64,000 bases of DNA, from IMG/VR virus record IMGVR_UViG_3300021961_000019; one strand, given 5' to 3'. Source of the DNA: a virus. Position 1 is the stretch's first letter, and each line of letters starts with the position of its first letter. The notes under the pieces were generated by a model. The model was given only the letters and a program-made list of their open reading frames with translations. It was not told the DNA's origin and searched no databases. The position numbers and the translations under genes are program-made. Below are positions 1 to 64,000 of the stretch, one piece after another.

Positions 1-314
1 TTTACACTGTCATTAAATACCGCATAGTGAAGAAGAAATGACACCACAGTGGTAGATTTACCAGTCTGTCGGGGCATCTTACAGATATTAAATCTATGAT
101 CATGAAAATTTTGTATCAGTTTCTGCTGAAACGGATACATTTTAAATGGTTGCAAACCATGATCAAGAGTTACGATCTGGATGTAATTTTGCGTAAAGTA
201 TACCGGATCTTCTTTACACTTGATGAACTCAAGAATCTGGTCTTGAGTGAATTCCATCTGGGTATTAGCCTTTTTAAGATTAGGGTTCCCCAGGTATATG
301 TCATGCCCCGCCAT
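1..314 (-). CDS. g17: Terminase large subunit gp17, N-terminal part (runs off window edge)
   Basis: Hand translation from ATG at 314: MAGHDIYLGNPNLKKANTQMEFTQDQILEFIKCKEDPVYF...RFNICKMPRQTGKSTTVVSFLLHYAVFNDSV. It has the Walker A motif RQTGKST and the YLGNPNLK N-terminus typical of T4-like gp17. Not in the ORF track. Confidence 0.96.
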   Translation of the reverse strand, partial: MAGHDIYLGNPNLKKANTQMEFTQDQILEFIKCKEDPVYFTQNYIQIVTLDHGLQPFKMYPFQQKLIQNFHDHRFNICKMPRQTGKSTTVVSFLLHYAVFNDSV

Positions 315-402
315 AATAACTTACAAACTCTCCACAAAAACTTGTATAATGTATATCGTCTAAAAATCGAACTAATCAGAACAAAGGTTAAGAGTAGTTC
401 TT

Positions 403-1533
403 CTACCATTTAACTTTGTTTGCCCAGTATGCAGCACTCATCTTTCCTTTTGCAATATTCTTTGCATGTCTAGTTTGGAATCTATGGCGACGACTTGCAT
501 ATTCTTTAGATTCTCCCTCTTTCTTTGGAGATCCCTTCACTCCCCTTTGACCGAAGCGAATAATCTTTTCCTTGCCATCCGCACATGCCTTTACAACATG
601 CGACTTTCCGGTTTCTCCAGAACCGTGGGATTGTGCCTTTGGCTTGTTACATGCCATAGCATCCTTATCAATACCCTCACGCACCTGTAGGAGCATTCCG
701 GGATTGAAGTCTGTAACCTTATATCTAATCAATCTGCAACCAGGATATACCTTATTAATCTGATCTAACACTTGCTTTCTTGTTGGGAACTTTGCCTGAG
801 CAAAGAACATCTTATGAACAAAGTTTCTTCCTCTCCAATAAACCTCAACGAAAACGAGATTTCCTACTGCAGCATCCAAGCGACGAATTGCTTCCTTGAT
901 TTCTTCTGAACATACACAAGGATTACGCTCACATACTGGGCAAATATCACACTTGCATTCTTTCTTACCACACTTTTCACACTCTCCACAATTTTCACAT
1001 TCTTCCTTCACTTTTATTTGAGTATACACTCTCTTCTTACCATCTGGAGATGGGACAAACTCACCAAAATCACCAGCAGATGGATCATTCTTATCTACAT
1101 CACCATCAACATCAACATCAACTCTCTTTACTGCTTTTTTTACTAAGGACTTTAAATTTCTATCTGGAATTTCGTGTGGAGCATGAATTTTGAGTTTTCC
1201 CCCAGCGGTTCCTGCTGGTGTTCCCTGATCCTTTTTATCTACATCACTATCAACATCGGTGTCAATTCTCCCAACTGCCTTCTTAACAAGAGACGCTAGA
1301 TTTGATTTGGGAACTTCATGAACTCCATGAACCTTGGACTTTTGTTCATCCATGGCCATTCTAATCATTCTGGATTGATTTTCCAATCTATCTCTTTTAT
1401 CACAATTACCCCTCTTTTCACAACCAACTTCTTTTTGAGCCTCCATATCCTTATCAAATGCCTTAAGAGACATCTTCTCTTTTGGAAGTGGCTTCTTTGC
1501 TTCGTGAATATTGTTGGATTTATCGTAGGTCAT
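403..1533 (-). CDS. Hypothetical late protein with tandem repeat, Cys-rich segment and conserved basic C-terminal domain
   Basis: 376 aa ORF. The C-terminus KIIRFGQRG...RFQTRHAKNIAKGKMSAAYWANKVKW resembles a conserved marine phage domain. Late box upstream. Confidence 0.75.
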   Translation of the reverse strand: MTYDKSNNIHEAKKPLPKEKMSLKAFDKDMEAQKEVGCEKRGNCDKRDRLENQSRMIRMAMDEQKSKVHGVHEVPKSNLASLVKKAVGRIDTDVDSDVDKKDQGTPAGTAGGKLKIHAPHEIPDRNLKSLVKKAVKRVDVDVDGDVDKNDPSAGDFGEFVPSPDGKKRVYTQIKVKEECENCGECEKCGKKECKCDICPVCERNPCVCSEEIKEAIRRLDAAVGNLVFVEVYWRGRNFVHKMFFAQAKFPTRKQVLDQINKVYPGCRLIRYKVTDFNPGMLLQVREGIDKDAMACNKPKAQSHGSGETGKSHVVKACADGKEKIIRFGQRGVKGSPKKEGESKEYASRRHRFQTRHAKNIAKGKMSAAYWANKVKW

Positions 1534-1559
1534 TTTACCGATAATTTTGCCATATTAGT

Positions 1560-1566
1560 TATTTAG
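1560..1566 (-). promoter_or_regulatory. T4-type late promoter core (CTAAATA)
   Basis: TAAATA on the minus strand ~27 nt upstream of the ORF start at 1533. Confidence 0.55.
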
Positions 1567-1585
1567 TAAATACTTACATGAGGGC

Positions 1586-1614
1586 TTGACAAGTTCTTAA
1601 ATACCCATTAGACT
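1586..1614 (+). promoter_or_regulatory. Sigma70-type promoter with a nested late box
   Basis: TTGACA(1586-1591)-17 nt-TAGACT(1609-1614), with TAAATA at 1598-1603 in the spacer; upstream of ORF 1685. Confidence 0.8.
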
Positions 1615-1684
1615 ACCTTTGTTAGGGTTGATAGATGAGGTATAGCTTAGCTTTAAAGACATGATACTTTGAGCATAAACTAAT

Positions 1685-2284
1685 ATGAAATCTAAATTTC
1701 TTGAGTTGGGATATCACTATATTCCTAATATTATCACTAAAAGTGAGGCAATTGCAATCAAATATCAGAATCTTTGTGATCTTCTGAAGGTGCATGGTAA
1801 TCTGCAGGGACAATATGATCCAGACAGGGGAAGAGTTTTAACCATATACACTCCTCCATCATGCACGTATATTATGCCAAGAGTTCATAAGATATTGGAA
1901 AATCTTTGTGGTGAGGAACTGCTTCCAACATATTGGTTCTCTACGACATATCATAATGGAGGTAGAATGAATTGTCACGTGGATAGGCCATCATGTGAGA
2001 TTTCTATTACTATGAATATCTGTGGAGATGCTAAGTGGCCAATCAAATTAAAGGACAAATCTGGCAAGGTTCAATCGGCAATAACTCCTCCCGGATATGG
2101 AGTTGCATATCTTGGAACAGAAGTTCAACATTGGAGAAGTCCATTAAGAACTCATGATAAAGATAAATTTATGCAACTATTTCTTCATTTCGTAAGAAAG
2201 AATGGACCATATGCTGATTATGCTTTTGATGGCCAAAAGTTCAATCATGAGAGATTGAAATATGCCTATGTCTCCTCATCATAA
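1685..2284 (+). CDS. 2OG-Fe(II) oxygenase family protein
   Basis: HxD motif (CHVDRPSCEISITMNI), distal H (VQHWRSP), QLFLHFV; a type common in cyanophages. Confidence 0.85.
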   Translation: MKSKFLELGYHYIPNIITKSEAIAIKYQNLCDLLKVHGNLQGQYDPDRGRVLTIYTPPSCTYIMPRVHKILENLCGEELLPTYWFSTTYHNGGRMNCHVDRPSCEISITMNICGDAKWPIKLKDKSGKVQSAITPPGYGVAYLGTEVQHWRSPLRTHDKDKFMQLFLHFVRKNGPYADYAFDGQKFNHERLKYAYVSSS

Positions 2285-3063
2285 GCATCAGGTGCTTCAC
2301 TAAGAATATCTGATGGAGAATCTAGATCTTCAATTACCTTTTTATATTCATATAGAAGAAACCATCTTCGATATTGTCTTCTGATTACCAAATCCTTTCT
2401 AATCTGATATTGTGGATAATCTTGAGCAGGGAACGTTGGATTGCCATGAGTTTCTGGTGGTGGTGGAGGTAGTCTTTTTGGAAATCCAATATTCCCAAGA
2501 TTTACTATTATATTTCTCCAGTCCTTAAATTCCTGAGTTAATTCCTGAGGTACAGTAATCACACCCTCATCAATCAGATGTGAAACAAAATTATTAATTC
2601 GTGTATTTAATGTGGATTTAATATCATTTAATAGTGTAACTCTTCTTACATGCTGCATATCATCATGAGCAGATGTTATGCCGTTAAAAGTTTCCTGATC
2701 AATAACTTCTAAAGATGAGTATTGACTTAAATCATGTTCTTTGGTGTAAGTGACATTATATCTCAACACCTCATACACATTCCCTCTTATTGGACCCCAT
2801 GGAGTTGTGGTGGTAAATCCTGCATAAGTTACTATTCCAACTGAAATATCATTTTGAAGATTTTGTAGATTGCCCTCATCAACTATTTCTGTAAATTCAA
2901 AATTCTCCGGACATTGTGAAAGCATGTATGGATATCCATTCTCATCTTCCAGTACGTGTATCACATTCAAACCTTCAATTCTTTCATATCGAAGATCTCT
3001 TTTTGATCTGGAGGATGCTATTCCAACCTTGTTATCAATATAATAGTGTTTGATTAGTGTCAT
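2266..3063 (-). CDS. Hypothetical protein, possible tail-fibre assembly-like C-terminal domain
   Basis: 265 aa ORF coupled to 3060..3716. EFKDWRNIIVNLGNIGFP resembles the ends of phage fibre chaperones (weak). Confidence 0.6.
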   Translation of the reverse strand: MTLIKHYYIDNKVGIASSRSKRDLRYERIEGLNVIHVLEDENGYPYMLSQCPENFEFTEIVDEGNLQNLQNDISVGIVTYAGFTTTTPWGPIRGNVYEVLRYNVTYTKEHDLSQYSSLEVIDQETFNGITSAHDDMQHVRRVTLLNDIKSTLNTRINNFVSHLIDEGVITVPQELTQEFKDWRNIIVNLGNIGFPKRLPPPPPETHGNPTFPAQDYPQYQIRKDLVIRRQYRRWFLLYEYKKVIEDLDSPSDILSEAPDAYDEET

Positions 3064-3716
3064 CGAATTTTGATTCCATACTTAGTTTCTATTTCTTGAT
3101 CGACCTCATCTAATGTTTTAACACCTTGAACTGTAAACCATGTGACCATAGAATAGCGAACACCTTTCGTTACTGGTTCTACTTGATGTAGATAATGTTG
3201 TGTGGAGGGGAAACAAATCATAAGTCCTGGTTCGGGTCTAATTCTGATCTTTAATTCTGGGAAAACCAATTCACCACCTTCAAAATCGTCATTCAAAAAT
3301 ATTACGCACGAAAGATCCCTATCAACTGATTTTTTCCATTGCATAGATCCATCTGGATTTCGCCACTTAGCAACACCGTCATAATGTGGTTTATAGTGCC
3401 CACCAACTTCATACTTCAACAGTTGTGGTGGCTCAGAATCTTTAATCTTAAATCCATAAAAGGGATTGATAATCCTATGAACTACATTGTGCAACAAATC
3501 GGTGAGTTCTGGAATAATACCCCCAATATCAATGGTTTTAGTATCCCGAATACGTTTGTCTACTTTTTCACATAGGTCTCCTGTTCCCATCTTTTCGGGG
3601 GCAAAAACACCGGCCGGTAGAGATGCCGTATCTCCTACATAGTCCATCATAAATTTCAACCCATCTCCATTAAGAACATGCGTCTGTATTAATATATTAC
3701 CAAGGAGATTATTCAT
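3060..3716 (-). CDS. Prolyl-4-hydroxylase-like 2OG-Fe(II) oxygenase
   Basis: QLLKYEVGGHYKPHYD (HxD), FLNDDFEGGELVF, HQVEPVTKGVRYSMVTW. Confidence 0.92.
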   Translation of the reverse strand: MNNLLGNILIQTHVLNGDGLKFMMDYVGDTASLPAGVFAPEKMGTGDLCEKVDKRIRDTKTIDIGGIIPELTDLLHNVVHRIINPFYGFKIKDSEPPQLLKYEVGGHYKPHYDGVAKWRNPDGSMQWKKSVDRDLSCVIFLNDDFEGGELVFPELKIRIRPEPGLMICFPSTQHYLHQVEPVTKGVRYSMVTWFTVQGVKTLDEVDQEIETKYGIKIR

Positions 3717-3736
3717 ACTATATTATAGCGATAGTT

Positions 3737-3743
3737 TATTTAG
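3737..3743 (-). promoter_or_regulatory. Late promoter core (CTAAATA)
   Basis: TAAATA ~20 nt upstream of the ATG at 3716. Confidence 0.6.
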
Positions 3744-3745
3744 AC

Positions 3746-4570
3746 CTATAATCCAAAAATATTAATAGACCTTTTCTTTCTCCAAAATTCCAAATTTGAA
3801 TATTTTTTTATTGTATTTTGGTCTAGATAATCGGAAATATTTCGACTTACACCTTTTATTTGAGGACGAACTATGTGCATATTTTGAATTCCATATGCAG
3901 CATCATCTTCCACCTCATTTTGCTGAATGCCCTCAAAATTGTGTTCGTAGTGATTTAATTCTAAAAAATCATAAATCAGATTCATGGTTTTTTGTGGGTT
4001 ACTCAGAATATCATCATACTCAACAAATAATAGGTTTTTTTCGTGCCCCCTAGAAATTGCTGCCTGCAGAATACGATAATATTCCCCAACAGATCCTCCT
4101 TTGGACATGAGATACTCACAGCGATTTTCGGTTGTGATGTCCAACCCATTATGAATTAGTGCTTCATCAACATATGATACTCCATCATTTTTATCCAATA
4201 GTGATATAAATGACGATAATATATCCAATATACTTCTAACCGGACAAATAATCTTTGGATTTGTTGCAATTCCAAAATATTCAATTTTATCGATATGAAA
4301 TGGCCATGATCTCGATTTGTCTATGATTATATTCTCCTCACGATCCCAATAAAAGTTATTTGGCATTTCTGAGATGACTTTAAATAGTGAAGTTGGTTTT
4401 GGAAATGCCTTATACTGCTCACTATTCAATAACTCAAACGATGTTGTTGTTATGAGATGTAGTAGTGGTGAGTTTGTACTGGAATATATTTCTGGATTTT
4501 GATTTAAGATTGAAGTTAAAAGAGTGGAACCGGATCTTGGAAGACCGGACATAAAATAAAACGCTTTCAT
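3746..4570 (-). CDS. Sulfotransferase family protein
   Basis: 5'-PSB loop GLPRSGSTLL, IIIDKS, 3'-PB CPVRSILDILSS, LFVEYDD. Confidence 0.9.
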   Translation of the reverse strand: MKAFYFMSGLPRSGSTLLTSILNQNPEIYSSTNSPLLHLITTTSFELLNSEQYKAFPKPTSLFKVISEMPNNFYWDREENIIIDKSRSWPFHIDKIEYFGIATNPKIICPVRSILDILSSFISLLDKNDGVSYVDEALIHNGLDITTENRCEYLMSKGGSVGEYYRILQAAISRGHEKNLLFVEYDDILSNPQKTMNLIYDFLELNHYEHNFEGIQQNEVEDDAAYGIQNMHIVRPQIKGVSRNISDYLDQNTIKKYSNLEFWRKKRSINIFGL

Positions 4571-4588
4571 AATATAGTCGTAAAACTA

Positions 4589-6469
4589 TTAAATATTTTG
4601 TATGGCTGCTTGAGCTCCAACTCCAGTTGAAAGTGCAGTTGCTGCGCCGGGAGTTTCTGTAGAAAAATCAAACTCTTGGATCGAAGTTTGTGCAAAAAGA
4701 CCTCCAGCAAGATATCCCTTATAGTTGGATGAAAAGGAAGCCGGTCTTCTTTTGGTTGCCCCGATGGGGGATAGTGTTGTAACTGATTCAGTATTATAAT
4801 CCCATCTCCACACTCTAGATTCGTTCGCTCCAAAATATGGACCACCAGTAACCCAATTATATAAATTATTTTCAAAAGTATTTAATTCATATTTTGAAAC
4901 TGGCATAGTTGTTGGACTTAGATTAAACGATTCAGTTGACCAATCAAATGATCTTATGGCATTAGTTGCCGATCCAGTATCTCCACCAAATGTATATGAC
5001 TTATTGAGTGCTCTAGAACTTGCTGCAGTGGATTGTGACATGTTGGTGGGGTATGTTGTTGGATTTGATGTGGTTTCTGAAGTCATATCAATTCGACGGA
5101 CAAAACTCCTATATGCTCCGGGATATGCCGTTGCCCCACCAACAAAATAACCATAATATGAAGATGCATTCATATATGAATGAACATCAACCAGAGCGCC
5201 ATCAAGAGTTAGTGGCGATGCTATAATTATTTCTGTATTCAAGTCCATTCTACTTATAGAGCTGGTTGATCCAGGAGCATATCCCCCTGCAGTATATGCA
5301 AAACCCTTTCCAAATAGAGCAGTCACAGAATCTCTAGATAGAGTATCTGGGTTTCCGGTTGGAGTGCAAGTATCTGATACAAAATCATATCTTTGCACAA
5401 GACTTGTTCTATTGCTTGACACGTATCCACCAATAGAATATCCATTAACATCATATTCAGGAACTCTTGGAACTCCACCCCCCGCTGAGGCAAATCCACT
5501 TCCACCTCCGGGAGTGAGATTTACAGAATTGCTAAATGTTTCTGTAGTAAAATTGAGTTTACTTACTGTGCTATAGAAAGCTGAGTATGTTGTCTCCGTA
5601 ACTCCTGGGCCATTTCCACCTTGAAGATAACCAAAAGATCTATCACCAACAGACATTCTTCCACGTGCAGCTTGTGGCAAGTTCGTTGATGAACTATATG
5701 TTTCATTGGTATAATCAAATCTGTTCGTATCGGATCTTGGTGATGTGCCCCCGCCACCAAGCATAAATGCAAAATGTTCTGTAGTTGCAGTTGCCCCCTC
5801 AAAAAATAAATTTGTGGGATAGTCTGAAGATGCTGAATATGTGTCTGTTGAAAAATCTAATTTATTGGTATTTGAATATTTTGTCTGGAATGTACTCCAA
5901 ATAGATGCTCCTCCAGTAAAAAATCCATAATCTTTATTTGTGCTAGTCTGCAATAAAACTCTAGATCCCGGATAATTTGATGTTGGTGATATAGTTTCTG
6001 TGGAATAATCAAATTTATTTGTGTTTGAATATCCCAAAGCAGTAATTCCGCCGCCAGCACCATATGCATACGCCTCACCCGACACACCACCAATATGAGA
6101 TCGGGCAGCTGGCCAATTTTGTGGAATTGAGACGACATCACTTGTCAAATCCAATCTCTGTATTTGTGAAGTTGCAGTTGTTCCTGATGGCCAGCCGCCC
6201 ATAAACCATCCAAATCTTTGCTTGCAGGCTGCTGCAGATCCCTGTCGGGCAGTTGCTATTGGATTGTTTCCCAAATCTATTGCAGTATCTGATGAAAAAT
6301 CGATTCTATGAATATCACTTCCAGCGGTGGCAGGGCCATCTATATTTCCCACCCAAATTCCATATTCTGCCTCCGCTGGCCAATAGTTGTCTGCAGATCT
6401 AGCGGTATTCAGTATCTGCTGATTATAAACATCGCTCAGACCAAATACTGTTCCAATTACTCTAGGCAT
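4589..6469 (-). CDS. Kelch-like repeat protein, probably two six-bladed beta-propellers (virion associated)
   Basis: About 12 repeats of aromatic-x-x-x-GG...(R/K)-x-D-(F/Y)-x-(T/S)-E-T, e.g. YGFFTGG...NKLDFSTDT and FAYTAGG...SRMDLNTE. Confidence 0.85.
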   Translation of the reverse strand: MPRVIGTVFGLSDVYNQQILNTARSADNYWPAEAEYGIWVGNIDGPATAGSDIHRIDFSSDTAIDLGNNPIATARQGSAAACKQRFGWFMGGWPSGTTATSQIQRLDLTSDVVSIPQNWPAARSHIGGVSGEAYAYGAGGGITALGYSNTNKFDYSTETISPTSNYPGSRVLLQTSTNKDYGFFTGGASIWSTFQTKYSNTNKLDFSTDTYSASSDYPTNLFFEGATATTEHFAFMLGGGGTSPRSDTNRFDYTNETYSSSTNLPQAARGRMSVGDRSFGYLQGGNGPGVTETTYSAFYSTVSKLNFTTETFSNSVNLTPGGGSGFASAGGGVPRVPEYDVNGYSIGGYVSSNRTSLVQRYDFVSDTCTPTGNPDTLSRDSVTALFGKGFAYTAGGYAPGSTSSISRMDLNTEIIIASPLTLDGALVDVHSYMNASSYYGYFVGGATAYPGAYRSFVRRIDMTSETTSNPTTYPTNMSQSTAASSRALNKSYTFGGDTGSATNAIRSFDWSTESFNLSPTTMPVSKYELNTFENNLYNWVTGGPYFGANESRVWRWDYNTESVTTLSPIGATKRRPASFSSNYKGYLAGGLFAQTSIQEFDFSTETPGAATALSTGVGAQAAIQNI

Positions 6470-7313
6470 TTTCTTGAATTAGATCTTGATTGAATAGACT
6501 TTTAATTTTGGGGGCAGTCCCTGCAATTTGCTCATTTTTTGGAGACTGTAGCATCATCTGCTCCAATCCACATATCTCATGAATGCCTTCAGCAACATTT
6601 TTTTGTAGAGCATTTAAGAATTCCATTGGATTTTTTGGATCACCAAAATCACCCTTCACTCTATTTACATCATCATCAAGGACAGTTGGTGAACTTGCTC
6701 TGCGCATAGAACGAATATTTCCAGCATTCACTCCAGTCTTGACAGCAAGAAGTTCGTCAAGAGCCTGACTGGACAAACGACGCTCCCAATATTTTGGTTG
6801 ATCTTCAATGAATTGTTCTCTGGTCACTGGTCCACCATTGAGTTCAATCAGACGTTCGATAATTCTATCGAAGAATTGTAATTCCTCTAAAGCAGATTTA
6901 AAACCAAAGATCTGAACATCCATGAATCTATTATATTCAAATTCATCAATATCATACCAACACAAAACTTCGCCACCATGACCTTTCCACCACAGTGGTT
7001 GAGTTTTATCTTTACCTTCCCACTTGTAGAAAAACTCTCTTGATTTCTTCTTGGCTTCAATAATCTCAACCATCATGTTCTCAGCAACACTCTTTCTGTT
7101 TACAATTGCTGCTTTGAATGCTGACGGTAGAGTATAACTATCATGAATGATGAATTTCTCTATCTGGAAATTTGTTCTGTTCTGAGTTAATTCCTTTTCA
7201 ATTTCATCCCACTTATTGCACTCAGATAGAATTTTAAAGAGATATTCGTTGTCGTCATCAACTACATCTCTTGCCGAAGAAATTTGCAAATCGTTTTCAC
7301 TCATAACAATCAC
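6462..7313 (-). CDS. Hypothetical helical protein coupled to the Kelch protein
   Basis: 283 aa ORF whose stop overlaps the Kelch gene start by 8 nt; late box upstream. Confidence 0.75.
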   Translation of the reverse strand: MIVMSENDLQISSARDVVDDDNEYLFKILSECNKWDEIEKELTQNRTNFQIEKFIIHDSYTLPSAFKAAIVNRKSVAENMMVEIIEAKKKSREFFYKWEGKDKTQPLWWKGHGGEVLCWYDIDEFEYNRFMDVQIFGFKSALEELQFFDRIIERLIELNGGPVTREQFIEDQPKYWERRLSSQALDELLAVKTGVNAGNIRSMRRASSPTVLDDDVNRVKGDFGDPKNPMEFLNALQKNVAEGIHEICGLEQMMLQSPKNEQIAGTAPKIKSLFNQDLIQENA

Positions 7314-7327
7314 TATTACTACTCTTT

Positions 7328-8257
7328 TTATTTATTAGTCAAAATAACGTTCTTCCAATATGATGCTATTTTTTTCCAATCATACCAATATCGCGTAATA
7401 TCGGACAAATCTTTGGTTGCGGCATAAAATGTCTGTGGTTCTAAGTCAAAATAATGAAAACAATCACACAACATTCTTGAGAAATCTTCAACAAAAATAT
7501 CATTAACCACCCAACCACGATTGCTATTTTTGCCATTCATTTTAATATACTTTCCCCGATCAAATGAAATTTCTCTAAGTGCTCCAATATCACTAACGAT
7601 TGGAAAGCATCCAGATGCCATTGCCTCTGCCATTGAGACACAAAATGTTTCTTCCCACACATTTGGGTGAACGAAGAATGCAGCATCCTTTACATGTTCC
7701 ACAAGATCATTTCTATCAATACATGGAGAGTATAGAACATTTGGAAGGGATTTCAATTCCTCAATTGCTCTCATCATAAATCCATCCTCATGATCATGGT
7801 TTTTGCAATTACCATACAAATCCATGGATGAGAATACTTTTAAATTTGCATCTGGGTGTTTACTAATAACTCTTTTCCAAATTTCTGGTAGTGGAACTAT
7901 TCCTTTATGTGGCGCAGAAAAGAATATTGCCGTTTTTGATTTTCTATTGAGTGGTGGAGCAAACATGGGATCTACTCCATTTGGAATAACAACTATTTTA
8001 TTTTCTGGTGCCCGATTGAATCTAACAAATTGGTTCTTTGCCCACGTGGATGGACATACAATCAAATCTATTTCATTAATTACTTCTGGCAAATTGTGAT
8101 GAACAAATTGATCACAATTATCATGTGCCCATATGATTTTATATCTTTTGGTTGATCTGTAAGCCTCTTCCGTAGTTCTTACAATATCAACATCATTTGG
8201 TTTATTGAGATGTTGGAAGAGATAGTAAAACGATGTTTCAGTTGCCCCAGATTTCAT
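7328..8257 (-). CDS. Glycosyltransferase, GT-B fold (GT4 / Glycos_transf_1-like)
   Basis: VVIPNG, FFSAPHKG, HPNVWEETFCVSMAEAMASGCFPIVSDIGAL (ExF...E motif). Probable start is MKSGATE at 8257. Confidence 0.9.
   Translation of the reverse strand: MKSGATETSFYYLFQHLNKPNDVDIVRTTEEAYRSTKRYKIIWAHDNCDQFVHHNLPEVINEIDLIVCPSTWAKNQFVRFNRAPENKIVVIPNGVDPMFAPPLNRKSKTAIFFSAPHKGIVPLPEIWKRVISKHPDANLKVFSSMDLYGNCKNHDHEDGFMMRAIEELKSLPNVLYSPCIDRNDLVEHVKDAAFFVHPNVWEETFCVSMAEAMASGCFPIVSDIGALREISFDRGKYIKMNGKNSNRGWVVNDIFVEDFSRMLCDCFHYFDLEPQTFYAATKDLSDITRYWYDWKKIASYWKNVILTNK
7329..7335 (-). promoter_or_regulatory. Late promoter (ATAAATA)
   Basis: Exact cyanomyovirus late consensus 16 nt upstream of 7313. Confidence 0.7.
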
Positions 8258-8259
8258 AA

Positions 8260-8919
8260 TTAACTTCCAAAAACATGTGAACCAACATGCAATAGTGAAA
8301 TTGATGTGTCCAACCAAACATCATATCCCACACTTCTTGCTCTTTCAAAGAATGAAAAATCTTCAGGTAAGTATGCATTATTCTTTTTCATCTCATGGAA
8401 AAAGTGGTATGAATTGTGATATTCACGCTCAGTAATTTCTGGACCTATTGTGGCATTCAAAGGTGGGAAAAATTTCAACTCTTCACCATACCTATGAATA
8501 ATTTTTAGAAAAACATTCCGATGTATTAATGCAAATCCAAATCCTATTCTATTAATTTGCACTAAATTTCCCTCACGAACAATCGGTTGCTTAAAATCGT
8601 AGTTATATTCTAAAGGAATTTTTTTCATTGGATATGCACCACAAACAATATCCTTACCACTTCTTAGCAATTTAAATACATCTTCGGACAAAAAACCAAC
8701 ATCTGCATCAATAAACAATATCCATTCAAAATCGGTATTGTTTATGAAATGATTTGCAATTTTAGATCTTCCTTTTGTGATTAGAGATTCGTTTGATAGT
8801 AATAAAAGTCCATGATCTATTTGGTGGGTTCGCAACTCCTTACCCAACAAAAATAATCCTTTGGTTGTTTTATCGCTCACAAGACCACCGTAACATGGCA
8901 TCGCTATCATTAAAGACAT
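8260..8919 (-). CDS. Glycosyltransferase, GT-A fold (GT2-like)
   Basis: IAMPCYGG, LFIDAD (DxD), IGFGFALIHR, LPEDFSFFERA...H.G. Confidence 0.82.
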   Translation of the reverse strand: MSLMIAMPCYGGLVSDKTTKGLFLLGKELRTHQIDHGLLLLSNESLITKGRSKIANHFINNTDFEWILFIDADVGFLSEDVFKLLRSGKDIVCGAYPMKKIPLEYNYDFKQPIVREGNLVQINRIGFGFALIHRNVFLKIIHRYGEELKFFPPLNATIGPEITEREYHNSYHFFHEMKKNNAYLPEDFSFFERARSVGYDVWLDTSISLLHVGSHVFGS

Positions 8920-8935
8920 TATGTTTTTTTATCTA

Positions 8936-11428
8936 TTAGTATGTTTTGCCAGCAATTCTTACTGCCATTCCGTCAGCACTACCAGAGACTCTAAGTGAAT
9001 CATCAATTGCCAGATATTTAGGTTTTGATATAACATCAACTACAGAATTTTTTGGAACCGTGAGTGATTTGCACAAGTATCCCAATCTAGTCCCACCCCT
9101 AAAGATTGATACAGTAACATCAACATCACTTGAGAGATTATAATTTGTTGCAGAAATTGTCTCTACAACAGTTTGACTAGATGCAGTATATATGGATTGA
9201 TCTGTGGAAGTGATGGTTGCTCCAGTGCCAATATATGCCGTGTCTGTTTTTTCTGTCCACACTATAAACGCATCCATACCACTATTGACACCATTCGCAG
9301 TAGATGCAACACCATCCATTGCTTGAAGTCTTAATGTATCTGATGGATTAAATACAACTGGATTTTCTAGAAGTTCTAATGCTCCCTGATATGGAATAAC
9401 TACTCTTTGTGCGATAGGGACATTTGTAAATCCACTAAAATCGTGCCTAGAGACAACATATAGGTCTTTTGTGTCAATATTTGCCAACTGTATTGACTCT
9501 ACGATATATCGTTTTCCTGCCGTTGCTGGGAATGTATATGCTACTCCTGGTCCAATAAAAATGTTATTATCTTCTGTCTGATTTGCACCAATTCCAGATG
9601 TTACACTATGATAAAGTGATGTAGTAATTCCGGTATTAAATGTTCCCCCATCACCTCCACCACCAGATGCAGATCCAGTGACAGTAACAATACCGGCAAC
9701 GGGTGTGGAAACTGTGAGATTGTCGCCAAAGTCAATTGTGGTTACAGAAGTTCCTACTATGGATTGATTGTCCCATACCACTATAGATCCACCAGCCCCT
9801 GTGGCATCGGCGTCATTGACCCACACAGATCCATTATACTTTAGAACTTGTCCGGTTGTTGGTGATGAGAGTGTTACGTCGGTCAGGTCATTTAATGCTG
9901 AGGCACCACCACCACCTCCGCCAGATCCACCGGTATATTCGATTGATTCGATTGTGAATGTTGAATAATCTAAAAGAACAACAGTTGTATCTGTTCCAGC
10001 ATATCTTACGGATCTGAGTTCGAGAGTGTCATTTGCTGCCAAATTCATGACAAGCTGCTTCGATGCAGTATCTCCGCCGTTGGCGGCGCTTCTGTTATAC
10101 ATGTATGATCTGGACGCAGTAACCTCGCCAGATCCATTCAATCTCAGATAAACATAAGTTCCACTTCTTGCACTTCCACTTGTAACATCAGTCGAAACGC
10201 TATAATGGATTAAATATCTACCCGCATTTATAACAGTAACCACTCCAGTTGCACTTACTGTAAAATCTCCAGTTCCGGAACTTTGTCCAGTAGTATCCAA
10301 ATCTACAGTAACTTCCGTTGTATTTGTTTGTGATCCGGCACCGTATGTTGTGATATGTTTATGTGTAGAAACTCCAGCAGATCCTCCTTGTGCTGCCCAA
10401 GAAACGCCAGCACCAGTAGATGTTAGAACATAAGTATCTGATCCAAGTGAATTGTTGATGTCATAAAGACCAGCATCTATATAAATGTTTCCACCAAAAG
10501 TAGAAACTCCAGTAACATTCAGAGTTGATGTGGTTGTCTGACCAGATACGAGAACTCCAGCAATTGATGTTTCAAATTTCTTGACATTATCATAATAAAG
10601 ATCAACCGGACCATCTGAGGTCATTACTGCCTTTGTTTCTGTTGTAGCAGAATTTGTGAATACAATATTTGCATCCCCAGCAAGATAAAGATCCCCACCT
10701 CCTTGATCTACGATAATGGAATTGAATCCATTATGGTAGAAAACCATGTCCGCACTATCACCAAATCTAAATTGTGCATTATCTGGAAATTCTAGTGAAT
10801 TTTCCGAAGCATCCCATAGAAGTGTATATGTTGCGCCAGTAAATGATACGTCACCATAGAAGGTTGTTGCGCCAGAAACATTAACCTGTTTGGCAAAAAG
10901 GTCGGATCCAGTTACGGTAGTTAATCCGGCAAAAGTAGAAACTCCAGATATATTCAGATTTGTGTCATTAATCCAAGCAGATCCGGTATACCTCAAGATA
11001 TTATCTTGAGTTGCGGATGTAATAGTAACATCGGTGAGGTCATTTAATGCTGATGCACCACCAGATGCTGAGGTCCAACTTACACCAGATCCAGTAGATG
11101 TTAGAACTTGTGTGTCAGTTCCAGCAGAATTGTTGAAATCGTAAAGTGCTCCACGAAATCGCGAGGTGCCATTTACGTCCAACAATCGGGTCGCGGCAGT
11201 CGTTCCTACACCAACATTTCCAACAGTAAAGGTAATGTCATATGCACTAGTACCAAATCCAATATCCCATGGATTAACGGCAATGACCGATGTGATTCCT
11301 GCAGTTTTCTCTATGAAAACTTTTCCATCTGCACTATTGATAGCAAATTCTCCTGGTAAGACATCTGCTATAGTTGGTATTTTCCCAGATACTGAGGATC
11401 TTTTTACCCGAATAATTGGATCTGCCAT
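8936..11428 (-). CDS. Modular tail fibre / virion structural protein
   Basis: N-terminal IRVKRSSVSGKIP module; repeated ALNDLTDVT...VL(K/R)Y.GS.W modules; C1q/BclA-like segment (AGRYLIHYSV...LAANDTLELR); Gly linkers. Confidence 0.82.
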   Translation of the reverse strand: MADPIIRVKRSSVSGKIPTIADVLPGEFAINSADGKVFIEKTAGITSVIAVNPWDIGFGTSAYDITFTVGNVGVGTTAATRLLDVNGTSRFRGALYDFNNSAGTDTQVLTSTGSGVSWTSASGGASALNDLTDVTITSATQDNILRYTGSAWINDTNLNISGVSTFAGLTTVTGSDLFAKQVNVSGATTFYGDVSFTGATYTLLWDASENSLEFPDNAQFRFGDSADMVFYHNGFNSIIVDQGGGDLYLAGDANIVFTNSATTETKAVMTSDGPVDLYYDNVKKFETSIAGVLVSGQTTTSTLNVTGVSTFGGNIYIDAGLYDINNSLGSDTYVLTSTGAGVSWAAQGGSAGVSTHKHITTYGAGSQTNTTEVTVDLDTTGQSSGTGDFTVSATGVVTVINAGRYLIHYSVSTDVTSGSARSGTYVYLRLNGSGEVTASRSYMYNRSAANGGDTASKQLVMNLAANDTLELRSVRYAGTDTTVVLLDYSTFTIESIEYTGGSGGGGGGASALNDLTDVTLSSPTTGQVLKYNGSVWVNDADATGAGGSIVVWDNQSIVGTSVTTIDFGDNLTVSTPVAGIVTVTGSASGGGGDGGTFNTGITTSLYHSVTSGIGANQTEDNNIFIGPGVAYTFPATAGKRYIVESIQLANIDTKDLYVVSRHDFSGFTNVPIAQRVVIPYQGALELLENPVVFNPSDTLRLQAMDGVASTANGVNSGMDAFIVWTEKTDTAYIGTGATITSTDQSIYTASSQTVVETISATNYNLSSDVDVTVSIFRGGTRLGYLCKSLTVPKNSVVDVISKPKYLAIDDSLRVSGSADGMAVRIAGKTY

Positions 11429-11464
11429 TATTTAAAAAAAGCGGTATATACCTGCAAAACTCAA

Positions 11465-11494
11465 TATTTATTGAGTATTATCTGAGGTATTTAT
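11465..11494 (-). promoter_or_regulatory. Two late promoter boxes (ATAAATA at 11465-11471 and 11488-11494)
   Basis: Exact consensus upstream of the fibre gene. The first box lies within the inverted repeat ACTCAATA-TT-TATTGAGT (11459-11476). Confidence 0.65.
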
Positions 11495-11740
11495 TCAAAA
11501 ATCATCCTGGGTTTTTGAACCGCGTTTTTTTGTTGTTGAACTGGATTCTTCCCTAACCACAACTAATTGTGCCTGGGCCTGTGCAAGTGCTTCTCTTAGT
11601 TGCGCAGATTCCGTTGCAAGTGCTTCAAATTTTTTCTGAAGACTATTAATCTGGGTCTCATAAACAATATTGGCGTTAAAAAGTTCAAATGCCTTTTGCT
11701 GATATGTGGCAATCACGGCTTTCAAGTCTTCTTCGTTCAT
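11495..11740 (-). CDS. Small coiled-coil hypothetical protein
   Basis: 81 aa, heptad-like (YQQKAFELFNANIVYETQINSLQKKFEAL); typical cyanophage gene between fibre genes. Confidence 0.75.
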   Translation of the reverse strand: MNEEDLKAVIATYQQKAFELFNANIVYETQINSLQKKFEALATESAQLREALAQAQAQLVVVREESSSTTKKRGSKTQDDF

Positions 11741-11766
11741 AAAAAAGGGGAGCGAATTACTCCCCT
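11741..11766 (-). terminator. Rho-independent terminator-like hairpin
   Basis: AGGGGAG-7 nt-CTCCCCT stem (11746-11766) followed by a T-tract on the minus strand; ATAAATA late box adjacent at 11766-11772. Confidence 0.7.
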
Positions 11767-11792
11767 ATTTATCAAGTTTTTGGTGATGAATT

Positions 11793-13586
11793 TTAGAACG
11801 TTCCACCATCTACAACTATATTTTGAAGCTCTCTCTGCGATGTGCCACCATTATAAGTAATAACAGCAGTCTGGCCAGCAGTATCATTAATCCAGAGTTC
11901 TCCAATTTCAACTGATGCCCATGCCGCAACAGTTAGAACGTTTGACGATTCTGTAACGGATTGCGCAATAGCAACTCTGGTTGCACTATCATCCCAGAAA
12001 ATAGCAGCTCTTCTGAGTTGAGTGTCATACCAATTCATTATAATACCAAGATCCTTATTAAGATCGGATCCTGGTGCAGAACCATCAACAACTCCAAGTT
12101 CAACTAGAGCGTCTTCAACAGTGAGTGAAGTTGTATTTACTTGAGTTGTGCTTCCATTAACAAACAGATCACCAGTAACGGTCAGGTTTTGTGATGCTGT
12201 GATATTACCAGAAGTGTCAATAGTCGCCGCTTGAGTGTTGTTTGTGTGGCGAATTGTTGCAGTATATAATGTTGGAGCAGTTAAACCAGTTCCAACAGTT
12301 ACTTCTGCTGGAAGACCATAAGTAACTGATTGTCCAGAAACAGTTACATCAATTTCATTTGCAGTTCCGTTGAATGTAAGTGTTTGTGAAGTTGATACTG
12401 AACCGGTGCCGCTGCCATTAGTACCACCAGCAGTGTCAATGGTGAGGTCAATTCCAGAAATGCTGTTATCAACATATGCTTTGATGGATTGTTGAGTTGC
12501 AAGTGCAGTAGCACTATTCTCAGTCATCGCATCATTATCATAAACTGTTGTAATACCAACAGCAGATGCATCACTACCAAACTTGGTGGTTGCGCCAGGA
12601 GTAACACCCAGTACGGTGTTGGCAGTTACGGTTAAGTCGCCACCAATAGTGACATTATTTGGAAGACCAACTGTTACTGTGGAACCTGATGCAGAGGTCT
12701 CAATTTCGTTTGTAGTACCAGCAATAGTGAGAATGTGGTTGGATGGAATTGCATCACCACTATCTGTTGTTGCACGATTTAGGAATGTTGATCCAAGAGA
12801 AACTGCACCAGATGTTACTGAGAAATCTCCCAGAGCAAACGATGCAATACCTTTATTTGAATCGGTTGCATCTTCACCAGCAACTGTGATTGTTTGTGAG
12901 GCATGGGTTACATCCATACCTTCTCCACCAAGAATGGAGAATGCGTGGCCAGATGGTGTCAGAGCACCGGAGTCTGTTGTTACAGACTTAACAACAGTGT
13001 CCTCAAGAGTTACTGCACCAGAAGTAACATCAAAATCCGCAGAGTCGAATGATGCAACACCCTTTGTGGTTGTCGTTGCATCGAGACCTTGATATGTTAC
13101 TGTATTTGGAGAACCAGATGCAGTAGCAACGGTAAGTCCAGTTCCCGCAACAGTCTTGAATTCGATGGTTTCGCCATCATCAATTTGGGCATTATTGGCG
13201 GGATTTCCATCACCAATATTGAAGTTTGCAAATCCACCAGCAGGGGATTCCCATGTTAGGTTTCCTGAACCATCAACCTTAAGGAAGTTGCCAGCGGAAA
13301 TTGTACCAGGCCAGGTGTATGTTATATCACCTGCAAGAGTATCTGGGGATTTGTGTGCAATGTAATTGTCACCATTGCCACTTCCCTCAACAATACGGAC
13401 AGAAGATCCTGTAGAGGGTGTTTCACGATTCCAGTATCGAGCAGCACCAATTAGTGCATGAGTAGAACCTGTGCCAACGTAAAGTTCTAGTTCATCCGTT
13501 GTAAATATCGGTTCACCTGCTAGTTTAGAGGCTGCACCAATAGCGGTTTGTGCGCCTCTTTTAAACTGAATAGTTGGTGCGGCCAT
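11793..13586 (-). CDS. Tail fibre-like virion protein
   Basis: [12 protein letters not shown]-terminus, GEP...TD..ELYVG, repeated TTTKG(V/I)ASF...DF.VTSGAV modules, NG(S/T)TTQVNTT.LTVED motif. Confidence 0.82.
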
Positions 13587-13620
13587 TTGTTACTTCCTTA
13601 CAAGTTTACTATCCTATTGA

Positions 13621-13627
13621 TATTTAG
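13621..13627 (-). promoter_or_regulatory. Late promoter core (CTAAATA)
   Basis: TAAATA 35 nt upstream of 13586. Confidence 0.55.
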
Positions 13628-13630
13628 TTT

Positions 13631-14101
13631 TTAGAAAGTTCCTGCATCTATATCAATGCGATCATCGAGATCAACATCCAAAGTATTAACAAAGTCTGCT
13701 GGAAGTCCTGGTTGAATTGTTTCTGTATTTGATGATGCACTAAGAACAACGTCAGGATTTACATCCCTCCACTTTCCAGTTGCCTGGTCATACATCAAAA
13801 CATACTTATCATTGGTTCCACTGATTTCTACGTCTTGAAGATCGTTGATGGTTGCCACGTCCGTTCCTATCGATACGTTTACATCAATTGAACATGACAA
13901 ATTAACCTTATACTTGGTTGGTGATATTGGTTTTACAGAAAAAACCGATCCATCAATTACTGTTGTCGCCTTTCTACTACCACTAATGTGTTTTCCAGTT
14001 AGATTATGTGTCCCAACACCAACTTGAATTAATGGGGTTGTGGGTAAAGCAGATTTGATTGAGTATGCATATGGGGATGATTGTCCCACTTTTATGGTCA
14101 T
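13631..14101 (-). CDS. Virion structural protein (fibre-associated)
   Basis: Shares the INDLQDVEI...YVLMYDQATGKW module with the 830 aa fibre; ends DAGTF like the neighbouring fibre (DGGTF). Confidence 0.7.
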   Translation of the reverse strand: MTIKVGQSSPYAYSIKSALPTTPLIQVGVGTHNLTGKHISGSRKATTVIDGSVFSVKPISPTKYKVNLSCSIDVNVSIGTDVATINDLQDVEISGTNDKYVLMYDQATGKWRDVNPDVVLSASSNTETIQPGLPADFVNTLDVDLDDRIDIDAGTF

Positions 14102-14433
14102 ACTGATACACTCTCTTCTACAATTGCCGTTCCTTTAATCACCTTAATTTTATTTCCACCCAAGGTCAAAACAACGTCAAAATAATTTCTTCCAGCACTT
14201 AAGTTTGCTGTTTGCTCAGCAGTAAGAGATAGTGTAATCGTTCCTGTGCCGGATGTAATGGATTTCGCAAACTCTTCAGATGTGGTAGATGTTGGGTGTT
14301 TGCGAACACTTGCATATGTTGTTGTTAATCCGGTAAGAACTGTGCTGGATTGGTCGGGATCAAAAAGATTAAACGTAGCTTCAAAGTACGTTCCTTTTTC
14401 AATTACTAAGGTTGTTACTTCTGCAGCTGCCAT
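14098..14433 (-). CDS. Small beta-rich virion structural protein
   Basis: TLVIEKGTYFEATF...ITLSLTAEQTANLSAGRNYFDV pattern, a conserved cyanophage structural gene downstream of g16. Confidence 0.75.
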   Translation of the reverse strand: MAAAEVTTLVIEKGTYFEATFNLFDPDQSSTVLTGLTTTYASVRKHPTSTTSEEFAKSITSGTGTITLSLTAEQTANLSAGRNYFDVVLTLGGNKIKVIKGTAIVEESVSV

Positions 14434-14449
14434 TTTTCTTGGTTTTTAA

Positions 14450-14908
14450 CTATTTATCTGCTTGCGAGTTGTTCTTAATCAGTTTTGCCAACTCCGCAGT
14501 TGATCCAACAAAAAGTGCATTAGTAACATTTGTTGGACCTTTTGCAATAGATTCACTCTCAACATCCTTCAACTTCTTCTGAAGTTCCATCAATTTATCC
14601 GTAACATCACCAACATTTTTGATCAATTGTCCAGCAACTTCGTATGCTCTTGGCATTTCACTTTCTTGTGCCAATTCAAGAATGCCATTAATTGCTTCTT
14701 GCCCCTTTTCTATCAAAGAATAAAGATTGGATCTTGTATATTCATAATCAGATTTGATGTCATTTTTGTTGAGACTAGTTTGCTCAGGTTCTTTTGAAGA
14801 TTCAACAATTTCAGAATTGGAAACTACATCAATTGCAGGTTCTATATTAAATGTTTGATTAATTGACTCAAATTTATCGCTGTCACTCATACCATTTACC
14901 CCCATCAC
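14450..14908 (-). CDS. g16: Terminase small subunit gp16
   Basis: DYEYTRSNLYSLIEKGQEAINGIL...PRAYEVAGQLIKNVGDVTDKLMELQKK...NALFVGSTAEL; follows g15. The start may be 14890. Confidence 0.93.
   Translation of the reverse strand: MMGVNGMSDSDKFESINQTFNIEPAIDVVSNSEIVESSKEPEQTSLNKNDIKSDYEYTRSNLYSLIEKGQEAINGILELAQESEMPRAYEVAGQLIKNVGDVTDKLMELQKKLKDVESESIAKGPTNVTNALFVGSTAELAKLIKNNSQADK
14451..14457 (-). promoter_or_regulatory. Late promoter (ATAAATA)
   Basis: Exact consensus 18 nt upstream of 14433. Confidence 0.7.
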
Positions 14909-15903
14909 TCATGAAATCCAAAATCATCACCAAATTCAATAAGTGCATCATCTGCTGTGGTGATTAGTTTGATTTGGGATCCTGAAACGTGTGGTGTGCT
15001 TACAGTCTCATCTGCTCCACGCACTACAAATAGATTGTTGCCAATTATCTGGGTGATATACAGTTCTTCATTATCAATCATAATGTAACTATCTTCTGGA
15101 ATACCGGAAGAATCATCTACAAGAATATTGCTAAGTACAGCATCAATATCATTTGTCAGCAGTGTCGCAACATTATCTGCATAACTCTGAATTGCTCTTG
15201 GTTCTGCAGAATATACCAAATCTCTTGGTGTGATACTTGAACGAGCACCGGAGACAAATCCAATAGAAGCCTTTTTGATGAGATCTCTGTCGATATCCTT
15301 GGTGGAAGTTGGTCCAAAGAGGTATAGTTTTGCAATAAATCTCAGTTTATAAACTAGTGCTCTTCGTGTTTGAAAATCTCCTTCATAACTATCGTCCATG
15401 GTCATACCTTCAAGGACAATAGGAATATCTCTTTTTTCTCCAATAGACTCAATCATGTCTATTGATAATGTGTATGCTGGCTGAAAATATGGAAGGATTT
15501 GCTCAATAATTTGAAGCATATCTTCATTTAGTTTTGTCATGATGCTCAGTTCAAATTCCAAATTATATGGAACTGGCATATATGTTTTCGCCACTTGTGT
15601 ACCATCAGCAACCAACCCAGACAAAAATGACTGAGTGTGTGTAACTTTCCTTTGGGGATCGTATGTTAAATTGACATATTCAAACGACATTCTTGGCAAA
15701 GTCATTTGTATGGGCTTACTTGGATCTGGTGATTGCTCTAATCGTGCCAGAAACTTTTGAGTTGGCCCATATGCTAAAGGAACTTCTTTAAAGGATACTG
15801 TTTGGTCGCTAGAATTTACGTGTTTAATCTTAATATTGTTAAAGAGAGATCCAAAAGCAACAACAGTCTTCCTTAGAATTTCGTGATAGAAATGTTCAAA
15901 CAT
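14905..15903 (-). CDS. g15: Tail sheath stabilizer / tail terminator gp15
   Basis: YHEILRKTVVAFGSLFNNI, VPLAYGPTQKFLARL, TLPRMSFE, PVPYNLEFEL. Confidence 0.95.
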   Translation of the reverse strand: MFEHFYHEILRKTVVAFGSLFNNIKIKHVNSSDQTVSFKEVPLAYGPTQKFLARLEQSPDPSKPIQMTLPRMSFEYVNLTYDPQRKVTHTQSFLSGLVADGTQVAKTYMPVPYNLEFELSIMTKLNEDMLQIIEQILPYFQPAYTLSIDMIESIGEKRDIPIVLEGMTMDDSYEGDFQTRRALVYKLRFIAKLYLFGPTSTKDIDRDLIKKASIGFVSGARSSITPRDLVYSAEPRAIQSYADNVATLLTNDIDAVLSNILVDDSSGIPEDSYIMIDNEELYITQIIGNNLFVVRGADETVSTPHVSGSQIKLITTADDALIEFGDDFGFHE

Positions 15904-15924
15904 GATGGTATTATGTATTAAGTA

Positions 15925-15931
15925 TATTTAA
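15925..15931 (-). promoter_or_regulatory. Late promoter core (TTAAATA)
   Basis: TAAATA 22 nt upstream of g15. Confidence 0.6.
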
Positions 15932-15936
15932 CAAAG

Positions 15937-17331
15937 TTAGAAAGGCATTCCAAATGGATTGTCTTCTGAGAAGTCGATAATATTTGCTGCTTCTGCGCCA
16001 ATCTCATCATTTTGTGCGTATGGATCTGTTAGATCATTCTTTTCATTATCAAAGAATAGTGTGAAGGATGCATTTGAAGTTTGTCCTGTAATCTGCTCGC
16101 CTTCAATAAATTCGCCAGAAATAATAGAAACTTCAAGAGTTCCTGTGTTCACATTATAACTTCTAACTCTTGCGGTAGTGCTACTGCTGCTTCCAACAAC
16201 AACTTCATTAAATGTATATGTTCCTACACCACTTACGCTTGGGCCGGTAAGTGTAATTGTTGGGATGCTGGTATATCCAGATCCACCATTATATACTCTG
16301 ATGCCAGAGACTGATCCATTTGCATCCAGGTATGCAACACCAGTTGCGGCAGGACCACCACCCCCAGGTGCGCTGAATGTTACAGTTGGTGGATAAATGT
16401 ATCCAGAACCACCATCTGTCACGGTTATGACACCAACAGTTCCGTTTGCAACAGTTGCAGTTGCACCTGCACCCGCTCCTCCACCACCAAGAATGACAAC
16501 TGCCGGTGGTTTTGTTGTGGAATATCCAGTACCTGCATTTACAACTTCAATTCCCTGAACCTTGTCTGTAACAACACCATCACAATTAACCAATCCATCA
16601 ATCAGAGTTGCAATGCCAACTGCCTGAATTCCACCAGAAGTTGGTGATGAAGATATTGCAACTGTTGGTGGATTTTTGTAGTTATATCCACGGTTATTGA
16701 CAGTGAAGAATTGAATGCCACCATCCACATAACTTGCGGTTGCAGTTGCAGTTGTTCCAATACCAATAAGTTTGAGTGTTTGAATAAATCCTGCTTCAAC
16801 AACATTATCGTCAATCTGCTCAATAGAAGTGTCGATGACTTCATCTTCATATCTGAACAGTTCACATCTCAACTCATAAACATAATTCTTCTTGAGTTGA
16901 TAGAATGGTTTTTCGTGCTCTACAAATTTAATTTCAAATAATCTATCTCCAAATGGGAAATAGATCAAATCCCCCTCTTTGGGTCTTGATGCCAACTCAA
17001 TATTCGGCGCATCTTTGATTAGGGGTGCGATATAAGATTCATACCTTTCTTTGGAGATTACGAGAATAATCTCATTTAGTGCTTGAATACCAAACTTTGA
17101 TAGGAGTTGAGTATTATCCCCATATCCATCATAGTTACTTACATATGCCTCAATTGGATATGCGTTATTGAATTTGGATTCAATAACCTCCTCAATAACA
17201 GTATTTTTCGTCACATATTGTCTTGGGAGGTAGTGAACATCCACACCATAAATTCTCAGATGCTCATTGATGAGATCTTGAATTAGACCTTGCTCCCCAG
17301 AAGAGCCTTGAAGAAAAAATGGATTAAGCAT
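15937..17331 (-). CDS. g14: Neck protein gp14 with Gly-rich insert
   Basis: LNPFFLQG, GVDVHYLPRQY, RPKEGDLIYFP...LFEIKFVEHEKPFYQL...YELRCELFRY; ends DFSEDNPFG. Confidence 0.95.
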   Translation of the reverse strand: MLNPFFLQGSSGEQGLIQDLINEHLRIYGVDVHYLPRQYVTKNTVIEEVIESKFNNAYPIEAYVSNYDGYGDNTQLLSKFGIQALNEIILVISKERYESYIAPLIKDAPNIELASRPKEGDLIYFPFGDRLFEIKFVEHEKPFYQLKKNYVYELRCELFRYEDEVIDTSIEQIDDNVVEAGFIQTLKLIGIGTTATATASYVDGGIQFFTVNNRGYNYKNPPTVAISSSPTSGGIQAVGIATLIDGLVNCDGVVTDKVQGIEVVNAGTGYSTTKPPAVVILGGGGAGAGATATVANGTVGVITVTDGGSGYIYPPTVTFSAPGGGGPAATGVAYLDANGSVSGIRVYNGGSGYTSIPTITLTGPSVSGVGTYTFNEVVVGSSSSTTARVRSYNVNTGTLEVSIISGEFIEGEQITGQTSNASFTLFFDNEKNDLTDPYAQNDEIGAEAANIIDFSEDNPFGMPF

Positions 17332-17335
17332 AATA

Positions 17336-18163
17336 TCAACCGATCATGTCTAAGGGTGGGAGTTCGTATGTGCTGGACATCTTATCCATAATCATATCCA
17401 GTTCTCTTTGCCCATCATCATACAATTGGCGACCATTTAGTTCGACTCCACCAGGAAGTTTTACTCCTTGGAACTTGATTAGATTTTGACCCCACTGACG
17501 CTTAATCAGAGCAGTCAAGTATGGTTTGATGAAGGAATCATTCCAAACTCTTGCATAATCGTTGGGATCTAGAACCTTATAAGTATCCAGAACAAGATAT
17601 TGACCTGCTCTTACAGAAGACCAATCAATATCTAGATACAACCTATCCATCCTCTTGTTGAACCTAATCTGCTTCTGTGTTGTAAGTAGGAAATCAATAT
17701 CTTCAAGATATGTTTTGGTCATAGCGTAGGAAAGTAACTCAGTTGCCCCCCAATAATACACATCATTTAAGAATAACTGATACTTAACACTAAACATATT
17801 ATTAGTAATAGTGTTCGCCCCCTCAAAGTGGAAGATCTTTGTGATGCCTATTACATCTGGTGGAATTTGAAGATAGTTTCCAGTCTCTTCAAAGTTAAAT
17901 GATGTAGTTAAACCGACACTATGATTTACTGTGGTTGTGGTAATTCCAACCTTTCTTTCTCCACGGTCAATATCATCCTGAGTGATTTGATACTTCAAAA
18001 ATACCTGAGAAACACCATCAAAATGTCTCTCTTGAAAAAACTGAATAGCATCGTCTACCAAATCATCAATTTGCTCATCGGCAACATTAATCTCAAGGAC
18101 CGGGGCCCCCAATTTTCTTTTACAGTAATCGACTAGTTCTTGTCTGGTAGATGGTTGTGCCAT
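17336..18163 (-). CDS. g13: Neck protein gp13
   Basis: RQELVDYCKRKLGAPVLEINV, QFFQERHFDG, KRQWGQNLIKFQGVKLPGGVELNG. Confidence 0.95.
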   Translation of the reverse strand: MAQPSTRQELVDYCKRKLGAPVLEINVADEQIDDLVDDAIQFFQERHFDGVSQVFLKYQITQDDIDRGERKVGITTTTVNHSVGLTTSFNFEETGNYLQIPPDVIGITKIFHFEGANTITNNMFSVKYQLFLNDVYYWGATELLSYAMTKTYLEDIDFLLTTQKQIRFNKRMDRLYLDIDWSSVRAGQYLVLDTYKVLDPNDYARVWNDSFIKPYLTALIKRQWGQNLIKFQGVKLPGGVELNGRQLYDDGQRELDMIMDKMSSTYELPPLDMIG

Positions 18164-18369
18164 TATTCTTCTTCAGGATCTAGTGCGTGGAGTAGAGGAC
18201 TATTGGACAAAAGTTCTTGCTGTGCCATATACAATTTAATCGCGTTTTTGGCAACAACTCTCAGAGTTGCAAGATCCTCTATACTATCTATGCTTCTTGA
18301 CATTCTTTCATATTCAAAAAGATTATTAAGACTTGTCAATTTAATATCAAGCGGCTTCATCATCCACAA
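18163..18369 (-). CDS. Small hypothetical protein
   Basis: 68 aa helical ORF (FEYERMSRSID...KLYMAQQE) filling the gap before g13. Confidence 0.65.
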   Translation of the reverse strand: MWMMKPLDIKLTSLNNLFEYERMSRSIDSIEDLATLRVVAKNAIKLYMAQQELLSNSPLLHALDPEEE

Positions 18370-18577
18370 TTCTCCTCAACAACATTTTAATGTCAGATAG
18401 ATCATCTTTGATGGAGGAAATTTCATCCTCCATCTTTTTGATCTTTTGCGCTTCCTTATATTTTGTCTTATAAGTAGCGATATATTTATTGTATCCCTCA
18501 ACATCCGTATTTAATATTCCGTTGGAATATTCATCTCTGACTAGATGATCCCTATCCTTTACCTTAATATAGTCCAT
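18347..18577 (-). CDS. Small conserved hypothetical protein
   Basis: MDYIKVKDRDHLVRDEYSNGILNTD...EISSIKDDLSDIKMLL; probable start 18577. Confidence 0.75.
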   Translation of the reverse strand: MDYIKVKDRDHLVRDEYSNGILNTDVEGYNKYIATYKTKYKEAQKIKKMEDEISSIKDDLSDIKMLLRRIVDDEAA

Positions 18578-18581
18578 TTTA

Positions 18582-21500
18582 CTATGCTGATGGCTTGAGT
18601 GTTGCAATCGCCCTCAAATCTTTGAGAATTGGTGGCGTTGCTTGGTTTTCTGATGCCATAACGATCTTGATTGCAAAACCGTTGAAGTCGGGCAGATCAT
18701 CAACAGAATACTCATAATCTCTGAAGGATCTGTCGGAAGTTTGAGTAATCTTACTATCTGCAGTTCCATCATTTCTTGACGCATCAACAACTCTCTTGAT
18801 TCCCTGACCATCAACTTGATAGTTGGAATAACCGGGGAAGAATTCGTAGTTCTGTGAAGCCTCTGGGGCATCATCTCTAAAGAGTTGATACAGAACGCGA
18901 ATGTCATTCATATTATTTCTGCTGGCAGTCAACAGAACTTTGAGGGAGTTTGCAGGCAACTTAAGTCTGACTGGTTTTGAAATATAAATTGCTGAGTGCT
19001 TATCCTTATCTAGAGATCTTACAGTATCATCGTCTGCGTAGGTTGCATCTACCCCAATACCAAGTGGATTGTTTACTAGGTTTGTGGATAGAATTGCTCC
19101 CATTTGTGCAGTATCTAATACTGGCGACACTCTCTCATCTGTTGTTTGAAGCAGGAACTCGAACGATAGTGAACGATTTCCAGGAGAATTATCAATAAAT
19201 CTCTCCTCATTTACTCTGGAGCAGAGTAGTCTTGGAGTTGAGAAGTATGTTGAGTCATCTAGGGAGATTTCTGCAAATCCACCATCTTCAAAGGATTTCT
19301 CATTTCCACCAACACTTGTTGCGCTAAATGTGCGAAGTCTTGTGATTAGATTTGTCTTCGCTGGAATGATGTGAGCGATGTTTGGTGTGACCGATTCATA
19401 CTGAATATTATTGGTAAGAATTGTTCCGGATCTACCACCCTGAATTGTGGAGGTCCAGTAAAGATCTGAGCGATCTGATCCAATACCAACACCATCATAA
19501 TCAACATCACTTGTATCAATCTTAATGTGGTAACTGTTTAGATCAATTGGGTGTTGATTACTGACTTCTGCAAAATTGTGAATCTTATTCAATCTACGGA
19601 TCGAGATTCCGTTGAATTCATACTTATAAACCGGCACACCCAACACATAGGATTGTGCTTGAGAACCATCTACTGATGGACCTCTAGTAATTCCAGTTAG
19701 TTTTCCGCCACCCAGTCCAGTATAACCAATGACCTCATTACCAATCTGAACATATCCGGGGTTGGATGCGGAAACATCAACACCCTCAAATTTATCAAAA
19801 CCGGTAGTTGCCGCGATTGAAATTGATGTAGACTCTGCTGCTGCAATTGCTGCAGTTGTTGTGGTATTTACTTCGGTTAGAGATGGTCTAAATTCTGCCA
19901 TCTGCATATAGTTTTCTGGGGAGTGCATCATGTGATTTGAATGATACACCTTCATATGACGACCATCATAATATTGGTCTTCTGTGATGGAATTGACTGT
20001 TACACCCGCACCGACAATAGTTGTAATACCAGCAGAAGTGCGATATCTAAGAGTTGAGAGTCCAACTGTAAATGATCCTTGCACCTCATCCAGGAGGAAT
20101 GAATTGTTTGATGCAATTGTTTCAACGACAACTCTTCCACCAAATCCAACGTTCTGTCCAAGTTCTGGGACAAGGAGTGAATCGCCAACCTGATATCCAA
20201 ATCCGGCGCTGGTAATGGTTACACTATTGATTGTGTTTCCAGTTACTACAACATCTGCGACTGCACCTTGTCCATATCCAGTTTCTGTCTCAAGTGAAAT
20301 ATTTGTGAACGTTCCATTAGTATATCCAGTTCCAGCATTTACAACCGTCACTCCAGTTCCAGTTGTGATGGATCCCGCAACACCGATTAGAACACCAGTT
20401 GCAACTTGAGTGTCAGTTCCATCAAGTTGAATGATATTAACTCCAGGAACAACATCTGCAACATAACCAGAGGTTTCTGCAATACTTACCAGAGTTCTCT
20501 TAGCAAGTGGGCGGAATTGGTTTGGACCAACTACTGTTGTAACAGGATTTCTCAAATCGAGTTTTGGATTATAGAATCTAGTCAAACCTTCTTCAACAAA
20601 GGATGCTCTGTTGATTCTATACTTCAGATCCTCAATCTGTGCAGGAGACCATGTTGAACCATTTTGGGACTTGAATAGACTTCCGAGTGATGGTTGCTCA
20701 GAAAGTTTAATTCCGGTTTGAATGTCGTTTTGTCCCAATTCAGCAACGAATACCCTGTAGTTGGGGCTATTTGCCTGAAGAACAATCGCAAATTGGGATG
20801 TTTGTTGACTTCCAATCGGTGCCTGTCTTACACTCTGCACTCTTGGCCCTGGCAGATATACTGGAGATGGTAGAGTGAATCTGGTTGCAACTGAACCATC
20901 ACCACTAACCGAAACTTGATCAGGGGTTAAAGTCACCTCAGATAGTGGAAGTACAATTTGACTGGGAACTCCAGCGATCATTGGACGAAGTTGGAAAGTG
21001 ACTGGAATAGTCTCATCCTTGGTTTCAAAGTAAATATCTACGGAAGTAATAAAGACGCCAGTATCATCGGGAACATAGAATGATTGTGCCAGAGGATCTC
21101 CCTTAGGCCAATTTCTTACTGGACGTGGTTCCTGTGGAACGGGTTCATGTGTTGTTGTATTTGTAATTGTAGTTACATTTCTGTTTCTGGCAGGAATGAT
21201 CGTAATATTTCTTGTGGTAATGATGTTAATTTCAGTAATCTCTCTAGTACCACCTGACATATATTCTGCTTCAGCAGAACTTTCACTTACTTTGGTGTTT
21301 GAGATAAATTCTTGATTTCTATCACCAAGGAGATCTAGTGATGGAACATCAACCACCATGAAAGTATTTTCACCATTAATCCACTGTGGATTACCTTGAA
21401 CTGCTGGGTCTGGAATGAATAGCGATCCAATCAATCTTCCGCCATTGTCTGAAACCAAACGAATGTTGCTCTTTACAACCGCAACAGCACCGGAAGATGC

Positions 21501-24500
21501 ACCAATCAATCTCATATTTGGTTTTACCAAACCAGAATACTCTGTTTCTGATGGAAGTTGAAGTGCTCTTGTATCTACATTCAGGAATGTTGAAGATTCG
21601 CTATAATCTGATGGTGGAGCAGATTGTGTATATGGAATCAGTTCATATGTTTCTGCTGGGTTGTTGTGTGGTCCAGTCTTATGATTTGGTGTACAAAGTC
21701 TAAATCTAATATCACCACCGGTAAAGTGTGGATCAACTGTAACAGTCTCACCAACTTGGAATCTGCCAGATTCCATCTCAATTTCAAGAAGTTTTGGTGT
21801 ATAATATTCGTTTACATCAATACCCTCGAAGAATGACCAGAATCTTGATACTGGTCTCAGACCCTTAACATCAAATTCAACGTTTCTGCTTCTAGCAAAT
21901 CTAATAGTCTCTGTCCAAGAATTGGTCTGAGTTTCTGTAGATTCTTCAACGATAATTTCCTCAGGAATTATTGTTGTGACAGTATTGCTTGTGGTAGTTG
22001 TCGTTGGTCTGGTTTCAATCTCCTCACCGGGAATAGTTTCTACAGTTCTGGTTGCACCAATCCAAACTCTCTGCTGACTTCCGTTCTGAACATCGATGGC
22101 AGTTGTAAATTCTGTCGTCTCGTTTTGTCCATTTGTGAAGGTTCCAGTTTCTCTACCAGCAAATACTCTCTGATCGCCATTTCTAACGTTGACACCACGA
22201 CGGCTTGTAATATTTGCGTTTGTTGGGGGAACATCGGTATTTGCAAATCCAGGATCGCTGACGTTTCCGGAACCAACAGTGACCCTTTGTGGCGGATTTT
22301 GTACATCAATTCCTGCCCATCTTTGTCCAGAACTATTTGTTCTTGCTCCAATAACAACTCTCTGTGGTCCATTTTGTACAACAAGACCAGTAAATCTTGT
22401 AGTAGTTCTTGTTCTTGGCGGAGTTGTTCTAACTGGAGCATCGACAACAACGTTTTCTGTAATTGTAATATTTTCGTCTGGAAGAACCGTAGTTGTTGTA
22501 TTTTGAACTAGGTGATGAGTTACAAACTCACGCTCTTCAACCCAAATGTCAATTGGTGGGTGAAGCTCAATCCAACCCTCCCAATACCTCACTAGGAATG
22601 GAGTTACGCTCTCAGTCTTTGTTGCATATGGTTGCTCATTATACAATACTTCATTATATGAAAGAGTGACCAAATCGCCAGTCTTTCTGATCGCAACGTT
22701 GCCAAGATCTGTAACAAAACTGTGGTCCAGAGTTGGGTCATAAACAGTAGATACGCCATCAATAACTTGAGATCCAATCTGTAAATCAACCATAGTGGTA
22801 TGGTGATTTGGTCTCAGAGTTGCTGTTGTTTTATCTACAGTAGATCTAAAATTAATATTTCTAGTATCTTGGAAATCGTAATTGTGGAATCCATCTACAA
22901 AGAAACCACACTTAAATCTATCAAGTCCAGTTTCAGCATCACGAATTTGGAAGTTCTCAGTCTTTTGCTCAAGCATGTTGAGCGTACTGTACTTCTCAAG
23001 ACGGTGAACACGTCTTTCAAGAAGAGTAATATCGGACATTCGATATCTCTTATGTGTTGACATATCGATGCCAACACTTGGGATATTGTACACGAATGGT
23101 GGAATATAGACCGTAGCAATATCTAAAGCATTTGCTTTGAGTGGCGGTGGAACAGGAGTATCTGATGGATTTCCTTGAGACACTTCAAATTGTCCGTTTG
23201 GATTGAGGAATACCCTATCAATTCTACCAAGATAATATGTAATCGTTGTGACGAGTGTTTCGTCTGGTGCCAAAATATACTTAGAATATTGTCCATCAGA
23301 TGCAAAGTTTCTTGCACCAAATTCAAATGGAGATTTGGTGCTTGAAAGTAAATATTCAGCAACACGGGGACGAATATCAATAAAATCGGTCAGTCTTGAT
23401 CCATTCCACAGATATACATCATGTTTATAGTTTTCTTCAGAATAACTATTCGCAGTAATAAATTCTCCAGTATCATCTGCATCAATTTTATAATTTTGGA
23501 AAACAATCTTCAGTTTTCCTTTTGGTGCAATAACATTCTTCTTCCTGGTTATTCTTCCATAATCATAAATTGTATCTCTCTGACCAGTATCTGCGGAGAA
23601 GTTTTTAGTTATATTCTTGGATCCGGATGAAATTGCTATAATAACTGCTTGTGTTGTACTGTCCTTACCAGTAATAACTTCATTTTCTCTGAATCTAAAT
23701 CCATTTAGATAAACATATTCTAGTTTGTCAGTATCTCTTCTAGCAACAACTAGTGCAGTGGCTCCAGATGAAGATCCAACTACCCACTCACCAAGTTCAA
23801 AGTCTGCATTATTATTGCTTACACCTGTAAATGATGTTAATTGTAGTGTTGGTAGAGATGGATCTGTGGCATCATCAGACTCATATACTGCAAGAACTCT
23901 TACAACATCGGGAACGTTCAGACAAATCTCTGCATCCTGAACTCTGGTTCCATAGATGTTGCTATATGTGAGTCCATCATTCAGAGTTGTTGTTCCAATT
24001 CCAGAGGATGCGTTAGATGACCTAGCAACAATAAGGGTGCTAGTTTTTTGGAGTTTCTTGGTCTTTGAATTTGGTTTTAGGTTTTTAACTGTTGTGATTA
24101 CATCTGCAACAGCAGTTGTCTTGGTCAAACCATAGAAAGTCAATACCTTAGCATTTGCTGATAGATTAAACTTATCTCTTCTGAGTGGTTCGATTGTGCC
24201 ATCAGAATATGTAATTACAAAGCGATCTTCATCAAATGACTCAAAGTAAATATCTTTATCGTTGGCATCAATTGTTATAGAGAGGGAATTGTCAGCAACT
24301 GAAATGTTTGGATATAGCCTTCTCTGAACAACTTCACCCTCTTCAATACTTAAGGATGTTACGTTATTTGCAGTAAGTCTGGTTAAGAGCGAAGAACTTA
24401 GTGGTACAGATGGGGAACGCTTAATGATATTTTGTACAGTTCTTGTTGATGTTGGTAGAGCACCGTTACAAATTCCAGACACGGTTGTTACACCAGTAAC

Positions 24501-26390
24501 TGTAAACTCGGTGCCATCAGGAGATACTGATAGAACCTTATTATAAATTTGATCTCCGGTAAATGTTGAAGATGGGTATGAAATAATATCTCCAGGTTTT
24601 ACAATACCAGTATAGGTGTTTTCCAATCCTGACGTGATGGTTGAGATATTGCCAACACCAAGAGTGATTTGGAAAGTTGTGCCTGGCTTAGCAATATAGG
24701 ATCTCTTATTCAGAAGGAGGTCAGCATTAAATGTTGAAATTCCACTATTTGTATATACAGACTTGATATCATTAATACTATAATCTGTGGAATTGGCAAT
24801 TAGTCTACCATCATCAACACCATTAATGATGATCTGCTCATTATCTAAGAAAGATCCATTGATTTCATAAAGTGTCAACTCGGTAGAAGCTGTTACATCA
24901 CTTACCAAATAACCACCAGCTTGACTCTTTTTACCAACAATACGTGCTGGAGCACTTAATGTAATTGGTGTGGTTAGAGTAATTTTGGTATAAGTTTGAA
25001 TATCAATTAATCTCAGATCCAGTCTACTCTCATCATTCACATAATCTGTTTCTGGAATGAAATCAAATACTCTTGCAATACCAATTGTTGTTCCTGTAGC
25101 AACATGTGCAGATCCACCAATTCGGGAATCCATTAAACTAATAGTTGCTGTTGTTCCCAAACCTACCGCAGGAGAACCATACGCATTGTGAACGATGAAT
25201 AAATTACCACCATTAAAACTGATCGCTTGATCGCTGATAGTTCTTGTCGTTCTTGCCTTTGGAACATCCAATAGACGTGCGGAGATAGTCTCTACGTCAT
25301 ATCCACTTACATATGCTTTTCCGGGACCAATCTGATACACCATTTGATCTTCACTTGGTGTATTTCCATTGACAGTCGTTTGACCTTCAAAGTATACTCC
25401 ATTTACTCTAGCTCTATCGTTGATACTTTCTCTTACGATAAAACTGAATGGCTTTACGAAATAATTTCCAGACTCATCATATGTTCTTCTTGCCAACTCA
25501 TCTCTAATGAGATTGTATTGCGCATTCTTCTCAAAGAACTGTGGTTGACCATCATCAACGCGCATGACCTCAACAAAACTATCTGTGTCGAGATCAGTTA
25601 GTTCCCTCTTTGATAATTCGAGCTCTAATTTAAAACGATCAGCACCGGGAGCGGCATAGTTAGAGTATCCCTGTGCATTATCGAACAGAGAATTATCTTC
25701 TCCTGCGGTCACAACGGATTCAATTACATTAAAACCAACCTTATATGATGGTCTAGTTCCATATTGGTCGAGCAAAATTCTTTGCTCTGCAACACGCGCA
25801 AAGAAACCTCTCACAAAGTATGTTCCGCTTGCAACAATTACAGATGAACCCTCTGAGGTTGCATCTGTGGAAATTGTGTCACAAACTCCTTGCCCAACAG
25901 GAATTGTGGAATTTCCGAATGTCAGTGCTGTCTCCAATAAAAGAGTTTCGCCACTGGCAAATGTTTTTATTGTAAAATCTGACCCACCACTTTCAAGATA
26001 TCTCACATAGATGGTATTTGTTCCTCTTTCAGACTCTGATGCCTTGAGAACGTAATATACCTCAGCCGTAACACCTGTGGTTGCTCCTCTAAGTTTTTTA
26101 CCTAAAAGATTCTCAAAATATAATGAAATTGGAGTGCCATTATACGAATCATTCAGTTCAACCGCGTTTATTGGGTTGTCATAACGCAATTGACCGGGAA
26201 TTACTACAGACCCTTCCTTAAAGATGTGCTTTCCAAACTGTTCAGTCTGATTCTGAAGCATCGACTGAAGGGTTGTTAGTTCCCTCGCCTGAATGGGAAC
26301 CCCAGGATTGAATAGAACCTTGTAATAATTATTACTAGGATCAAAATCATCAAAATATGGCGAAACGTTGAGATTAGATTCTTGGGGCAT
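18582..26390 (-). CDS. Large virion structural protein (DUF4815 / VrlC-like)
   Basis: 2602 aa; NLNVSPYFDDF, YYKVLFNPG..QARELTTLQS, GLDRFKCGFFVD, DPLAQSF...GVFITSVDIYF, LGSLFKSQNGSTW. Confidence 0.9.
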   Translation of the reverse strand: MPQESNLNVSPYFDDFDPSNNYYKVLFNPGVPIQARELTTLQSMLQNQTEQFGKHIFKEGSVVIPGQLRYDNPINAVELNDSYNGTPISLYFENLLGKKLRGATTGVTAEVYYVLKASESERGTNTIYVRYLESGGSDFTIKTFASGETLLLETALTFGNSTIPVGQGVCDTISTDATSEGSSVIVASGTYFVRGFFARVAEQRILLDQYGTRPSYKVGFNVIESVVTAGEDNSLFDNAQGYSNYAAPGADRFKLELELSKRELTDLDTDSFVEVMRVDDGQPQFFEKNAQYNLIRDELARRTYDESGNYFVKPFSFIVRESINDRARVNGVYFEGQTTVNGNTPSEDQMVYQIGPGKAYVSGYDVETISARLLDVPKARTTRTISDQAISFNGGNLFIVHNAYGSPAVGLGTTATISLMDSRIGGSAHVATGTTIGIARVFDFIPETDYVNDESRLDLRLIDIQTYTKITLTTPITLSAPARIVGKKSQAGGYLVSDVTASTELTLYEINGSFLDNEQIIINGVDDGRLIANSTDYSINDIKSVYTNSGISTFNADLLLNKRSYIAKPGTTFQITLGVGNISTITSGLENTYTGIVKPGDIISYPSSTFTGDQIYNKVLSVSPDGTEFTVTGVTTVSGICNGALPTSTRTVQNIIKRSPSVPLSSSLLTRLTANNVTSLSIEEGEVVQRRLYPNISVADNSLSITIDANDKDIYFESFDEDRFVITYSDGTIEPLRRDKFNLSANAKVLTFYGLTKTTAVADVITTVKNLKPNSKTKKLQKTSTLIVARSSNASSGIGTTTLNDGLTYSNIYGTRVQDAEICLNVPDVVRVLAVYESDDATDPSLPTLQLTSFTGVSNNNADFELGEWVVGSSSGATALVVARRDTDKLEYVYLNGFRFRENEVITGKDSTTQAVIIAISSGSKNITKNFSADTGQRDTIYDYGRITRKKNVIAPKGKLKIVFQNYKIDADDTGEFITANSYSEENYKHDVYLWNGSRLTDFIDIRPRVAEYLLSSTKSPFEFGARNFASDGQYSKYILAPDETLVTTITYYLGRIDRVFLNPNGQFEVSQGNPSDTPVPPPLKANALDIATVYIPPFVYNIPSVGIDMSTHKRYRMSDITLLERRVHRLEKYSTLNMLEQKTENFQIRDAETGLDRFKCGFFVDGFHNYDFQDTRNINFRSTVDKTTATLRPNHHTTMVDLQIGSQVIDGVSTVYDPTLDHSFVTDLGNVAIRKTGDLVTLSYNEVLYNEQPYATKTESVTPFLVRYWEGWIELHPPIDIWVEEREFVTHHLVQNTTTTVLPDENITITENVVVDAPVRTTPPRTRTTTRFTGLVVQNGPQRVVIGARTNSSGQRWAGIDVQNPPQRVTVGSGNVSDPGFANTDVPPTNANITSRRGVNVRNGDQRVFAGRETGTFTNGQNETTEFTTAIDVQNGSQQRVWIGATRTVETIPGEEIETRPTTTTTSNTVTTIIPEEIIVEESTETQTNSWTETIRFARSRNVEFDVKGLRPVSRFWSFFEGIDVNEYYTPKLLEIEMESGRFQVGETVTVDPHFTGGDIRFRLCTPNHKTGPHNNPAETYELIPYTQSAPPSDYSESSTFLNVDTRALQLPSETEYSGLVKPNMRLIGASSGAVAVVKSNIRLVSDNGGRLIGSLFIPDPAVQGNPQWINGENTFMVVDVPSLDLLGDRNQEFISNTKVSESSAEAEYMSGGTREITEINIITTRNITIIPARNRNVTTITNTTTHEPVPQEPRPVRNWPKGDPLAQSFYVPDDTGVFITSVDIYFETKDETIPVTFQLRPMIAGVPSQIVLPLSEVTLTPDQVSVSGDGSVATRFTLPSPVYLPGPRVQSVRQAPIGSQQTSQFAIVLQANSPNYRVFVAELGQNDIQTGIKLSEQPSLGSLFKSQNGSTWSPAQIEDLKYRINRASFVEEGLTRFYNPKLDLRNPVTTVVGPNQFRPLAKRTLVSIAETSGYVADVVPGVNIIQLDGTDTQVATGVLIGVAGSITTGTGVTVVNAGTGYTNGTFTNISLETETGYGQGAVADVVVTGNTINSVTITSAGFGYQVGDSLLVPELGQNVGFGGRVVVETIASNNSFLLDEVQGSFTVGLSTLRYRTSAGITTIVGAGVTVNSITEDQYYDGRHMKVYHSNHMMHSPENYMQMAEFRPSLTEVNTTTTAAIAAAESTSISIAATTGFDKFEGVDVSASNPGYVQIGNEVIGYTGLGGGKLTGITRGPSVDGSQAQSYVLGVPVYKYEFNGISIRRLNKIHNFAEVSNQHPIDLNSYHIKIDTSDVDYDGVGIGSDRSDLYWTSTIQGGRSGTILTNNIQYESVTPNIAHIIPAKTNLITRLRTFSATSVGGNEKSFEDGGFAEISLDDSTYFSTPRLLCSRVNEERFIDNSPGNRSLSFEFLLQTTDERVSPVLDTAQMGAILSTNLVNNPLGIGVDATYADDDTVRSLDKDKHSAIYISKPVRLKLPANSLKVLLTASRNNMNDIRVLYQLFRDDAPEASQNYEFFPGYSNYQVDGQGIKRVVDASRNDGTADSKITQTSDRSFRDYEYSVDDLPDFNGFAIKIVMASENQATPPILKDLRAIATLKPSA

Positions 26391-26396
26391 GATACT

Positions 26397-27956
26397 TTAG
26401 AATTGCAAAATTACTTTGATATCTTCTTTTTGATTAGCCGATCTTGTAATCGAAGGTCTATTGTCAACGTAAATGATATTACCAGAGTGGGGTTTTACCT
26501 CGGGATCAGATAAACCACTTACGAAAGTTTGACCAAGATAATATGTCTTATTATTTATCACCGCACTGGCACCGTTAAATGTGGTGTCAATGTCAAAATA
26601 TGTGATTCCATCTTCCTGGTAAATCTTGGTATCACCGCCAGTTGCAATTGCAGTTGTAAATCCAGCTAGATTAAATCCATATGCTGGCGATGAATTTTGT
26701 GACCCATCTGTATTAAAACCAACTAAGGTTCTATCTTGCCAATACTTCAAAATGCCCGTTGCTTGTTCATATGCAACAACTCTTCCCACTGCAGTCTGTC
26801 CAGTGCCCACAGTCTGAGTGATGAAACTATCTCCAGCAAATACTGCTGAACTATAACCAGCACCTGTCAATTTGATTGCTCCTAATGCAGATGCTTTCTC
26901 AGATGTTAAAACTGTTGATGAATTGTATGCCTGTGGAGACTCTACAATACCAATTCTTGCAATTTGGTTTCCTGTAATAAAGTCTGGATTTTGAATATCG
27001 TTAGAAATTCTGGAATAAATCAGAACATTATATGCACCCAATTCTCTATAAATGTCCGCACCGTGTCCACCAGATGGAGGAATAACCACTTCAAATTCCG
27101 GATTTGTTGTTCCGGTGGGAACTCCACCAGCAACTAGATCAACCGTCCCATAAGTATATCCTGAACCACCATCTGAAATAACAATTCTTTCTACTGTGGA
27201 ATCATTATTAATAACAATAGTTGCTTTAGCACCCGCACCATCACCATTAATGGGAACATCCGAATATGTTACATTTGGACTTCCAAGTGCAACGCCACGG
27301 TTCTTAATTAGAATGGTTTTTAGTTGACCACTAGTTTCTGCATTCTCTCTAACTGCTGCATTATCTGCACTTGTTGTCCAATCCTTTGGAACTGGAATGA
27401 AGTTTAGGGAGTCAAATTTTACAATATCTGTTGGATTGATTGTATAAAGATACTTCCAAATATATCCGTCACCGCTATTACCAGCAGATCTTGGTTCCAA
27501 ATCTGTGAATTTTGGTTCATCAAGAGATGGTCTACCTTGACTATTTTCTGGATCCTGTCCGTTGTTCAAACAGATATAAACTCGAAAATCGCTATTAATT
27601 ACATAAAAGTTTGACGTATATAAGCTAGTCGCCCCTGAAGGTTCTGATGGATTGGTTCTGCTGATATTATGACGATATATGTCATAAGTAACACCAGAAG
27701 TCCATTCATTTTTCCTGATGACTTGCTTAATGTCTTCAGGTTTAATTTTAATCATGGACACCATAGTATCCCAGTAATTATTTTCTTCGTCAAAACTATC
27801 TTTCGGAGCGGGAGGTGCAGTATCCCAATTCGATTGAACGTCAGTTGCGTTGGGTAATCCAACAAAAACATAATAAGCATTATCCGAAGACGAAACTTCA
27901 CTAATGAAAGTCTTCGCATTCAAAATTCTTAGTTGGTCAGTGATGATCGCAGACAT
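26397..27956 (-). CDS. g8: Baseplate wedge subunit gp8
   Basis: MSAIITDQLRILNA, VRKNEWTSG..YD.Y, FYVINSDFRVYICLNNG, DGYIWKYLY; ends EDIKVILQF. Confidence 0.93.
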   Translation of the reverse strand: MSAIITDQLRILNAKTFISEVSSSDNAYYVFVGLPNATDVQSNWDTAPPAPKDSFDEENNYWDTMVSMIKIKPEDIKQVIRKNEWTSGVTYDIYRHNISRTNPSEPSGATSLYTSNFYVINSDFRVYICLNNGQDPENSQGRPSLDEPKFTDLEPRSAGNSGDGYIWKYLYTINPTDIVKFDSLNFIPVPKDWTTSADNAAVRENAETSGQLKTILIKNRGVALGSPNVTYSDVPINGDGAGAKATIVINNDSTVERIVISDGGSGYTYGTVDLVAGGVPTGTTNPEFEVVIPPSGGHGADIYRELGAYNVLIYSRISNDIQNPDFITGNQIARIGIVESPQAYNSSTVLTSEKASALGAIKLTGAGYSSAVFAGDSFITQTVGTGQTAVGRVVAYEQATGILKYWQDRTLVGFNTDGSQNSSPAYGFNLAGFTTAIATGGDTKIYQEDGITYFDIDTTFNGASAVINNKTYYLGQTFVSGLSDPEVKPHSGNIIYVDNRPSITRSANQKEDIKVILQF

Positions 27957-27975
27957 TATTCAACAGTTTTTTATC

Positions 27976-27982
27976 TATTTAT
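27976..27982 (-). promoter_or_regulatory. Late promoter (ATAAATA)
   Basis: Exact consensus 20 nt upstream of g8. Confidence 0.75.
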
Positions 27983-27987
27983 CAACT

Positions 27988-30900
27988 TCATTCATACCCC
28001 TTAAATCTAAGATTATTGTATCTTCTCAATACTGGATAGGTATTTTCATCGGTAGTTGTTGTATTTCTAACTACTGCTGTGTGAGTGACCTTGGAATATG
28101 GAGTCAAATCAACTCCACTCTCTACCTGCACACCCCAGACCGCAAAGATGCAATTGTTGGAGTTTTCGTTGTAGACGACAAAGTTGTGTGCAGTAGACGC
28201 TCCAGCGTTGAATGTAAACGATGCTCTATACCAACCATCACTTTGTGGGACTAGAGTTTCATTAAATGTTGTTCCGGTCTTATTTGTGATTGTTGGAATT
28301 ACGGCGTCGAAGTTGACTGATACTGATGCGGTAGTTCCGGTTGTGGATCCAAAGTATATTGCCAAAGTGCCTAGGTCTGGTTTGATGTAAACACTATATG
28401 TGTAATCTGTTCCGGAAGCAAGAACTGCGGTTGAATTTAGCAGTCCAGTATCTGCGGCAGTTGTTGTAATTTCTGCACCGTATGTTTGTGAGAATGGTGC
28501 CAACTGTGATGTATAATCAAGTGTTACTCCACCTGTATTTGTCCATCCAGATTCAAATTCACTATACGTGAGGAGATTTTCTCCTCTATATGCACCAATA
28601 TTTTTCTTAAGAACCCTATCTAAGTTAAACAGTCTTCCCCATGAATATTGTCCATAGTAAGTGCTATGAGCGATTCCAGATAGGAAATCGTCATAGTTGG
28701 AGACCTTAGTTGTAACTTTAGCAACCCAAGTCAATCCAAGTCCAACTGCTTCTGTTTGTGCGATAGAAACTGCCTCTGCCTTAAAGATATTGTTGATAAA
28801 TGTTGTTCCAATTCCGAGTGGGGAATCGTCACTTTCCAAGGAAATAATTGTATCACCAATATTTGACTCGTGAAGCACGAAGTAATATCCTGTTTGAATT
28901 CCACTAATTCCTGTTGTTGCAACACCAACAACGCCATTCACATATGTATCGCGAAGGAAAGAATTTTCTGGAATTACGAAGTCAAAGACTAATCCAGTTG
29001 TAACACCAGTATATGATGTTGTTCCAATTCCAGAAATAATTCCAAAATCTCCTTCATACGACACAGACATCAATTCTTTGTTGATAGATGGTTCTTCAAA
29101 GATAATTGGTGGTGCAAGAACTCCAGAAACCTCAAGAGTTAATGCGCTACTGAGAATTAAATCTGCACCTTCATAATTGACAACTTTAACAACGAGTTGA
29201 TCATCTTCATGGTAGTTGTATCCACCACGAACAATTTCAACGTCAAGCAAACTGCCATTTAGAATAGTGACATTGGCCAAAGCGTTTGAACCATCGCTAA
29301 ATTTATTTCTCAATCTTACATTTGAGAATGTATATGCGAGACCAGTATTTGGCCAACCAGTTCCAGAATCTAGAACCACCAGACTTTCTATTGGTGAGTT
29401 TGAATACCCAATACCAGCGTTGGTGATGAATGTGCTTGCGATTGTTCCGGAGGTTGTGACACCAACTGTTGCAGTTGCCCTATCCTCAGTTCCAATACCA
29501 GCACTAATACCAACTGAAATTTCTGGACTTTGATCATTATCATATCCAACACCGCCATTTGTTATGGTAATGTTGGTCACAGATCCAATACCTGAAGATA
29601 TTGTGCAGGTTCCTGCAGCAGCAACAACATACTTGTGCTCATGAATCAATACATCATGTTGATTCTCCTGAAGAACTGCAGGATATTCCTTATCGTGGTC
29701 AAAGAAAGTCTTGACATTATCAACAAAAATCTCAGTAGATGCTATAGAAACGTCCTTGATGATTCTTGTAGTTGGGAAAATATTTGCCTCATAAAGCTCC
29801 CTATCCTTACCAACTTCTTCTCCATTCAGAATCAAGTCAACAGTCTGCCTTGTCCAGTTGAGGGGTCTTTCATATGTTTCGTCGGGGTTGATTCCAGCAC
29901 CAAAATAGATATTTGTTGTAACAGCATCTGTTGAAACAATATCCGTGACAAGTCTGGTTTCTTCCTGATAAATGATGTTTCCATCATTCAGGATTACCTT
30001 ATCTCCAACCTTAATGCTGTCGAGGACTTCAACATCAATAGTATCAATCTCAGATGTTCCCCTATAGAATATGATTGAACAGTTATCACCAAATCTTGGG
30101 GCAGTTGAGAACCTAATAGTTGAACCACCATCAAATGTATATGCGTCTCCTGGGACCTGTAAGACGTTGTTGAGGAACACTAGGAGTAGTGCGTCCTCGC
30201 GAACGTCAGAACCGGTTCTAGAGCGAATACTGGTTCTTTCACCATTGATTGAAAGTGGGAAATTAACATCAACGTTGTTGAAAAGTGAATCAATAGAATC
30301 CAATACTTGAAGATCGCCAATTGACCACCCAGCAAACTCATCAGATGCGATTGCTTCAACCGTAATTTGGAATTCTGAGAACGAATAAGACGTATCAGTT
30401 GGAATTCCGGTAAGTCCTCCAATAGGTACAGTTAGAACCTCTTCATTGCCATATGCATATCCAAAGTTCTTAATTTCAAAGCTGATTACGCTGGAACCCT
30501 GCCCAACAACAATATCAATTGTTGCCTCCGTCCCAATACCAGTTGTCGGTGATGATGCTGAATACTGAAGAGGAATGTTGCTATAGTGAAGAGGTGCGTC
30601 AAAAATTACAAGTGGTTCATTTGTATTTGTATATCCAGATCCTGGATTTGTGATGACATAATCTGTAGAAATTCTACCAGCAACGATTGTTGTGAATCCA
30701 ATAAATTCATAATTGCCAATATTTGTTTGGGCAACACCAATATTAACAATACCAGCGGTTGGATTGTTTAGATTGATATGCGCAGTAGAACCAGATTCAA
30801 TTGCAATTGCTGGAACATCACCAGACCCAACTGTAACGAATGTATCGCCAACGCTGACAATTGATACGTCAGTTAATGCAGAACCAACGCTAATTGTGTT

Positions 30901-33900
30901 TGATGATGAGTATGCGAGTTTGTTGAGAACAGCGCCGGTATTTGCAACATAAATTACTGTTGTCCCAAGACCAACGGGATGATTGATCGTTGTTACCAAC
31001 TCATATTCAGAACTTGCTCTATATCCCCCACCAGTATTTCCGATGGATAGACTTGAAATTGTTCCAAGTCCGGAAACAGTCGCAGTTGCGCCAGCAGAAA
31101 TGCGAGGTTGATATCCAAGACCCTCTACTGTAGCAACAGAAACTATTACACCACCTCTTGGTAATTGTGTTGAATTTACATCATAACTTGTTGCTGTAGT
31201 ATCACCAGTAAAGGTAATTGTTGTAATTCCAGAAACTTCAGATAGAGAATAGTCAATATTCTGCGGACTCTGGAAAACGCTATTGATCAATACAATTGCA
31301 TTACTGGTAGAAATTCCAGTAACATCAACTCTATTGCTTTGGAGATTGAATTGGCTAGAGATTCCATTAAATTGCTGGTTAAGTGAATCAAATACAACGT
31401 TGGTCGCATAAGGTTCTTCAGTTCCACCAGGAATACCAGATCTCAAGAAAGATCTACCACTAAAGGAAGAGCGAACATCATATCCAAAATAATCTTGCTC
31501 ATCAGATCTTAATCCAGTAAGATCTACGTTTCCATATGGCGGTGTTGCAAAGTAAATGCTATTATTACTAATATTGTAATTACCATAAACCTTTCTAATA
31601 ATCGATGTTGCTGTGTGTAGACCAGCAGTTGAACCCAATTGTGACCTTCTAACAAGAAGATCGCTTGTGATTCCAAGATAACCAACTGCCCTAATCAGAA
31701 TGATTTCATTACCAATTTGAGCATAATCACCAGCGAAGAACGATGAAATTCCAGTAAGAGTAATAACTTCTGCTCCAAGGTTTGCTGGAACTTCAAGAGA
31801 TGATGTAATCGCTGTTGAAACTACTGGAGATTGAATCACATTATCAATTGTAATCAGACATCTACTATTCTGCTTTTTGGAAGTTAGATAGTGTTCAGTT
31901 CCAATTCCCGACGTGTTGGAAATTGTTAGATTTGTGAATGCGAGTGCATCTTGTGCGGATGCAGCAAACTGGAACGTGGAATTATCATTCTTAATAATAT
32001 AGACGGTTTCTGGAAGTTGATCAGTGGATCCAATGCCAGGAATTGTTGCTGTAACAATTCCAATTGGCAATCCACCTTCGGCATATGTGTATACAACCTC
32101 TTCACCACTTGTAAAGAAGTGATTTGGTAGGAATACTGACGAATTTGCAAGTATAGTGTCTATGGATGGATTGAATTCCTTTTGGAATAGTGGATAACCT
32201 TCATGATAAAGATCGAATGAAGTTTTTCGCGCAAGTTCAGTTCCTTGGAAAGTTCCATTTGCATCTGAAATTGATCCAACAGATCCAAGAACAATATCAT
32301 TCTCATCCACAACACTTCTTGATTCACCAAGAGCAAATTCAATTACTCTCACATCAACATTAATTCCAGATGCTGGAACAAATGTCAGTTCAGATACTGT
32401 ACTAATTCCAGCACTAATTGTTCCCAACGAACCACTTGTCTGTAATGTAGCAAACTCCAATATTTGCACATCAGTATCATCATCAGTCATCATGACTTCT
32501 GATATTTGATATTCATCATTTGTTGTGTCATGAACACAAACTAGGCAATACGCACCTTGATAGAAGTTATTGTATTGTGCAATCTTTTCTGGAACTGTTG
32601 TGGATGCAATTGATGTATAAGAAGTTTCGATGGTTGCTCCTGGGAAGAATGTCACTCCAACGCCAGTGTCCGCTGCAGAAATTGCAATAGTTTCAACATT
32701 AAAGATGAAATCTGTCGGTGTGGTTGCATCGGGAATGAACCACAGATCCAATCCACCAGCATTCAGATTCGACTGATAGGTTCCCAATCCACTATACGTT
32801 CCACCTGATGATGAGAGCGTGTTAAATTCTATTTGAGAAACATCAACATCATCATGAATAACGGACACCTCAGTATATTCAAATTCGGTAGACGCAGAGT
32901 TTCTAATCGAAATCATAAATTTCGCTGCTCTATAAGTTGATGCAATTCCAACAACTGTATTTGTTGTTCCTGCACCGGCACCAGCACTAAGTGTCGTTGT
33001 AGATGTGAATGCATTTACACAACCAAATCCAGAGAATCCTGTGGATGATACGGAATCATTCAGAGAGAATGTTAGTCCACTCATTTCATAATCATTAACT
33101 TCAGATTTGAATGGGTAGAATAGGAGTTCATTCTTTCCATCTAAGTATCTGTAATCAAAATCACCAAGATCTTCGAAACTCCAAACTTTTGCATATTGAT
33201 TGAGGAAACCTTGAGTGTTATATTGTAGAAGTGTGAGCAGCTGAACCTGTCGTTGAATCTCATAGTTTACTGATCTATCACCGACCCACATAATATACTT
33301 TTTAACCCTAACACCATCGAAGGAATCTGCAACTCCATAATTTTCAATACCAGTAGCAACTGTGAACTGGTCACTAATATCATCAATAACTAGAACTCTA
33401 TTTCCAATTGCTTCAATATAATCCTGAATAATCTTAGTCTTAAACAGAATTTGATCGGATTTTAAGGTATTGTCAATATAAAGAACGTTTTCCGTTGCGA
33501 GATCAAAATCGTAGACGGTATTTACATCAACGTAAGATGCAAGATCTGCTAGAATTGATACAGTTCCATTATCCTGTGAGGTTTGAATACCACTTACGAC
33601 ACCGGAATCCGTGGTTGATTCTACAATCAGATCACTAAATTTCTTAAATCCTGCAGTGTGGTTCAGATTGCTGACAGCATCATCCCACTTATCAATCTCA
33701 ACCTCAGATTTCAGAGAATATGAGAAATATTGGTAATAGTCACTATCATGAATTCTTTGGAGAGAATTGTTTAGGAATCCAGTATTACTGTTCCATCCCT
33801 TAGTTACAATAGAGGATGCTGCAATATTCAGATTTGAATCATATACAAATGCTTCGAGAACGTCAACTTCTAATCCAGTAACGTTAGATCTGATGGAATC

Positions 33901-36900
33901 TCCAACTTCAAAGTTCTTAGTTGACGCAATTTTTACTGTTTCATTAACAGTATCCCAATAAATTACTGTACCATCATTCTGATTTGCTGTGACGGATTCT
34001 CCCGGAGAGAATGTTCCCCTCTCAAGTTCCCAATTAAATACGGGGAATTCTTCCTCGCGAATTACCTTTCCATAAGACTCTAGAGCATTGTAGACACCGG
34101 GTGTTTCTGTTCCTGACAGATATTCTGTCAGGTTGTATGTAATCGTTGGAGAAAGACCACCAAGATCTGGATCTGTGGCGGTAATTGTAAACAGAGCATA
34201 GTTATAATTTGCTGAATTGTAACCAGTTCCTGACTGAGTGTTTACGACGTTGCCAAATCTGTCTACGGTAGTAATACCAACACTAGTATTCTCAATAAGA
34301 ATTTTATTACCAATTACAAATGGGAACTGTGAAGCAAAACTATATGTGGATGCGAGAGACACCACTACATCCTTACTCAGATCATTAAATTCGATTGTTC
34401 TGATTGAAGTGCCATTGATATTGTCAACTGGAATGATATGTGGCTCACCACGAAGTCTTGTTGTATTATTAATAATTGTTACTGTGGTTTGTCCAATTTC
34501 ATATTCCAATTCAACTTCATTCAGATATGTTCCGGTTACTGTATCCAGAACAATCAGATTTGGTGCAATTGTATAATTTCTACCAGCAGAGGAAATGCCT
34601 ATTGATTTGAAGGAATAAGCGGGATTAACTCTAAGAATATTTGGCAGAACTGTTGTTGGTCTTAATGTTGGATCTGAGGAATAATCATATCCAATATTTG
34701 AGAAGTTTACTTTCTTAAGTGTTCCAATATTTTTACCATCAACAATTAGAACAGCATTTTCACCATATGTGGTATTGACAGAGGAAACTTGTGGCAATCT
34801 CTTGTAATTTTTGCCAGAGGAATTTACCTTAACCTTGGCAATAGAACCAATTCCAGTTGTAGAATTTGTTGTATAGTAAAGAGCAGAACTTGTGGAAGTG
34901 TATGTATCAATCTCTGGAGTGTTTCTGATTTGGAAATCGAAGGACGATCCCAAAGTATCTTTAACAATATGCTTTCCACTATAAACACTTGACACCAGAG
35001 AAATTGCATTGTGACCAGCAACTTCATTGTCGATAGTTACGGGAACCGTTGTGAGTGTATTCTCTGTAAGGTTGACTGGGGAGAGATTGTAATATAGTGT
35101 GTTGGGAACATTATCATTTAGTGTGAGAGTTGCTTTTGCACCAGCATCTACACCAATAGCACCACTCTTTGAAACTTCAAATACTGGAGATTCTTGTGTT
35201 GAAACAAATGCATTAAATAATTGATTATCAATGTATAGGTCAAAATCGAAAGCACTCAAGTTGGATAGACCAAGCACATAAGATAGGGATGCATCAGACA
35301 GATCAAATTCAACAACACTATTTCTAGTGAGAGTGAGTGGTGGGTTGATTGGAGAAAGTGTTCCAATATCGGCAGAACTAATAACTACTGCATTATTGTT
35401 CAGCGCATCATAACGACTTGTTGCCAGTTTAATTTTGTTATTGTTGACTACAATTAGGTAATAAATTGTATCATCAACCAATCCACCTGGGGATGATGTT
35501 GAGTTGAAGATTACTTTCTGCGCAGTTACAAATCCATGATTCTGAATTTGAATTTCATTTGTGACTATGTTAACATCCAAAGCGACAAAATCAACAGGAT
35601 TTGCTACTAATCTATTGTGAGTTGCGTTATACTTGATTGTAACTGTGGTGGTAATTCCCGATACAACAGATAGATTGATTGCATCTCCATATTTCAGTCC
35701 ATGAGTTTCGCCTGTAGATACAGTAACTGTACGTTTTGTTGCACTTCCAATGAGTGGGTTTGCATAGTTCTTTGTGAAACTATGGTATACATCTGTGCCG
35801 AAACCGGTGAAATACATTAGACCGGCACTTGGAGTTAAACCAAGACCGACGAAAGTTCCTGTTGATCCTAAACCAACTCTTACTGTTGCAATACCAATGA
35901 TGTCATTTGTGATTTTTGCAGCATAAACTTTCGTATCACTTGCTAGAGTATATGTGCTGATGCCAGCATCTACGGACACAGTAATACCTTCACCAGCATT
36001 TGAGGTGTAAATCAATTCATCTCCTGTGCGGATATCGTGCCCAGGAATATAAATTGATCTGATGGGAATTGTTAATTGTGTGACACCAACACCTGGACTT
36101 GAGAAATATAGTGTTGAGTTGATCCCAACAGTCCCCAATCCAACGGATTCTGATGGATCAAAATAGTATTCTCTATCTAATTTTGTTGCATAAGATGTTG
36201 TGATGCCAAAAGTTACACCAAACTTTTGTGATTTTTCTGTGAGGGCAAATCCAACTGGGAGACTTGTTATTCCAGAAGTTCCATTCTGATCACGAAGAAC
36301 TCTAATTCTTTGCGCTACTGGATCCACATTCAGTATTTTGACTTGCTCGGGACCAAATTGATAGATATCGTTTTCTCTAACGGTTGGATATGTTAATTTA
36401 CCAACAACGTTTAGATAGGTCACTGGACCAGAGGTTGTTGATGCTGTGGAAACGGAAGATAGGAATAGGCGATTCTCTTCAAATCTAATATTATCAAATG
36501 TTGTTCTTTCGCCATCAATATCAATCTGAACCTCATCAAGATTTGTCAGATTGTGAATTTCACTAGCGAAACCAACGTAACGATACGGAACATTACCTGT
36601 TGATCTAATGAATTGGATGTTAGATATGGTTGTTGCTGCCAAACTTACTTGAGATACGGTCTTACCATATACAAGTTCAACCTCAGCATCTACTCCATTA
36701 CCACCACTTCCACTTTCATCAAATACAAGTTCATCCTTAACGGAATAATTTGATCCGCCATTTAGAACCTTAATTGCTTCAACACTTCCAGATCCAATAT
36801 ATTCCACCTTGCCGAAGGAAGACCTGAAGATTTCTGGCGGTGGTAAGAATTCGTAGATACTATTCTCACTTAGAAGATTGAATGGGGTTGAATTTCTCAG

Positions 36901-39900
36901 CAGACGATTTGATGAGAAATCATATAAATCTTGATTGTTTGTTGTGAGGAAATTAAATGCAATTGGTTTGGAATGATAAGTATCTCCAATTACATATGGG
37001 AATTGTGGTTCTCTATAAAACTTAAATGGACCAGAGTTTGCAAGAGATCCAACGGTGCAGAAATATGCATACGTTCCGTTTGGATATTCTGGGGTAATGC
37101 AGAATCTTCCATTATGCTCATCAAGATCTCCACTTGCATCATAGACATAATCCTGAACAAAGAAACCAGATGGATATTGTGGGGGTCTATTTGAGTTTGC
37201 TTGAATTGTATAACTGGACAACATTCTCTTAATATCCCCAGGAGTTTGGGGATCTGAGTAACCATATGGACCATAAATTGGATTTCCATCGTATGCCCAT
37301 CCCAAAATTGGAGAGTGGGAAGTTGGAGTTCTTTCAAATCCATTATCTTCAAATGTCAGATCTGGAACATATGATAATTGGCCAGATATGCGCAATTCAC
37401 TCAATACAGTTCTTCTTAATAGTCTTGGCGCATATGCGTGGCAATACTGCAGACCAATTTCAGCATTCAATCCCTGGTCAATAATTCCATCATCATCAGT
37501 AATATTATTCTTTTCGATCAATCTTCTAACAATATTGATAGTCCATGGAGTGATCTGTGCCTGGAATTTCGCACCTTCTCCAGAAGTTGTGACTACAATA
37601 AAAGTATCATTAATACTATATCCGCCACCATTTTCGTTAATGATGACATCAACTATTTGTCCATTCTGAATAATAGGTGTAAGTAAAGCACCAGAACCAG
37701 AACCGGAAACAACGGTTAGTAGTGGATTTGTATTATAATTTTTACCTTTGTTTGCAATAATAACATCAACAACTCTTCCATTAGAAATGATTGGAGTAAT
37801 TTGTGCATTTTCTCCAGATACAATATTGAATTCTGGTTGGCGATTGTGATTTATAATATCAGCTGATCCATATCCAGATCCATTATTTGTTAGATGGACG
37901 CCATAAACTTGCCCTGAGAAGATTGGAATCAATTTGGCGTTAAAATCTTGTCCAGATTCTGTAGATACACCAATTCTACCTCTCACCGTTAGGGTAATTG
38001 GTTCATAATTAAAGTCATGATTTCCTGACCCAATTGAAGTTAGGTCAACATATTGCTTTGAAATATAGTAGAAATCTTTCGCAGTATTTCCAACACCAAT
38101 TTCAGATAGTCTGATATTATCCTCATCAACCACAGTTACATAGTAACTGGAACCAGATACCAATCCCCCGATTGGAGTTGTGGATGGATAGTATGAAATT
38201 TTTTCACCACTATTATAATTGTGTGCCTTGATGTTGATAATATTTCCATTAATATCAATATTGCTGGGAGCACATCTGGTTAATCTATTTCTATAACCAG
38301 ATCCCGGTTCTTCAATTGTTACTGAACCAATTTTAGTCTTCTTTATAGTGGATTTGAATGTCTGTACTCCATATCCGTAAGAACCCAGGGAAATTGTATT
38401 AATTCCTGTGGATGCATCTGATAATGACTTGTGGAGGCGAATTTTCTTTCCAACATGACCAGATGGGAATGAAACAAAATATGATGCATTCGTAGTCAAT
38501 CCACTAATGATTTGTTGATTTTGTGGATTGTAAATTACCTGTTCATAATTTCTAAATCCATGATATGTTGAAAAACCAATAGTATTTTCAGTAAGATCAA
38601 CTCCAGATGTTGAACCTGCATCGAAATTAACAACATGATTAAAATCAACTAAGTTTGCAACAGCTCTAGCATTTCCATTAATCTCTGATCCACCACCACT
38701 AATTTCAATAATTGGTTGCTCAACGAAGTCAAATCCAGGATTTTCAACATCGATTCTTACCAATTTTCCAGAAATTGATAGATTTCCTGTTGCAGCAATA
38801 CCTGTTGAATCACTAATGATGAGTGATGGCGGATTGATAACATCATATCCATCGCCACCAGCAGTTACAACAACATCCTCAATTGGACCATAATATACAA
38901 AATTTCTAGATTTATAGTTCAACAACTCAACGCCGTTGATGAACATACCAATTTGACCTGGCAGAGTCTTATTCTCTACACTATCAGATTCGGGTGCTGT
39001 GAGTTTTCTAACTAGTCTTTGAGATTCAATTGGTTGCCTTGATAGATTTCTGAAAGAAAATGCTGTCAATTCTACTGTACTTTCATATCCTGGATTGATT
39101 GTTCCAGAGAATGAAACATAAAATGAATCATCACCAGTTAAGTCAGCATTAAAAATATTGTCCCTCGACTTAGCAAGACGAATAGATGTGGATGAAATTA
39201 CCTTTACGAAGTAAATTCCTTCGGGAGCGACCGCATTATCTTCATCAAATGGTCTGTAAATTACGGAATCGCCAGTATAAAATGAGTGGGGTGTTGGGAA
39301 AACAAGATCTTTTCCGTTAAATGTGCCCGAAAATGAAACAGAACGATCCTCAAGATCTAATTGTTGGTCAAGATATGATGGAATTGAACTGGATGTTACA
39401 TATAATTCATTCTTATTGATTTCATCACAGTAAATATTTTGAACATTTGTTACATACTTGAGAATATCTGGATATTTTTCTGGCTGCCTTACATAAGTTT
39501 TGAGTAGATTATTTTGAATTGATTTGATTAAATTCTTATTTGGGATCAGACTATTCTGTGTTACTTGAATGGTCTTTGGTCCAACAACGGAGGAGACGTA
39601 TCCCCCAGTAAATGTATCACCATTTGTGGCAATAAATGTTACTCTATTACCAATCACGAAAGAATGTTCATCAATAGTAGTAACTGTATAGATGAATGAT
39701 GTTCCGGATGGATCTGAAATGCTGGAGATATTATAAACTAATGGAATATTGAAGATCCAATCGTTCGCTTTTTTGGAAGTTAGATCTTCACCAAGACTCT
39801 TAATATAAATTCTATCATTAGGAGTTAATTCTTCTGGTTGATCCCCAGTAACAACAAGATCCGAGATTACCCCATTTACTCTAACTTCAATCCTTTCTCT

Positions 39901-41091
39901 CTCTACACCACCAAAACCATATACATAAATTTCCTTTCCACCGACAGCATGAAGCTTCACTTCAGTTGCAGTTGGAATTATGTCATCAATTCCAGTACAA
40001 CCAAAGAATTGTGTGGTGGATTTTGATGTATAAGTGATGTATTGAGTTGCCCCATTTTCAAGATCAACTCTCAATTGTCCAGATTCTGGGAACCCAATTG
40101 TACTGTCAACCTCAATTGTTTCTGCTGCGGCAGCAATATCAATAATATTCTTGGTCTTGGGATGAATTGAAAATGTACCAGCAACCGTACCGCTGGATAC
40201 GTTAATATCTCTGTTATAATCTGAGTCTAAACTGATAATGTAGAGTTCTTTATTTTCACGTAAAATTCTTTCTACATGAGTTACTGCACCACTTGCTTGG
40301 AAGATGAAGTCATTTTCATCTTGAAAAATTGTTGAATTCAGCAGTTTTTCAGGATCTCCAGTAATAGCTTCTACTACAAGATCCTTAGTAATGCGATATT
40401 CTGCATCGGATGGTTCAATTAGAAAGTCCCTAGGGCGGATCAGTTCAACTTTCTTCCCATACAACGCATTAAAAAGAATCTTGAAAGATACTTCAGTACC
40501 TTTTGATGAATAAAAATCCTTAATATGTGATAGGAAAATTTCCTCATTCAGATTATCTGTCAGTTCCCTCTTTCTAAATCCGGGAGCAATTAGGGATTTG
40601 ATCTTGAATAAAAACTGTTGAAGGAATAAGATGCTAAGATTTTTAACTTCAGATCCGGAGATGTGTGTAGACGCAACGGTTTCTGAGAATACCAATTCGT
40701 CGGGAACGTTTGACTCTAGGGATGAAACTCCACTAAATCCGCGAGTGCATCCATAAAAATAGTTACTTTCCTTTCCATCATATAGGATGATCTCGTCATC
40801 AATCTGAATTAGACCATGGCGAAGAGGGAATCCATATGTGGAGTCAACATAGATCGTATCATCAGATGCACTCACACTTGAAGTGGTTGTTGTGCCCTCA
40901 GTTAGATTTGTTACAGCATCAAGCGATACATGTCTATCAATATTATGGAGGATGTCTAGTGGTCCCCCAGCATATTCATTAGAGATGTAGTATTGAGATA
41001 GAAATTCCTCAGCAACTGGGAATTCTTGTTTGATGAAGTCAGGAAGTTGACTTTCAAGGATAGAACTTATCTTAACTCTTGTATCGTTCAT
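27988..41091 (-). CDS. g7: Baseplate wedge initiator gp7-like giant structural protein
   Basis: 4367 aa between g6 and g8. QLPDFI..EFP..FL.QYY N-terminus, IKDFYSSKGT, YHYH-associated HSPILGWAYDGNPIYGPYG, RIHDSDYYQYFSYSLKS. Confidence 0.88.
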   Translation of the reverse strand: MNDTRVKISSILESQLPDFIKQEFPVAEEFLSQYYISNEYAGGPLDILHNIDRHVSLDAVTNLTEGTTTTSSVSASDDTIYVDSTYGFPLRHGLIQIDDEIILYDGKESNYFYGCTRGFSGVSSLESNVPDELVFSETVASTHISGSEVKNLSILFLQQFLFKIKSLIAPGFRKRELTDNLNEEIFLSHIKDFYSSKGTEVSFKILFNALYGKKVELIRPRDFLIEPSDAEYRITKDLVVEAITGDPEKLLNSTIFQDENDFIFQASGAVTHVERILRENKELYIISLDSDYNRDINVSSGTVAGTFSIHPKTKNIIDIAAAAETIEVDSTIGFPESGQLRVDLENGATQYITYTSKSTTQFFGCTGIDDIIPTATEVKLHAVGGKEIYVYGFGGVERERIEVRVNGVISDLVVTGDQPEELTPNDRIYIKSLGEDLTSKKANDWIFNIPLVYNISSISDPSGTSFIYTVTTIDEHSFVIGNRVTFIATNGDTFTGGYVSSVVGPKTIQVTQNSLIPNKNLIKSIQNNLLKTYVRQPEKYPDILKYVTNVQNIYCDEINKNELYVTSSSIPSYLDQQLDLEDRSVSFSGTFNGKDLVFPTPHSFYTGDSVIYRPFDEDNAVAPEGIYFVKVISSTSIRLAKSRDNIFNADLTGDDSFYVSFSGTINPGYESTVELTAFSFRNLSRQPIESQRLVRKLTAPESDSVENKTLPGQIGMFINGVELLNYKSRNFVYYGPIEDVVVTAGGDGYDVINPPSLIISDSTGIAATGNLSISGKLVRIDVENPGFDFVEQPIIEISGGGSEINGNARAVANLVDFNHVVNFDAGSTSGVDLTENTIGFSTYHGFRNYEQVIYNPQNQQIISGLTTNASYFVSFPSGHVGKKIRLHKSLSDASTGINTISLGSYGYGVQTFKSTIKKTKIGSVTIEEPGSGYRNRLTRCAPSNIDINGNIINIKAHNYNSGEKISYYPSTTPIGGLVSGSSYYVTVVDEDNIRLSEIGVGNTAKDFYYISKQYVDLTSIGSGNHDFNYEPITLTVRGRIGVSTESGQDFNAKLIPIFSGQVYGVHLTNNGSGYGSADIINHNRQPEFNIVSGENAQITPIISNGRVVDVIIANKGKNYNTNPLLTVVSGSGSGALLTPIIQNGQIVDVIINENGGGYSINDTFIVVTTSGEGAKFQAQITPWTINIVRRLIEKNNITDDDGIIDQGLNAEIGLQYCHAYAPRLLRRTVLSELRISGQLSYVPDLTFEDNGFERTPTSHSPILGWAYDGNPIYGPYGYSDPQTPGDIKRMLSSYTIQANSNRPPQYPSGFFVQDYVYDASGDLDEHNGRFCITPEYPNGTYAYFCTVGSLANSGPFKFYREPQFPYVIGDTYHSKPIAFNFLTTNNQDLYDFSSNRLLRNSTPFNLLSENSIYEFLPPPEIFRSSFGKVEYIGSGSVEAIKVLNGGSNYSVKDELVFDESGSGGNGVDAEVELVYGKTVSQVSLAATTISNIQFIRSTGNVPYRYVGFASEIHNLTNLDEVQIDIDGERTTFDNIRFEENRLFLSSVSTASTTSGPVTYLNVVGKLTYPTVRENDIYQFGPEQVKILNVDPVAQRIRVLRDQNGTSGITSLPVGFALTEKSQKFGVTFGITTSYATKLDREYYFDPSESVGLGTVGINSTLYFSSPGVGVTQLTIPIRSIYIPGHDIRTGDELIYTSNAGEGITVSVDAGISTYTLASDTKVYAAKITNDIIGIATVRVGLGSTGTFVGLGLTPSAGLMYFTGFGTDVYHSFTKNYANPLIGSATKRTVTVSTGETHGLKYGDAINLSVVSGITTTVTIKYNATHNRLVANPVDFVALDVNIVTNEIQIQNHGFVTAQKVIFNSTSSPGGLVDDTIYYLIVVNNNKIKLATSRYDALNNNAVVISSADIGTLSPINPPLTLTRNSVVEFDLSDASLSYVLGLSNLSAFDFDLYIDNQLFNAFVSTQESPVFEVSKSGAIGVDAGAKATLTLNDNVPNTLYYNLSPVNLTENTLTTVPVTIDNEVAGHNAISLVSSVYSGKHIVKDTLGSSFDFQIRNTPEIDTYTSTSSALYYTTNSTTGIGSIAKVKVNSSGKNYKRLPQVSSVNTTYGENAVLIVDGKNIGTLKKVNFSNIGYDYSSDPTLRPTTVLPNILRVNPAYSFKSIGISSAGRNYTIAPNLIVLDTVTGTYLNEVELEYEIGQTTVTIINNTTRLRGEPHIIPVDNINGTSIRTIEFNDLSKDVVVSLASTYSFASQFPFVIGNKILIENTSVGITTVDRFGNVVNTQSGTGYNSANYNYALFTITATDPDLGGLSPTITYNLTEYLSGTETPGVYNALESYGKVIREEEFPVFNWELERGTFSPGESVTANQNDGTVIYWDTVNETVKIASTKNFEVGDSIRSNVTGLEVDVLEAFVYDSNLNIAASSIVTKGWNSNTGFLNNSLQRIHDSDYYQYFSYSLKSEVEIDKWDDAVSNLNHTAGFKKFSDLIVESTTDSGVVSGIQTSQDNGTVSILADLASYVDVNTVYDFDLATENVLYIDNTLKSDQILFKTKIIQDYIEAIGNRVLVIDDISDQFTVATGIENYGVADSFDGVRVKKYIMWVGDRSVNYEIQRQVQLLTLLQYNTQGFLNQYAKVWSFEDLGDFDYRYLDGKNELLFYPFKSEVNDYEMSGLTFSLNDSVSSTGFSGFGCVNAFTSTTTLSAGAGAGTTNTVVGIASTYRAAKFMISIRNSASTEFEYTEVSVIHDDVDVSQIEFNTLSSSGGTYSGLGTYQSNLNAGGLDLWFIPDATTPTDFIFNVETIAISAADTGVGVTFFPGATIETSYTSIASTTVPEKIAQYNNFYQGAYCLVCVHDTTNDEYQISEVMMTDDDTDVQILEFATLQTSGSLGTISAGISTVSELTFVPASGINVDVRVIEFALGESRSVVDENDIVLGSVGSISDANGTFQGTELARKTSFDLYHEGYPLFQKEFNPSIDTILANSSVFLPNHFFTSGEEVVYTYAEGGLPIGIVTATIPGIGSTDQLPETVYIIKNDNSTFQFAASAQDALAFTNLTISNTSGIGTEHYLTSKKQNSRCLITIDNVIQSPVVSTAITSSLEVPANLGAEVITLTGISSFFAGDYAQIGNEIILIRAVGYLGITSDLLVRRSQLGSTAGLHTATSIIRKVYGNYNISNNSIYFATPPYGNVDLTGLRSDEQDYFGYDVRSSFSGRSFLRSGIPGGTEEPYATNVVFDSLNQQFNGISSQFNLQSNRVDVTGISTSNAIVLINSVFQSPQNIDYSLSEVSGITTITFTGDTTATSYDVNSTQLPRGGVIVSVATVEGLGYQPRISAGATATVSGLGTISSLSIGNTGGGYRASSEYELVTTINHPVGLGTTVIYVANTGAVLNKLAYSSSNTISVGSALTDVSIVSVGDTFVTVGSGDVPAIAIESGSTAHINLNNPTAGIVNIGVAQTNIGNYEFIGFTTIVAGRISTDYVITNPGSGYTNTNEPLVIFDAPLHYSNIPLQYSASSPTTGIGTEATIDIVVGQGSSVISFEIKNFGYAYGNEEVLTVPIGGLTGIPTDTSYSFSEFQITVEAIASDEFAGWSIGDLQVLDSIDSLFNNVDVNFPLSINGERTSIRSRTGSDVREDALLLVFLNNVLQVPGDAYTFDGGSTIRFSTAPRFGDNCSIIFYRGTSEIDTIDVEVLDSIKVGDKVILNDGNIIYQEETRLVTDIVSTDAVTTNIYFGAGINPDETYERPLNWTRQTVDLILNGEEVGKDRELYEANIFPTTRIIKDVSIASTEIFVDNVKTFFDHDKEYPAVLQENQHDVLIHEHKYVVAAAGTCTISSGIGSVTNITITNGGVGYDNDQSPEISVGISAGIGTEDRATATVGVTTSGTIASTFITNAGIGYSNSPIESLVVLDSGTGWPNTGLAYTFSNVRLRNKFSDGSNALANVTILNGSLLDVEIVRGGYNYHEDDQLVVKVVNYEGADLILSSALTLEVSGVLAPPIIFEEPSINKELMSVSYEGDFGIISGIGTTSYTGVTTGLVFDFVIPENSFLRDTYVNGVVGVATTGISGIQTGYYFVLHESNIGDTIISLESDDSPLGIGTTFINNIFKAEAVSIAQTEAVGLGLTWVAKVTTKVSNYDDFLSGIAHSTYYGQYSWGRLFNLDRVLKKNIGAYRGENLLTYSEFESGWTNTGGVTLDYTSQLAPFSQTYGAEITTTAADTGLLNSTAVLASGTDYTYSVYIKPDLGTLAIYFGSTTGTTASVSVNFDAVIPTITNKTGTTFNETLVPQSDGWYRASFTFNAGASTAHNFVVYNENSNNCIFAVWGVQVESGVDLTPYSKVTHTAVVRNTTTTDENTYPVLRRYNNLRFKGYE

Positions 41092-41094
41092 TTT

Positions 41095-43005
41095 TTATAG
41101 TCTAACGAGAGCGCCGTTTGCGTAACTTGAAGTAACTGTATATGTTGAACCAGAAATATCTGATCCTGATGAAATAGGATCTGCCAGCATATTGACAGAA
41201 GTGTTATTAATATCTAGCTGCAAATAAAGATCCTGTAATCCGATCACATCGTTCGATTTTGGTGTGACCGAAATCTGAACAATTGAATCTGCGGAATCGA
41301 ATTTCGCAGTCTCAATAATATTTAATGGATATAAAAGAATCTCTCCTTTTACATAATCAACCTTGCCAGCATTCTTTCTAACAATTGTTGGAGTGGTGCC
41401 GGTTGCATCAAGTTTAAAGAATACAATTTTTCCGGTCTCAAGATCCGAATTTGGAATATCAGTTAGGTAAACAAACTCAGATACTCCACTAATTTTGAAT
41501 CCCGATGACTTAATGTTGTATCCAGTATTATTTTTGATGTGGAACGCATTACCATAACAAATTTCATAATCAGCATATTTTCCAAGGGCAATACGAAGAT
41601 CTCTCCTCATGGATACTGTTGTGATGTTGGATGTTACAGAGGAGTCACTTTCATCAACGAGTTTGAGGAATTTACTATATTTAAATCTTGCGCCATAACG
41701 GTTCAGTTCAGTTGAATCTGCATATCTTTCAACGTTCTTAATTACCTTGCTGCGAACAGATGCTGCACTCAAACTTGTATTGGTATTGTAGTATGCTGTG
41801 CAATCAATCTCAACATAAAGATACTTGAGATCTAGAATTTCTGGCACAATTCCCGCAACAGAATATCTGCGAAGAGTTCTCTTTAAATTATCTTTAATTG
41901 AGGATGGTATATATGTACCATTTAGTGGTTTAATCGTAATGAACACCTTTCCAAACTGTGGGGGATTCAGATCTTCACCACCAAATACAGAGATGGATTC
42001 TGTTTCTGGGAAGATTGTGGGAATGATTGATTCATAGTCAGTTGCTGTAACTGCTCTATTATGTGCCTCATAAATTTTTGGCGCATATTTGCGAATTGAC
42101 TCAACAGATTCAATTGGTGTGCCGAATCTGGAGACAGCATCTGCAGTCAACGCAGAAATTCCACCGGAGATTACTGTATCGTTATTATCAAGAAGTCTTC
42201 CATTAAATGTAAATCCTGCAACACCATTTCCATCTTCGCCATTAGACAGGTGATATGAGATTTCAATTCTACTTCCATCAATTAATTTATTACCAAAGAT
42301 GCCATCACCAAAGATGATTTCATATCGTTCATCTGCAATTTCTTGTAGGAAGAAGACTCTAGATGTTGAAGTTACATCAAGTAGATTGTTTGAAAGTTGA
42401 TATCTTACTCCAGTATTGGAACCGGGATCAAATACACGAACTCTGATTAGGGAAGTATCAACTCCAGCATTATCAAGAAGGAATCTTTGGTTGGGATCAT
42501 TATAGTTTACTGTATATTCTGCTGTTACATATGAACCCTCATACACATAAACATTATTGAAGGATGCCACTCCAGAAACGACTGGAACGGTCACTTCATC
42601 CTGAATGGCAAAGGTATAACTCTGACTACCGAAACGGGCGTTAGAGGTGCATACAAGACCCTTCTGGAGGGTGATTGTGGTTGGGTTGTTTGAGTATCCG
42701 GTCGTATCAACAGTAAAGGATATTGCTGCCCTCGCTGCCCTTCTGGATCGAGGAAGATATCCAATTTGCTTTGCCAGAGAAACGACATTTTCCCTTAGCG
42801 TAGCACTATCGATGAATACCTCATTACTCAACATGTTGGCATTATATGCCGAGATATAGGTATTAAACGCTAAAACGTCTATAAGAGTTGCTAGATTGGA
42901 TCCTTCAAAATCGAAATCGGTAAAATCTGAGTTTGACCTCAGATAATCGACAATTGATTTTTTTATTTGATCAAAATCCAGGTTTGTGAAGTTAACTAGT
43001 GCCAT
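41095..43005 (-). CDS. g6: Baseplate wedge subunit gp6
   Basis: NLDFDQIK, FTDFDFEGSNL..LIDVLAFNT, FIDSATLRENVVSLAK.IGY.PRS, NRAVTATDYE. Confidence 0.96.
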   Translation of the reverse strand: MALVNFTNLDFDQIKKSIVDYLRSNSDFTDFDFEGSNLATLIDVLAFNTYISAYNANMLSNEVFIDSATLRENVVSLAKQIGYLPRSRRAARAAISFTVDTTGYSNNPTTITLQKGLVCTSNARFGSQSYTFAIQDEVTVPVVSGVASFNNVYVYEGSYVTAEYTVNYNDPNQRFLLDNAGVDTSLIRVRVFDPGSNTGVRYQLSNNLLDVTSTSRVFFLQEIADERYEIIFGDGIFGNKLIDGSRIEISYHLSNGEDGNGVAGFTFNGRLLDNNDTVISGGISALTADAVSRFGTPIESVESIRKYAPKIYEAHNRAVTATDYESIIPTIFPETESISVFGGEDLNPPQFGKVFITIKPLNGTYIPSSIKDNLKRTLRRYSVAGIVPEILDLKYLYVEIDCTAYYNTNTSLSAASVRSKVIKNVERYADSTELNRYGARFKYSKFLKLVDESDSSVTSNITTVSMRRDLRIALGKYADYEICYGNAFHIKNNTGYNIKSSGFKISGVSEFVYLTDIPNSDLETGKIVFFKLDATGTTPTIVRKNAGKVDYVKGEILLYPLNIIETAKFDSADSIVQISVTPKSNDVIGLQDLYLQLDINNTSVNMLADPISSGSDISGSTYTVTSSYANGALVRL

Positions 43006-43407
43006 TTATCGCGTTGGCTGAAGGGCAAATGATATTTGTTGCGCTGGAATATCGATTCCAACAATTTCGTAAGAAATTGTCACGTTAAATTCATTATTAT
43101 CGTAGTCCGGACTGACAACTACTTCAATTAATTTGACTCTGGGTTCATATTGGTTGATAGTATCTTCAATTTCTTGCTGAATAAATCCCGCAGTAACAGG
43201 ATCCATGTTCTCAAAAAGTGCAGCACTTACTCTAGAACCCAAATTTTCATTAAAAAACCGCTCTCCGGGTTGAGTAAGGACAAGATTTCGCACGGAACGT
43301 GCAATAGCACTCGCATTTTTAAGTGCGATGAGGTCATAATTGATGGGATTCACCAAAAATGACATGCTCAAATCTTTAAATCCTTTACTTACCCTTTGAA
43401 TCGGCAT
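43006..43407 (-). CDS. g25: Baseplate wedge subunit gp25
   Basis: FKDLSMSF..NP, AIARSVRNLVLT.PGERFFN..LGS, INQYEPRVKL. Confidence 0.95.
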   Translation of the reverse strand: MPIQRVSKGFKDLSMSFLVNPINYDLIALKNASAIARSVRNLVLTQPGERFFNENLGSRVSAALFENMDPVTAGFIQQEIEDTINQYEPRVKLIEVVVSPDYDNNEFNVTISYEIVGIDIPAQQISFALQPTR

Positions 43408-43428
43408 GTAGGTAGAACAAATCTACCT

Positions 43429-43435
43429 TATTTAT
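43429..43435 (-). promoter_or_regulatory. Late promoter (ATAAATA)
   Basis: Exact consensus 22 nt upstream of g25. Confidence 0.75.
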
Positions 43436-43441
43436 GATGAT

Positions 43442-43720
43442 TTATTGCAACCAATCTTTACCATAAATCGCTTCTGTGCCGTAATCCCAATCATCATAGT
43501 CCTGATCGTTGCGAATACGTTCATGAAGCTCATTTTGAGCCTGAAAATCATGTCTTTTGGGTGTTTGATCGTCTTCGTTGATCTCACGAAGCATTCTTGC
43601 CTTGTGAAAACCCACTCCATGAGCAAAATGATTACCCTCAAGTGTGGTTTCATTTGCCTCCAGACTCTGAATTTCCCGTTCAGACCACATTCGTTGGATA
43701 TTTTCGGAATTTTTGGTCAT
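43442..43720 (-). CDS. Hypothetical acidic protein
   Basis: 92 aa ORF; TAAATA at 43741-43746 upstream. Confidence 0.65.
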   Translation of the reverse strand: MTKNSENIQRMWSEREIQSLEANETTLEGNHFAHGVGFHKARMLREINEDDQTPKRHDFQAQNELHERIRNDQDYDDWDYGTEAIYGKDWLQ

Positions 43721-43748
43721 ATTTTTTCACCATTTATAGGTATTTAAC

Positions 43749-43770
43749 AAAAAACCGGGTTTCCCCGGTT
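43749..43770 (-). terminator. Rho-independent terminator
   Basis: AACCGGG-GAAA-CCCGGTT stem-loop followed by a T-tract on the minus strand. Confidence 0.85.
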
Positions 43771-43790
43771 CATTTTTTATCTAATTTTGA

Positions 43791-43931
43791 TCAACCTTGA
43801 CCACGATAACGCTTATTTCTGCCATTTCGGGACGTTGCACTGAGTTTTGTGTTAGGACCACGCCCTTGGCGAGTTTTTTTCGGCTTGGACTCAATCTTGT
43901 GATCACCAGTAAACGAGGGACGCTTAGCCAT
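43791..43931 (-). CDS. Small basic protein (46 aa)
   Basis: Hand translation MAKRPSFTGDHKIESKPKKTRQGRGPNTKLSATSRNGRNKRYRGQG; SD-like GGAG upstream; terminator downstream. Confidence 0.8.
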   Translation of the reverse strand: MAKRPSFTGDHKIESKPKKTRQGRGPNTKLSATSRNGRNKRYRGQG

Positions 43932-43966
43932 AATAAAAATCTCCTATAAGAAACGAGAAAAAATAA

Positions 43967-44743
43967 TCAAATGATACGAGTCTTTTCATGACCCACTCTG
44001 ATACGAGGATCGCACCAGATTTCAAAGCCTTGATCCTTGGCATCAAGACAGAAGGACACGTCTTCTCCACACATATCCTGAACCGCACCGGACTCAAAGA
44101 CTTGCATCTTTGGAGCAAACCAGGGGTATTCAAGATTCTCAAAGACACCCTTCTTGATGAGAACCCAACCAAAACCAGTATAGTCTACTGTGAAGGGCTT
44201 CTTACGACGTGCCATGGTCTCTGTGGTCTCATGATTCATGACACCGCCATTGTTGCGGAAGTCTTCTTCTTCCAACCAGTGTGCTACTGAGGTGGTGTGA
44301 CCATCCTCTGTTGCATACCATCCTGCGGTGATCTCACGTTCCGTGCCATCCTCAGACAGTGCAAGATCGCACAATTGCCAGAATTTTTCTGTGTTGAATA
44401 CAATGTCGCTGTCAATCCACAGTTGATAATCGTAGGGAAGTTTGCCATCCCACGGCACCTGCTTTGGACCGCGAAGGACGTTTGCGCCCAGACACTTACA
44501 ACGTGCGAAGTTTACCATGGACGAGTAATCCTGAGAGATCTGAATACTCAGACCACTCTGTACCATATCAAAGCAGAGTTGTACAAATGCTTTTAGAAAT
44601 GTAAATGAGCATCCTCGCCCCGGAAGACAGAACACGATAGTCTTTCCGCGCATACGCTCTTTAATGGCTGCGTAGTCCCAGGAAGTCTCTGGCTTCGCAG
44701 TTGCAGTGGGCGGTTTCGCCTTAACTCTAAATCCTTTTGCCAT
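43967..44743 (-). CDS. Conserved cyanophage GT-A-fold glycosyltransferase-like protein
   Basis: IVFCLPG, LWIDSD (DxD), VDYTGFGWVLIKKGVFE, GEDVSFC, RVGHEK. Confidence 0.85.
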   Translation of the reverse strand: MAKGFRVKAKPPTATAKPETSWDYAAIKERMRGKTIVFCLPGRGCSFTFLKAFVQLCFDMVQSGLSIQISQDYSSMVNFARCKCLGANVLRGPKQVPWDGKLPYDYQLWIDSDIVFNTEKFWQLCDLALSEDGTEREITAGWYATEDGHTTSVAHWLEEEDFRNNGGVMNHETTETMARRKKPFTVDYTGFGWVLIKKGVFENLEYPWFAPKMQVFESGAVQDMCGEDVSFCLDAKDQGFEIWCDPRIRVGHEKTRII

Positions 44744-44767
44744 AACTGTTAGTACACTTCAAGTTCA

Positions 44768-44796
44768 ATTTTATCGTTCTATTTAGGTTTTGTCAA
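44768..44796 (-). promoter_or_regulatory. Sigma70-type promoter with a nested late box
   Basis: Minus strand TTGACA(44796-44791)-17 nt-TAAAAT(44773-44768), with TAAATA in the spacer (44785-44780). Confidence 0.75.
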
Positions 44797-45199
44797 CCCT
44801 CAAAAATCTCCCCCCTTTCCCTCTTGGAATATCTGTATTTCGGAAGTTTTCCGCGTGATCACACCATCTCAGATTTGTGACCTCGTTGCAGAGTTTGTCT
44901 CTGTTGATGTGGTCCACCTCTGAGAGATTGTGGGGGTTCTCTAGGAGGGTCTCCGCAATCAGTCTATGAACATAGTATCTGATCTGCTTGATGAACCTTC
45001 CAGACTCATCTCTGAGGGATATATTGACTGCCGCATACAGTCGCTTATTCCCTCCTGCGCCCCCTCTAAGGTGCTGTGCCACCTCAACCTTTTCTGTGAG
45101 AATTTTTTCCCCGGATTTTTTTTGCGCATCTCTAAACACCTTTCCGTCTTCTGTGACGTAGTATCTGGGAAATTTTGTGGGGAAAAATATTTTTTGCAT
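44783..45199 (-). CDS. HNH homing endonuclease (free-standing)
   Basis: YYVTEDGKVF, YVHRLIAETLLENPHNLSEVDHINRDKLCNEVTNLRW (HNH_3 pattern). Confidence 0.9.
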   Translation of the reverse strand: MQKIFFPTKFPRYYVTEDGKVFRDAQKKSGEKILTEKVEVAQHLRGGAGGNKRLYAAVNISLRDESGRFIKQIRYYVHRLIAETLLENPHNLSEVDHINRDKLCNEVTNLRWCDHAENFRNTDIPRGKGGRFLRVDKT

Positions 45200-45342
45200 G
45201 AGCTCGATATCACTCTAAGGGGTATATACTTTTATAGATTGGGGGGACCCTTCAATTTAGCTTTAGGGGCGCTATGCCCGCATATACGCGGCACATCCGC
45301 ATCGGTATAACTGCCAATCACGAATGGTCATCACGAATACAG

Positions 45343-45368
45343 TATGGGGGCCATTCGTGACCCCCATA
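45343..45368 (-). other. Stem-loop at the end of the early transcription unit (possible terminator or pseudoknot)
   Basis: TATGGGGG-10 nt-CCCCCATA; the loop is complementary to 45318-45327. Confidence 0.55.
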
Positions 45369-45376
45369 AGTATCAA

Positions 45377-45535
45377 TCACAGACCCGGAAAAGGATGAGC
45401 AGAAAGACTCACCGAATCAGCAGTCTCAGAATCGGAAGCATTATCGCCCCCATCAACAAGTGCATCCAGAATTTGAAGAATTTGGTTGCCATCTTGACCT
45501 TTGGAAAGAAGTGACAGAAGAACTTCGCGGGACAT
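45377..45535 (-). CDS. Small early hypothetical protein
   Basis: MSREVLLSLLSKGQDGNQILQILDAL...; probable start 45535. Confidence 0.7.
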   Translation of the reverse strand: MSREVLLSLLSKGQDGNQILQILDALVDGGDNASDSETADSVSLSAHPFPGL

Positions 45536-45601
45536 GTTAATAACAAAAAGAAGAACGATTTGAAAGATGTGTGACTTTGGGGCAAACACATTCCCATGAA
45601 T

Positions 45602-45736
45602 TCAGATTACAATTGATGCCTTAGTTCCACATGCGATGAAGAAGTCAACCATGGAACATGCCTCAGAGTAAGTTACAAACCAGAGGTTCTTCCACATGGC
45701 AGAGGTAGGACACCAGAAGCGAACTTGTGTTTTCAT
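45602..45736 (-). CDS. Small early hypothetical protein (44 aa)
   Basis: Hand translation MKTQVRFWCPTSAMWKNLWFVTYSEACSMVDFFIACGTKASIVI. Confidence 0.65.
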   Translation of the reverse strand: MKTQVRFWCPTSAMWKNLWFVTYSEACSMVDFFIACGTKASIVI

Positions 45737-45745
45737 GATTCAATC

Positions 45746-45925
45746 TCAGTTGGAACATGCAGGGGGAACATATGAAGAATCGATCTGTACAACACCATCG
45801 ATGACAAACTCTTGAAGAATGTAATTGATAGAAATGCCATACTGAATGCTCATTGCCTCTAACTCCCTTCGAATGTCTTCAGTACCTTGAAAGGGGCGAA
45901 AGTGAGTGGGTTGATAGTCTTTCAT
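45746..45925 (-). CDS. Small early hypothetical protein
   Basis: MKDYQPTHFRPFQG...; probable start 45925. Confidence 0.6.
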   Translation of the reverse strand: MKDYQPTHFRPFQGTEDIRRELEAMSIQYGISINYILQEFVIDGVVQIDSSYVPPACSN

Positions 45926-45939
45926 GATTCGAAGTGAGA

Positions 45940-46068
45940 TTAACGAACAGGGCGAACAGGAGCAGGTTGAAGAACAGGTTTTGCCTTGATGATTGCGTTC
46001 TTGCATTGTGCTTCAATCTCAGAAAGAGTGAAGCGAGTGGGAGTGTTCAGACGTTGACGCTTGTTCAT
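45940..46068 (-). CDS. Small early hypothetical protein (42 aa)
   Basis: Hand translation MNKRQRLNTPTRFTLSEIEAQCKNAIIKAKPVLQPAPVRPVR; first gene after the cassette at 46111. Confidence 0.6.
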   Translation of the reverse strand: MNKRQRLNTPTRFTLSEIEAQCKNAIIKAKPVLQPAPVRPVR

Positions 46069-46110
46069 GATTTGAATGGGAATGGTGTGGGAGAGTTGTT
46101 CCCCTCCCGT

Positions 46111-46162
46111 ATCTTCATCATAGGGTGCTGAAGACCGTTGGAGGGTTTTTCAGCGTATCTGC
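46111..46162 (-). promoter_or_regulatory. Class I early promoter cassette copy
   Basis: GCAGATACGCTGAAA-N25-TATGATGAAGAT; CCCTCC at the -35 position. Confidence 0.8.
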
Positions 46163-46163
46163 T

Positions 46164-46415
46164 TCAGACTTCTTCATCCAGCAGATTGGGGACTTCTTTA
46201 ATCTCAACCCCGAAATCTTCCAACACTTCATCACCATAAACATCACGAATCTCATTGATAAGTTCCGACTCGGAGTAGTTGTTAAGATTCTCCACAAGAG
46301 TATCAAACACAAACTGTTCCATCGATTTCGTGTCCATGCTGTCCATAATCTGTTCAGCATACTTCTCAACCAGTTCGGAGAAGTTGTCAGTCCAGGTGTA
46401 AGCGTTGTTGTTCAT
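46164..46415 (-). CDS. Small acidic early protein
   Basis: 83 aa ORF in the early array. Confidence 0.7.
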   Translation of the reverse strand: MNNNAYTWTDNFSELVEKYAEQIMDSMDTKSMEQFVFDTLVENLNNYSESELINEIRDVYGDEVLEDFGVEIKEVPNLLDEEV

Positions 46416-46419
46416 GGTT

Positions 46420-46635
46420 TCAGTTCAGAATGATACGATAGTCGATTTCCAGGATGCACCAACCGGTTGCACAACTAATCTCTTCGATTAGATCCTCTTC
46501 ATCATCTGCCTCCCAGATTTGACCAACATACTCTTGATTGAGTTTTTCTTCAGTACAGATCTGGTCACTCAAAGACCAATCATCTTCACAATCAAGAGAG
46601 CAATCAAACTCAATTTTGGTGATTTGGAATTGCAT
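46420..46635 (-). CDS. Small acidic early protein
   Basis: 71 aa; WEADDEEDLIEEISCATGWCI. Confidence 0.7.
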   Translation of the reverse strand: MQFQITKIEFDCSLDCEDDWSLSDQICTEEKLNQEYVGQIWEADDEEDLIEEISCATGWCILEIDYRIILN

Positions 46636-46638
46636 GAT

Positions 46639-46818
46639 TCAAACCAGTTCGGATTGCATTTCGACCTCTAAGGTCTTGAACTTGAAGTAATCATAACCGT
46701 CAACTTCTACCACCTCTTGCATGTACTTTTCAGCAGCAGAGAGACAGTCAAACAAACGAAGGGAAGAGAAATCTTCACCTTCATAATCGAATCCACCGAT
46801 CACAGAGTAGACTTTCAT
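46639..46818 (-). CDS. Small early protein
   Basis: MKVYSVIGGFDYEGE...; start coupled to the upstream stop. Confidence 0.7.
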   Translation of the reverse strand: MKVYSVIGGFDYEGEDFSSLRLFDCLSAAEKYMQEVVEVDGYDYFKFKTLEVEMQSELV

Positions 46819-46988
46819 CACAGATCAATCACGACGGAGTAGTATGCAACAGAGGAAGGAACTCCGCTTAAAGCAAGCGAACCGTTCCGGGAATCGCAAT
46901 AGTCTTGCGCTTCATCATAGGACTCAAAAGGTCCAACGTACTCTGGGGATTCCAGAGACAGAGAATCAAATCGAACGGTGTGGGTCAT
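46818..46988 (-). CDS. Small early protein (56 aa)
   Basis: Hand translation MTHTVRFDSLSLESPEYVGPFESYDEAQDYCDSRNG...; follows cassette and SD. Confidence 0.7.
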   Translation of the reverse strand: MTHTVRFDSLSLESPEYVGPFESYDEAQDYCDSRNGSLALSGVPSSVAYYSVVIDL

Positions 46989-47005
46989 GGGTGGTTTCCT
47001 TTGGT

Positions 47006-47057
47006 ATCTTCATCATAGGGTGCTGGAACCCATTGAAGGGTTTTTCAGCACATGTGC
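47006..47057 (-). promoter_or_regulatory. Class I early promoter cassette copy
   Basis: GCACATGTGCTGAAA-N25-TATGATGAAGAT; CCCTTC at -35. Confidence 0.85.
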
Positions 47058-47058
47058 A

Positions 47059-47208
47059 TCAGAGTTCATCCCTCATTTCAGAAAGTTTATCGTAGATCAG
47101 AGATACATCTGCACCCACGATTTCACTTACCTCAGACCAATCATCATGAAACTCAATGAGGGCAAGCAGAGCATCAAGTTCATCAAACGTGAGAGTTACT
47201 TTTTCCAT
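47059..47208 (-). CDS. Small acidic early protein (49 aa)
   Basis: Hand translation MEKVTLTFDELDALLALIEFHDDWSEVSEIVGADVSLIYDKLSEMRDEL. Confidence 0.7.
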   Translation of the reverse strand: MEKVTLTFDELDALLALIEFHDDWSEVSEIVGADVSLIYDKLSEMRDEL

Positions 47209-47210
47209 GA

Positions 47211-47381
47211 TCAGAAACCGTTGAGAAAGTTAGCAAGTGCTTCATCATACTCCTCTTTGGAGTTAAACACCTTTCCACCAACTGTGCGGGGATAGGTAGA
47301 CTCTTTAGCAGGAGTTTGCGTCTCAGCGACACTGTAACCCTTCTCCAGAAGGGTCTGAACGTAGGGGTTGGAATGGGTCAT
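47211..47381 (-). CDS. Small early protein (56 aa)
   Basis: Hand translation MTHSNPYVQTLLEKGYSVAETQTPAKESTYPRTVGGKVFNSKEEYDEALANFLNGF. Confidence 0.75.
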   Translation of the reverse strand: MTHSNPYVQTLLEKGYSVAETQTPAKESTYPRTVGGKVFNSKEEYDEALANFLNGF

Positions 47382-47396
47382 GGGTCTTTCTTTGGT

Positions 47397-47448
47397 ATCT
47401 TCATCATAACCCCTCCAGGGCGGTTGGAGGGGTTTTCAGCACTTGTGC
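47397..47448 (-). promoter_or_regulatory. Class I early promoter cassette copy (perfect 9-bp spacer hairpin)
   Basis: GCACAAGTGCTGAAA-N25-TATGATGAAGAT; spacer ACCCCTCCA-7 nt-TGGAGGGGT. Confidence 0.85.
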
Positions 47449-47449
47449 C

Positions 47450-47773
47450 TCAGTTGAGACGCATTCCGCTGAAGAAGGGAATTGCGGATCCGTCATACTG
47501 AACGAACCACTCACCTTTCTTTTGGAACACATACTCACCAGGCATTCCGTGTGCCTGAAGAATAGCGTTCAGACGGGATTTGGTGGTGTTGGTCCTCCAA
47601 CCACCATCAAACAATTCGACGAACGTTTCACCAATCCGAGCGATCAGATTGTCGTACAGATACACATCAGAAACATGAGAATATGCGATCACTTCAGTGT
47701 TATCTTTCTTCCAATCCTTGTGCTGCAGGATTGCATCGTTCATTTGGGATTCGATCTTACGCATGGTGCGCAT
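47450..47773 (-). CDS. Conserved early hypothetical protein
   Basis: MRKIESQMNDAI...VYLYDNLIARI...DGGWRTNTTKSRLNAIL; start 47773 or 47764. Confidence 0.8.
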   Translation of the reverse strand: MRTMRKIESQMNDAILQHKDWKKDNTEVIAYSHVSDVYLYDNLIARIGETFVELFDGGWRTNTTKSRLNAILQAHGMPGEYVFQKKGEWFVQYDGSAIPFFSGMRLN

Positions 47774-47816
47774 GGTGGGAAAAGCGATGGGATGATGGGA
47801 GGTCTTCCCCCCTGGT

Positions 47817-47871
47817 AACTTCATCATACCCCCTCAGGGGTCGTTGGCGGGTTTTTCAGCAGAAGTGATGC
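47817..47871 (-). promoter_or_regulatory. Class I early promoter cassette copy
   Basis: TGCTGAAA-N25-TATGATGAAG; CCCGCC at -35. Confidence 0.8.
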
Positions 47872-47885
47872 AGATCTTCACAATA

Positions 47886-47914
47886 TAAAAAATCCGGGGT
47901 TACCAGCCCCGGAT
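47886..47914 (-). terminator. Rho-independent terminator
   Basis: ATCCGGGG-7 nt-CCCCGGAT followed by a T-tract on the minus strand. Confidence 0.85.
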
Positions 47915-48031
47915 CATTAACCCAACACCTATCCACTATTGATATCATTATCTCCGTTCAACTTCGATTCGGTTCCCATCCGAATCGGGGTGACTTTTCT
48001 TATAGCAGCGGCAAACCCTTTCCGCTCTTAC

Positions 48032-48292
48032 TTAGAAGTCGAAGACCTCAGAATTCAGTTCAATTGTATTCACCTTCTTGCTGTTATACTTAACGCCGTC
48101 CGGAGTTTCTTTTACTCCACACTCATAGAGTGCTTCCACGACATCTTCATAGTTGCCGAGTTCACCCGCAAGAGCATAGAGACCTTCATCATTCTGCAAC
48201 CAGAGTGCAACATTCCAGGTTTCATAGTTGGTCCAACCATTATAACCTTTGTCGAAAACATTGGTCTTGTGAATGTCAAAGATGGTGTTCAT
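48032..48292 (-). CDS. Conserved phage hypothetical protein (YNGWTNYETWNVALW family)
   Basis: YNGWTNYETWNVALWLQNDEGLY motif; probable start 48292. Confidence 0.8.
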   Translation of the reverse strand: MNTIFDIHKTNVFDKGYNGWTNYETWNVALWLQNDEGLYALAGELGNYEDVVEALYECGVKETPDGVKYNSKKVNTIELNSEVFDF

Positions 48293-48395
48293 GATCTTAG
48301 AAACAATTGGGTTGGGGTTGGGGGGTGCCCTTAGTTCCCCCCGTTGTGGCAGTTGTGCCACTTCCTAGAGCAGAGTGGAGGTCTTTCCCTCCCGT

Positions 48396-48447
48396 ATCTT
48401 CATCATACCCCCCGGAAGGGGTTCGGAAGGTTTTTCAGCAGATGTGC
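48396..48447 (-). promoter_or_regulatory. Class I early promoter cassette copy
   Basis: GCACATCTGCTGAAA-N25-TATGATGAAGAT; CCTTCC at -35. Confidence 0.85.
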
Positions 48448-48448
48448 A

Positions 48449-48676
48449 TCAGAAGTGAGATTCGGACCAATCAAGCATTTCGCTATACTTAGCGATGCCA
48501 TCATAGCAACGCTTGCTCATCTCATGATCACCGTCTGCAACATAACCTTTCAGGAATTCGAAGCAATACTTGATACGCAGTTCAGGTGCGATTGCTTCCA
48601 GTTGTTGACGCTTACGCTCTTGATAGGAGTTGTAAGCAAACATTTCACGATCTTCGAATGACATTTGGTGAAACAT
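48449..48676 (-). CDS. Conserved early hypothetical protein
   Basis: MFHQMSFEDREMFAYNS...ELRIKYCFEFLKGY; probable start 48676. Confidence 0.75.
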   Translation of the reverse strand: MFHQMSFEDREMFAYNSYQERKRQQLEAIAPELRIKYCFEFLKGYVADGDHEMSKRCYDGIAKYSEMLDWSESHF

Positions 48677-48698
48677 GGTGTGGGTCCTTTCCTTTGGT

Positions 48699-48753
48699 AT
48701 CTTCATCATACCCCCCAGAGAGGGTCTGGAGGGTTTTTCAGCAGAAGTGATGC
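48699..48753 (-). promoter_or_regulatory. Class I early promoter cassette copy
   Basis: TGCTGAAA-N25-TATGATGAAGAT; CCCTCC at -35; SD AAAGGA follows. Confidence 0.85.
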
Positions 48754-48754
48754 A

Positions 48755-49153
48755 TTACCACTTCTCCATCCACCCATGGCGGGTGCATTCTAAAGTAACG
48801 CCAGCACGGTTGATGTTACGATCAAAATCAACATTTGCGGCACGAAGTGCATCATGATCAATCTTGGTTGCATCACAGTAGAATTTGATCGCACCATATG
48901 CAGTTTGAATCCTAGCAGCACCGTTGAGTTCATTATACTCAAGAACGGTATACTTGGTGAAATCAGTGCCGCCGCGGCCAACGGCTTTACCATCTACAAC
49001 TGCATCATCTTTGATGTCGATATAATGCTCCTGAAATCCGTATGCATCATAATAGCGACCATTCGGAAGTGCAACACCGGGAGCACATGCAGTGGTGAGA
49101 ATAGCAAGACCAGCAACCAGAATGCCGGTGAGTTTGGTGAGAGTGGCAGTCAT
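48755..49153 (-). CDS. Putative exported protein / lipoprotein
   Basis: Signal-like N-terminus KLTGILVAGLAILTTAC with a Cys at a lipobox-like position. Confidence 0.65.
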   Translation of the reverse strand: MTATLTKLTGILVAGLAILTTACAPGVALPNGRYYDAYGFQEHYIDIKDDAVVDGKAVGRGGTDFTKYTVLEYNELNGAARIQTAYGAIKFYCDATKIDHDALRAANVDFDRNINRAGVTLECTRHGWMEKW

Positions 49154-49176
49154 GGTGTGGGTCCTCCCCTTTCTGT

Positions 49177-49226
49177 TATCAGTATAGGGTCCCGCAGGAC
49201 CCCGACTGAGTTTTCAGCACATGTGC
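49177..49226 (-). promoter_or_regulatory. Class I early promoter cassette copy (TATACT variant)
   Basis: GCACATGTGCTGAAA-N25-TATACT. Confidence 0.75.
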
Positions 49227-49498
49227 AGCACAGGTGCTGGTTGAACAGAAAAGGTGCCCAATCGGTCACAAGAGATAGAAACAGCGTGAGAAGGTGCTCC
49301 ACACTCATCTACAACTTCCCACCAATCTTCACCTTCTTGAATCACAACATAACCGAAACATCCAGCGATGGAAAGAGACTTAAGGCCCCACTTTTCTGCA
49401 TGAGTCTGATAATTCCACCAAGTCCTTTCGTTATAGAATTTGGAGGAATCATCAGAGCGAGGACCAAACGTGATGCAGGTGAATTTGAATTTGTCCAT
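49214..49498 (-). CDS. Early hypothetical protein
   Basis: 94 aa ORF. Confidence 0.6.
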   Translation of the reverse strand: MDKFKFTCITFGPRSDDSSKFYNERTWWNYQTHAEKWGLKSLSIAGCFGYVVIQEGEDWWEVVDECGAPSHAVSISCDRLGTFSVQPAPVLHMC

Positions 49499-49500
49499 GA

Positions 49501-49656
49501 TCAGGAGATTGCACGAAGGTGTTTACGGGTGTCGAAACCTTTAGCATGTTCTTCCTTGCGCAACTTAGCAGCAAGTTCTGCAAAGGTATAGGGTTGATTT
49601 GCAGCAATCATGATTAATTGCTGAGATTGCAAATCACACGCCAATTGGTAAGACAT
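49501..49656 (-). CDS. Small early protein
   Basis: MSYQLACDLQSQQLIMIAANQPY...; probable start 49656. Confidence 0.55.
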   Translation of the reverse strand: MSYQLACDLQSQQLIMIAANQPYTFAELAAKLRKEEHAKGFDTRKHLRAIS

Positions 49657-49663
49657 GGTGAAT

Positions 49664-49783
49664 TCAGTTGGCAAGAGCGTGACAATGAGCAAGGGCACCA
49701 TAAGTCCTGAGAGCATACTGATATGCTTCAACTTTGGTGTAGAAGCACGCCACGGGACTTCCTTTGTAGTAGAGAGTGAACAT
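49664..49783 (-). CDS. Small early protein (39 aa)
   Basis: Hand translation MFTLYYKGSPVACFYTKVEAYQYALRTYGALAHCHALAN; strong SD GGAGG after the cassette. Confidence 0.65.
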   Translation of the reverse strand: MFTLYYKGSPVACFYTKVEAYQYALRTYGALAHCHALAN

Positions 49784-49803
49784 GGTGGGTCTCCTCCTTT
49801 GGT

Positions 49804-49855
49804 ATCTTCATCATACCCCCTCAGGACCCCCCGGAGGGTTTTTCAGCATCGATGC
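49804..49855 (-). promoter_or_regulatory. Class I early promoter cassette copy
   Basis: GCATCGATGCTGAAA-N25-TATGATGAAGAT; CCCTCC at -35. Confidence 0.85.
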
Positions 49856-49856
49856 G

Positions 49857-50141
49857 TCACATACGTTCACGCATCATCCGGTGAGCATGAGATTCTACAA
49901 CTTTTAGTCCATCTTCTGTAGATGATACAAACCACGCTGCACATGTGCTTCCGTTGAGTGCAACTTCATCAGCAATCTTCCACGAATTCCCATAATATTG
50001 AATCAGCACGTAGTAATCATCAACTGCGCCAGCAATGAGTTGATTGAATGCATGGTAAACAGTATACTCATCTTCATGACGAACATGATGATTAAAAATA
50101 TTTCCATCTTCTAGAAGACGTGCGGTGATGATTTCAAACAT
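49857..50141 (-). CDS. Early hypothetical protein
   Basis: 94 aa ORF following a degenerate cassette. Confidence 0.65.
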   Translation of the reverse strand: MFEIITARLLEDGNIFNHHVRHEDEYTVYHAFNQLIAGAVDDYYVLIQYYGNSWKIADEVALNGSTCAAWFVSSTEDGLKVVESHAHRMMRERM

Positions 50142-50167
50142 GGTGGGTCTTTGATCTCAACAATGTC

Positions 50168-50208
50168 AGCATATGCCCCTCAGGGCCCCCTGCAGGGTAT
50201 TTCAGCAG
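50168..50208 (-). promoter_or_regulatory. Degenerate class I cassette
   Basis: TGCTGAAA-N26-TATGCT with a C/G-rich spacer. Confidence 0.55.
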
Positions 50209-50212
50209 ATAT

Positions 50213-50545
50213 TTAGCGGGAGAGCATCACCCGTGCAGCACGACCGCTGTTATAAGTCCACAGAACGGCAGATGCGAATCGATTCTTTACATCTTCACCG
50301 TTCACTTCCCACCATAGTTGTACAGCAGCGATCACATCTTTCACGAATGAGTATACTTTATGCAGGAATGCTTTAATCTCAGTCTCATGCTCTTTTACAT
50401 ATTCGATCACCACAGTTACAATCACTGCCACGAAGGCAACTAGTGTAACAAATTGATTCCAGAGATTCTTATAATCCACTGCCCGAAGATAATCATAAAG
50501 ATCATTCACAGGGGGAAAAGATTTGGCGAAAGGTTGAGTGTTCAT
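50213..50545 (-). CDS. Early membrane protein
   Basis: 110 aa; one hydrophobic segment FVTLVAFVAVIVTVVI. Confidence 0.7.
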   Translation of the reverse strand: MNTQPFAKSFPPVNDLYDYLRAVDYKNLWNQFVTLVAFVAVIVTVVIEYVKEHETEIKAFLHKVYSFVKDVIAAVQLWWEVNGEDVKNRFASAVLWTYNSGRAARVMLSR

Positions 50546-50679
50546 GATTTCAAAAGAATTAATTGTGTGGTGGCAATCCGTCTGCCTCCACGTTCACACC
50601 ATAGCACTCCCAGGACCACGTGACGTGCTGCAGATACGAATCTTAACCGCAGCATCATGCATCATGTTACACGTGTATA

Positions 50680-50841
50680 CTACCAGAGATCATCTGTGTT
50701 GAGTTCTTTTACATCTACCTCTAGATGTTCACCACCTTCAAGATTTAAAATAGTATCCCAATCTAAATCTTGAGGATCAAAATCATCCATAACTTCTAGA
50801 TCTAGAGTAATTCTGTACCTATGCATCTGTGCGTATACCAT
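50680..50841 (-). CDS. Small acidic protein (53 aa)
   Basis: Hand translation MVYAQMHRYRITLDLEVMDDFDPQDLDWDTILNLEGGEHLEVDVKELNTDDLW. Confidence 0.7.
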   Translation of the reverse strand: MVYAQMHRYRITLDLEVMDDFDPQDLDWDTILNLEGGEHLEVDVKELNTDDLW

Positions 50842-50924
50842 AAGAACCATCTGAACTCTATGTGTATTATACCGCGCTTAGATTAATAAGGCAAGCGTTG
50901 AATGTATATATGCAGCATGTGTAA

Positions 50925-51411
50925 ATCTAGTGTACTTATGTGAAGTATGTACATGAATCTAGATGTGTATATGCAGCATACATGAATCTAGATGTATATG
51001 TGTATGATGTGAATCTAGTTGCATATGTGCAGCAGATCTAGTGCAATCTAGTTGTGTATATGATGTGCTGTAATCTAGTTGCAGAAATCTAGTTGCATAT
51101 GTGCAGCAGATCTAGTTGTGTTTCAGCGGACCCGTGGCATTTCTGCAGCGTCCCTGGGGCAAATTTTCCGCGTCCCGTGGTTGACAAACTGCGCGTCCGG
51201 TGCTAAGCTGTCCAAGATCACAAGACCTGGGGGCATTTAAATGATCATAAGTGTATTAAAGATCTAGTTACATGATGTATAGATGATTTAATACATGATG
51301 ATGATTAATCTAGTTGTGTATATGATGATTAATCTAGTACATGAATCTAGTTGTGTATATGATGATGAATCTAGTTACATCTAGTTGTATAATACATGAT
51401 GATTAATCTAG
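50925..51411 (+). repeat. Array of 16 co-oriented ATCTAG-core repeats in two blocks
   Basis: ATCTAG at 50925, 50957, 50986, 51013, 51036, 51046, 51073, 51087, 51110 and at 51262, 51308, 51332, 51345, 51369, 51379, 51406; extended unit AATCTAGTTGTGTATATGATG. Confidence 0.92.
51181..51209 (+). promoter_or_regulatory. Sigma70-type promoter between the repeat blocks
   Basis: TTGACA-17 nt-TAAGCT with an extended -10 TG at 51201-51202. Confidence 0.78.
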
Positions 51412-51615
51412 TTGTGTATACATTGTTTAAAGAGATAATAAGATCAATATAAGTATCGTACCCATCCATATACCCATTAAAGCAACAGTTAATTGAAACA
51501 TAATACTATCCATATCTAATGGTTTATACTCCTATTATAGCACACTTAAACCTTTTATTTATTCCTCTAAAACATATATATTTTTACGTTTAACACAAAC
51601 ATCATATTATTCATT

Positions 51616-52422
51616 ATGACAAATACGGGCACAATATACCTCATTCTCAATCGTGTCAATGGACATAAGTATGTGGGTCAAACTAGGCAACAATTGAACA
51701 CCAGATGGAAGGCACATCTGACTGAAGCACGTTCTTATCCTACTCGTCCTCTCTACTATGCAATTAACAAATATGGTGCAGATAAGTTTACCATTAAGGT
51801 ATTAGAAGAATGTTCGGTAGATAAGTTAAATGAAAGAGAAGTGTATTGGATTTCTAAACTCAATACCTTTAAAAGTGGTGTCGATTATAATGCAACTGCA
51901 GGTGGTGATTTCTTTGAACATACAGAGGCTACTAAACAAAAGATCTCTGAAGGAATGAGAAAGGTAGAGCGTTCGGATGAATGGATACAGAACATGTCTA
52001 CCTCATTAAAGGAAAAGGCAAAGAAAGAACCTTGGGGGTTTTTGAATGCAAAGAATAGAGCAGATGGTAAACATACACGTCGTAGAGTTAAAGGTGTATG
52101 TGTCACCACTGGAAAAGAGAGAATCTTTGAAAGTATGACTGAAGCAGCAAGACAGGTGAATGGAAAGAGTGGTAATATCTGTGCTGCGATCAAGAACAAT
52201 TGGATGGCATATGGTTACAGATGGGAAAAGATTGATACACGTCCCAGTAAGTTACAATGCTATGGTGTGAATAAGCATACTGGTGAACAAACAGTCGTCT
52301 TTCCCAGTATTAAAGCTGCATGTCGTTATATGGGTGGAGATCATGATTCTGGTATTCGCAAAGCATTAAAAGCACCAGGAGTGTCCACATGGTATGGATA
52401 CTACTGGTTCTTTGTGGCATAG
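51616..52422 (+). CDS. GIY-YIG (Seg-like) homing endonuclease with C-terminal NUMOD1-like repeats
   Basis: GTIYLILNRVNGHKYVGQT...R...H...E.YWI...N; two C-terminal modules (IFESMTEAARQV, VFPSIKAACRYM); opposite strand to its neighbours. Confidence 0.9.
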   Translation: MTNTGTIYLILNRVNGHKYVGQTRQQLNTRWKAHLTEARSYPTRPLYYAINKYGADKFTIKVLEECSVDKLNEREVYWISKLNTFKSGVDYNATAGGDFFEHTEATKQKISEGMRKVERSDEWIQNMSTSLKEKAKKEPWGFLNAKNRADGKHTRRRVKGVCVTTGKERIFESMTEAARQVNGKSGNICAAIKNNWMAYGYRWEKIDTRPSKLQCYGVNKHTGEQTVVFPSIKAACRYMGGDHDSGIRKALKAPGVSTWYGYYWFFVA

Positions 52423-52865
52423 AGTAGCACAATACAAACACCAACTGCAATACCAATCAAAGTGAATGGTGCAATGTCATTCACTCCCAAAGGTAATCTT
52501 TGATAGGTCTCAGAATCATCAGATCCATTTCTACACTTAGATGAAGATGCATAATCCCAGATTACTCTTGGTCCTTCGGTGTAGAACATTTTTGGATAAT
52601 CATAATATCCAATCTCTGCCTTGCAGATCTTACCTGAAGAGATTACATATCCACCTGAACAGGAGACTTCAAATCCTTCTTCTGTTTCAATCAGATGAAG
52701 ATCAGATTGCTCAAAATGCTTGGCTTTGATGCCTCTTGACCTTGCATTAAAGTGAGATTGCATTTCCTTACACTCTGCCTTAAATGGAAGATTCGCAGCA
52801 GAAACAGAACCACCTGTCGTAAGTGCAAGGAATGCAATTAAAGATGCAATAGTAGATTTAAGCAT
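52401..52865 (-). CDS. Putative membrane-anchored exported protein
   Basis: Signal peptide MLKSTIASLIAFLALTTGGSVSA and a C-terminal hydrophobic helix; probable start 52865. Confidence 0.7.
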   Translation of the reverse strand: MLKSTIASLIAFLALTTGGSVSAANLPFKAECKEMQSHFNARSRGIKAKHFEQSDLHLIETEEGFEVSCSGGYVISSGKICKAEIGYYDYPKMFYTEGPRVIWDYASSSKCRNGSDDSETYQRLPLGVNDIAPFTLIGIAVGVCIVLLYATKNQ

Positions 52866-53490
52866 GATACTCTTTTTCACAATACTGACATGTAAGAACA
52901 TGTTGCATTTCATCATTTCTCACTTCACGAATCACATCCGCAAGTGTTTCCAGTTTGGGACGACGTTGAAGTTCGCATTGTGGTTGAAACTTGTCAAATA
53001 GATACTGATTCTCCTCATTCACATAATAGGTGATTGCGGCAGCAGGAACTGGTCCTTTCAGCAGATCTGAGTCAGATTGAAGAAACTTATCATAGGTCCC
53101 ATAGGCATGTTTCTCAATCTCTGCCATCATGTAGTATGCTGCTGGGGCATCTACCACATACAAAATCACAACTGCCCAGTAATACAGTAGAGCAGCATGA
53201 TAGGCTATAAATCGATTGATCCATTGCTTGTTGCCACCCAGTTCTTCAAAGATGCGAAGATGATGTTCTTCATTATAGGATTCTGCATAATGCACACTCA
53301 GCCAATCATAGCGATCCCACATACCCAGAGATTGATACAGGTGCAGAACACTCATCCATGAGAAATAAGGTACTCGCGCAACTGTTTCCAATACCCAAAA
53401 TCGTTCGATTGGTGCATTCTTGTAAACAATATCCAGTAGAAATACAACTACTGACACCATAAGATTTGCAATTAAACGTGTCATATCCAC
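52858..53490 (-). CDS. ptox: Plastoquinol terminal oxidase (PTOX, di-iron alternative oxidase family)
   Basis: RFWVLETVARVPYFSW.SVLHLY, ESYNEEHHL, EIEKHAY.TYDKFL, RNDEMQH: di-iron E/ExxH ligands. Confidence 0.95.
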   Translation of the reverse strand: MDMTRLIANLMVSVVVFLLDIVYKNAPIERFWVLETVARVPYFSWMSVLHLYQSLGMWDRYDWLSVHYAESYNEEHHLRIFEELGGNKQWINRFIAYHAALLYYWAVVILYVVDAPAAYYMMAEIEKHAYGTYDKFLQSDSDLLKGPVPAAAITYYVNEENQYLFDKFQPQCELQRRPKLETLADVIREVRNDEMQHVLTCQYCEKEYHA

Positions 53491-53882
53491 ACTCCAATTT
53501 CTTTTCTGGTTGCAATTTGATAATCTTGAAGTTTTCCTCTTACAAAATGAAGCCTACAGAGTGGAGCATCATCATAAGATTCATTACCTCTGTAATTATA
53601 CACCGTTACATAATCTGTCAACTCAACTGGTTTGACCTTTCCATGCTTTCCAGTTGATTTAACTTTGTATTTGAACAAGGCAGACTTCAGAGTTCCATCA
53701 TCAACCCAATTTGGATCTTCTTGAAGTTCACTCGTTCCTGTGTAATCTGTAATCCACAATTGACCAGAAGGATCCATCCAATAGTAATCCATGAAGGAAT
53801 TTAGATCTTTGGTCTGACACTCCACATTTGTAAAACGTGGGCCCAGATCATAAGATGACCTGAAAGTGTCGTACATACCCAT
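53481..53882 (-). CDS. Conserved phage hypothetical protein (MGMYD family)
   Basis: MGMYDTFRSSYDLG...CQTKDL..MDYYWMDPSGQLW. Confidence 0.8.
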   Translation of the reverse strand: MGMYDTFRSSYDLGPRFTNVECQTKDLNSFMDYYWMDPSGQLWITDYTGTSELQEDPNWVDDGTLKSALFKYKVKSTGKHGKVKPVELTDYVTVYNYRGNESYDDAPLCRLHFVRGKLQDYQIATRKEIGVWI

Positions 53883-53885
53883 AAT

Positions 53886-54203
53886 TTAGATCTCCGTTGA
53901 CTTATAATGATTTAGCATGTGTTGAGTATATGTCTTCCAATAAGATAGAAGATCTTCATCGGATGCAGCATTCACAAATTCTTCACTGAATTCATCTCCA
54001 AGTGCGAACAACAGATCATCATTCAGATCCATTTCAATATGTCCGCGATTTAACTCAAACCAAAAGTCATCTGCAATTTCAACTTCTGTTTGTGCAGTTG
54101 AATAGAACATATATCGCATCCAGTGCCAGAATGGCGTCTTGTACAGAAAGATGGTGCGATAGAACAGACTATCCTTAAACTGCTGTAGAAAGGACTTGAA
54201 CAT
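53886..54203 (-). CDS. Hypothetical protein
   Basis: ORF in a dense array; probable start MFKSF at 54203. Confidence 0.6.
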   Translation of the reverse strand: MFKSFLQQFKDSLFYRTIFLYKTPFWHWMRYMFYSTAQTEVEIADDFWFELNRGHIEMDLNDDLLFALGDEFSEEFVNAASDEDLLSYWKTYTQHMLNHYKSTEI

Positions 54204-54351
54204 TTTCAAATTCATAATGAGGTACAACGATACGGACTTCTTCAGATGGATGTGATGCTTCGCGCATCAGAATTGAGATAGAACTTTGTGTTGCATATAC
54301 AATCGGTCCCGTAATCTCTTTATATCTAACAAACGTTCCTATTGAAAACAT
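54175..54351 (-). CDS. Small hypothetical protein (58 aa)
   Basis: Hand translation MFSIGTFVRYKEITGPIVYATQSSISILMREASHPSEEVRIVVPHYEFENVQVLSTAV; fills an ORF-track gap. Confidence 0.65.
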   Translation of the reverse strand: MFSIGTFVRYKEITGPIVYATQSSISILMREASHPSEEVRIVVPHYEFENVQVLSTAV

Positions 54352-54626
54352 AATTCTAAGGGAGATAGTTTAAGTGGCATAGAAGTATAATTCCTTGTGT
54401 CAGAGATATTGACCTTCTTTCCTACTTTCGTTGCATTGATTGGGGCATAATATTCATCCTTTTTGAGAGAATAAAATCCCCAAATACATGAAACTGTCTC
54501 ACCATTGTTATAATCGAATTTGCGATGATGGCGAATCCAGATTGAAAGTACACCACGCTTAAACTCCTGAACTTCATATGAATATCCTTTTGGAGGTTTG
54601 TGATGAAATGATTTGGGAAGTTTCAT
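54339..54626 (-). CDS. Conserved cyanophage hypothetical protein
   Basis: HKPPKGYSYEVQEFKRGVLSIW...IWGFY...YYAPINATKVGK. Confidence 0.8.
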   Translation of the reverse strand: MKLPKSFHHKPPKGYSYEVQEFKRGVLSIWIRHHRKFDYNNGETVSCIWGFYSLKKDEYYAPINATKVGKKVNISDTRNYTSMPLKLSPLELCFQ

Positions 54627-54632
54627 GTTTAT

Positions 54633-54806
54633 TTACACGTCGTATTCTTTATCGGCAGACAGAAGTTCATTGTAATATCGGAGACTTCGAACCTCACTTT
54701 CCAGACGGTGAACCTCATTGACAAGATCATCAACAACTGATCGAAGCCATTCTGGATTGTCACTATCAAAAGAATGTGCCAGCAAATCTACAAGTTTTTC
54801 ATTCAT
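54633..54806 (-). CDS. Small coiled-coil protein (57 aa)
   Basis: Hand translation MNEKLVDLLAHSFDSDNPEWLRSVVDDLVNEVHRLESEVRSLRYYNELLSADKEYDV. Confidence 0.6.
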   Translation of the reverse strand: MNEKLVDLLAHSFDSDNPEWLRSVVDDLVNEVHRLESEVRSLRYYNELLSADKEYDV

Positions 54807-55039
54807 GTCGTAAACTCTCCAAGAACACGGGAAACTTCTTCTTCAACTAGAGCAAACCTTGATGCTCTCACAACTGCTGCCATGATCAAATTGTCATAAG
54901 CATTGTCATAATAGAATTCTGATCGTTCGGCAAGAAGATCGTGACATTCAACATCACTCTCTGCGATGACGTTAATCATCCCACCATACTCGGAAGATGG
55001 AAACGGCACCCAATAATCAACCTCGTAAAGAAATTTCAT
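54803..55039 (-). CDS. Conserved cyanophage hypothetical protein
   Basis: YEVDYWVPFPSSEYGGMINVIAESD.EC.DLL. Confidence 0.8.
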   Translation of the reverse strand: MKFLYEVDYWVPFPSSEYGGMINVIAESDVECHDLLAERSEFYYDNAYDNLIMAAVVRASRFALVEEEVSRVLGEFTT

Positions 55040-55043
55040 TTGC

Positions 55044-55214
55044 TTAAATGTAACCCTCCTGAATAAGAATAGCAGCAGTTCTCTGGTAGGAACCCTGCAA
55101 TGAATTTATCATACCACTTGAGACCAACTCTGTAAAGAGTTCAAGGGTCTCATCAAAGTCAAGCTCACCATTCTCATAATCCATGATCAGATCAACAAGA
55201 CTTGCAGTAATCAT
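55044..55214 (-). CDS. Small conserved protein (56 aa)
   Basis: Hand translation MITASLVDLIMDYENGELDFDETLELFTELVSSGMINSLQGSYQRTAAILIQEGYI. Confidence 0.75.
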   Translation of the reverse strand: MITASLVDLIMDYENGELDFDETLELFTELVSSGMINSLQGSYQRTAAILIQEGYI

Positions 55215-55240
55215 TGGTGCTCCTCAACTCTCATATTGTT

Positions 55241-55297
55241 AGTATATGCGCCATATGCCCCCTGAAGCGACCCGATGTGACAGTTGCGTGAGTGGCA
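55241..55297 (-). promoter_or_regulatory. Class II early promoter (dyad plus TATACT)
   Basis: TGACA-N10-TGGCA (55278-55297), 31 nt upstream of the minus-strand TATACT (55241-55246). Confidence 0.65.
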
Positions 55298-55392
55298 CGT
55301 GTGAGTGGGGAAAGGGGTCCTGTGGGCGCTGCTGGGTGCTGCAGAGCGTCAGATCCCTGTCGTGGACTGGACGGAAACCACGATTTTCTTGC

Positions 55393-55429
55393 AAAAAAAG
55401 GGAGGAAGGACACTAGGACCCTCCTCCCC
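55393..55429 (-). terminator. Rho-independent terminator (imperfect stem)
   Basis: GGGAGGA..GG / CC..TCCTCCC stem plus a 7-nt T-tract on the minus strand. Confidence 0.6.
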
Positions 55430-55452
55430 ATGAAATTGACGATTTTGGCAGA

Positions 55453-55815
55453 TTAACAGCCACCCAGACCAAGTGCAAATCCTTTGGTACGAATGCCCAG
55501 ATGTGAGCATCCATATCCACGATATCCACGATAAGGAGTTCCGTAGTATGGACCAGGAACAGGTGCATAATATGGTGCAGGAGCAACAACCGGAGGTGGA
55601 GCAACATAACCACAGTTATGATAGACAGGTTCTCTAACTATTCCACCGCGAAACCAATTCCCGTATTGGTCATAATATCCGGGTCTGCTATATGTTCTCC
55701 AAGTTGTACATGTTTGCACATAAGTGCGAGTTCTACCATCATACCTAACCTCCTGCGCATTAGCAGAGAAAGGCATCGACAACAATAACAAAGGAAGTAG
55801 CAAAAGTGCTTTCAT
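55453..55815 (-). CDS. Exported Pro/Tyr/Gly-rich protein
   Basis: Signal peptide MKALLLLPLLLLSMPFSANA; VAPPPVVAPAPYYAP; probable start 55815. Confidence 0.7.
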   Translation of the reverse strand: MKALLLLPLLLLSMPFSANAQEVRYDGRTRTYVQTCTTWRTYSRPGYYDQYGNWFRGGIVREPVYHNCGYVAPPPVVAPAPYYAPVPGPYYGTPYRGYRGYGCSHLGIRTKGFALGLGGC

Positions 55816-55842
55816 AATCGATATGCAAAGGTACAATACTAT

Positions 55843-56247
55843 TTAATTGAATGTGAGAGCGAAGAACCTCTGCTCTTCAAGAGCACCAGGAACTTCAAAA
55901 TATTTCCACCCATCATTGGTAAAGATGTATGCATATTCACATCCCTGATCATTTGCACACTCAAGATATTCATTCACATTATCATGAAGCTCAGGCTCAA
56001 TATTTGTCTCGCCCCGGTCGCGGTAATAAAGTACAATATTTTCGTCCAGCGCCATATTATCCCAAGAAGAGTTGCTGTCGATGCAACTAATGTCGCCCCC
56101 ATCAATCAACGACTTGATCTTATCTACAGTGTCATACTTCTCAACAAGTCGCTTGCCCAACCATTCCGGATACGCATCCCAATGGTGGTACACAGATACT
56201 ACATGTCCAGAGGGCAGTTCCAGACCAATCCGGCCGCGAGTTGCCAT
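55843..56247 (-). CDS. Conserved phage hypothetical protein (MATR...YxHWDxYP family)
   Basis: MATRGRIG...SVYHHWDAYPEWLGKRL...EYAYIF. Confidence 0.8.
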   Translation of the reverse strand: MATRGRIGLELPSGHVVSVYHHWDAYPEWLGKRLVEKYDTVDKIKSLIDGGDISCIDSNSSWDNMALDENIVLYYRDRGETNIEPELHDNVNEYLECANDQGCEYAYIFTNDGWKYFEVPGALEEQRFFALTFN

Positions 56248-56268
56248 TTGAGAATCCTCCTTTGGTTC

Positions 56269-56320
56269 AATACCATCATACCCCCCACGGGGTCTCCGGA
56301 GGGGTTTTCAGCATACCTGC
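56269..56320 (-). promoter_or_regulatory. Class I early promoter cassette copy
   Basis: GCAGGTATGCTGAAA-N25-TATGAT; CCCTCC at -35. Confidence 0.8.
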
Positions 56321-56327
56321 AGCATTT

Positions 56328-57314
56328 CTACACACCCATAGCGTCCAGAAGGGGTGAATGTTCTACCTCTGCCACATCAATCTGCAGGTTTTCTATTGAC
56401 TTCTCAAACAACTTCTTGCCTTCTTTGTTAAGATCGAATAAAACGTAATTTCTGCCGGTCAGAAGGGCACTCCTGCCCACCGTCCCAGACCCAGCGCAAG
56501 GATCCAGAACAATAGAATCCTCATCGCTAAACATCCTCAGAATACGATTCAGTAGAGCAACAGGTTTCTGTGTGGCATAATCCAGTTTCTCAACACCCTG
56601 TATCTGCTTAATGTCTGACCACACATCTTTGACTGGAATTCCATCCATCTCATCAAGATACTTCTTGACCCTAGGAATACCAGTATTGGATGAGTATTCA
56701 AGGCGATTGTCATCATGAAGCATCTGCATTCTCTCCTTTGATACATGCCACTGGAGATCATGTCCATTCCATTTATATCTCAGGTTGGGTCTGGATACAA
56801 CGTTTGGTTGACGATTTACCAGGGCAGATGTGTGATACTTCTTCTTGCGATATGGACAAATCTTTGCCTTTCGAACTGTCTCATCATCATACTCTTTATG
56901 CTCTGGATGATAGATGGACTCGGCACCCTTTTGATAGACTATGATCGTATCATGATTGCGCTGCAGTTGTTTCTTTGACTTGTGATTGCCGCCAGAGACC
57001 CATACAATCTCATTCTTAAATCTCTTCTCACCAAACACATCATCAAGAACAATACGAATATGATGTGAGATCTTTGGTTCAACATGCACAACAATATTAC
57101 CACGATCTGTGAGAATACGATGACACTCCTGTAGAAGTGGGCGCATCAACAAATCGCGGTAATCTGCACTTGATTTGAACCTATCATCAAAATGATAGAA
57201 GTCCCTACCGGTACAATATGGTGGATCAATGTAAACAAGATCTACAGTATTCGCTTCAACTTTCTGCAGCAAATCTCTACTGTCACCGATGTTGTACTCG
57301 TTTAAGATCTTCAT
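56328..57314 (-). CDS. DNA amino-methyltransferase (N6-A/N4-C, beta-class motif order)
   Basis: Motif IV VYIDPPY near the N-terminus; YATQKPVALL.RI and motif I VLDPCAGSGT near the C-terminus; probable start MKILNE at 57314. Confidence 0.93.
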   Translation of the reverse strand: MKILNEYNIGDSRDLLQKVEANTVDLVYIDPPYCTGRDFYHFDDRFKSSADYRDLLMRPLLQECHRILTDRGNIVVHVEPKISHHIRIVLDDVFGEKRFKNEIVWVSGGNHKSKKQLQRNHDTIIVYQKGAESIYHPEHKEYDDETVRKAKICPYRKKKYHTSALVNRQPNVVSRPNLRYKWNGHDLQWHVSKERMQMLHDDNRLEYSSNTGIPRVKKYLDEMDGIPVKDVWSDIKQIQGVEKLDYATQKPVALLNRILRMFSDEDSIVLDPCAGSGTVGRSALLTGRNYVLFDLNKEGKKLFEKSIENLQIDVAEVEHSPLLDAMGV

Positions 57315-57828
57315 AGATAAGAACCTCTTTCGCACGTCCTGTATACTTCTTACGAACTGCTGCTGGCACAGAACCAACACAGTATCCTGGCATATTCTTG
57401 TCTTCTAACTCATAACTGGGAATAGCAAGATACTCCCAATCAGAGATGTCCTCATAACCATTTGGTATGATGAACAGTATAACATCAAATGAATTGATTG
57501 CATACCTCACCTGACCATTCTTTGCTCCCTGAGTAGCATTCTTACCCGTGGTCCTTCGGGTCTGTTCCATGTGAAGGGAATTGCCTCCACGATACTTCAC
57601 TTGAATGCGAAGATTGTTGGTAGATAGACGATCATACTTCTCCTGCTGACCATCAGCATCATTAGGAGATGGTTTTGTTTGAATTCCACACTCCTCACGC
57701 AACCACTGGGGTGCGATAATCCTTTCCGTTGGAAATGCAAGAAACTTACCAATCTCTCTGGTGTCACCTTCGGTGATGAGTTCCTGAAACCCAAGGGCAA
57801 CAATTTCTGAAAGTGATGATACTGACAT
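57283..57828 (-). CDS. Putative PD-(D/E)xK-family endonuclease (possible Type II REase)
   Basis: YD(x8)IQVK motif, Y....FDVILF; overlaps the MTase start by 32 nt. Confidence 0.6.
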   Translation of the reverse strand: MSVSSLSEIVALGFQELITEGDTREIGKFLAFPTERIIAPQWLREECGIQTKPSPNDADGQQEKYDRLSTNNLRIQVKYRGGNSLHMEQTRRTTGKNATQGAKNGQVRYAINSFDVILFIIPNGYEDISDWEYLAIPSYELEDKNMPGYCVGSVPAAVRKKYTGRAKEVLIYEDLKRVQHR

Positions 57829-57829
57829 T

Positions 57830-57952
57830 TCAACCACCGTAGATCATTGCAAAGGTGAAAAGCACAAATAAAACAACTGTGAAAACCATCATACCAACAC
57901 CTGCCCAGATTACCCAGTTGGGCATTGGTTCATAATTGTGATTGTGTGCCAT
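57830..57952 (-). CDS. Small membrane protein (40 aa)
   Basis: Hand translation MAHNHNYEPMPNWVIWAGVGMMVFTVVLFVLFTFAMIYGG. Confidence 0.7.
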   Translation of the reverse strand: MAHNHNYEPMPNWVIWAGVGMMVFTVVLFVLFTFAMIYGG

Positions 57953-57995
57953 GGTGTCTCATATCATACAATAGTATTGTAGGGTCCAGAAGACC

Positions 57996-58775
57996 CTACG
58001 GCAGGTCAATCAGCAGATCCGGATCAAATCCGTTGCTGTCACTCTCACCAGTATAACCTGATGGATTGCAAATTACCCTACATCCTTCAATCATGTAATC
58101 AAACCTAGAATGTGTATGACCATGGACCCAATACTTAATCTGGGGATGTGCCAAGATCAGATTATCCAAGTCACTCACATATGCACCATTTGACTCATTA
58201 CGATACTTAGATGCAATTGATTGCAAACTTGGTCCATGATGACTGATGACAAATACATTCTCTGTGAGAGATTGTAGTTGCTTCAGAAGATACTTCTTAC
58301 TCTTCTTATGAAGATCAAGAGTATCATCAGGGTTCAACTTTCTATACTTTGAAGTAATCCTGATGCTACGATAATCATTCATGACTGTAGCAGCATCCAT
58401 CATTTCAAGAACATTTTCATTCCTGAAGTCGGTCCAAAGTGTGAACCCAATGAAGTTCCAGACACCAATCTTTACTGTATCATTATCAAGCACTTGAAAG
58501 TTGCTTGGAAGATTGCTTAGGATCTTTTTCTTAGCACCCTCAACGTTGTATCCATAGTATTCATGATTGCCAAAAACGTAGAGAATCTTATCATAGTTCT
58601 TACTGCATTCATACAAGAAATTATCATAAATGGAATGAATATAACCATCCGTCTTGAAGTGCCTTGCACAGAGAATGTCACCAGCAAGAATGAGAACATC
58701 ACCCTCACCAACAGGGAACACCTGACAGGCAGAGTAGTGCTCAAGATGTAGATCAGAGTAAACTTTGACTTTCAT
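57996..58775 (-). CDS. Calcineurin-like metallophosphoesterase
   Basis: SDLHLE, LAGDI, GNHEYY, SHH, HGHTH motifs. Confidence 0.93.
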   Translation of the reverse strand: MKVKVYSDLHLEHYSACQVFPVGEGDVLILAGDILCARHFKTDGYIHSIYDNFLYECSKNYDKILYVFGNHEYYGYNVEGAKKKILSNLPSNFQVLDNDTVKIGVWNFIGFTLWTDFRNENVLEMMDAATVMNDYRSIRITSKYRKLNPDDTLDLHKKSKKYLLKQLQSLTENVFVISHHGPSLQSIASKYRNESNGAYVSDLDNLILAHPQIKYWVHGHTHSRFDYMIEGCRVICNPSGYTGESDSNGFDPDLLIDLP

Positions 58776-58850
58776 GATGCTCCAATATCATAATTACGCA
58801 GGAGACCCTTCCCAGTGGTCCAGGAAGGGCACTTTACTATGTTTCAGGTG

Positions 58851-59300
58851 TCAGCGGGAATACAAATACCCACCCGACCAATCAGCGTTCTGTAGAACCC
58901 ACTCACGATCTTTAATCAGACGGAGATCGTAACGAACACCTTTGGCAGGTGCTTTCCAAGATGCAGACTTGTAGACTTCACCAGTCTTCTTGTCCACAAA
59001 ACAATGCACAGAACGGGACGCCCCAGCATCAACAAAGATGATCTTGTGATACTTGCGACCACTCTCAATCACATAATCAATGGGCAGTTTACCACTCTTG
59101 AGTTCATCAATAGAACGCTGATGATATCCATGGGCATCTTCTGGAGTGCCAACATAACGCTGATGACCACGAATTGCATACTCGCGATAGTTGTCACGCA
59201 GAGCATCAGTAAGCATCCAGCACCACTTAACCACATTCAACTGAATGGTGTTGCGGGCATCCTGCTGCGCAGCGTAGTCGGCAAAGGTGGTGGCAGTCAT
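58851..59300 (-). CDS. Conserved phage hypothetical protein
   Basis: GRKYHKI...SVHCFVDKKTGEVYKSASWKAPAKGVRY. Confidence 0.82.
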   Translation of the reverse strand: MTATTFADYAAQQDARNTIQLNVVKWCWMLTDALRDNYREYAIRGHQRYVGTPEDAHGYHQRSIDELKSGKLPIDYVIESGRKYHKIIFVDAGASRSVHCFVDKKTGEVYKSASWKAPAKGVRYDLRLIKDREWVLQNADWSGGYLYSR

Positions 59301-59320
59301 GGCAAGGTCTCCCTCTCTTC

Positions 59321-59375
59321 AATACCATCATATCCCCCCAGAGGTCTCTGGAGGGATTTTAATCACATGTGCTGC
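59321..59375 (-). promoter_or_regulatory. Degenerate class I cassette
   Basis: TATGAT with CCCTCC at -35 and a spacer hairpin CCAGAG-GT-CTCTGG; the TGCTGAAA box is degenerate. Confidence 0.65.
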
Positions 59376-59475
59376 AGATCAACCGCGCCAACCATGTGGA
59401 TATAGGATTGAAAGGACTACCATGAAGACGCCAAATGAAATGAACGCACCAAGCATCCAAAAGAATGCGATTCCA

Positions 59476-59607
59476 TCAACTCCGGACATACTCTTGTGCT
59501 CCATTTTTAATTGAATCCACACCTCTATCAAGAATAGATGTGACGCCATTAAATCCAACAGTAGCAACAACTATTCCAATAAAGACGCCAAAGAAAAAAT
59601 TGCTCAT
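59476..59607 (-). CDS. Small membrane protein (43 aa)
   Basis: Hand translation MSNFFFGVFIGIVVATVGFNGVTSILDRGVDSIKNGAQEYVRS. Confidence 0.7.
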   Translation of the reverse strand: MSNFFFGVFIGIVVATVGFNGVTSILDRGVDSIKNGAQEYVRS

Positions 59608-59742
59608 TTAAAATACCTCCAAATCCATTGGGAAATCTTCAGTTTTTGACATTTCTTCTATGTATCCATCAATATCGAAGATTTCCCCAGACATGTCTTG
59701 AATTTCATCCCAAAGGGAAGTATCAAAATCAAAGTCGTCCAC
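59608..59742 (-). CDS. Small acidic protein (44 aa, GTG start)
   Basis: Hand translation MDDFDFDTSLWDEIQDMSGEIFDIDGYIEEMSKTEDFPMDLEVF; SD AGGAG upstream. Confidence 0.7.
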   Translation of the reverse strand: MDDFDFDTSLWDEIQDMSGEIFDIDGYIEEMSKTEDFPMDLEVF

Positions 59743-59765
59743 TTGAATTGCTCCTGAACATCTTC

Positions 59766-59821
59766 AGTATATGTGCGGTATTGGTTCTGAATGGGAAAAG
59801 GGGCCAGTTTGCAAACTGGCC
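59766..59821 (-). promoter_or_regulatory. Class II early promoter (perfect 20-bp palindrome plus TATACT)
   Basis: GGCCAGTTTGCAAACTGGCC (59802-59821), 30 nt upstream of TATACT (59766-59771). Confidence 0.72.
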
Positions 59822-59843
59822 ACAGGGAATAACAACTCCACCA

Positions 59844-60056
59844 TCAGACATCATACTCTAAAACAGTAACATACTTCACGTTGCAGTTGAATTTCAAATA
59901 TCTAATTAAATCGGAAACATTCAACTCAGAATTTAGTTTGAACGTATCCACAAGTAGACCATCGCGAATTGGCGTCCAATATTCAATTGTTACTTCATAA
60001 TTGTGCTGTTTTTTAGGGGGTCGTTGGTACATTTGCGTAATGCAAAGGAATTTCAA
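59844..60056 (-). CDS. Hypothetical protein
   Basis: 70 aa ORF in the array. Confidence 0.55.
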   Translation of the reverse strand: MKFLCITQMYQRPPKKQHNYEVTIEYWTPIRDGLLVDTFKLNSELNVSDLIRYLKFNCNVKYVTVLEYDV

Positions 60057-60232
60057 TCTTCCAACACAGACACCTCATCACCGGTCATTACAATACCACG
60101 CCCACAAAAGGTTCCAATATCGCTGGTCAAAAGTTCTTGAAGAATGATTGCATCCTTCTCAGACTCCAGACAAACTTTGAGTAAGTAAGAATCCTTAAGA
60201 GATGTAGTAAATTTTATATAATAATCAATCAT
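60053..60232 (-). CDS. Small hypothetical protein (59 aa)
   Basis: Hand translation MIDYYIKFTTSLKDSYLLKVCLESEKDAIILQELL...; overlaps both neighbours by a few nt. Confidence 0.55.
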   Translation of the reverse strand: MIDYYIKFTTSLKDSYLLKVCLESEKDAIILQELLTSDIGTFCGRGIVMTGDEVSVLED

Positions 60233-60446
60233 GAAGAATGGTCTTCTCTAACGCATTTCGTAGTTTTTCAAAGTACAACCTAGGTGTATCATCCAAAGTA
60301 TACCAGGGCATACTATATGCATTATCTATATGATGAAATAATCCAATAACATCATCTGTGGGTGGAATGCACATCAATTCCCCGCGATCATCCATATAGT
60401 ACAAGCAATTAGATTGTTCGTCATAGTAAATTTTGGAGTTAATCAT
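60225..60446 (-). CDS. Hypothetical protein
   Basis: 73 aa ORF. Confidence 0.6.
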   Translation of the reverse strand: MINSKIYYDEQSNCLYYMDDRGELMCIPPTDDVIGLFHHIDNAYSMPWYTLDDTPRLYFEKLRNALEKTILHD

Positions 60447-60454
60447 AATTACAT

Positions 60455-60775
60455 TTACTTAATGAATTTGTTATAGAACCAACGTGCGGCATAAATTAGA
60501 CCAATGATGCCAAAGATCCACCAGAAGGTTGCAACCAACCAAAGACCAAACATGACAGCAAGTACAATACCCACCGTTCTAAGGTCTACGCCATCACCAT
60601 CATCGTGGGATGAGGATGATCCAGATTTAACATCTTTCGCATAGATAACCTTTCCACCTTCCCTGCGCTCAACAATATTATGTGCATCACTGATGGTGTT
60701 GGCAGATTGCTCCACCCAATATGCACTAGTGCCTTGACCATAGGGGGGTTGAACTTTGAATTTCCAAGTGCCCAT
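60455..60775 (-). CDS. Membrane protein
   Basis: C-terminal hydrophobic helices VGIVLAVMFGLWLVATFWWIFGIIGLIY; first gene after a class II promoter. Confidence 0.7.
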   Translation of the reverse strand: MGTWKFKVQPPYGQGTSAYWVEQSANTISDAHNIVERREGGKVIYAKDVKSGSSSSHDDGDGVDLRTVGIVLAVMFGLWLVATFWWIFGIIGLIYAARWFYNKFIK

Positions 60776-60797
60776 GAGGTCTCCTTCATCTACTAAT

Positions 60798-60857
60798 AGT
60801 ATAGGGGATCCCCAATCGACTGACGGAATCCCCTATGACACTTATTCAACTGTCACA
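60798..60857 (-). promoter_or_regulatory. Class II early promoter (dyad, hairpin and TATACT)
   Basis: TGACA-N10-TGTCA (60836-60855), 32 nt from TATACT (60798-60803); 9-bp inverted repeat ATAGGGGAT/ATCCCCTAT in the spacer. Confidence 0.72.
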
Positions 60858-61077
60858 TATCAACATTTGGTCCCCATGACCCGCGTTCACCACCCTTTCG
60901 CTGCTCAAGTTTATCAAGAAGTTCATCAGTTTTGATCAGAACATCAATATCAGCAACCAGAAGTGCAATCGTCTTTGCAACAAATGCAGGTTCCTGACGT
61001 GCAGCATATGCTAGTGCATTTCGTAGGGATGATTCTGCTTCGCGCAGAGAGTCTTCTACAGATTTACTAAGTGCCAT
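60853..61077 (-). CDS. Conserved cyanophage hypothetical protein
   Basis: MALSKSVEDSLREAESSLRNALAYAARQE. Confidence 0.8.
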   Translation of the reverse strand: MALSKSVEDSLREAESSLRNALAYAARQEPAFVAKTIALLVADIDVLIKTDELLDKLEQRKGGERGSWGPNVDM

Positions 61078-61079
61078 AA

Positions 61080-61457
61080 TTACCCAAAAGAAACAACATG
61101 ATTATCATATTCGCGGACCATCTGATTATAGGTCTCTTCATCCAAACTGTATGGTTCATCGGGCAGATAATCTGACACAACATCTAAACCCACTTCACCA
61201 TCAAGATTGACACTTACAGATTCAATTGTTGAACCTGCTTCCATTACAACATCAAAGGCAGACATAAACTTATCCCTAAAGTCACCTTCAATGTCATCAA
61301 GAAGATCAATAGCAGTAATCAAATTGCACACACTATCAAAATCGCCACTATTGCGGCGAACAGCAACATTCAGAAGATCACGTACAGAAGATAAGCGAAC
61401 CATGCTTTCTTCAATATCGTTCATAACATTCCAAAGGCGATCACTAACAACAGACAT
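61080..61457 (-). CDS. Hypothetical acidic protein
   Basis: 125 aa ORF. Confidence 0.7.
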   Translation of the reverse strand: MSVVSDRLWNVMNDIEESMVRLSSVRDLLNVAVRRNSGDFDSVCNLITAIDLLDDIEGDFRDKFMSAFDVVMEAGSTIESVSVNLDGEVGLDVVSDYLPDEPYSLDEETYNQMVREYDNHVVSFG

Positions 61458-61459
61458 AA

Positions 61460-61672
61460 TTAATACCTCTTTTTTATTCCTTTAAGGTCATGTGAACATG
61501 GGTGACAATAATAAGAATACCCATCACGAAAATGCTTCACAACCTCATAATTCTCAGTGTTTAAGAGTTTGTCCACTCCACACCTTTTACAAACTCTAGT
61601 CGTTGGAATTGTCCTTCCTAGACTTCTTGAGTTTTTTATAAAGTTTTTTAATTTCCTGATAAGCTTGGTCAC
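61460..61672 (-). CDS. Small CxxC...CxxC zinc-ribbon protein (start uncertain)
   Basis: RVCKRCGVDKLL...YSYYCHPC. Confidence 0.6.
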   Translation of the reverse strand: MTKLIRKLKNFIKNSRSLGRTIPTTRVCKRCGVDKLLNTENYEVVKHFRDGYSYYCHPCSHDLKGIKKRY

Positions 61673-61769
61673 TTGTAATTTTGTCCCCTAATTCCAAAGC
61701 AACAATAATCTCCACACGGTCGCCAAAATAGGCCAGATTTCTTTCAAACTTTGAAAGATCTTCGTACAT
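61596..61769 (-). CDS. Small conserved protein (57 aa)
   Basis: Hand translation MYEDLSKFERNLAYFGDRVEIIVALELGDKITSDQAYQEIKKLYKKLKKSRKDNSND. Confidence 0.72.
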   Translation of the reverse strand: MYEDLSKFERNLAYFGDRVEIIVALELGDKITSDQAYQEIKKLYKKLKKSRKDNSND

Positions 61770-61792
61770 AATGTCTTAACCTCCTACTTTAA

Positions 61793-61999
61793 TCATAGTA
61801 AAGGTTCCTGCTTTTTGTCAAGACGTGCTTGCAGTCTATTTACATCAGATCTGAGTTGATCATTCTCATTCATAAGAAATGAGACCTTCTTATCAAGTTC
61901 CATGATCCAATCTACAATACTGTAACTAACCTCATCAGAATTGCGATTTCGAATATCATACTTTTCCAGGATGCCCTTCCACTTCTTATCTAAACTCAT
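61793..61999 (-). CDS. Small coiled-coil protein
   Basis: 68 aa; ELDKKVSFLMNENDQLRSDVNRLQARL. Confidence 0.65.
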   Translation of the reverse strand: MSLDKKWKGILEKYDIRNRNSDEVSYSIVDWIMELDKKVSFLMNENDQLRSDVNRLQARLDKKQEPLL

Positions 62000-62232
62000 A
62001 GTTTTCCTCCGACTGTTCCATCATTCAGAACTCTACTGTTTTCTTCACCCCACCCCTCTTGTCTACCTTTGAGGTAGAAGCGAGCGCCATCAATACATCC
62101 TTGCTCATCTAAAGCAGTTACTAACTCTTCTCCATCTTTTGTTGCACTGTGCCACAAACCATACTTAGTTTCATAGACGCGAAAGCAATCATCAATCCAA
62201 TTGACTTCGGCAATCTCCGGATGTTCAGACAT
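61996..62232 (-). CDS. Conserved cyanophage hypothetical protein
   Basis: WIDDCFRVYETKYGLWHS...FYLKGRQEGW...Y/GTVGGKL; probable start MSEHP at 62232. Confidence 0.75.
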   Translation of the reverse strand: MSEHPEIAEVNWIDDCFRVYETKYGLWHSATKDGEELVTALDEQGCIDGARFYLKGRQEGWGEENSRVLNDGTVGGKL

Positions 62233-62233
62233 A

Positions 62234-62365
62234 TCAAAGATCCTCAAGACGTGCTTTATTCTCCAAGCAAGTCTGCCTGTATCTGTTAAGTGCTTCTAGG
62301 AATTCGGGTGTCTCCACCCACTCCCAAACATCACCATTCTTTGTTGTATGTGTCTTGGTTTCCAT
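62234..62365 (-). CDS. Small protein (43 aa)
   Basis: Hand translation METKTHTTKNGDVWEWVETPEFLEALNRYRQTCLENKARLEDL. Confidence 0.65.
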   Translation of the reverse strand: METKTHTTKNGDVWEWVETPEFLEALNRYRQTCLENKARLEDL

Positions 62366-62367
62366 AA

Positions 62368-62502
62368 TCATTTAATCAAATTAGTTAATAGTGCGGAAAA
62401 GTTTGCCTTTCCCTTCATCAGCATAGCACAGATGATCAGAATGTCAAACAATACAAAGGATAGAAATATGATTGACAGTTGAATGTGATTATTTTTTTGC
62501 AT
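62368..62502 (-). CDS. Small membrane protein
   Basis: MMQKNNHIQLSIIFLSFVLFDILIICAMLMKGKANFSALL; start inferred. Confidence 0.5.
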   Translation of the reverse strand: MQKNNHIQLSIIFLSFVLFDILIICAMLMKGKANFSALLTNLIK

Positions 62503-62716
62503 CATAATGTATTTCAATGACGAGTGGTGGTTTATCGTTCCAATGTCTAATTGCATTGGCAATAATGAATGCATTGGTGGCCAGATACGCGAATAAGATC
62601 ACGGTTCGTATCACCGCAACATTATCAGATTCTTTACTGCAGGAAGATGCTTTTTCTCCAAGTGCCTTGCACCAGAGTCTCCAGATTAACCGAAGCTTCG
62701 ATTTAAGTCGTACCAT
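62489..62716 (-). CDS. Conserved small membrane protein
   Basis: WRLWCKALGEKA...DNVAVIRTVILFAYLATNAFIIANAIRHWN. Confidence 0.75.
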   Translation of the reverse strand: MVRLKSKLRLIWRLWCKALGEKASSCSKESDNVAVIRTVILFAYLATNAFIIANAIRHWNDKPPLVIEIHYDAKK

Positions 62717-62850
62717 CGATTTCCAAGTAAAACGCGATTCATAATTCTATGCAAAAGACTGGGCCTAACCTTTTTCATGATGTGAATTCCATCTCCACAA
62801 TCATCATTCAAAGACCAGTACCCAACGTATAACTCAGACTCGGACTTCAT
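62686..62850 (-). CDS. Small protein (54 aa), paralogue of 63302..63523
   Basis: Hand translation MKSESELYVGYWSLNDDCGDGIHIMKKVRPSLLHRIMNRVLLGNRWYDLNRSFG. Confidence 0.6.
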   Translation of the reverse strand: MKSESELYVGYWSLNDDCGDGIHIMKKVRPSLLHRIMNRVLLGNRWYDLNRSFG

Positions 62851-63292
62851 AATACTGTCCAACTAAGAATACCTGACCAGTAGAGTCTTTCTTACCAACA
62901 GTTTGGCGAAGACGAATTGTGTCCCCATCAAGAAGTCTAATCTCTTCCCTAAACTTCATACCACTATATGCTGTGTTGAGCACAACGCAGTCATCATCAA
63001 TCATATGAATATTACACTCTGTCTCATCTTTGGTCATATAACCAATATCACGCTTAAGAACCTCACCATCAGTCTCTGTGATCATTTCGCCTTCAGAGAT
63101 CAACTTTTCTGTATGAACATCGGAAGTTTTCCAAGCAAGTCTGGAACGCACAACATCTCCAGTATCGCTCAGAATTTCAACTTCAAGTTTTGATCGAGAG
63201 TTGTCAATAACCCCACTTTCAGTATACAAATATCTGCGATGAGAAACCCACTCTCCAGCAGTTCTTCTCAGAAAATTCCTAAAATCACTCAT
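62834..63292 (-). CDS. S/U-type phycobiliprotein (bilin) lyase, CpcV/CpcS-like
   Basis: FLRRTAGEWVSHRRYLY, LKRDIGY, LNTAYSG..FREEIRL, RLRQT...VGQYYEVR match the CpcS/CpcV beta-barrel pattern. Confidence 0.85.
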   Translation of the reverse strand: MSDFRNFLRRTAGEWVSHRRYLYTESGVIDNSRSKLEVEILSDTGDVVRSRLAWKTSDVHTEKLISEGEMITETDGEVLKRDIGYMTKDETECNIHMIDDDCVVLNTAYSGMKFREEIRLLDGDTIRLRQTVGKKDSTGQVFLVGQYYEVRV

Positions 63293-63301
63293 ACATTTGC
63301 C

Positions 63302-63523
63302 TCAATTAGAATCAAACCACACATGACCAAACATAACATGCATCACAACTCTTGTAATCCATGATGGTCTATTTTGCCTCACGACGCAGTATTTTGTTCC
63401 CCCGTCATCATGGTGCAGGCTCCAATATCCAGCTGGTCTTGCAAATCTTATTTTTGCTGGATGCCCCGTTTTATCCCCATGAAGGATCTTTTCAAGTATC
63501 GCCTTCATCTCCCCCAAATCCAA
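63302..63523 (-). CDS. Small hypothetical protein
   Basis: AGYWSL...RPSWITRVVMHVMFGHVWFD. Confidence 0.6.
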   Translation of the reverse strand: MDLGEMKAILEKILHGDKTGHPAKIRFARPAGYWSLHHDDGGTKYCVVRQNRPSWITRVVMHVMFGHVWFDSN

Positions 63524-63698
63524 GTGCTCTTACCTTTTGAACATCTATAATAAGTTGTTGCTTTTGCTCATCAAACTGAACACCATCTCCCTTATCAAGG
63601 AGTGATGCCAATCCAACGGCAATACAATATTCACATACCTTCCAACCAAAAGCAGATCCCAAAATAAATGACAAAATTACATAAACTGGTGTGGGCAT
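63492..63698 (-). CDS. Small membrane protein
   Basis: Hydrophobic N-terminus VYVILSFILGSAFGW. Confidence 0.6.
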   Translation of the reverse strand: MPTPVYVILSFILGSAFGWKVCEYCIAVGLASLLDKGDGVQFDEQKQQLIIDVQKVRALGFGGDEGDT

Positions 63699-63700
63699 AA

Positions 63701-63949
63701 TTACCTCATTACACTAAAAGGATTTCTATCTGGATATGCATAAAATTGAACATAACGCGATAATCTATCCAATTTTGCGGGATCCATCAACATAGATGCT
63801 GGGACCGCGTTTAATTGTTTGTTGTATTTATGCATCCACGTTTTTAGTCTACTCAAAAGAACCGTCTCACCATCACTTGTGTTTTTGTAGATGTGATGGA
63901 GATCATAATACAATTGAATAACCTTGCTCTCATTGCATATCATGCTCAC
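63701..63949 (-). CDS. Hypothetical protein
   Basis: 82 aa ORF. Confidence 0.6.
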   Translation of the reverse strand: MSMICNESKVIQLYYDLHHIYKNTSDGETVLLSRLKTWMHKYNKQLNAVPASMLMDPAKLDRLSRYVQFYAYPDRNPFSVMR

Positions 63950-64000
63950 GGAGATACTTAACTCTGTGGCAATTGTTCTAATGTCTTTAAAGAATAATTC

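Follow-up and report, generated by a model that had tools for sequence, protein, structure and literature searches.

The closest described counterparts of the repeats reported here are the promoter-early stem-loops (PeSLs), known from the T4-type phages RB49/phi1, T4/PST and KVP40/nt-1 (Arbiol et al. 2010, PMC2839356; Comeau et al. 2014, PMC4122927). Their stem-loops lie most often between the -35 and -10 elements (PMC2839356), and their -35, at 17 nt, reads TTGACA, TTTACW or TTGYVH (PMC2839356, PMC4122927). PeSLs are not described in cyanophages in these two papers, and a study of S-PM2 found few (PMC4503421). Other ways of using a promoter are on record for phages and hosts of this kind. The MotA box of T4 has its centre at -30 and lies 12 +/- 1 bp away from the -10 (Hinton 2010, PMC2988021), the early promoters of the same phage possess UP elements and are boosted by the injected Alt protein (PMC2988021), and CGRE1, a site of 21-22 nt for PMM1637/PlmA, a GntR-type regulator of the host, begins 55-57 nt upstream of the yfr2 starts (Lambrecht et al. 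2018, PMC6191309).

Here we analyse a family of repeats from an uncultured T4-like cyanomyovirus (IMG/VR record IMGVR_UViG_3300021961_000019, a linear UViG of 154,286 bp, estimated to be 79% complete). With a probability of roughly 0.6, we read the 11 repeats as composite regulatory cassettes of the PeSL kind that serve as putative promoters. Unit positions are given in coordinates of the window, that is, the whole stretch of 64,000 nt of the record that was analysed.

Copies and anatomy of the repeated unit

The unit is ~72 nt long and is present in 11 copies (9 exact and 2 degenerate) between 46.1 and 59.4 kb of the window, invariably on the minus strand (11/11); the genes headed by the units are likewise minus-strand and co-oriented with them in all 11 cases. 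Searching the window for CTGAAA-N25-TATNNT yielded 9 matches, exclusively on the minus strand, against 0.40 expected and a maximum of 2 among 100 shuffles, and these are the same nine copies that the initial annotation had listed for their exact 25-nt spacing. An HMM of the unit, built from 10 copies and then searched against the whole 154,286-bp record, recovered the 10 model copies as well as the one at 59306-59377 (E 4e-11), the next match having an E of 0.26. Both copies originally noted as degenerate, at 50168 and 59321, are units in this search and keep the 25-nt spacing. The copies initially reported are thus real, but the motif and the genes that it precedes read on the minus strand. 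Beyond the 11 copies the HMM detected no further unit in the 154-kb record; all of them lie upstream of small-gene modules, and, the record being 79% complete, this confinement to a 13-kb region is valid only for the 154 kb available. The 13-kb region is GC-elevated, hyperplastic in small ORFs, and adjoins baseplate genes. From position 0 to ~50 kb of the window, every long ORF is on the minus strand. The cassettes, and one terminator among them, are as follows (L197 is a related locus considered further below).

46095..46167, minus: cassette 1; nhmmer E 3e-16; TGA stop 13 nt before CTGAAA; no stable hairpin in the spacer (fold -0.8 kcal/mol); long leader with its own stem-loop, start codon 48 nt past the -10
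46990..47062, minus: cassette 2; TGA 13 nt before the box; CCCTTC hexamer; a 5-bp hairpin, weak; cargo, 56-aa ORF 46818-46988
47384..47453, minus: cassette 3; TGA 13 nt before the box; stem of 10 pairs with a perfect 7-bp core, CCCCTCC/GGAGGGG, -17.9 kcal/mol; cargo, 56-aa ORF 47211-47381
47801..47873, minus: cassette 4; CCCGCC variant, also in the L197 orthologue; cargo, 107-aa ORF 47450-47773 (phrog_554)
47891..47915, minus: canonical intrinsic terminator directly upstream of cassette 4; 9-bp stem and T-run; conserved in L197
48380..48452, minus: cassette 5; TGA 13 nt before the box; CCTTCC arm with G:U wobble pairing; long leader with a stem-loop; cargo, 109-aa ORF 48032-48361
48683..48754, minus: cassette 6; fits the model best; stem of 10 bp, -17.3 kcal/mol; SD, with the ATG 28 nt past the -10; cargo, 75-aa ORF 48449-48676
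49160..49230, minus: cassette 7; -10 is TATACT; no CCCTCC; unrelated 7-bp stem (-14.1 kcal/mol) in a spacer of the same 25-nt length; cargo, 132-aa ORF 48755-49153
49787..49859, minus: cassette 8; TGA 13 nt before the box; stem-loop, -15.1 kcal/mol; strong SD (AAGGAGG); cargo, small ORFs 49501-49783
50148..50218, minus: cassette 9 (degenerate); CTGAAAT; CCCTGC; -10 is TATGCT; hairpin, -12.3 kcal/mol; cargo, 94-aa ORF 49857-50141
56256..56324, minus: cassette 10; follows a DNA-methyltransferase-like ORF (56328-57380); cargo, 134-aa ORF 55843-56247 (phrog_1987)
59306..59377, minus: cassette 11 (degenerate box, ATTAAA); recovered by the HMM though outside its training set; longest stem of the set, 11 pairs including one G:U, -19.0 kcal/mol; cargo, 149-aa ORF 58851-59300, then phosphoesterase-like and methyltransferase-like genes

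The unit starts at or just past the stop codon of the preceding small ORF (this stop lies at most 20 nt from the box in 10/11 copies, and exactly 13 nt before CTGAAA in 5) and comprises, in this order, an upstream box, a GC-rich spacer, TATGAT, a conserved leader that includes a ribosome site in most copies, and the start codon, which in 8 copies follows the -10 by 21-28 nt and in the remaining 3 by 40-49 nt. The conserved part of the box extends over ~22 nt and has the 3' end GCTGAAAA; taking TATGAT as -12 to -7, the box is placed at about -57 to -36 and its A-run at about -41 to -36. CTGAAA (ATTAAA in the 59.3-kb copy) is separated from the -10 (TATGCT in the 50.2-kb copy) by 25 nt in all 11 copies, and in a relative the box and the -10 are 25-26 nt apart. 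The interior of this spacer is almost random in sequence, yet its length is constant; the box, CCC, a G-run and TATGAT are conserved, as is the start of the leader (~9 transcribed bases). Between orthologous cassettes the box is the best-kept segment, at 74% vs 54-61% in a comparison of 3 pairs only.

A standard -35/-10 scan called none of the 11 units. Seventeen nt upstream of the -10, the hexamer is CCCTCC in 6 copies; the variants CCCTTC, CCCGCC and CCTTCC account for three more, and CCCTGC and TCAGTC occur once each, so the first counts are reproduced and TTGACA is indeed never found. The proposal that CCCTCC stands in for a -35 finds no support: in ~8/11 copies this hexamer forms the 5' side of a stem-loop, the 3' side being the G-run that abuts the -10, and in relatives the arm varies (CCYKYC) together with its pairing partner. 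Eight of the 11 copies fold at -10.9 kcal/mol or below (29-nt segment), and the fold energies of a set of 19 cassettes average -11.0 vs -7.9 kcal/mol for shuffles (Wilcoxon p 0.001). The copy at 49217 and the orthologous pair 47859 / L197:2645 show that stems arise at the same place from unlike sequences. In 2-3 copies (cassettes 1 and 2 included), and also in the orthologue of cassette 1, there is a weak hairpin or none at all, and on the sense strand the hairpin is followed by UAUGAUGA, not by a U-run. Given these two features and the canonical terminator that precedes cassette 4, the stem-loop may be only a weak terminator. The sense strand has no significant excess of stability over the antisense strand either (p 0.09), which counts against the PeSL reading.

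Cargo genes, relatives and host genomes

The cargo proteins bear no relation to one another, and the units are therefore not by-products of gene duplication; among 10 cargo proteins, 3 are ORFans and the other 7 belong to PHROGs to which no function is assigned. Each of three syntenic relatives (75-82% nt identity) contains 4-7 copies of the unit, and cassette modules have been deleted, added and reordered among them. When L197 and L069 are compared with the record, modules stand in another order, some are absent or newly present, and one junction falls inside a cassette, while some module junctions have no cassette; in one L197 cassette, the upstream flank matches that of cassette 4 and the downstream gene is the cargo of cassette 3. 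This comparison extends modular shuffling of the PeSL type to cyanophages.

Outside this lineage the picture is different. Another 79 cyanophage loci that share the neighbouring gene (83-88% aa identity) do not have the ~72-nt unit, whose model also found no match in 50,697 phage records. Most of the 16 loci with long upstream flanks that were inspected have a repeated unit of their own before small ORFs, an A-run is not a common feature of units from other lineages, and, depending on the lineage, a single orthologous gene has one of three different unit types in front of it. As for the hosts, a search for the box plus the -10 in 301 Cyanobiaceae genomes produced ~100 matches vs ~40 for a reversed control; many of the matches listed are near-identical across genomes and none of them resembles a cassette. 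No regulon with the unit was found in these 301 genomes, and the unit is not a host-type promoter, in accordance with the absence from the host that had been anticipated.

Comparison with described promoter systems

The likeness to PeSLs concerns the repetition of a composite unit in a hyperplastic region among small ORFs of unknown function, its extent from the upstream stop codon as far as the SD and start codon of the gene that follows, the G/C-run stem-loop, mostly located between the upstream element and the -10, a consensus that varies with phage lineage, and the gain, loss and reordering of genes between close relatives. PeSLs, however, have a recognisable -35, whereas here the 5' arm of the stem occupies that position and the conserved element is 25 nt from the -10; that described PeSLs have a near-consensus -35 where the units have none speaks against the assignment. 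Promoter and terminator activity and mini-circles are also features of PeSLs; in the present units such properties are putative. Fixed-geometry, -35-less, promoter-like units before small-gene modules are what the initial annotation had described, and this description is sound. Its suggestion of an undescribed system goes too far: the architecture is that of PeSLs (PMC2839356, PMC4122927), and a non-canonical element of Syn9 had been cited along with the suggestion.

In the Syn9 genome, six units are found at 43-51 kb, each made up of an upstream box and a GC-rich spacer, followed by TATTCT/TATACT and a leader that is conserved. A novel, non-host-like element reportedly drives the early genes of this phage, and the ~72-nt unit shares with it the non-host-like, -35-less type and a location ahead of small genes on the upstream side of the baseplate module. 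The Syn9-type box is GTGTCCAC / GTGGCAC, often with a TGTGACAG partner, and its 3' end is separated from the -10 by 28-31 nt; it has no more than a GCACA core in common with the box of the ~72-nt unit, whose HMM had no match in the Syn9 genome. Since Syn9-like boxes were found elsewhere in the same record, the ~72-nt unit is a second box type beside them. Canonical TTGACA-17-TAnnnT promoters are present elsewhere in the record too, and to call a unit with 11 copies in 13 kb the early promoter class of the phage, as was done initially, is an overstatement. The unit is best seen as a lineage-specific dialect, both of PeSL-like cassettes and of the early-type promoters lacking a -35 that are reported for T4-like cyanophages.

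Other systems resemble the unit in part. NtcA class II promoters are activator-dependent and have no -35, but NtcA sites read GTA-N8-TAC, which is absent from the unit. T4 middle promoters, dependent on MotA/AsiA, are alike in combining a -10 with an upstream box that starts with TGCT and takes over from the -35; the box of the unit, however, ends 25 nt from the -10, and no MotA/AsiA domain was detected in the 79%-complete record (PF09114 and PF09010 unmatched even with E allowed up to 10), in accordance with what had been supposed. CGRE1 is comparable as a conserved element of ~22 nt in a matching position, at a fixed distance from a -10 that stands alone, but CGRE1 is palindromic, its GTTG...CAAC flanks being separated by 13-14 nt, and the unit consensus contains neither these flanks nor the palindrome. 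The A-run of the unit lies near the proximal alpha-CTD subsite, as in UP elements, and T4 Alt is a precedent for a virion-delivered modifier acting on early promoters; UP elements, however, accompany a -35 and do not replace it, and the conservation of the unit spans a GC-containing 22-nt box.

Putative function of the cassettes

Initiation from the -10 alone is usual in marine picocyanobacterial promoters. If the units are PeSL-like cassettes, host RNA polymerase with its primary sigma factor would initiate ~7 nt past TATGAT from the -10 alone, and the upstream box, fixed at 25 nt, would compensate for the absent -35 contact, its A-run lying near the site that alpha-CTD would contact on UP elements. 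The stem-loop would form in read-through RNA coming from the upstream module and would attenuate or end that transcript, or stabilise its 3' end, so that modules would be insulated from one another. A sequence of ~70 nt at every junction would also offer homology for recombination, through which copies would stay alike within one genome while modules are lost, gained and reordered. Start sites, early timing and termination are all predicted here, and the one link to a putative early class for the downstream genes is synteny with the Syn9 small-ORF cluster upstream of gp25/gp6.

The conservation of the box over 22 nt, well past the A-run, and best kept between orthologues, fits a sequence-specific reader better than alpha-CTD. 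A dedicated activator, or remodelling of sigma, in which a sequence-specific protein bound to the box (~-57 to -36) recruits RNA polymerase, is a rather doubtful alternative; such a protein would be virion-delivered, made very early, or a host regulator, and the box dialect of each lineage would be matched to its own factor or that of its host. Strict phasing of box and -10 at 25 nt (25-26 nt) across an otherwise free spacer speaks for it, and the box takes the same promoter coordinates as CGRE1, the PMM1637/PlmA site (PMC6191309), although it is devoid of the GTTG...CAAC flanks. No candidate protein was found in the record, where MotA/AsiA domains are missing and the only sigma-like ORF resembles the late factor gp55, by size and a weak region-2 match only. 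The element that reportedly governs Syn9 early genes, novel and non-host-like, would suit an activator as well. The GCA-N4-TGC dyad, once taken for the site of a dimeric binder, argues little for one: it is exact in 6/11 copies, the number first given, its half-sites measure 3 bp, and the right half decays to YGC in a relative; two copies, on the other side, have a full 10-bp palindrome inside the box. The 301 Cyanobiaceae genomes show no enrichment of box plus -10 that would point to a host regulator, and close relatives, with 83-88% identity in the neighbouring protein, are equipped with very different units, so that the activator reading would need repeated co-replacement of factor and sites. 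An activator of the sort put forward in the initial annotation thus has a modest probability; in the narrower form of a -35-substituting protein, virion-carried or from the host, that reads the 22-nt box at a 25-nt phase, with dialects as co-evolving factor/site pairs, we regard it as unlikely. If it were true, it would mean a MotA-independent takeover of promoters in cyanomyoviruses, with a second box type beside the Syn9-like one in this lineage.

It is improbable, in our view, that only the -10 (and SD) is functional, the remainder being homogenised by recombination or gene conversion, i.e. concerted evolution of a mobile junction. Such homogenisation would agree with unit types that are specific to genomes and not to genes (the orthologous gene with three of them), with the reshuffling of modules between relatives, with conservation that enters the leader, more than a promoter needs, and with the mini-circles and recombination inside PeSLs documented in RB49/phi1 (PMC2839356). 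Acting alone, however, it would preserve the sequence of the spacer too, whereas conservation is strongly patterned, with a near-random interior of constant length in 11 copies, and the 56.3- and 59.3-kb copies have diverged in leader and box while spacing and hairpin are kept.

Very improbable is that the units are not promoters at all but pure recombination sites, or antisense (plus-strand) terminators with a hairpin followed by TTTTTCAG on the plus strand: although every unit reads on that strand as a GC stem-loop with 4-5 T, a terminator scan calls two units there and the antisense fold is equal or better in 4/11 copies, the conserved TATGAT, leader, SD and fixed start-codon distance would be left unexplained, G:U pairs in several stems favour sense RNA, and, with long ORFs on the minus strand and the nearest plus-strand promoter-like site (51181) and gene directed away from the region, no plus-strand transcript would enter it.

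For the question of how infection by T4-like cyanophages starts without MotA/AsiA, the PeSL-like cassettes are a compact test bed: they comprise eleven natural variants of one geometry, free in hairpin sequence and fixed in box and spacing, and the same genes stand behind other box types in related phages. The comparison with relatives, through the modular shuffling it reveals, also bears on the routes by which small host-takeover genes are taken up and rearranged in phages of marine and estuarine waters.

Anatomy and extent of the repeated unit

The window corresponds to bases 59,880-123,879 of a linear 154,286-bp IMG/VR record with an estimated completeness of 79%, and derives from a T4-like cyanomyovirus; its genes include those for a gp6-type baseplate wedge protein, a gp14-like head-closure (neck) protein, a plastoquinol terminal oxidase and a GIY-YIG endonuclease. 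The best match of gp6 among cultured phages reaches only 58% identity. At the extreme end of the record, 9/18-nt periodic repeats with GTTGTTCCTG-type words in 6-7 copies are found, which are possibly a repetitive coding region interrupted by the contig end.

The pattern CTGAAA-N25-TATNNT is matched nine times, as against 0.4 expected. A profile built from ten copies of the ~72-nt unit (hereafter also cassette) and run over the whole record retrieved exactly 11 units; the eleventh, at 59.3 kb, was recovered despite being absent from the ten training copies, and the next-best match had an E value of 0.26. Profile matches are confined to 46.1-59.4 kb of the window, and the counts of the initial annotation were reproduced with respect to the spacing, the CCCTCC variants and the exact GCA-N4-TGC dyad in six copies. 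The features considered here are the following (window positions, unless prefixed G000:C1 for the whole record):

46.1-59.4 kb, minus strand (as the surrounding genes): the eleven units
46095-46125, minus strand: leader stem-loop of a long-leader unit
47801-47830, minus strand: leader stem-loop of a long-leader unit
48380-48410, minus strand: leader stem-loop of a long-leader unit
51181, plus strand: TTGACA-17-TAAGCT promoter-like site
G000:C1 ~2785, 38337 and 149752, minus strand, outside the window: Syn9-like upstream boxes
G000:C1 154083-154207: periodic repeats at the record end

In each unit, the stop codon that ends the ORF in front (a TGA in 5 copies, there lying exactly 13 nt ahead of CTGAAA) is followed by a conserved box of ~22 nt with the 3' end GCTGAAAA, CCCTCC or a near variant, a nearly free spacer interior, a G-run, TATGAT, ~9 conserved bases, a Shine-Dalgarno sequence (in most units) and a start codon. 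The start codon lies 21-28 nt from the -10 in 8 units and 40-49 nt in 3. These three long-leader units carry the additional leader stem-loops, in which a GGGAGG-like Shine-Dalgarno look-alike pairs with CCTCC(C), and have no Shine-Dalgarno sequence adjoining the start codon; the stems may serve in translational control or as a 5' stabiliser. ORFs within one module abut or overlap, and cassettes occupy the longer inter-module gaps. The G+C content is 44-47% in the cassette segments (43500-50500, 54500-57000 and 58500-59500), 36-39% in the flanking structural genes and ~40% in the whole record.

A conventional -35/-10 scan called none of the 11 units, and an Rfam search returned no family at E values up to 1. 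CTGAAA was rejected as a -35 element with a 25-nt spacer: although 4 of its 6 positions agree with TTGACA, it lies 8 nt beyond the tolerance of sigma region 4. Two more TATGATGAAG sites (46919 and 47249) were likewise rejected as units: both are inside ORFs, lack the box and are coding coincidences.

Elsewhere, the record contains canonical promoters of the form TTGACA-17-TAnnnT as well as three Syn9-like boxes. The latter read TGACAGTT, a gap, then CTGTCCAC or GTGTCTAC; two stand ahead of TTGAC-type -35 hexamers and one ahead of a hairpin and T-run followed by TATGATGACT, and they amount to another type of promoter or cassette in this phage. The unit is therefore one promoter type among several, and its proposed status as the early promoter class of this phage is overstated. 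The promoter-like site at 51181 is directed away from the cassette region and lies within an ORF-free block (50880-51600) that has a homologous block in a related contig (L069).

Unit types and cargo among relatives

With a 258-aa gene adjoining the cassette region as bait, 80 loci were collected (83-97% amino-acid identity), only one of which, known beforehand, possesses the present unit. Long upstream flanks are available in 16 loci, and most of these have a repeat of their own before small ORFs, some compact (~35 nt) and some long. In the long type, the box has two parts and is followed by a GC-rich spacer, TATACT and a conserved leader; this type also occurs six times at 43-51 kb in Syn9, whose units were derived directly from its genome sequence. 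The compact type was found as follows:

L245, L258, L242, L199 and L256 (IMG/VR loci), upstream of the 258-aa gene: ~35-nt repeat, 5-11 per locus, before small ORFs; ACTGGGCCC or ACTGAAGCC, then AAAGTG, then TAGTAT, often without a Shine-Dalgarno sequence

In L199, the word CTGAAG stands exactly 17 nt from the -10; the same word is 25 nt from the -10 in the present unit. Orthologues of the cargo gene 47450-47773 are headed by the compact type in five loci, by the long type in one and by the present unit in one (L197), so that the unit type goes with the genome and not with the gene.

A scan of IMG/VR with the box-N24-(-10) pattern yielded 77 loci, of which 3 are real: arrays of 4-7 units occur only on three contigs (L197, identical to L005; L041; L069), all syntenic with the present record at 75-82% nucleotide identity. 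A second IMG/VR scan, with the -10 and leader 15-mer, gave only chance single matches outside L005, and one cassette, used as a BLAST query on 50,697 phage records, found only chance matches, the unit thus being absent from these cultured phages.

The proteins downstream of the eleven units are mutually unrelated; 7 of 10 cargo proteins fall into phage families of unknown function and 3 have no family. The gene order A/B/C/D/E/F/G/H/I of the present record (each slash being a cassette) compares with A/x/y/G+B/C/F+H/I in a relative, where, at one junction, the flank upstream is that of cassette 4 (47801-47873) and the gene downstream that of cassette 3 (47384-47453). Inter-cassette recombination is a sufficient mechanism for some events, but is not proven for all, because some rearrangements leave no cassette at the junction.

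CCCTCC as a stem arm

When the stretch from the A-run to the -10 is folded, eight copies form a stem-loop with a fold energy between -10.9 and -19.0 kcal/mol, in which CCCTCC pairs, several times through G:U, with the G-run abutting TATGAT. Over 19 cassettes (11 from the present record and 8, one of them doubtful, from the L197 scan), the fold energy averages -11.0 kcal/mol, and that of dinucleotide shuffles -7.9 kcal/mol (p 0.001); the difference in stability between sense and antisense hairpins is not significant (p 0.09). In a relative, CCYKYC takes the place of the arm sequence, and the pairing partner changes along with it. Cassette 7 (copy 49217) lacks CCCTCC and has an unrelated 7-bp stem at the same place, the spacing still being 25 nt. 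The stem is weak or absent in 2-3 copies, as it is in the orthologue of one of them. What is conserved in the spacer is pairing and length. The initial annotation had CCCTCC replacing the -35; the hexamer does occupy that place, but as a stem arm pairing with the G-run, with no sign of being read as a -35.

Known systems and the reading of the box

T4 middle promoters have the MotA box at 12 +/- 1 bp from the -10 (PMC2988021); the end of the present box is 25 nt away. CGRE1, a PlmA-type site before yfr2 (PMC6191309), has the same promoter coordinates, but the flanks and symmetry of its published description are missing from the present box. Promoter-early stem-loop cassettes (PeSLs) of T4-type phages resemble the unit both in anatomy and in behaviour among relatives, although their defining recognisable -35 is absent from it. 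The unit has a likeness, too, to the early element without a -35 that Syn9 reportedly has (Doron et al. 2016), the comparison being made with units derived from the Syn9 genome. Given these likenesses, the array does not stand as the undescribed system that had been suggested: it appears to work as a PeSL does, with the -35 absent.

The record, estimated as 79% complete, yielded neither an AsiA nor a MotA domain, in agreement with the earlier remark that cyanomyoviruses lack recognisable motA and asiA. The single sigma-region-2 match lies within a 170-codon open frame which, from its size and the weak match, is taken to be a putative late factor gp55. In 301 Cyanobiaceae genomes, fetched with Syn9 psbA as bait (PTOX as bait gave none), the box plus -10 pattern had ~100 matches versus ~40 for the reversed control; many of the listed matches are near-identical across genomes and none resembles a cassette, nor was a host regulon of this design found among these genomes. 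One Cyanobiaceae genome (G263) has five identical 38-nt pattern matches at five places, which belong to a repeat dispersed in that genome and bear no relation to the cassette. The A-run of the box is situated near the proximal UP subsite.

A sequence-specific protein reading the box would account for the strict phasing of box to -10, and for the fact that orthologous units agree best in the box (74% versus 54-61% in three pairs); nevertheless, we regard such a reader as rather unlikely. Taken together, the motA/asiA, gp55-like, host-genome, MotA-box, CGRE1 and A-run comparisons favour recognition by the host polymerase, which would use the -10 and an upstream contact, while the stem-loop would act on read-through RNA, as in PeSLs (PMC2839356). 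The cassettes are a good substrate for experiments on early transcription in cyanophages.

Follow-up and report, generated by a model that had tools for sequence, protein, structure and literature searches.

The longest stretch without an open reading frame (ORF) in a viral genome fragment raises the question of what such DNA does for the virus. The fragment analysed here, referred to as the window, comprises 64 kb of the IMG/VR record IMGVR_UViG_3300021961_000019 (154,286 bp, 79% complete), and its sequence identifies the phage as a T4-like cyanophage far from sequenced isolates. The block from 50880 to 51600 is the longest ORF-free stretch in the window, no matter whether ORFs of at least 50 or at least 60 amino acids are counted. 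An initial annotation had singled it out and described 16 co-oriented ATCTAG copies with irregular spacing (10-46 nt), nine to the left and seven to the right of a GC-rich core with a TTGACA-17-TAAGCT promoter, an AT-rich tract following the repeats, a core promoter opposing the dominant minus gene strand, and CTAG as a rare tetramer. All of these observations were borne out.

The positions of the motif (Table 1) yield distances between successive starts of 32, 29, 27, 23, 10, 27, 14 and 23 nt in the left block and of 46, 24, 13, 24, 10 and 27 nt in the right block, and no helical phasing was found in this spacing of 10-46 nt. A common core runs through the repeats, and the spacers differ. The whole record contains 35 plus-strand copies of ATCTAG, 16 of which are packed into less than 500 bp at this locus. 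All nine copies of ATCTAGTTG in the record lie at the repeat block, and AATCTAGTTG occurs seven times in forward and never in reverse orientation, at this locus only. This confinement of the extended site is as expected of a dedicated cis element. CTAG is under-represented genome-wide, with 251 copies seen and about 548 expected. Exact 31-nt duplicates lie 74 bp apart within the block and a related locus, L011, carries 103-bp duplicates, which points to recent duplication.

The promoter within the core, designated P, consists of TTGACA at 51181-51186 and TAAGCT at 51204-51209, separated by a 17-nt spacer. It is of the sigma70 type, not of the MotA type, and is predicted to direct transcription to the right. 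Its −10 hexamer matches the consensus at only three of six positions, and for this reason P was not listed by a simple promoter scan. It has an extended −10 TG, however, and the promoters of 38 relatives that align with it are close to the consensus. In addition to the three GTCC-N-GKG boxes upstream of the −35 hexamer a further one is located at 51195 within the spacer of P. The boxes are about 21-23 bp apart and the pattern is retained in L011. The conserved leader marks the start of the presumed transcript. In an alignment of 39 sequences the AGAT and the C of its AGATCAC element are invariant and the last A is present in at least 90% of the rows; for the second element, ACATTTA, this proportion applies to ACAT and the final A, and one T is invariant. 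By eye, a possible inverted repeat was noticed about the −10 hexamer of P (TGTGAT...ATCACA, GCGAG...CTCGC), with only partial compensatory change.

To the left the block is bordered by a gene for a small acidic protein of 56 amino acids (phrog_12516), beyond which lie numerous small genes and, after these, the gp6 baseplate wedge gene. Since the 56-aa gene has its own leftward promoter at 50894-50866, the left ATCTAG array lies between two divergent promoters. The phrog_12516 protein shows strong sequence conservation, independent of the type of repeat next to it. Regular secondary structure is almost absent from its AlphaFold model (pLDDT 81). For this reason, and because it is very acidic and equally conserved beside every type of repeat, it was rejected as a binder of ATCTAG. 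To the right, a homing endonuclease gene sits downstream as an insertion, with the gene for a plastoquinol terminal oxidase (PTOX) next to it. A DnaB-family helicase is encoded by the phage itself; a search for gp59 in the 79%-complete record gave no match. A tblastn search of the record with five Syn9 proteins gave no match, which shows only distance from Syn9 or incompleteness.

Table 1 Features of the repeat block and its surroundings (positions in the 64-kb window unless a cultured phage is named)
Feature	Position	Strand	Remarks
Small acidic 56-aa protein gene (phrog_12516)	50680..50850	-	PHROG match E 7e-18; conserved left neighbour of the cassette
Leftward sigma70-like promoter TTGCCT-17-TATAAT of the 56-aa gene	50866..50894	-	Promoter scan, 10/12 matches
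Left array, 9 co-oriented ATCTAG copies, core gaATCTAGTTGt.Tat	50925..51115	+	Starts 50925, 50957, 50986, 51013, 51036, 51046, 51073, 51087, 51110; between two divergent promoters
GC-rich stretch upstream of the −35 hexamer	51121..51180	+	GTCC-N-GKG boxes at 51129, 51150, 51172
Rightward promoter P, TTGACA-17-TAAGCT, extended −10 TG	51181..51209	+	Aligns with TTGACA-17-TAnAnT promoters of 38 relatives
Conserved leader AGATCAC-N12-CATTTAAAT	51215..51242	+	Start of presumed transcript
AT-rich tract with G-over-C skew, candidate unwinding element	51250..51620		Least stable duplex in the window
Right array, 7 co-oriented ATCTAG copies	51262..51411	+	Starts 51262, 51308, 51332, 51345, 51369, 51379, 51406; variable part of the cassette
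AT-rich block common to the window and L011	51546..51615	+	Alignment with L011; immediately 5′ of the endonuclease gene
Free-standing GIY-YIG/NUMOD1 homing endonuclease gene	51616..52422	+	Pfam GIY-YIG E 1e-10, NUMOD1 E 1e-7; PHROG homing endonuclease
Cassette in Syn9	52.5-52.7 kb
Cassette in S-PM2	19.1-19.6 kb
Cassette in S-SM2	58.0-58.2 kb
Cassette in P-TIM68	57.7-58.3 kb

A BLAST search with the block gave no match among isolate phages, and an exact 17-mer of the core is absent from IMG/VR. Relatives were found via a 21-mer of the extended repeat, homology of the neighbouring protein and a sequence model of promoter and leader. The 21-mer matched four other viral contigs with the same layout. 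Homologues of the phrog_12516 protein were present in 123 viral stretches, 80 of which were kept as loci, and P together with its leader was recognised in 44 of 83 loci selected by the neighbouring gene. Judged by this shared layout, what the virus carries in this block is its own version of a single-copy control cassette common to many T4-like viruses of marine cyanobacteria. Its order is a small leftward gene, the promoter of this gene, a rightward sigma70 promoter, the leader, a variable repeat part and an AT-rich block. The consensus consists of TTGACA-17-TAnAnT with an extended −10 TG, followed by a GC-rich discriminator and by AGATCAC, which some ten variable bases separate from ACATTTA. 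In relatives the leftward promoter is a TTGACA promoter, and in the common form of the cassette it stands back to back with the rightward one at a distance of about 40 bp. Most relatives have 200-250 nt without ORF after P, followed by the terminator hairpin of a converging operon. This stretch is made up of at least one unit ending in ACATTTAATTGAGAATAA, the variable part, an AT-rich block (CATTTAAAAAACCTTTTTTAATAT...) that is strongly conserved, and a GC hairpin; conservation of the AT-rich block was seen in 15 relatives. Genes follow P in the window and in L011 (the homing endonuclease in both) and in L008 and S-8S55 (other genes).

Several cultured phages carry the cassette. BLAST finds it in Bellamy, S-SM2, S-SCSM1, S-8S55, SynMITS9220M01 and others, and in S-PM2 and P-TIM68, which were reached via their DnaA-box clusters, it was recognised by inspection. 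The exact promoter-leader pattern had no match in Syn9, S-PM2, P-HM2, P-SSM2 and S-RSM4; the sequence model matched Syn9 only among these five, and P-HM2, S-RSM4 and P-SSM2 have no clear cassette. According to this promoter-leader model (R1) the cassette is single-copy in the record studied here (one match, E 6e-12) and in Syn9 (one match, E 3e-5). The Syn9 copy is located about 1.6 kb upstream of the gene for the baseplate wedge, which is the same general place as in the window. A search for an equivalent block at the syntenic position in relatives had been proposed in the initial annotation; such blocks are common and syntenic, and thus the lack of equivalents, named there as an argument against an origin, does not apply.

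The variable part of the cassette is filled in different ways. Eight of 44 distinct cassettes hold two to four DnaA boxes there, nearly all of them perfect TTTTCCACA or TTATCCACA, and boxes on the same strand are often 21 bp apart. TTTTCCACA is the cyanobacterial DnaA box (DoriC 5.0, PMC3531139). Clusters with the perfect box are found in Syn9, S-PM2, S-SM2, P-TIM68, S-SCSM1 and several metagenomic contigs. The density of DnaA boxes (TTWTNCACA) is 1.37 per kb in the cassettes; the corresponding values are 0.14 per kb for all loci taken together and 0.10 per kb for the genome of the virus studied here. In Syn9 three of the ten genomic DnaA boxes lie within 45 bp, beside the sole match of the promoter-leader model. 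S-PM2 has three perfect TTTTCCACA boxes within 34 bp (19,231-19,264), and in P-TIM68 boxes flank the promoter on both sides. Other repeats in or beside the cassette are CACGAATGA-type units (L062, L066, L070), CCGCGCAGG (S-8S55) and tandem units of 31-45 nt (L036 and L070). The right array of the window occupies the position at which relatives have DnaA boxes or such repeats.

A search for pairs of AATCTAGTTG sites separated by 3-33 nt gave 51 viral stretches, and 21 of 47 new stretches contained the cassette promoter. Altogether, ATCTAG arrays stand beside P in at least 16 distinct cassettes, with the copies co-oriented with P and their number ranging from 6 to 19 between contigs. In these 16 cassettes 146 of 165 copies are located upstream of P and 19 downstream. 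Twelve of the 16 have a one-sided array at roughly −50 to −400 of P, and the position and orientation of the left array are the same in these twelve; both sides of P are occupied in the window and L137 only, and L150 has copies downstream only. The 12 cassettes with large arrays have no DnaA box within 500 bp of the promoter. In L139 and L141 ATCTAG abuts the −35 and extended −10 hexamers (ATCTAG|TTGACA, ATCTAG|TTGgTAnnnT), beside four DnaA boxes. In S-PM2 both kinds of site are present. With the strand reversed, its locus presents about 14 AATCT[TC]A[AG] repeats in the place of the ATCTAG arrays, followed in this order by TTGACA-17-TAAGCC, a related leader, an AT-rich block and the DnaA boxes, and TAAGCC is the same unusual −10 as in the window.

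The cassettes with DnaA boxes (Syn9, S-PM2, S-SM2, P-TIM68) resemble the window in promoter, leader, small gene, AT-rich block, orientation opposite to most genes and single-copy status. They differ from it in that the window has 16 two-sided ATCTAG sites, an endonuclease gene at the far end and no DnaA box: the search for TTWTNCACA gave zero in 50851-51620, and a DnaA-box cluster of the kind known from oriC-type origins is thus seen in relatives but not in the window. A literature search gave no account of this cassette, nor any mention of DnaA boxes in cyanomyoviruses. What is new here is the ATCTAG variant that lacks DnaA boxes, together with its spread, the constant direction of its copies relative to the promoter, and the presence of both kinds of site in the S-PM2 locus.

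The duplications mentioned above, the variation in copy number and the recurrence of endonuclease genes beside the cassette would also be compatible with a repeat prone to slippage or recombination that expands neutrally in a promoter region tolerant of insertions, perhaps under the influence of homing endonuclease repair. Nevertheless, a core of 9-12 bp persists among diverging spacers in lineages with no more than 43-62% identity in the neighbouring protein, the orientation relative to P is fixed, and the motif contains a tetramer which the genome otherwise avoids. We regard neutral expansion as very unlikely.

The two-sided arrangement in the window and L137 is reminiscent of centromere-like or packaging-type sites, in which repeats flanking a core are bound by a small protein. 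In parC of plasmid R1 two sets of five repeats surround the par promoter, and in pac of phage P1 four and three hexamers surround the cut site. Like parC, the window has two blocks of direct repeats around a core with the −35 and −10 of a promoter. Ends of contigs within 1.2 kb are also more frequent on the cassette side (27) than on the other side (10) of the 80 loci, but the repeats explain these breaks more simply. Unlike in plasmid R1, the ParR and ParM genes are absent, and no gene for a ParR-, ParM-, ParA- or TubZ-like protein or a terminase, thus no pair of adaptor and NTPase, is adjacent. Moreover, most relatives, including 12 of the 16 array-bearing cassettes, have one-sided repeats, and T4-type phages package by the headful mechanism without a fixed site. 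We know of no need for partition in a lytic phage. Among the explanations considered here we give this one the lowest probability.

Downstream of P the physical properties of the DNA change. Of all 100-bp duplex windows in the 64 kb, those with the lowest and the third-lowest stability are found in the AT-rich tract (z = +3.4 for 51356-51455, +3.2 for 51525-51624), and the GC core belongs to the most stable duplexes (z = −3.9). GC skew over the repeats amounts to +0.24 to +0.44. The AT-rich tract is shared with L011 only from about position 51546, and there the same endonuclease gene follows. Thus at least the last 70 nt of the tract accompany the homing endonuclease gene in one relative, and this part, AAACCTTTTATTTATT as compared to AAAACCTTTTTTAATAT in the AT-rich element of the relatives, may be either the conserved AT-rich element of the cassette or the endonuclease gene's own 5′ flank.

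The would-be transcript of 400 nt is C-poor and less structured than all of 100 shuffled sequences (fold z = +2.45). Rfam gave no match at the gathering score, only chance-level microRNA matches (E 0.4-0.9), and a tRNA search of the block found nothing. RNAalifold applied to 15 relatives revealed no conserved fold or covariation, only the terminal hairpin. A structured non-coding RNA was rejected on these grounds. The initial annotation had also considered a repeat-rich non-coding RNA; in the sense of a structured RNA this does not agree with the folding results or with the location of the arrays, most copies of which are not transcribed from P because they lie upstream of it. A less demanding version would be that P makes an abundant, unstructured early RNA which serves as sponge or decoy for protein or RNA, or as mRNA leader of the endonuclease. 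The conserved 5′ leader would suit such an RNA, as would the tandem units downstream of P in many relatives, the seven repeats that would be transcribed in the window, and the unusual lack of structure, which is like that of single-strand binding platforms. The blank Rfam search and the missing covariation speak against it, however, as do the 146 of 165 copies outside the transcript and the DnaA boxes of the relatives, which are sites in DNA and not in RNA. An early RNA of this kind appears improbable to us. We favour a DNA-level element that is transcribed, because no RNA fold is seen, the arrays are mostly upstream of P, DnaA boxes are DNA sites, and the locus combines an unstable duplex with GC skew.

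For a DNA-level element the T4 origins offer the closest comparison. T4 oriF and oriG consist of a promoter and an unwinding element and are primed by an R-loop, and oriE, oriF and oriG lie where transcription locally diverges (Kreuzer and Brister 2010, PMC3016281). oriE has direct repeats of undefined role, with similar repeats at syntenic places in relatives (PMC3016281). The cassette likewise is placed at a local divergence of transcription. As at oriF (uvsY) and oriG (gene 34), transcription changes direction at the cassette, whose promoter precedes a candidate unwinding element rich in A+T, and the phage is again of the T4 type and equipped with its own replisome; the origin is transcript-based in T4, and the same is proposed here. 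The sequence of P is that expected of a promoter directing a transcript into the origin, and the A+T-rich candidate unwinding element lies downstream of it at 51250-51620. The two systems differ in that the T4 origins use MotA-dependent middle promoters and have no repeat arrays or DnaA boxes, whereas P is a promoter of the host sigma70 type. Furthermore, R-loop and replication start have been shown for oriF and oriG and are proposed for the cassette.

What the window shares with oriE is short direct repeats that cluster in a T4-type phage and have counterparts at syntenic places in relatives (ATCTAG in at least 16 cassettes, AATCTYAR in S-PM2). The T4 repeats are 12 nt long and even, whereas those of the window have a core of 9-12 nt, a spacing of 10-46 nt and far more copies. 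Evenly spaced repeats of fixed length, as in oriE and plasmid iterons, are represented only by the boxes of the GC core at 21-23 bp. Neither is an initiator gene adjacent: the neighbours are the 56-aa acidic protein, the homing endonuclease and PTOX, and no repE-like gene was seen. The label "iteron", used in the initial annotation, therefore fits poorly, because the spacing is irregular and the array has no initiator gene beside it.

More distant examples are provided by lambda ori, which depends on transcriptional activation from pR and on the initiator O, and by P1 oriR and pSC101, which combine DnaA boxes with iterons. As proposed for the cassette, these origins have arrays of initiator sites beside an AT-rich region and require transcription through them or in their vicinity. 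In them host DnaA acts beside an element-specific binder, and S-PM2 has both types of repeat. They possess regular iterons of 17-22 bp and an adjacent initiator gene (O, RepA), neither of which was seen here.

Since its anatomy matches T4 oriF and oriG and in part oriE, we read the block as a candidate origin, and the cassette as the best candidate for the place where these viruses begin DNA copying. In this proposal host RNA polymerase would start at P soon after infection, and the transcript would run rightward, free of ORFs, into the most easily melted DNA of the region. Being C-poor and unstructured, it might stay hybridised or hold the duplex open, so that the phage's own replisome could load at the opened duplex as at oriF and oriG. 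The cassette would further offer a slot for multiple protein-binding sites, which in many relatives is taken by boxes for host DnaA and in this lineage by arrays of the 9-12-bp site (G)AATCTAGTTG(T). A putative sequence-specific protein may bind the ATCTAG sites and help to open, time or license the locus. That the conserved single-copy cassette acts as a transcription-activated replication origin with swapped protein-binding sites is our tentative conclusion, quite possible in our view if still short of probable.

What the origin proposed in the initial annotation has gained is the conserved cassette, its single-copy status, the DnaA boxes of the relatives and the easily melted DNA; the phage's own DnaB-family helicase is a further point in its favour. 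What it lacks is a signal in GC skew, a check suggested at the same time: in the record as in Syn9 the cumulative curve is monotonic and tracks the gene strand only, and we rejected it as an origin signal. The weak −10 of P in this virus is a second objection, to which the absence of DnaA boxes from the block, the uneven spacing of the repeats and the negative search for gp59 in the 79%-complete record are to be added. P may be a plain early promoter, because genes follow it in the window, L011, L008 and S-8S55, and DnaA boxes can also serve as transcription controls or as a DnaA sink.

These objections lead to the main rival of the origin reading, namely that the arrays are operator or enhancer sites through which a factor of phage or host switches the two divergent early promoters, and with them the endonuclease gene, and play no role in replication. 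Most arrays lie at −50 to −400, between back-to-back promoters, ATCTAG touches the promoter hexamers in L139 and L141, and the four loci with genes after P are as expected. DnaA also acts as a transcription factor, and lambda carries DnaA boxes downstream of pR. Nevertheless, eight to 19 sites are far beyond the needs of promoter control, the site is missing from every other promoter of the genome, P drives no gene in most relatives, and no regulator gene tracks the arrays. In the flanks of the loci examined no initiator-like or DNA-binding gene was specific to array-bearing loci, and a search for such specificity yielded only the phrog_12516 protein, which is present without arrays too. We therefore consider pure transcription control unlikely, with a chance that should be taken seriously.

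If the candidate origin is accepted, the relatives suggest a further step. Host-type early promoter, leader and unwinding block would form a fixed chassis common to these viruses, on which DnaA boxes or ATCTAG arrays are swapped as initiator sites, and the binder of ATCTAG would probably be phage-encoded. The replication start of this lineage would then have been freed from the host initiator. We offer this view of exchangeable sites as a speculation and rate it as rather doubtful.

To our knowledge no replication origin of a cyanomyovirus has been mapped. Viruses of this group destroy a large part of the main primary producers of the ocean. For Syn9 a single theta origin has been predicted, as cited in PMC2984593. 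As a conserved and recognisable single-copy element the cassette gives a precise place to test in Syn9, S-PM2, S-SM2 and P-TIM68, and its forms with DnaA boxes or ATCTAG constitute a natural experiment on the dependence of phages on the host initiator. In practice, the cassette interrupts metagenomic assemblies and gives rise to spurious annotations of ORFs and tRNAs. Moreover, a GIY-YIG-like reading frame is located downstream of the cassette in L017. Together with the homing endonuclease genes of the window and L011 this indicates that the far end of the cassette is apparently a landing place for endonuclease genes.

In the promoters of two relatives, loci L139 and L141, ATCTAG lies immediately 5′ of the −35 element (ATCTAGTTGACA) and of the extended −10 element (ATCTAGTTGgTAnnnT). 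Since the hexamer abuts both elements, the sequence arrangement hints at ATCTAG being an operator-like site. Two further direct repeats are found upstream of the cassette promoter, namely CCGCGCAGG with about seven copies in S-8S55 (L098, 2250–2400) and CGAAACTTATCTAATCACGAATGA with five copies in L062, L066 and L070. Both are lineage-specific and lie 5′ of the same rightward promoter P. The table gives an overview of the features discussed here.

Features in and around the cassette and elsewhere in the window
Feature	Location	Strand	Remark
56-aa protein gene (phrog_12516)	window 50680–50850	−	conserved
GIY-YIG/NUMOD1 homing endonuclease gene	window 51616–52422	+	far end of cassette
HNH endonuclease gene	window 44783–45199	−	6 kb left of cassette
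N6/N4 DNA methyltransferase gene	window 56328–57380	−	
4367-aa open reading frame (single)	window 27988–41091	−	directly adjoins gp6-like gene
gp6-like baseplate wedge gene	window 41095–43005		
Four DnaA boxes in 45 bp	L139 ~2270–2830 (shown reversed); L141 2028–2220		adjoin promoters with ATCTAG

In many relatives the −10 element and the start site of P are flanked by a possible inverted repeat, which reads TGTGAT…ATCACA or GCGAG…CTCGC in the columns of the promoter/leader alignment. The repeat around P at locus L009 (7830–7867) has arms of 11 bp (GAGGTCTTGTG / CACAAGACCTC). Some, though not all, of the changes match between the two arms, e.g. TGTTAT…ATAACA in L013.

Five of the 16 ATCTAG copies in the window (51036, 51046, 51110, 51262 and 51332) are embedded in AGATCTAG or ATCTAGT(A/G)C. 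Given this sequence context and the N6/N4 DNA methyltransferase gene in the window, the array might be affected if sites with GATC or CTAG are methylated.

Among the 80 loci gathered via the small protein (L012–L091), a contig end lies less than 1.2 kb from the small gene on the cassette side in 27 cases versus 10 on the other side, and within 2 kb in 40 versus 13 cases. Contigs of L009, L015, L016, L019, L035 and L133 end inside repeat units just past the promoter. The excess of ends on the cassette side probably reflects assembly breaks at the variable repeats.

The small phrog_12516 protein is strongly acidic and highly conserved, with the motif RYRITLELDVMDDF…W. Its AlphaFold model (pLDDT 81) is almost devoid of regular secondary structure, and thus the protein may need to oligomerise or to bind a partner in order to fold. 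The GIY-YIG/NUMOD1 endonuclease gene of the window is also present in L011, and L017 carries a GIY-YIG-like frame downstream of the cassette at the equivalent place. Elsewhere in the window, the 4367-aa frame presumably encodes a giant protein of structural or fibre type.

In the RefSeq entry of S-PM2 (NC_006820.1, L115) tRNA-Asn and tRNA-Leu features are placed at 19177–19333. ARAGORN found no tRNA within 18300–20300, and the annotated stretch is non-coding cassette with three DnaA boxes; the tRNA coordinates therefore look misplaced. Tiny ORFs of 34–74 aa are annotated over the non-coding cassette of S-SM2 (L097, 2373–2887) and Syn9 (L106, 2281–2797), and are probably spurious calls.
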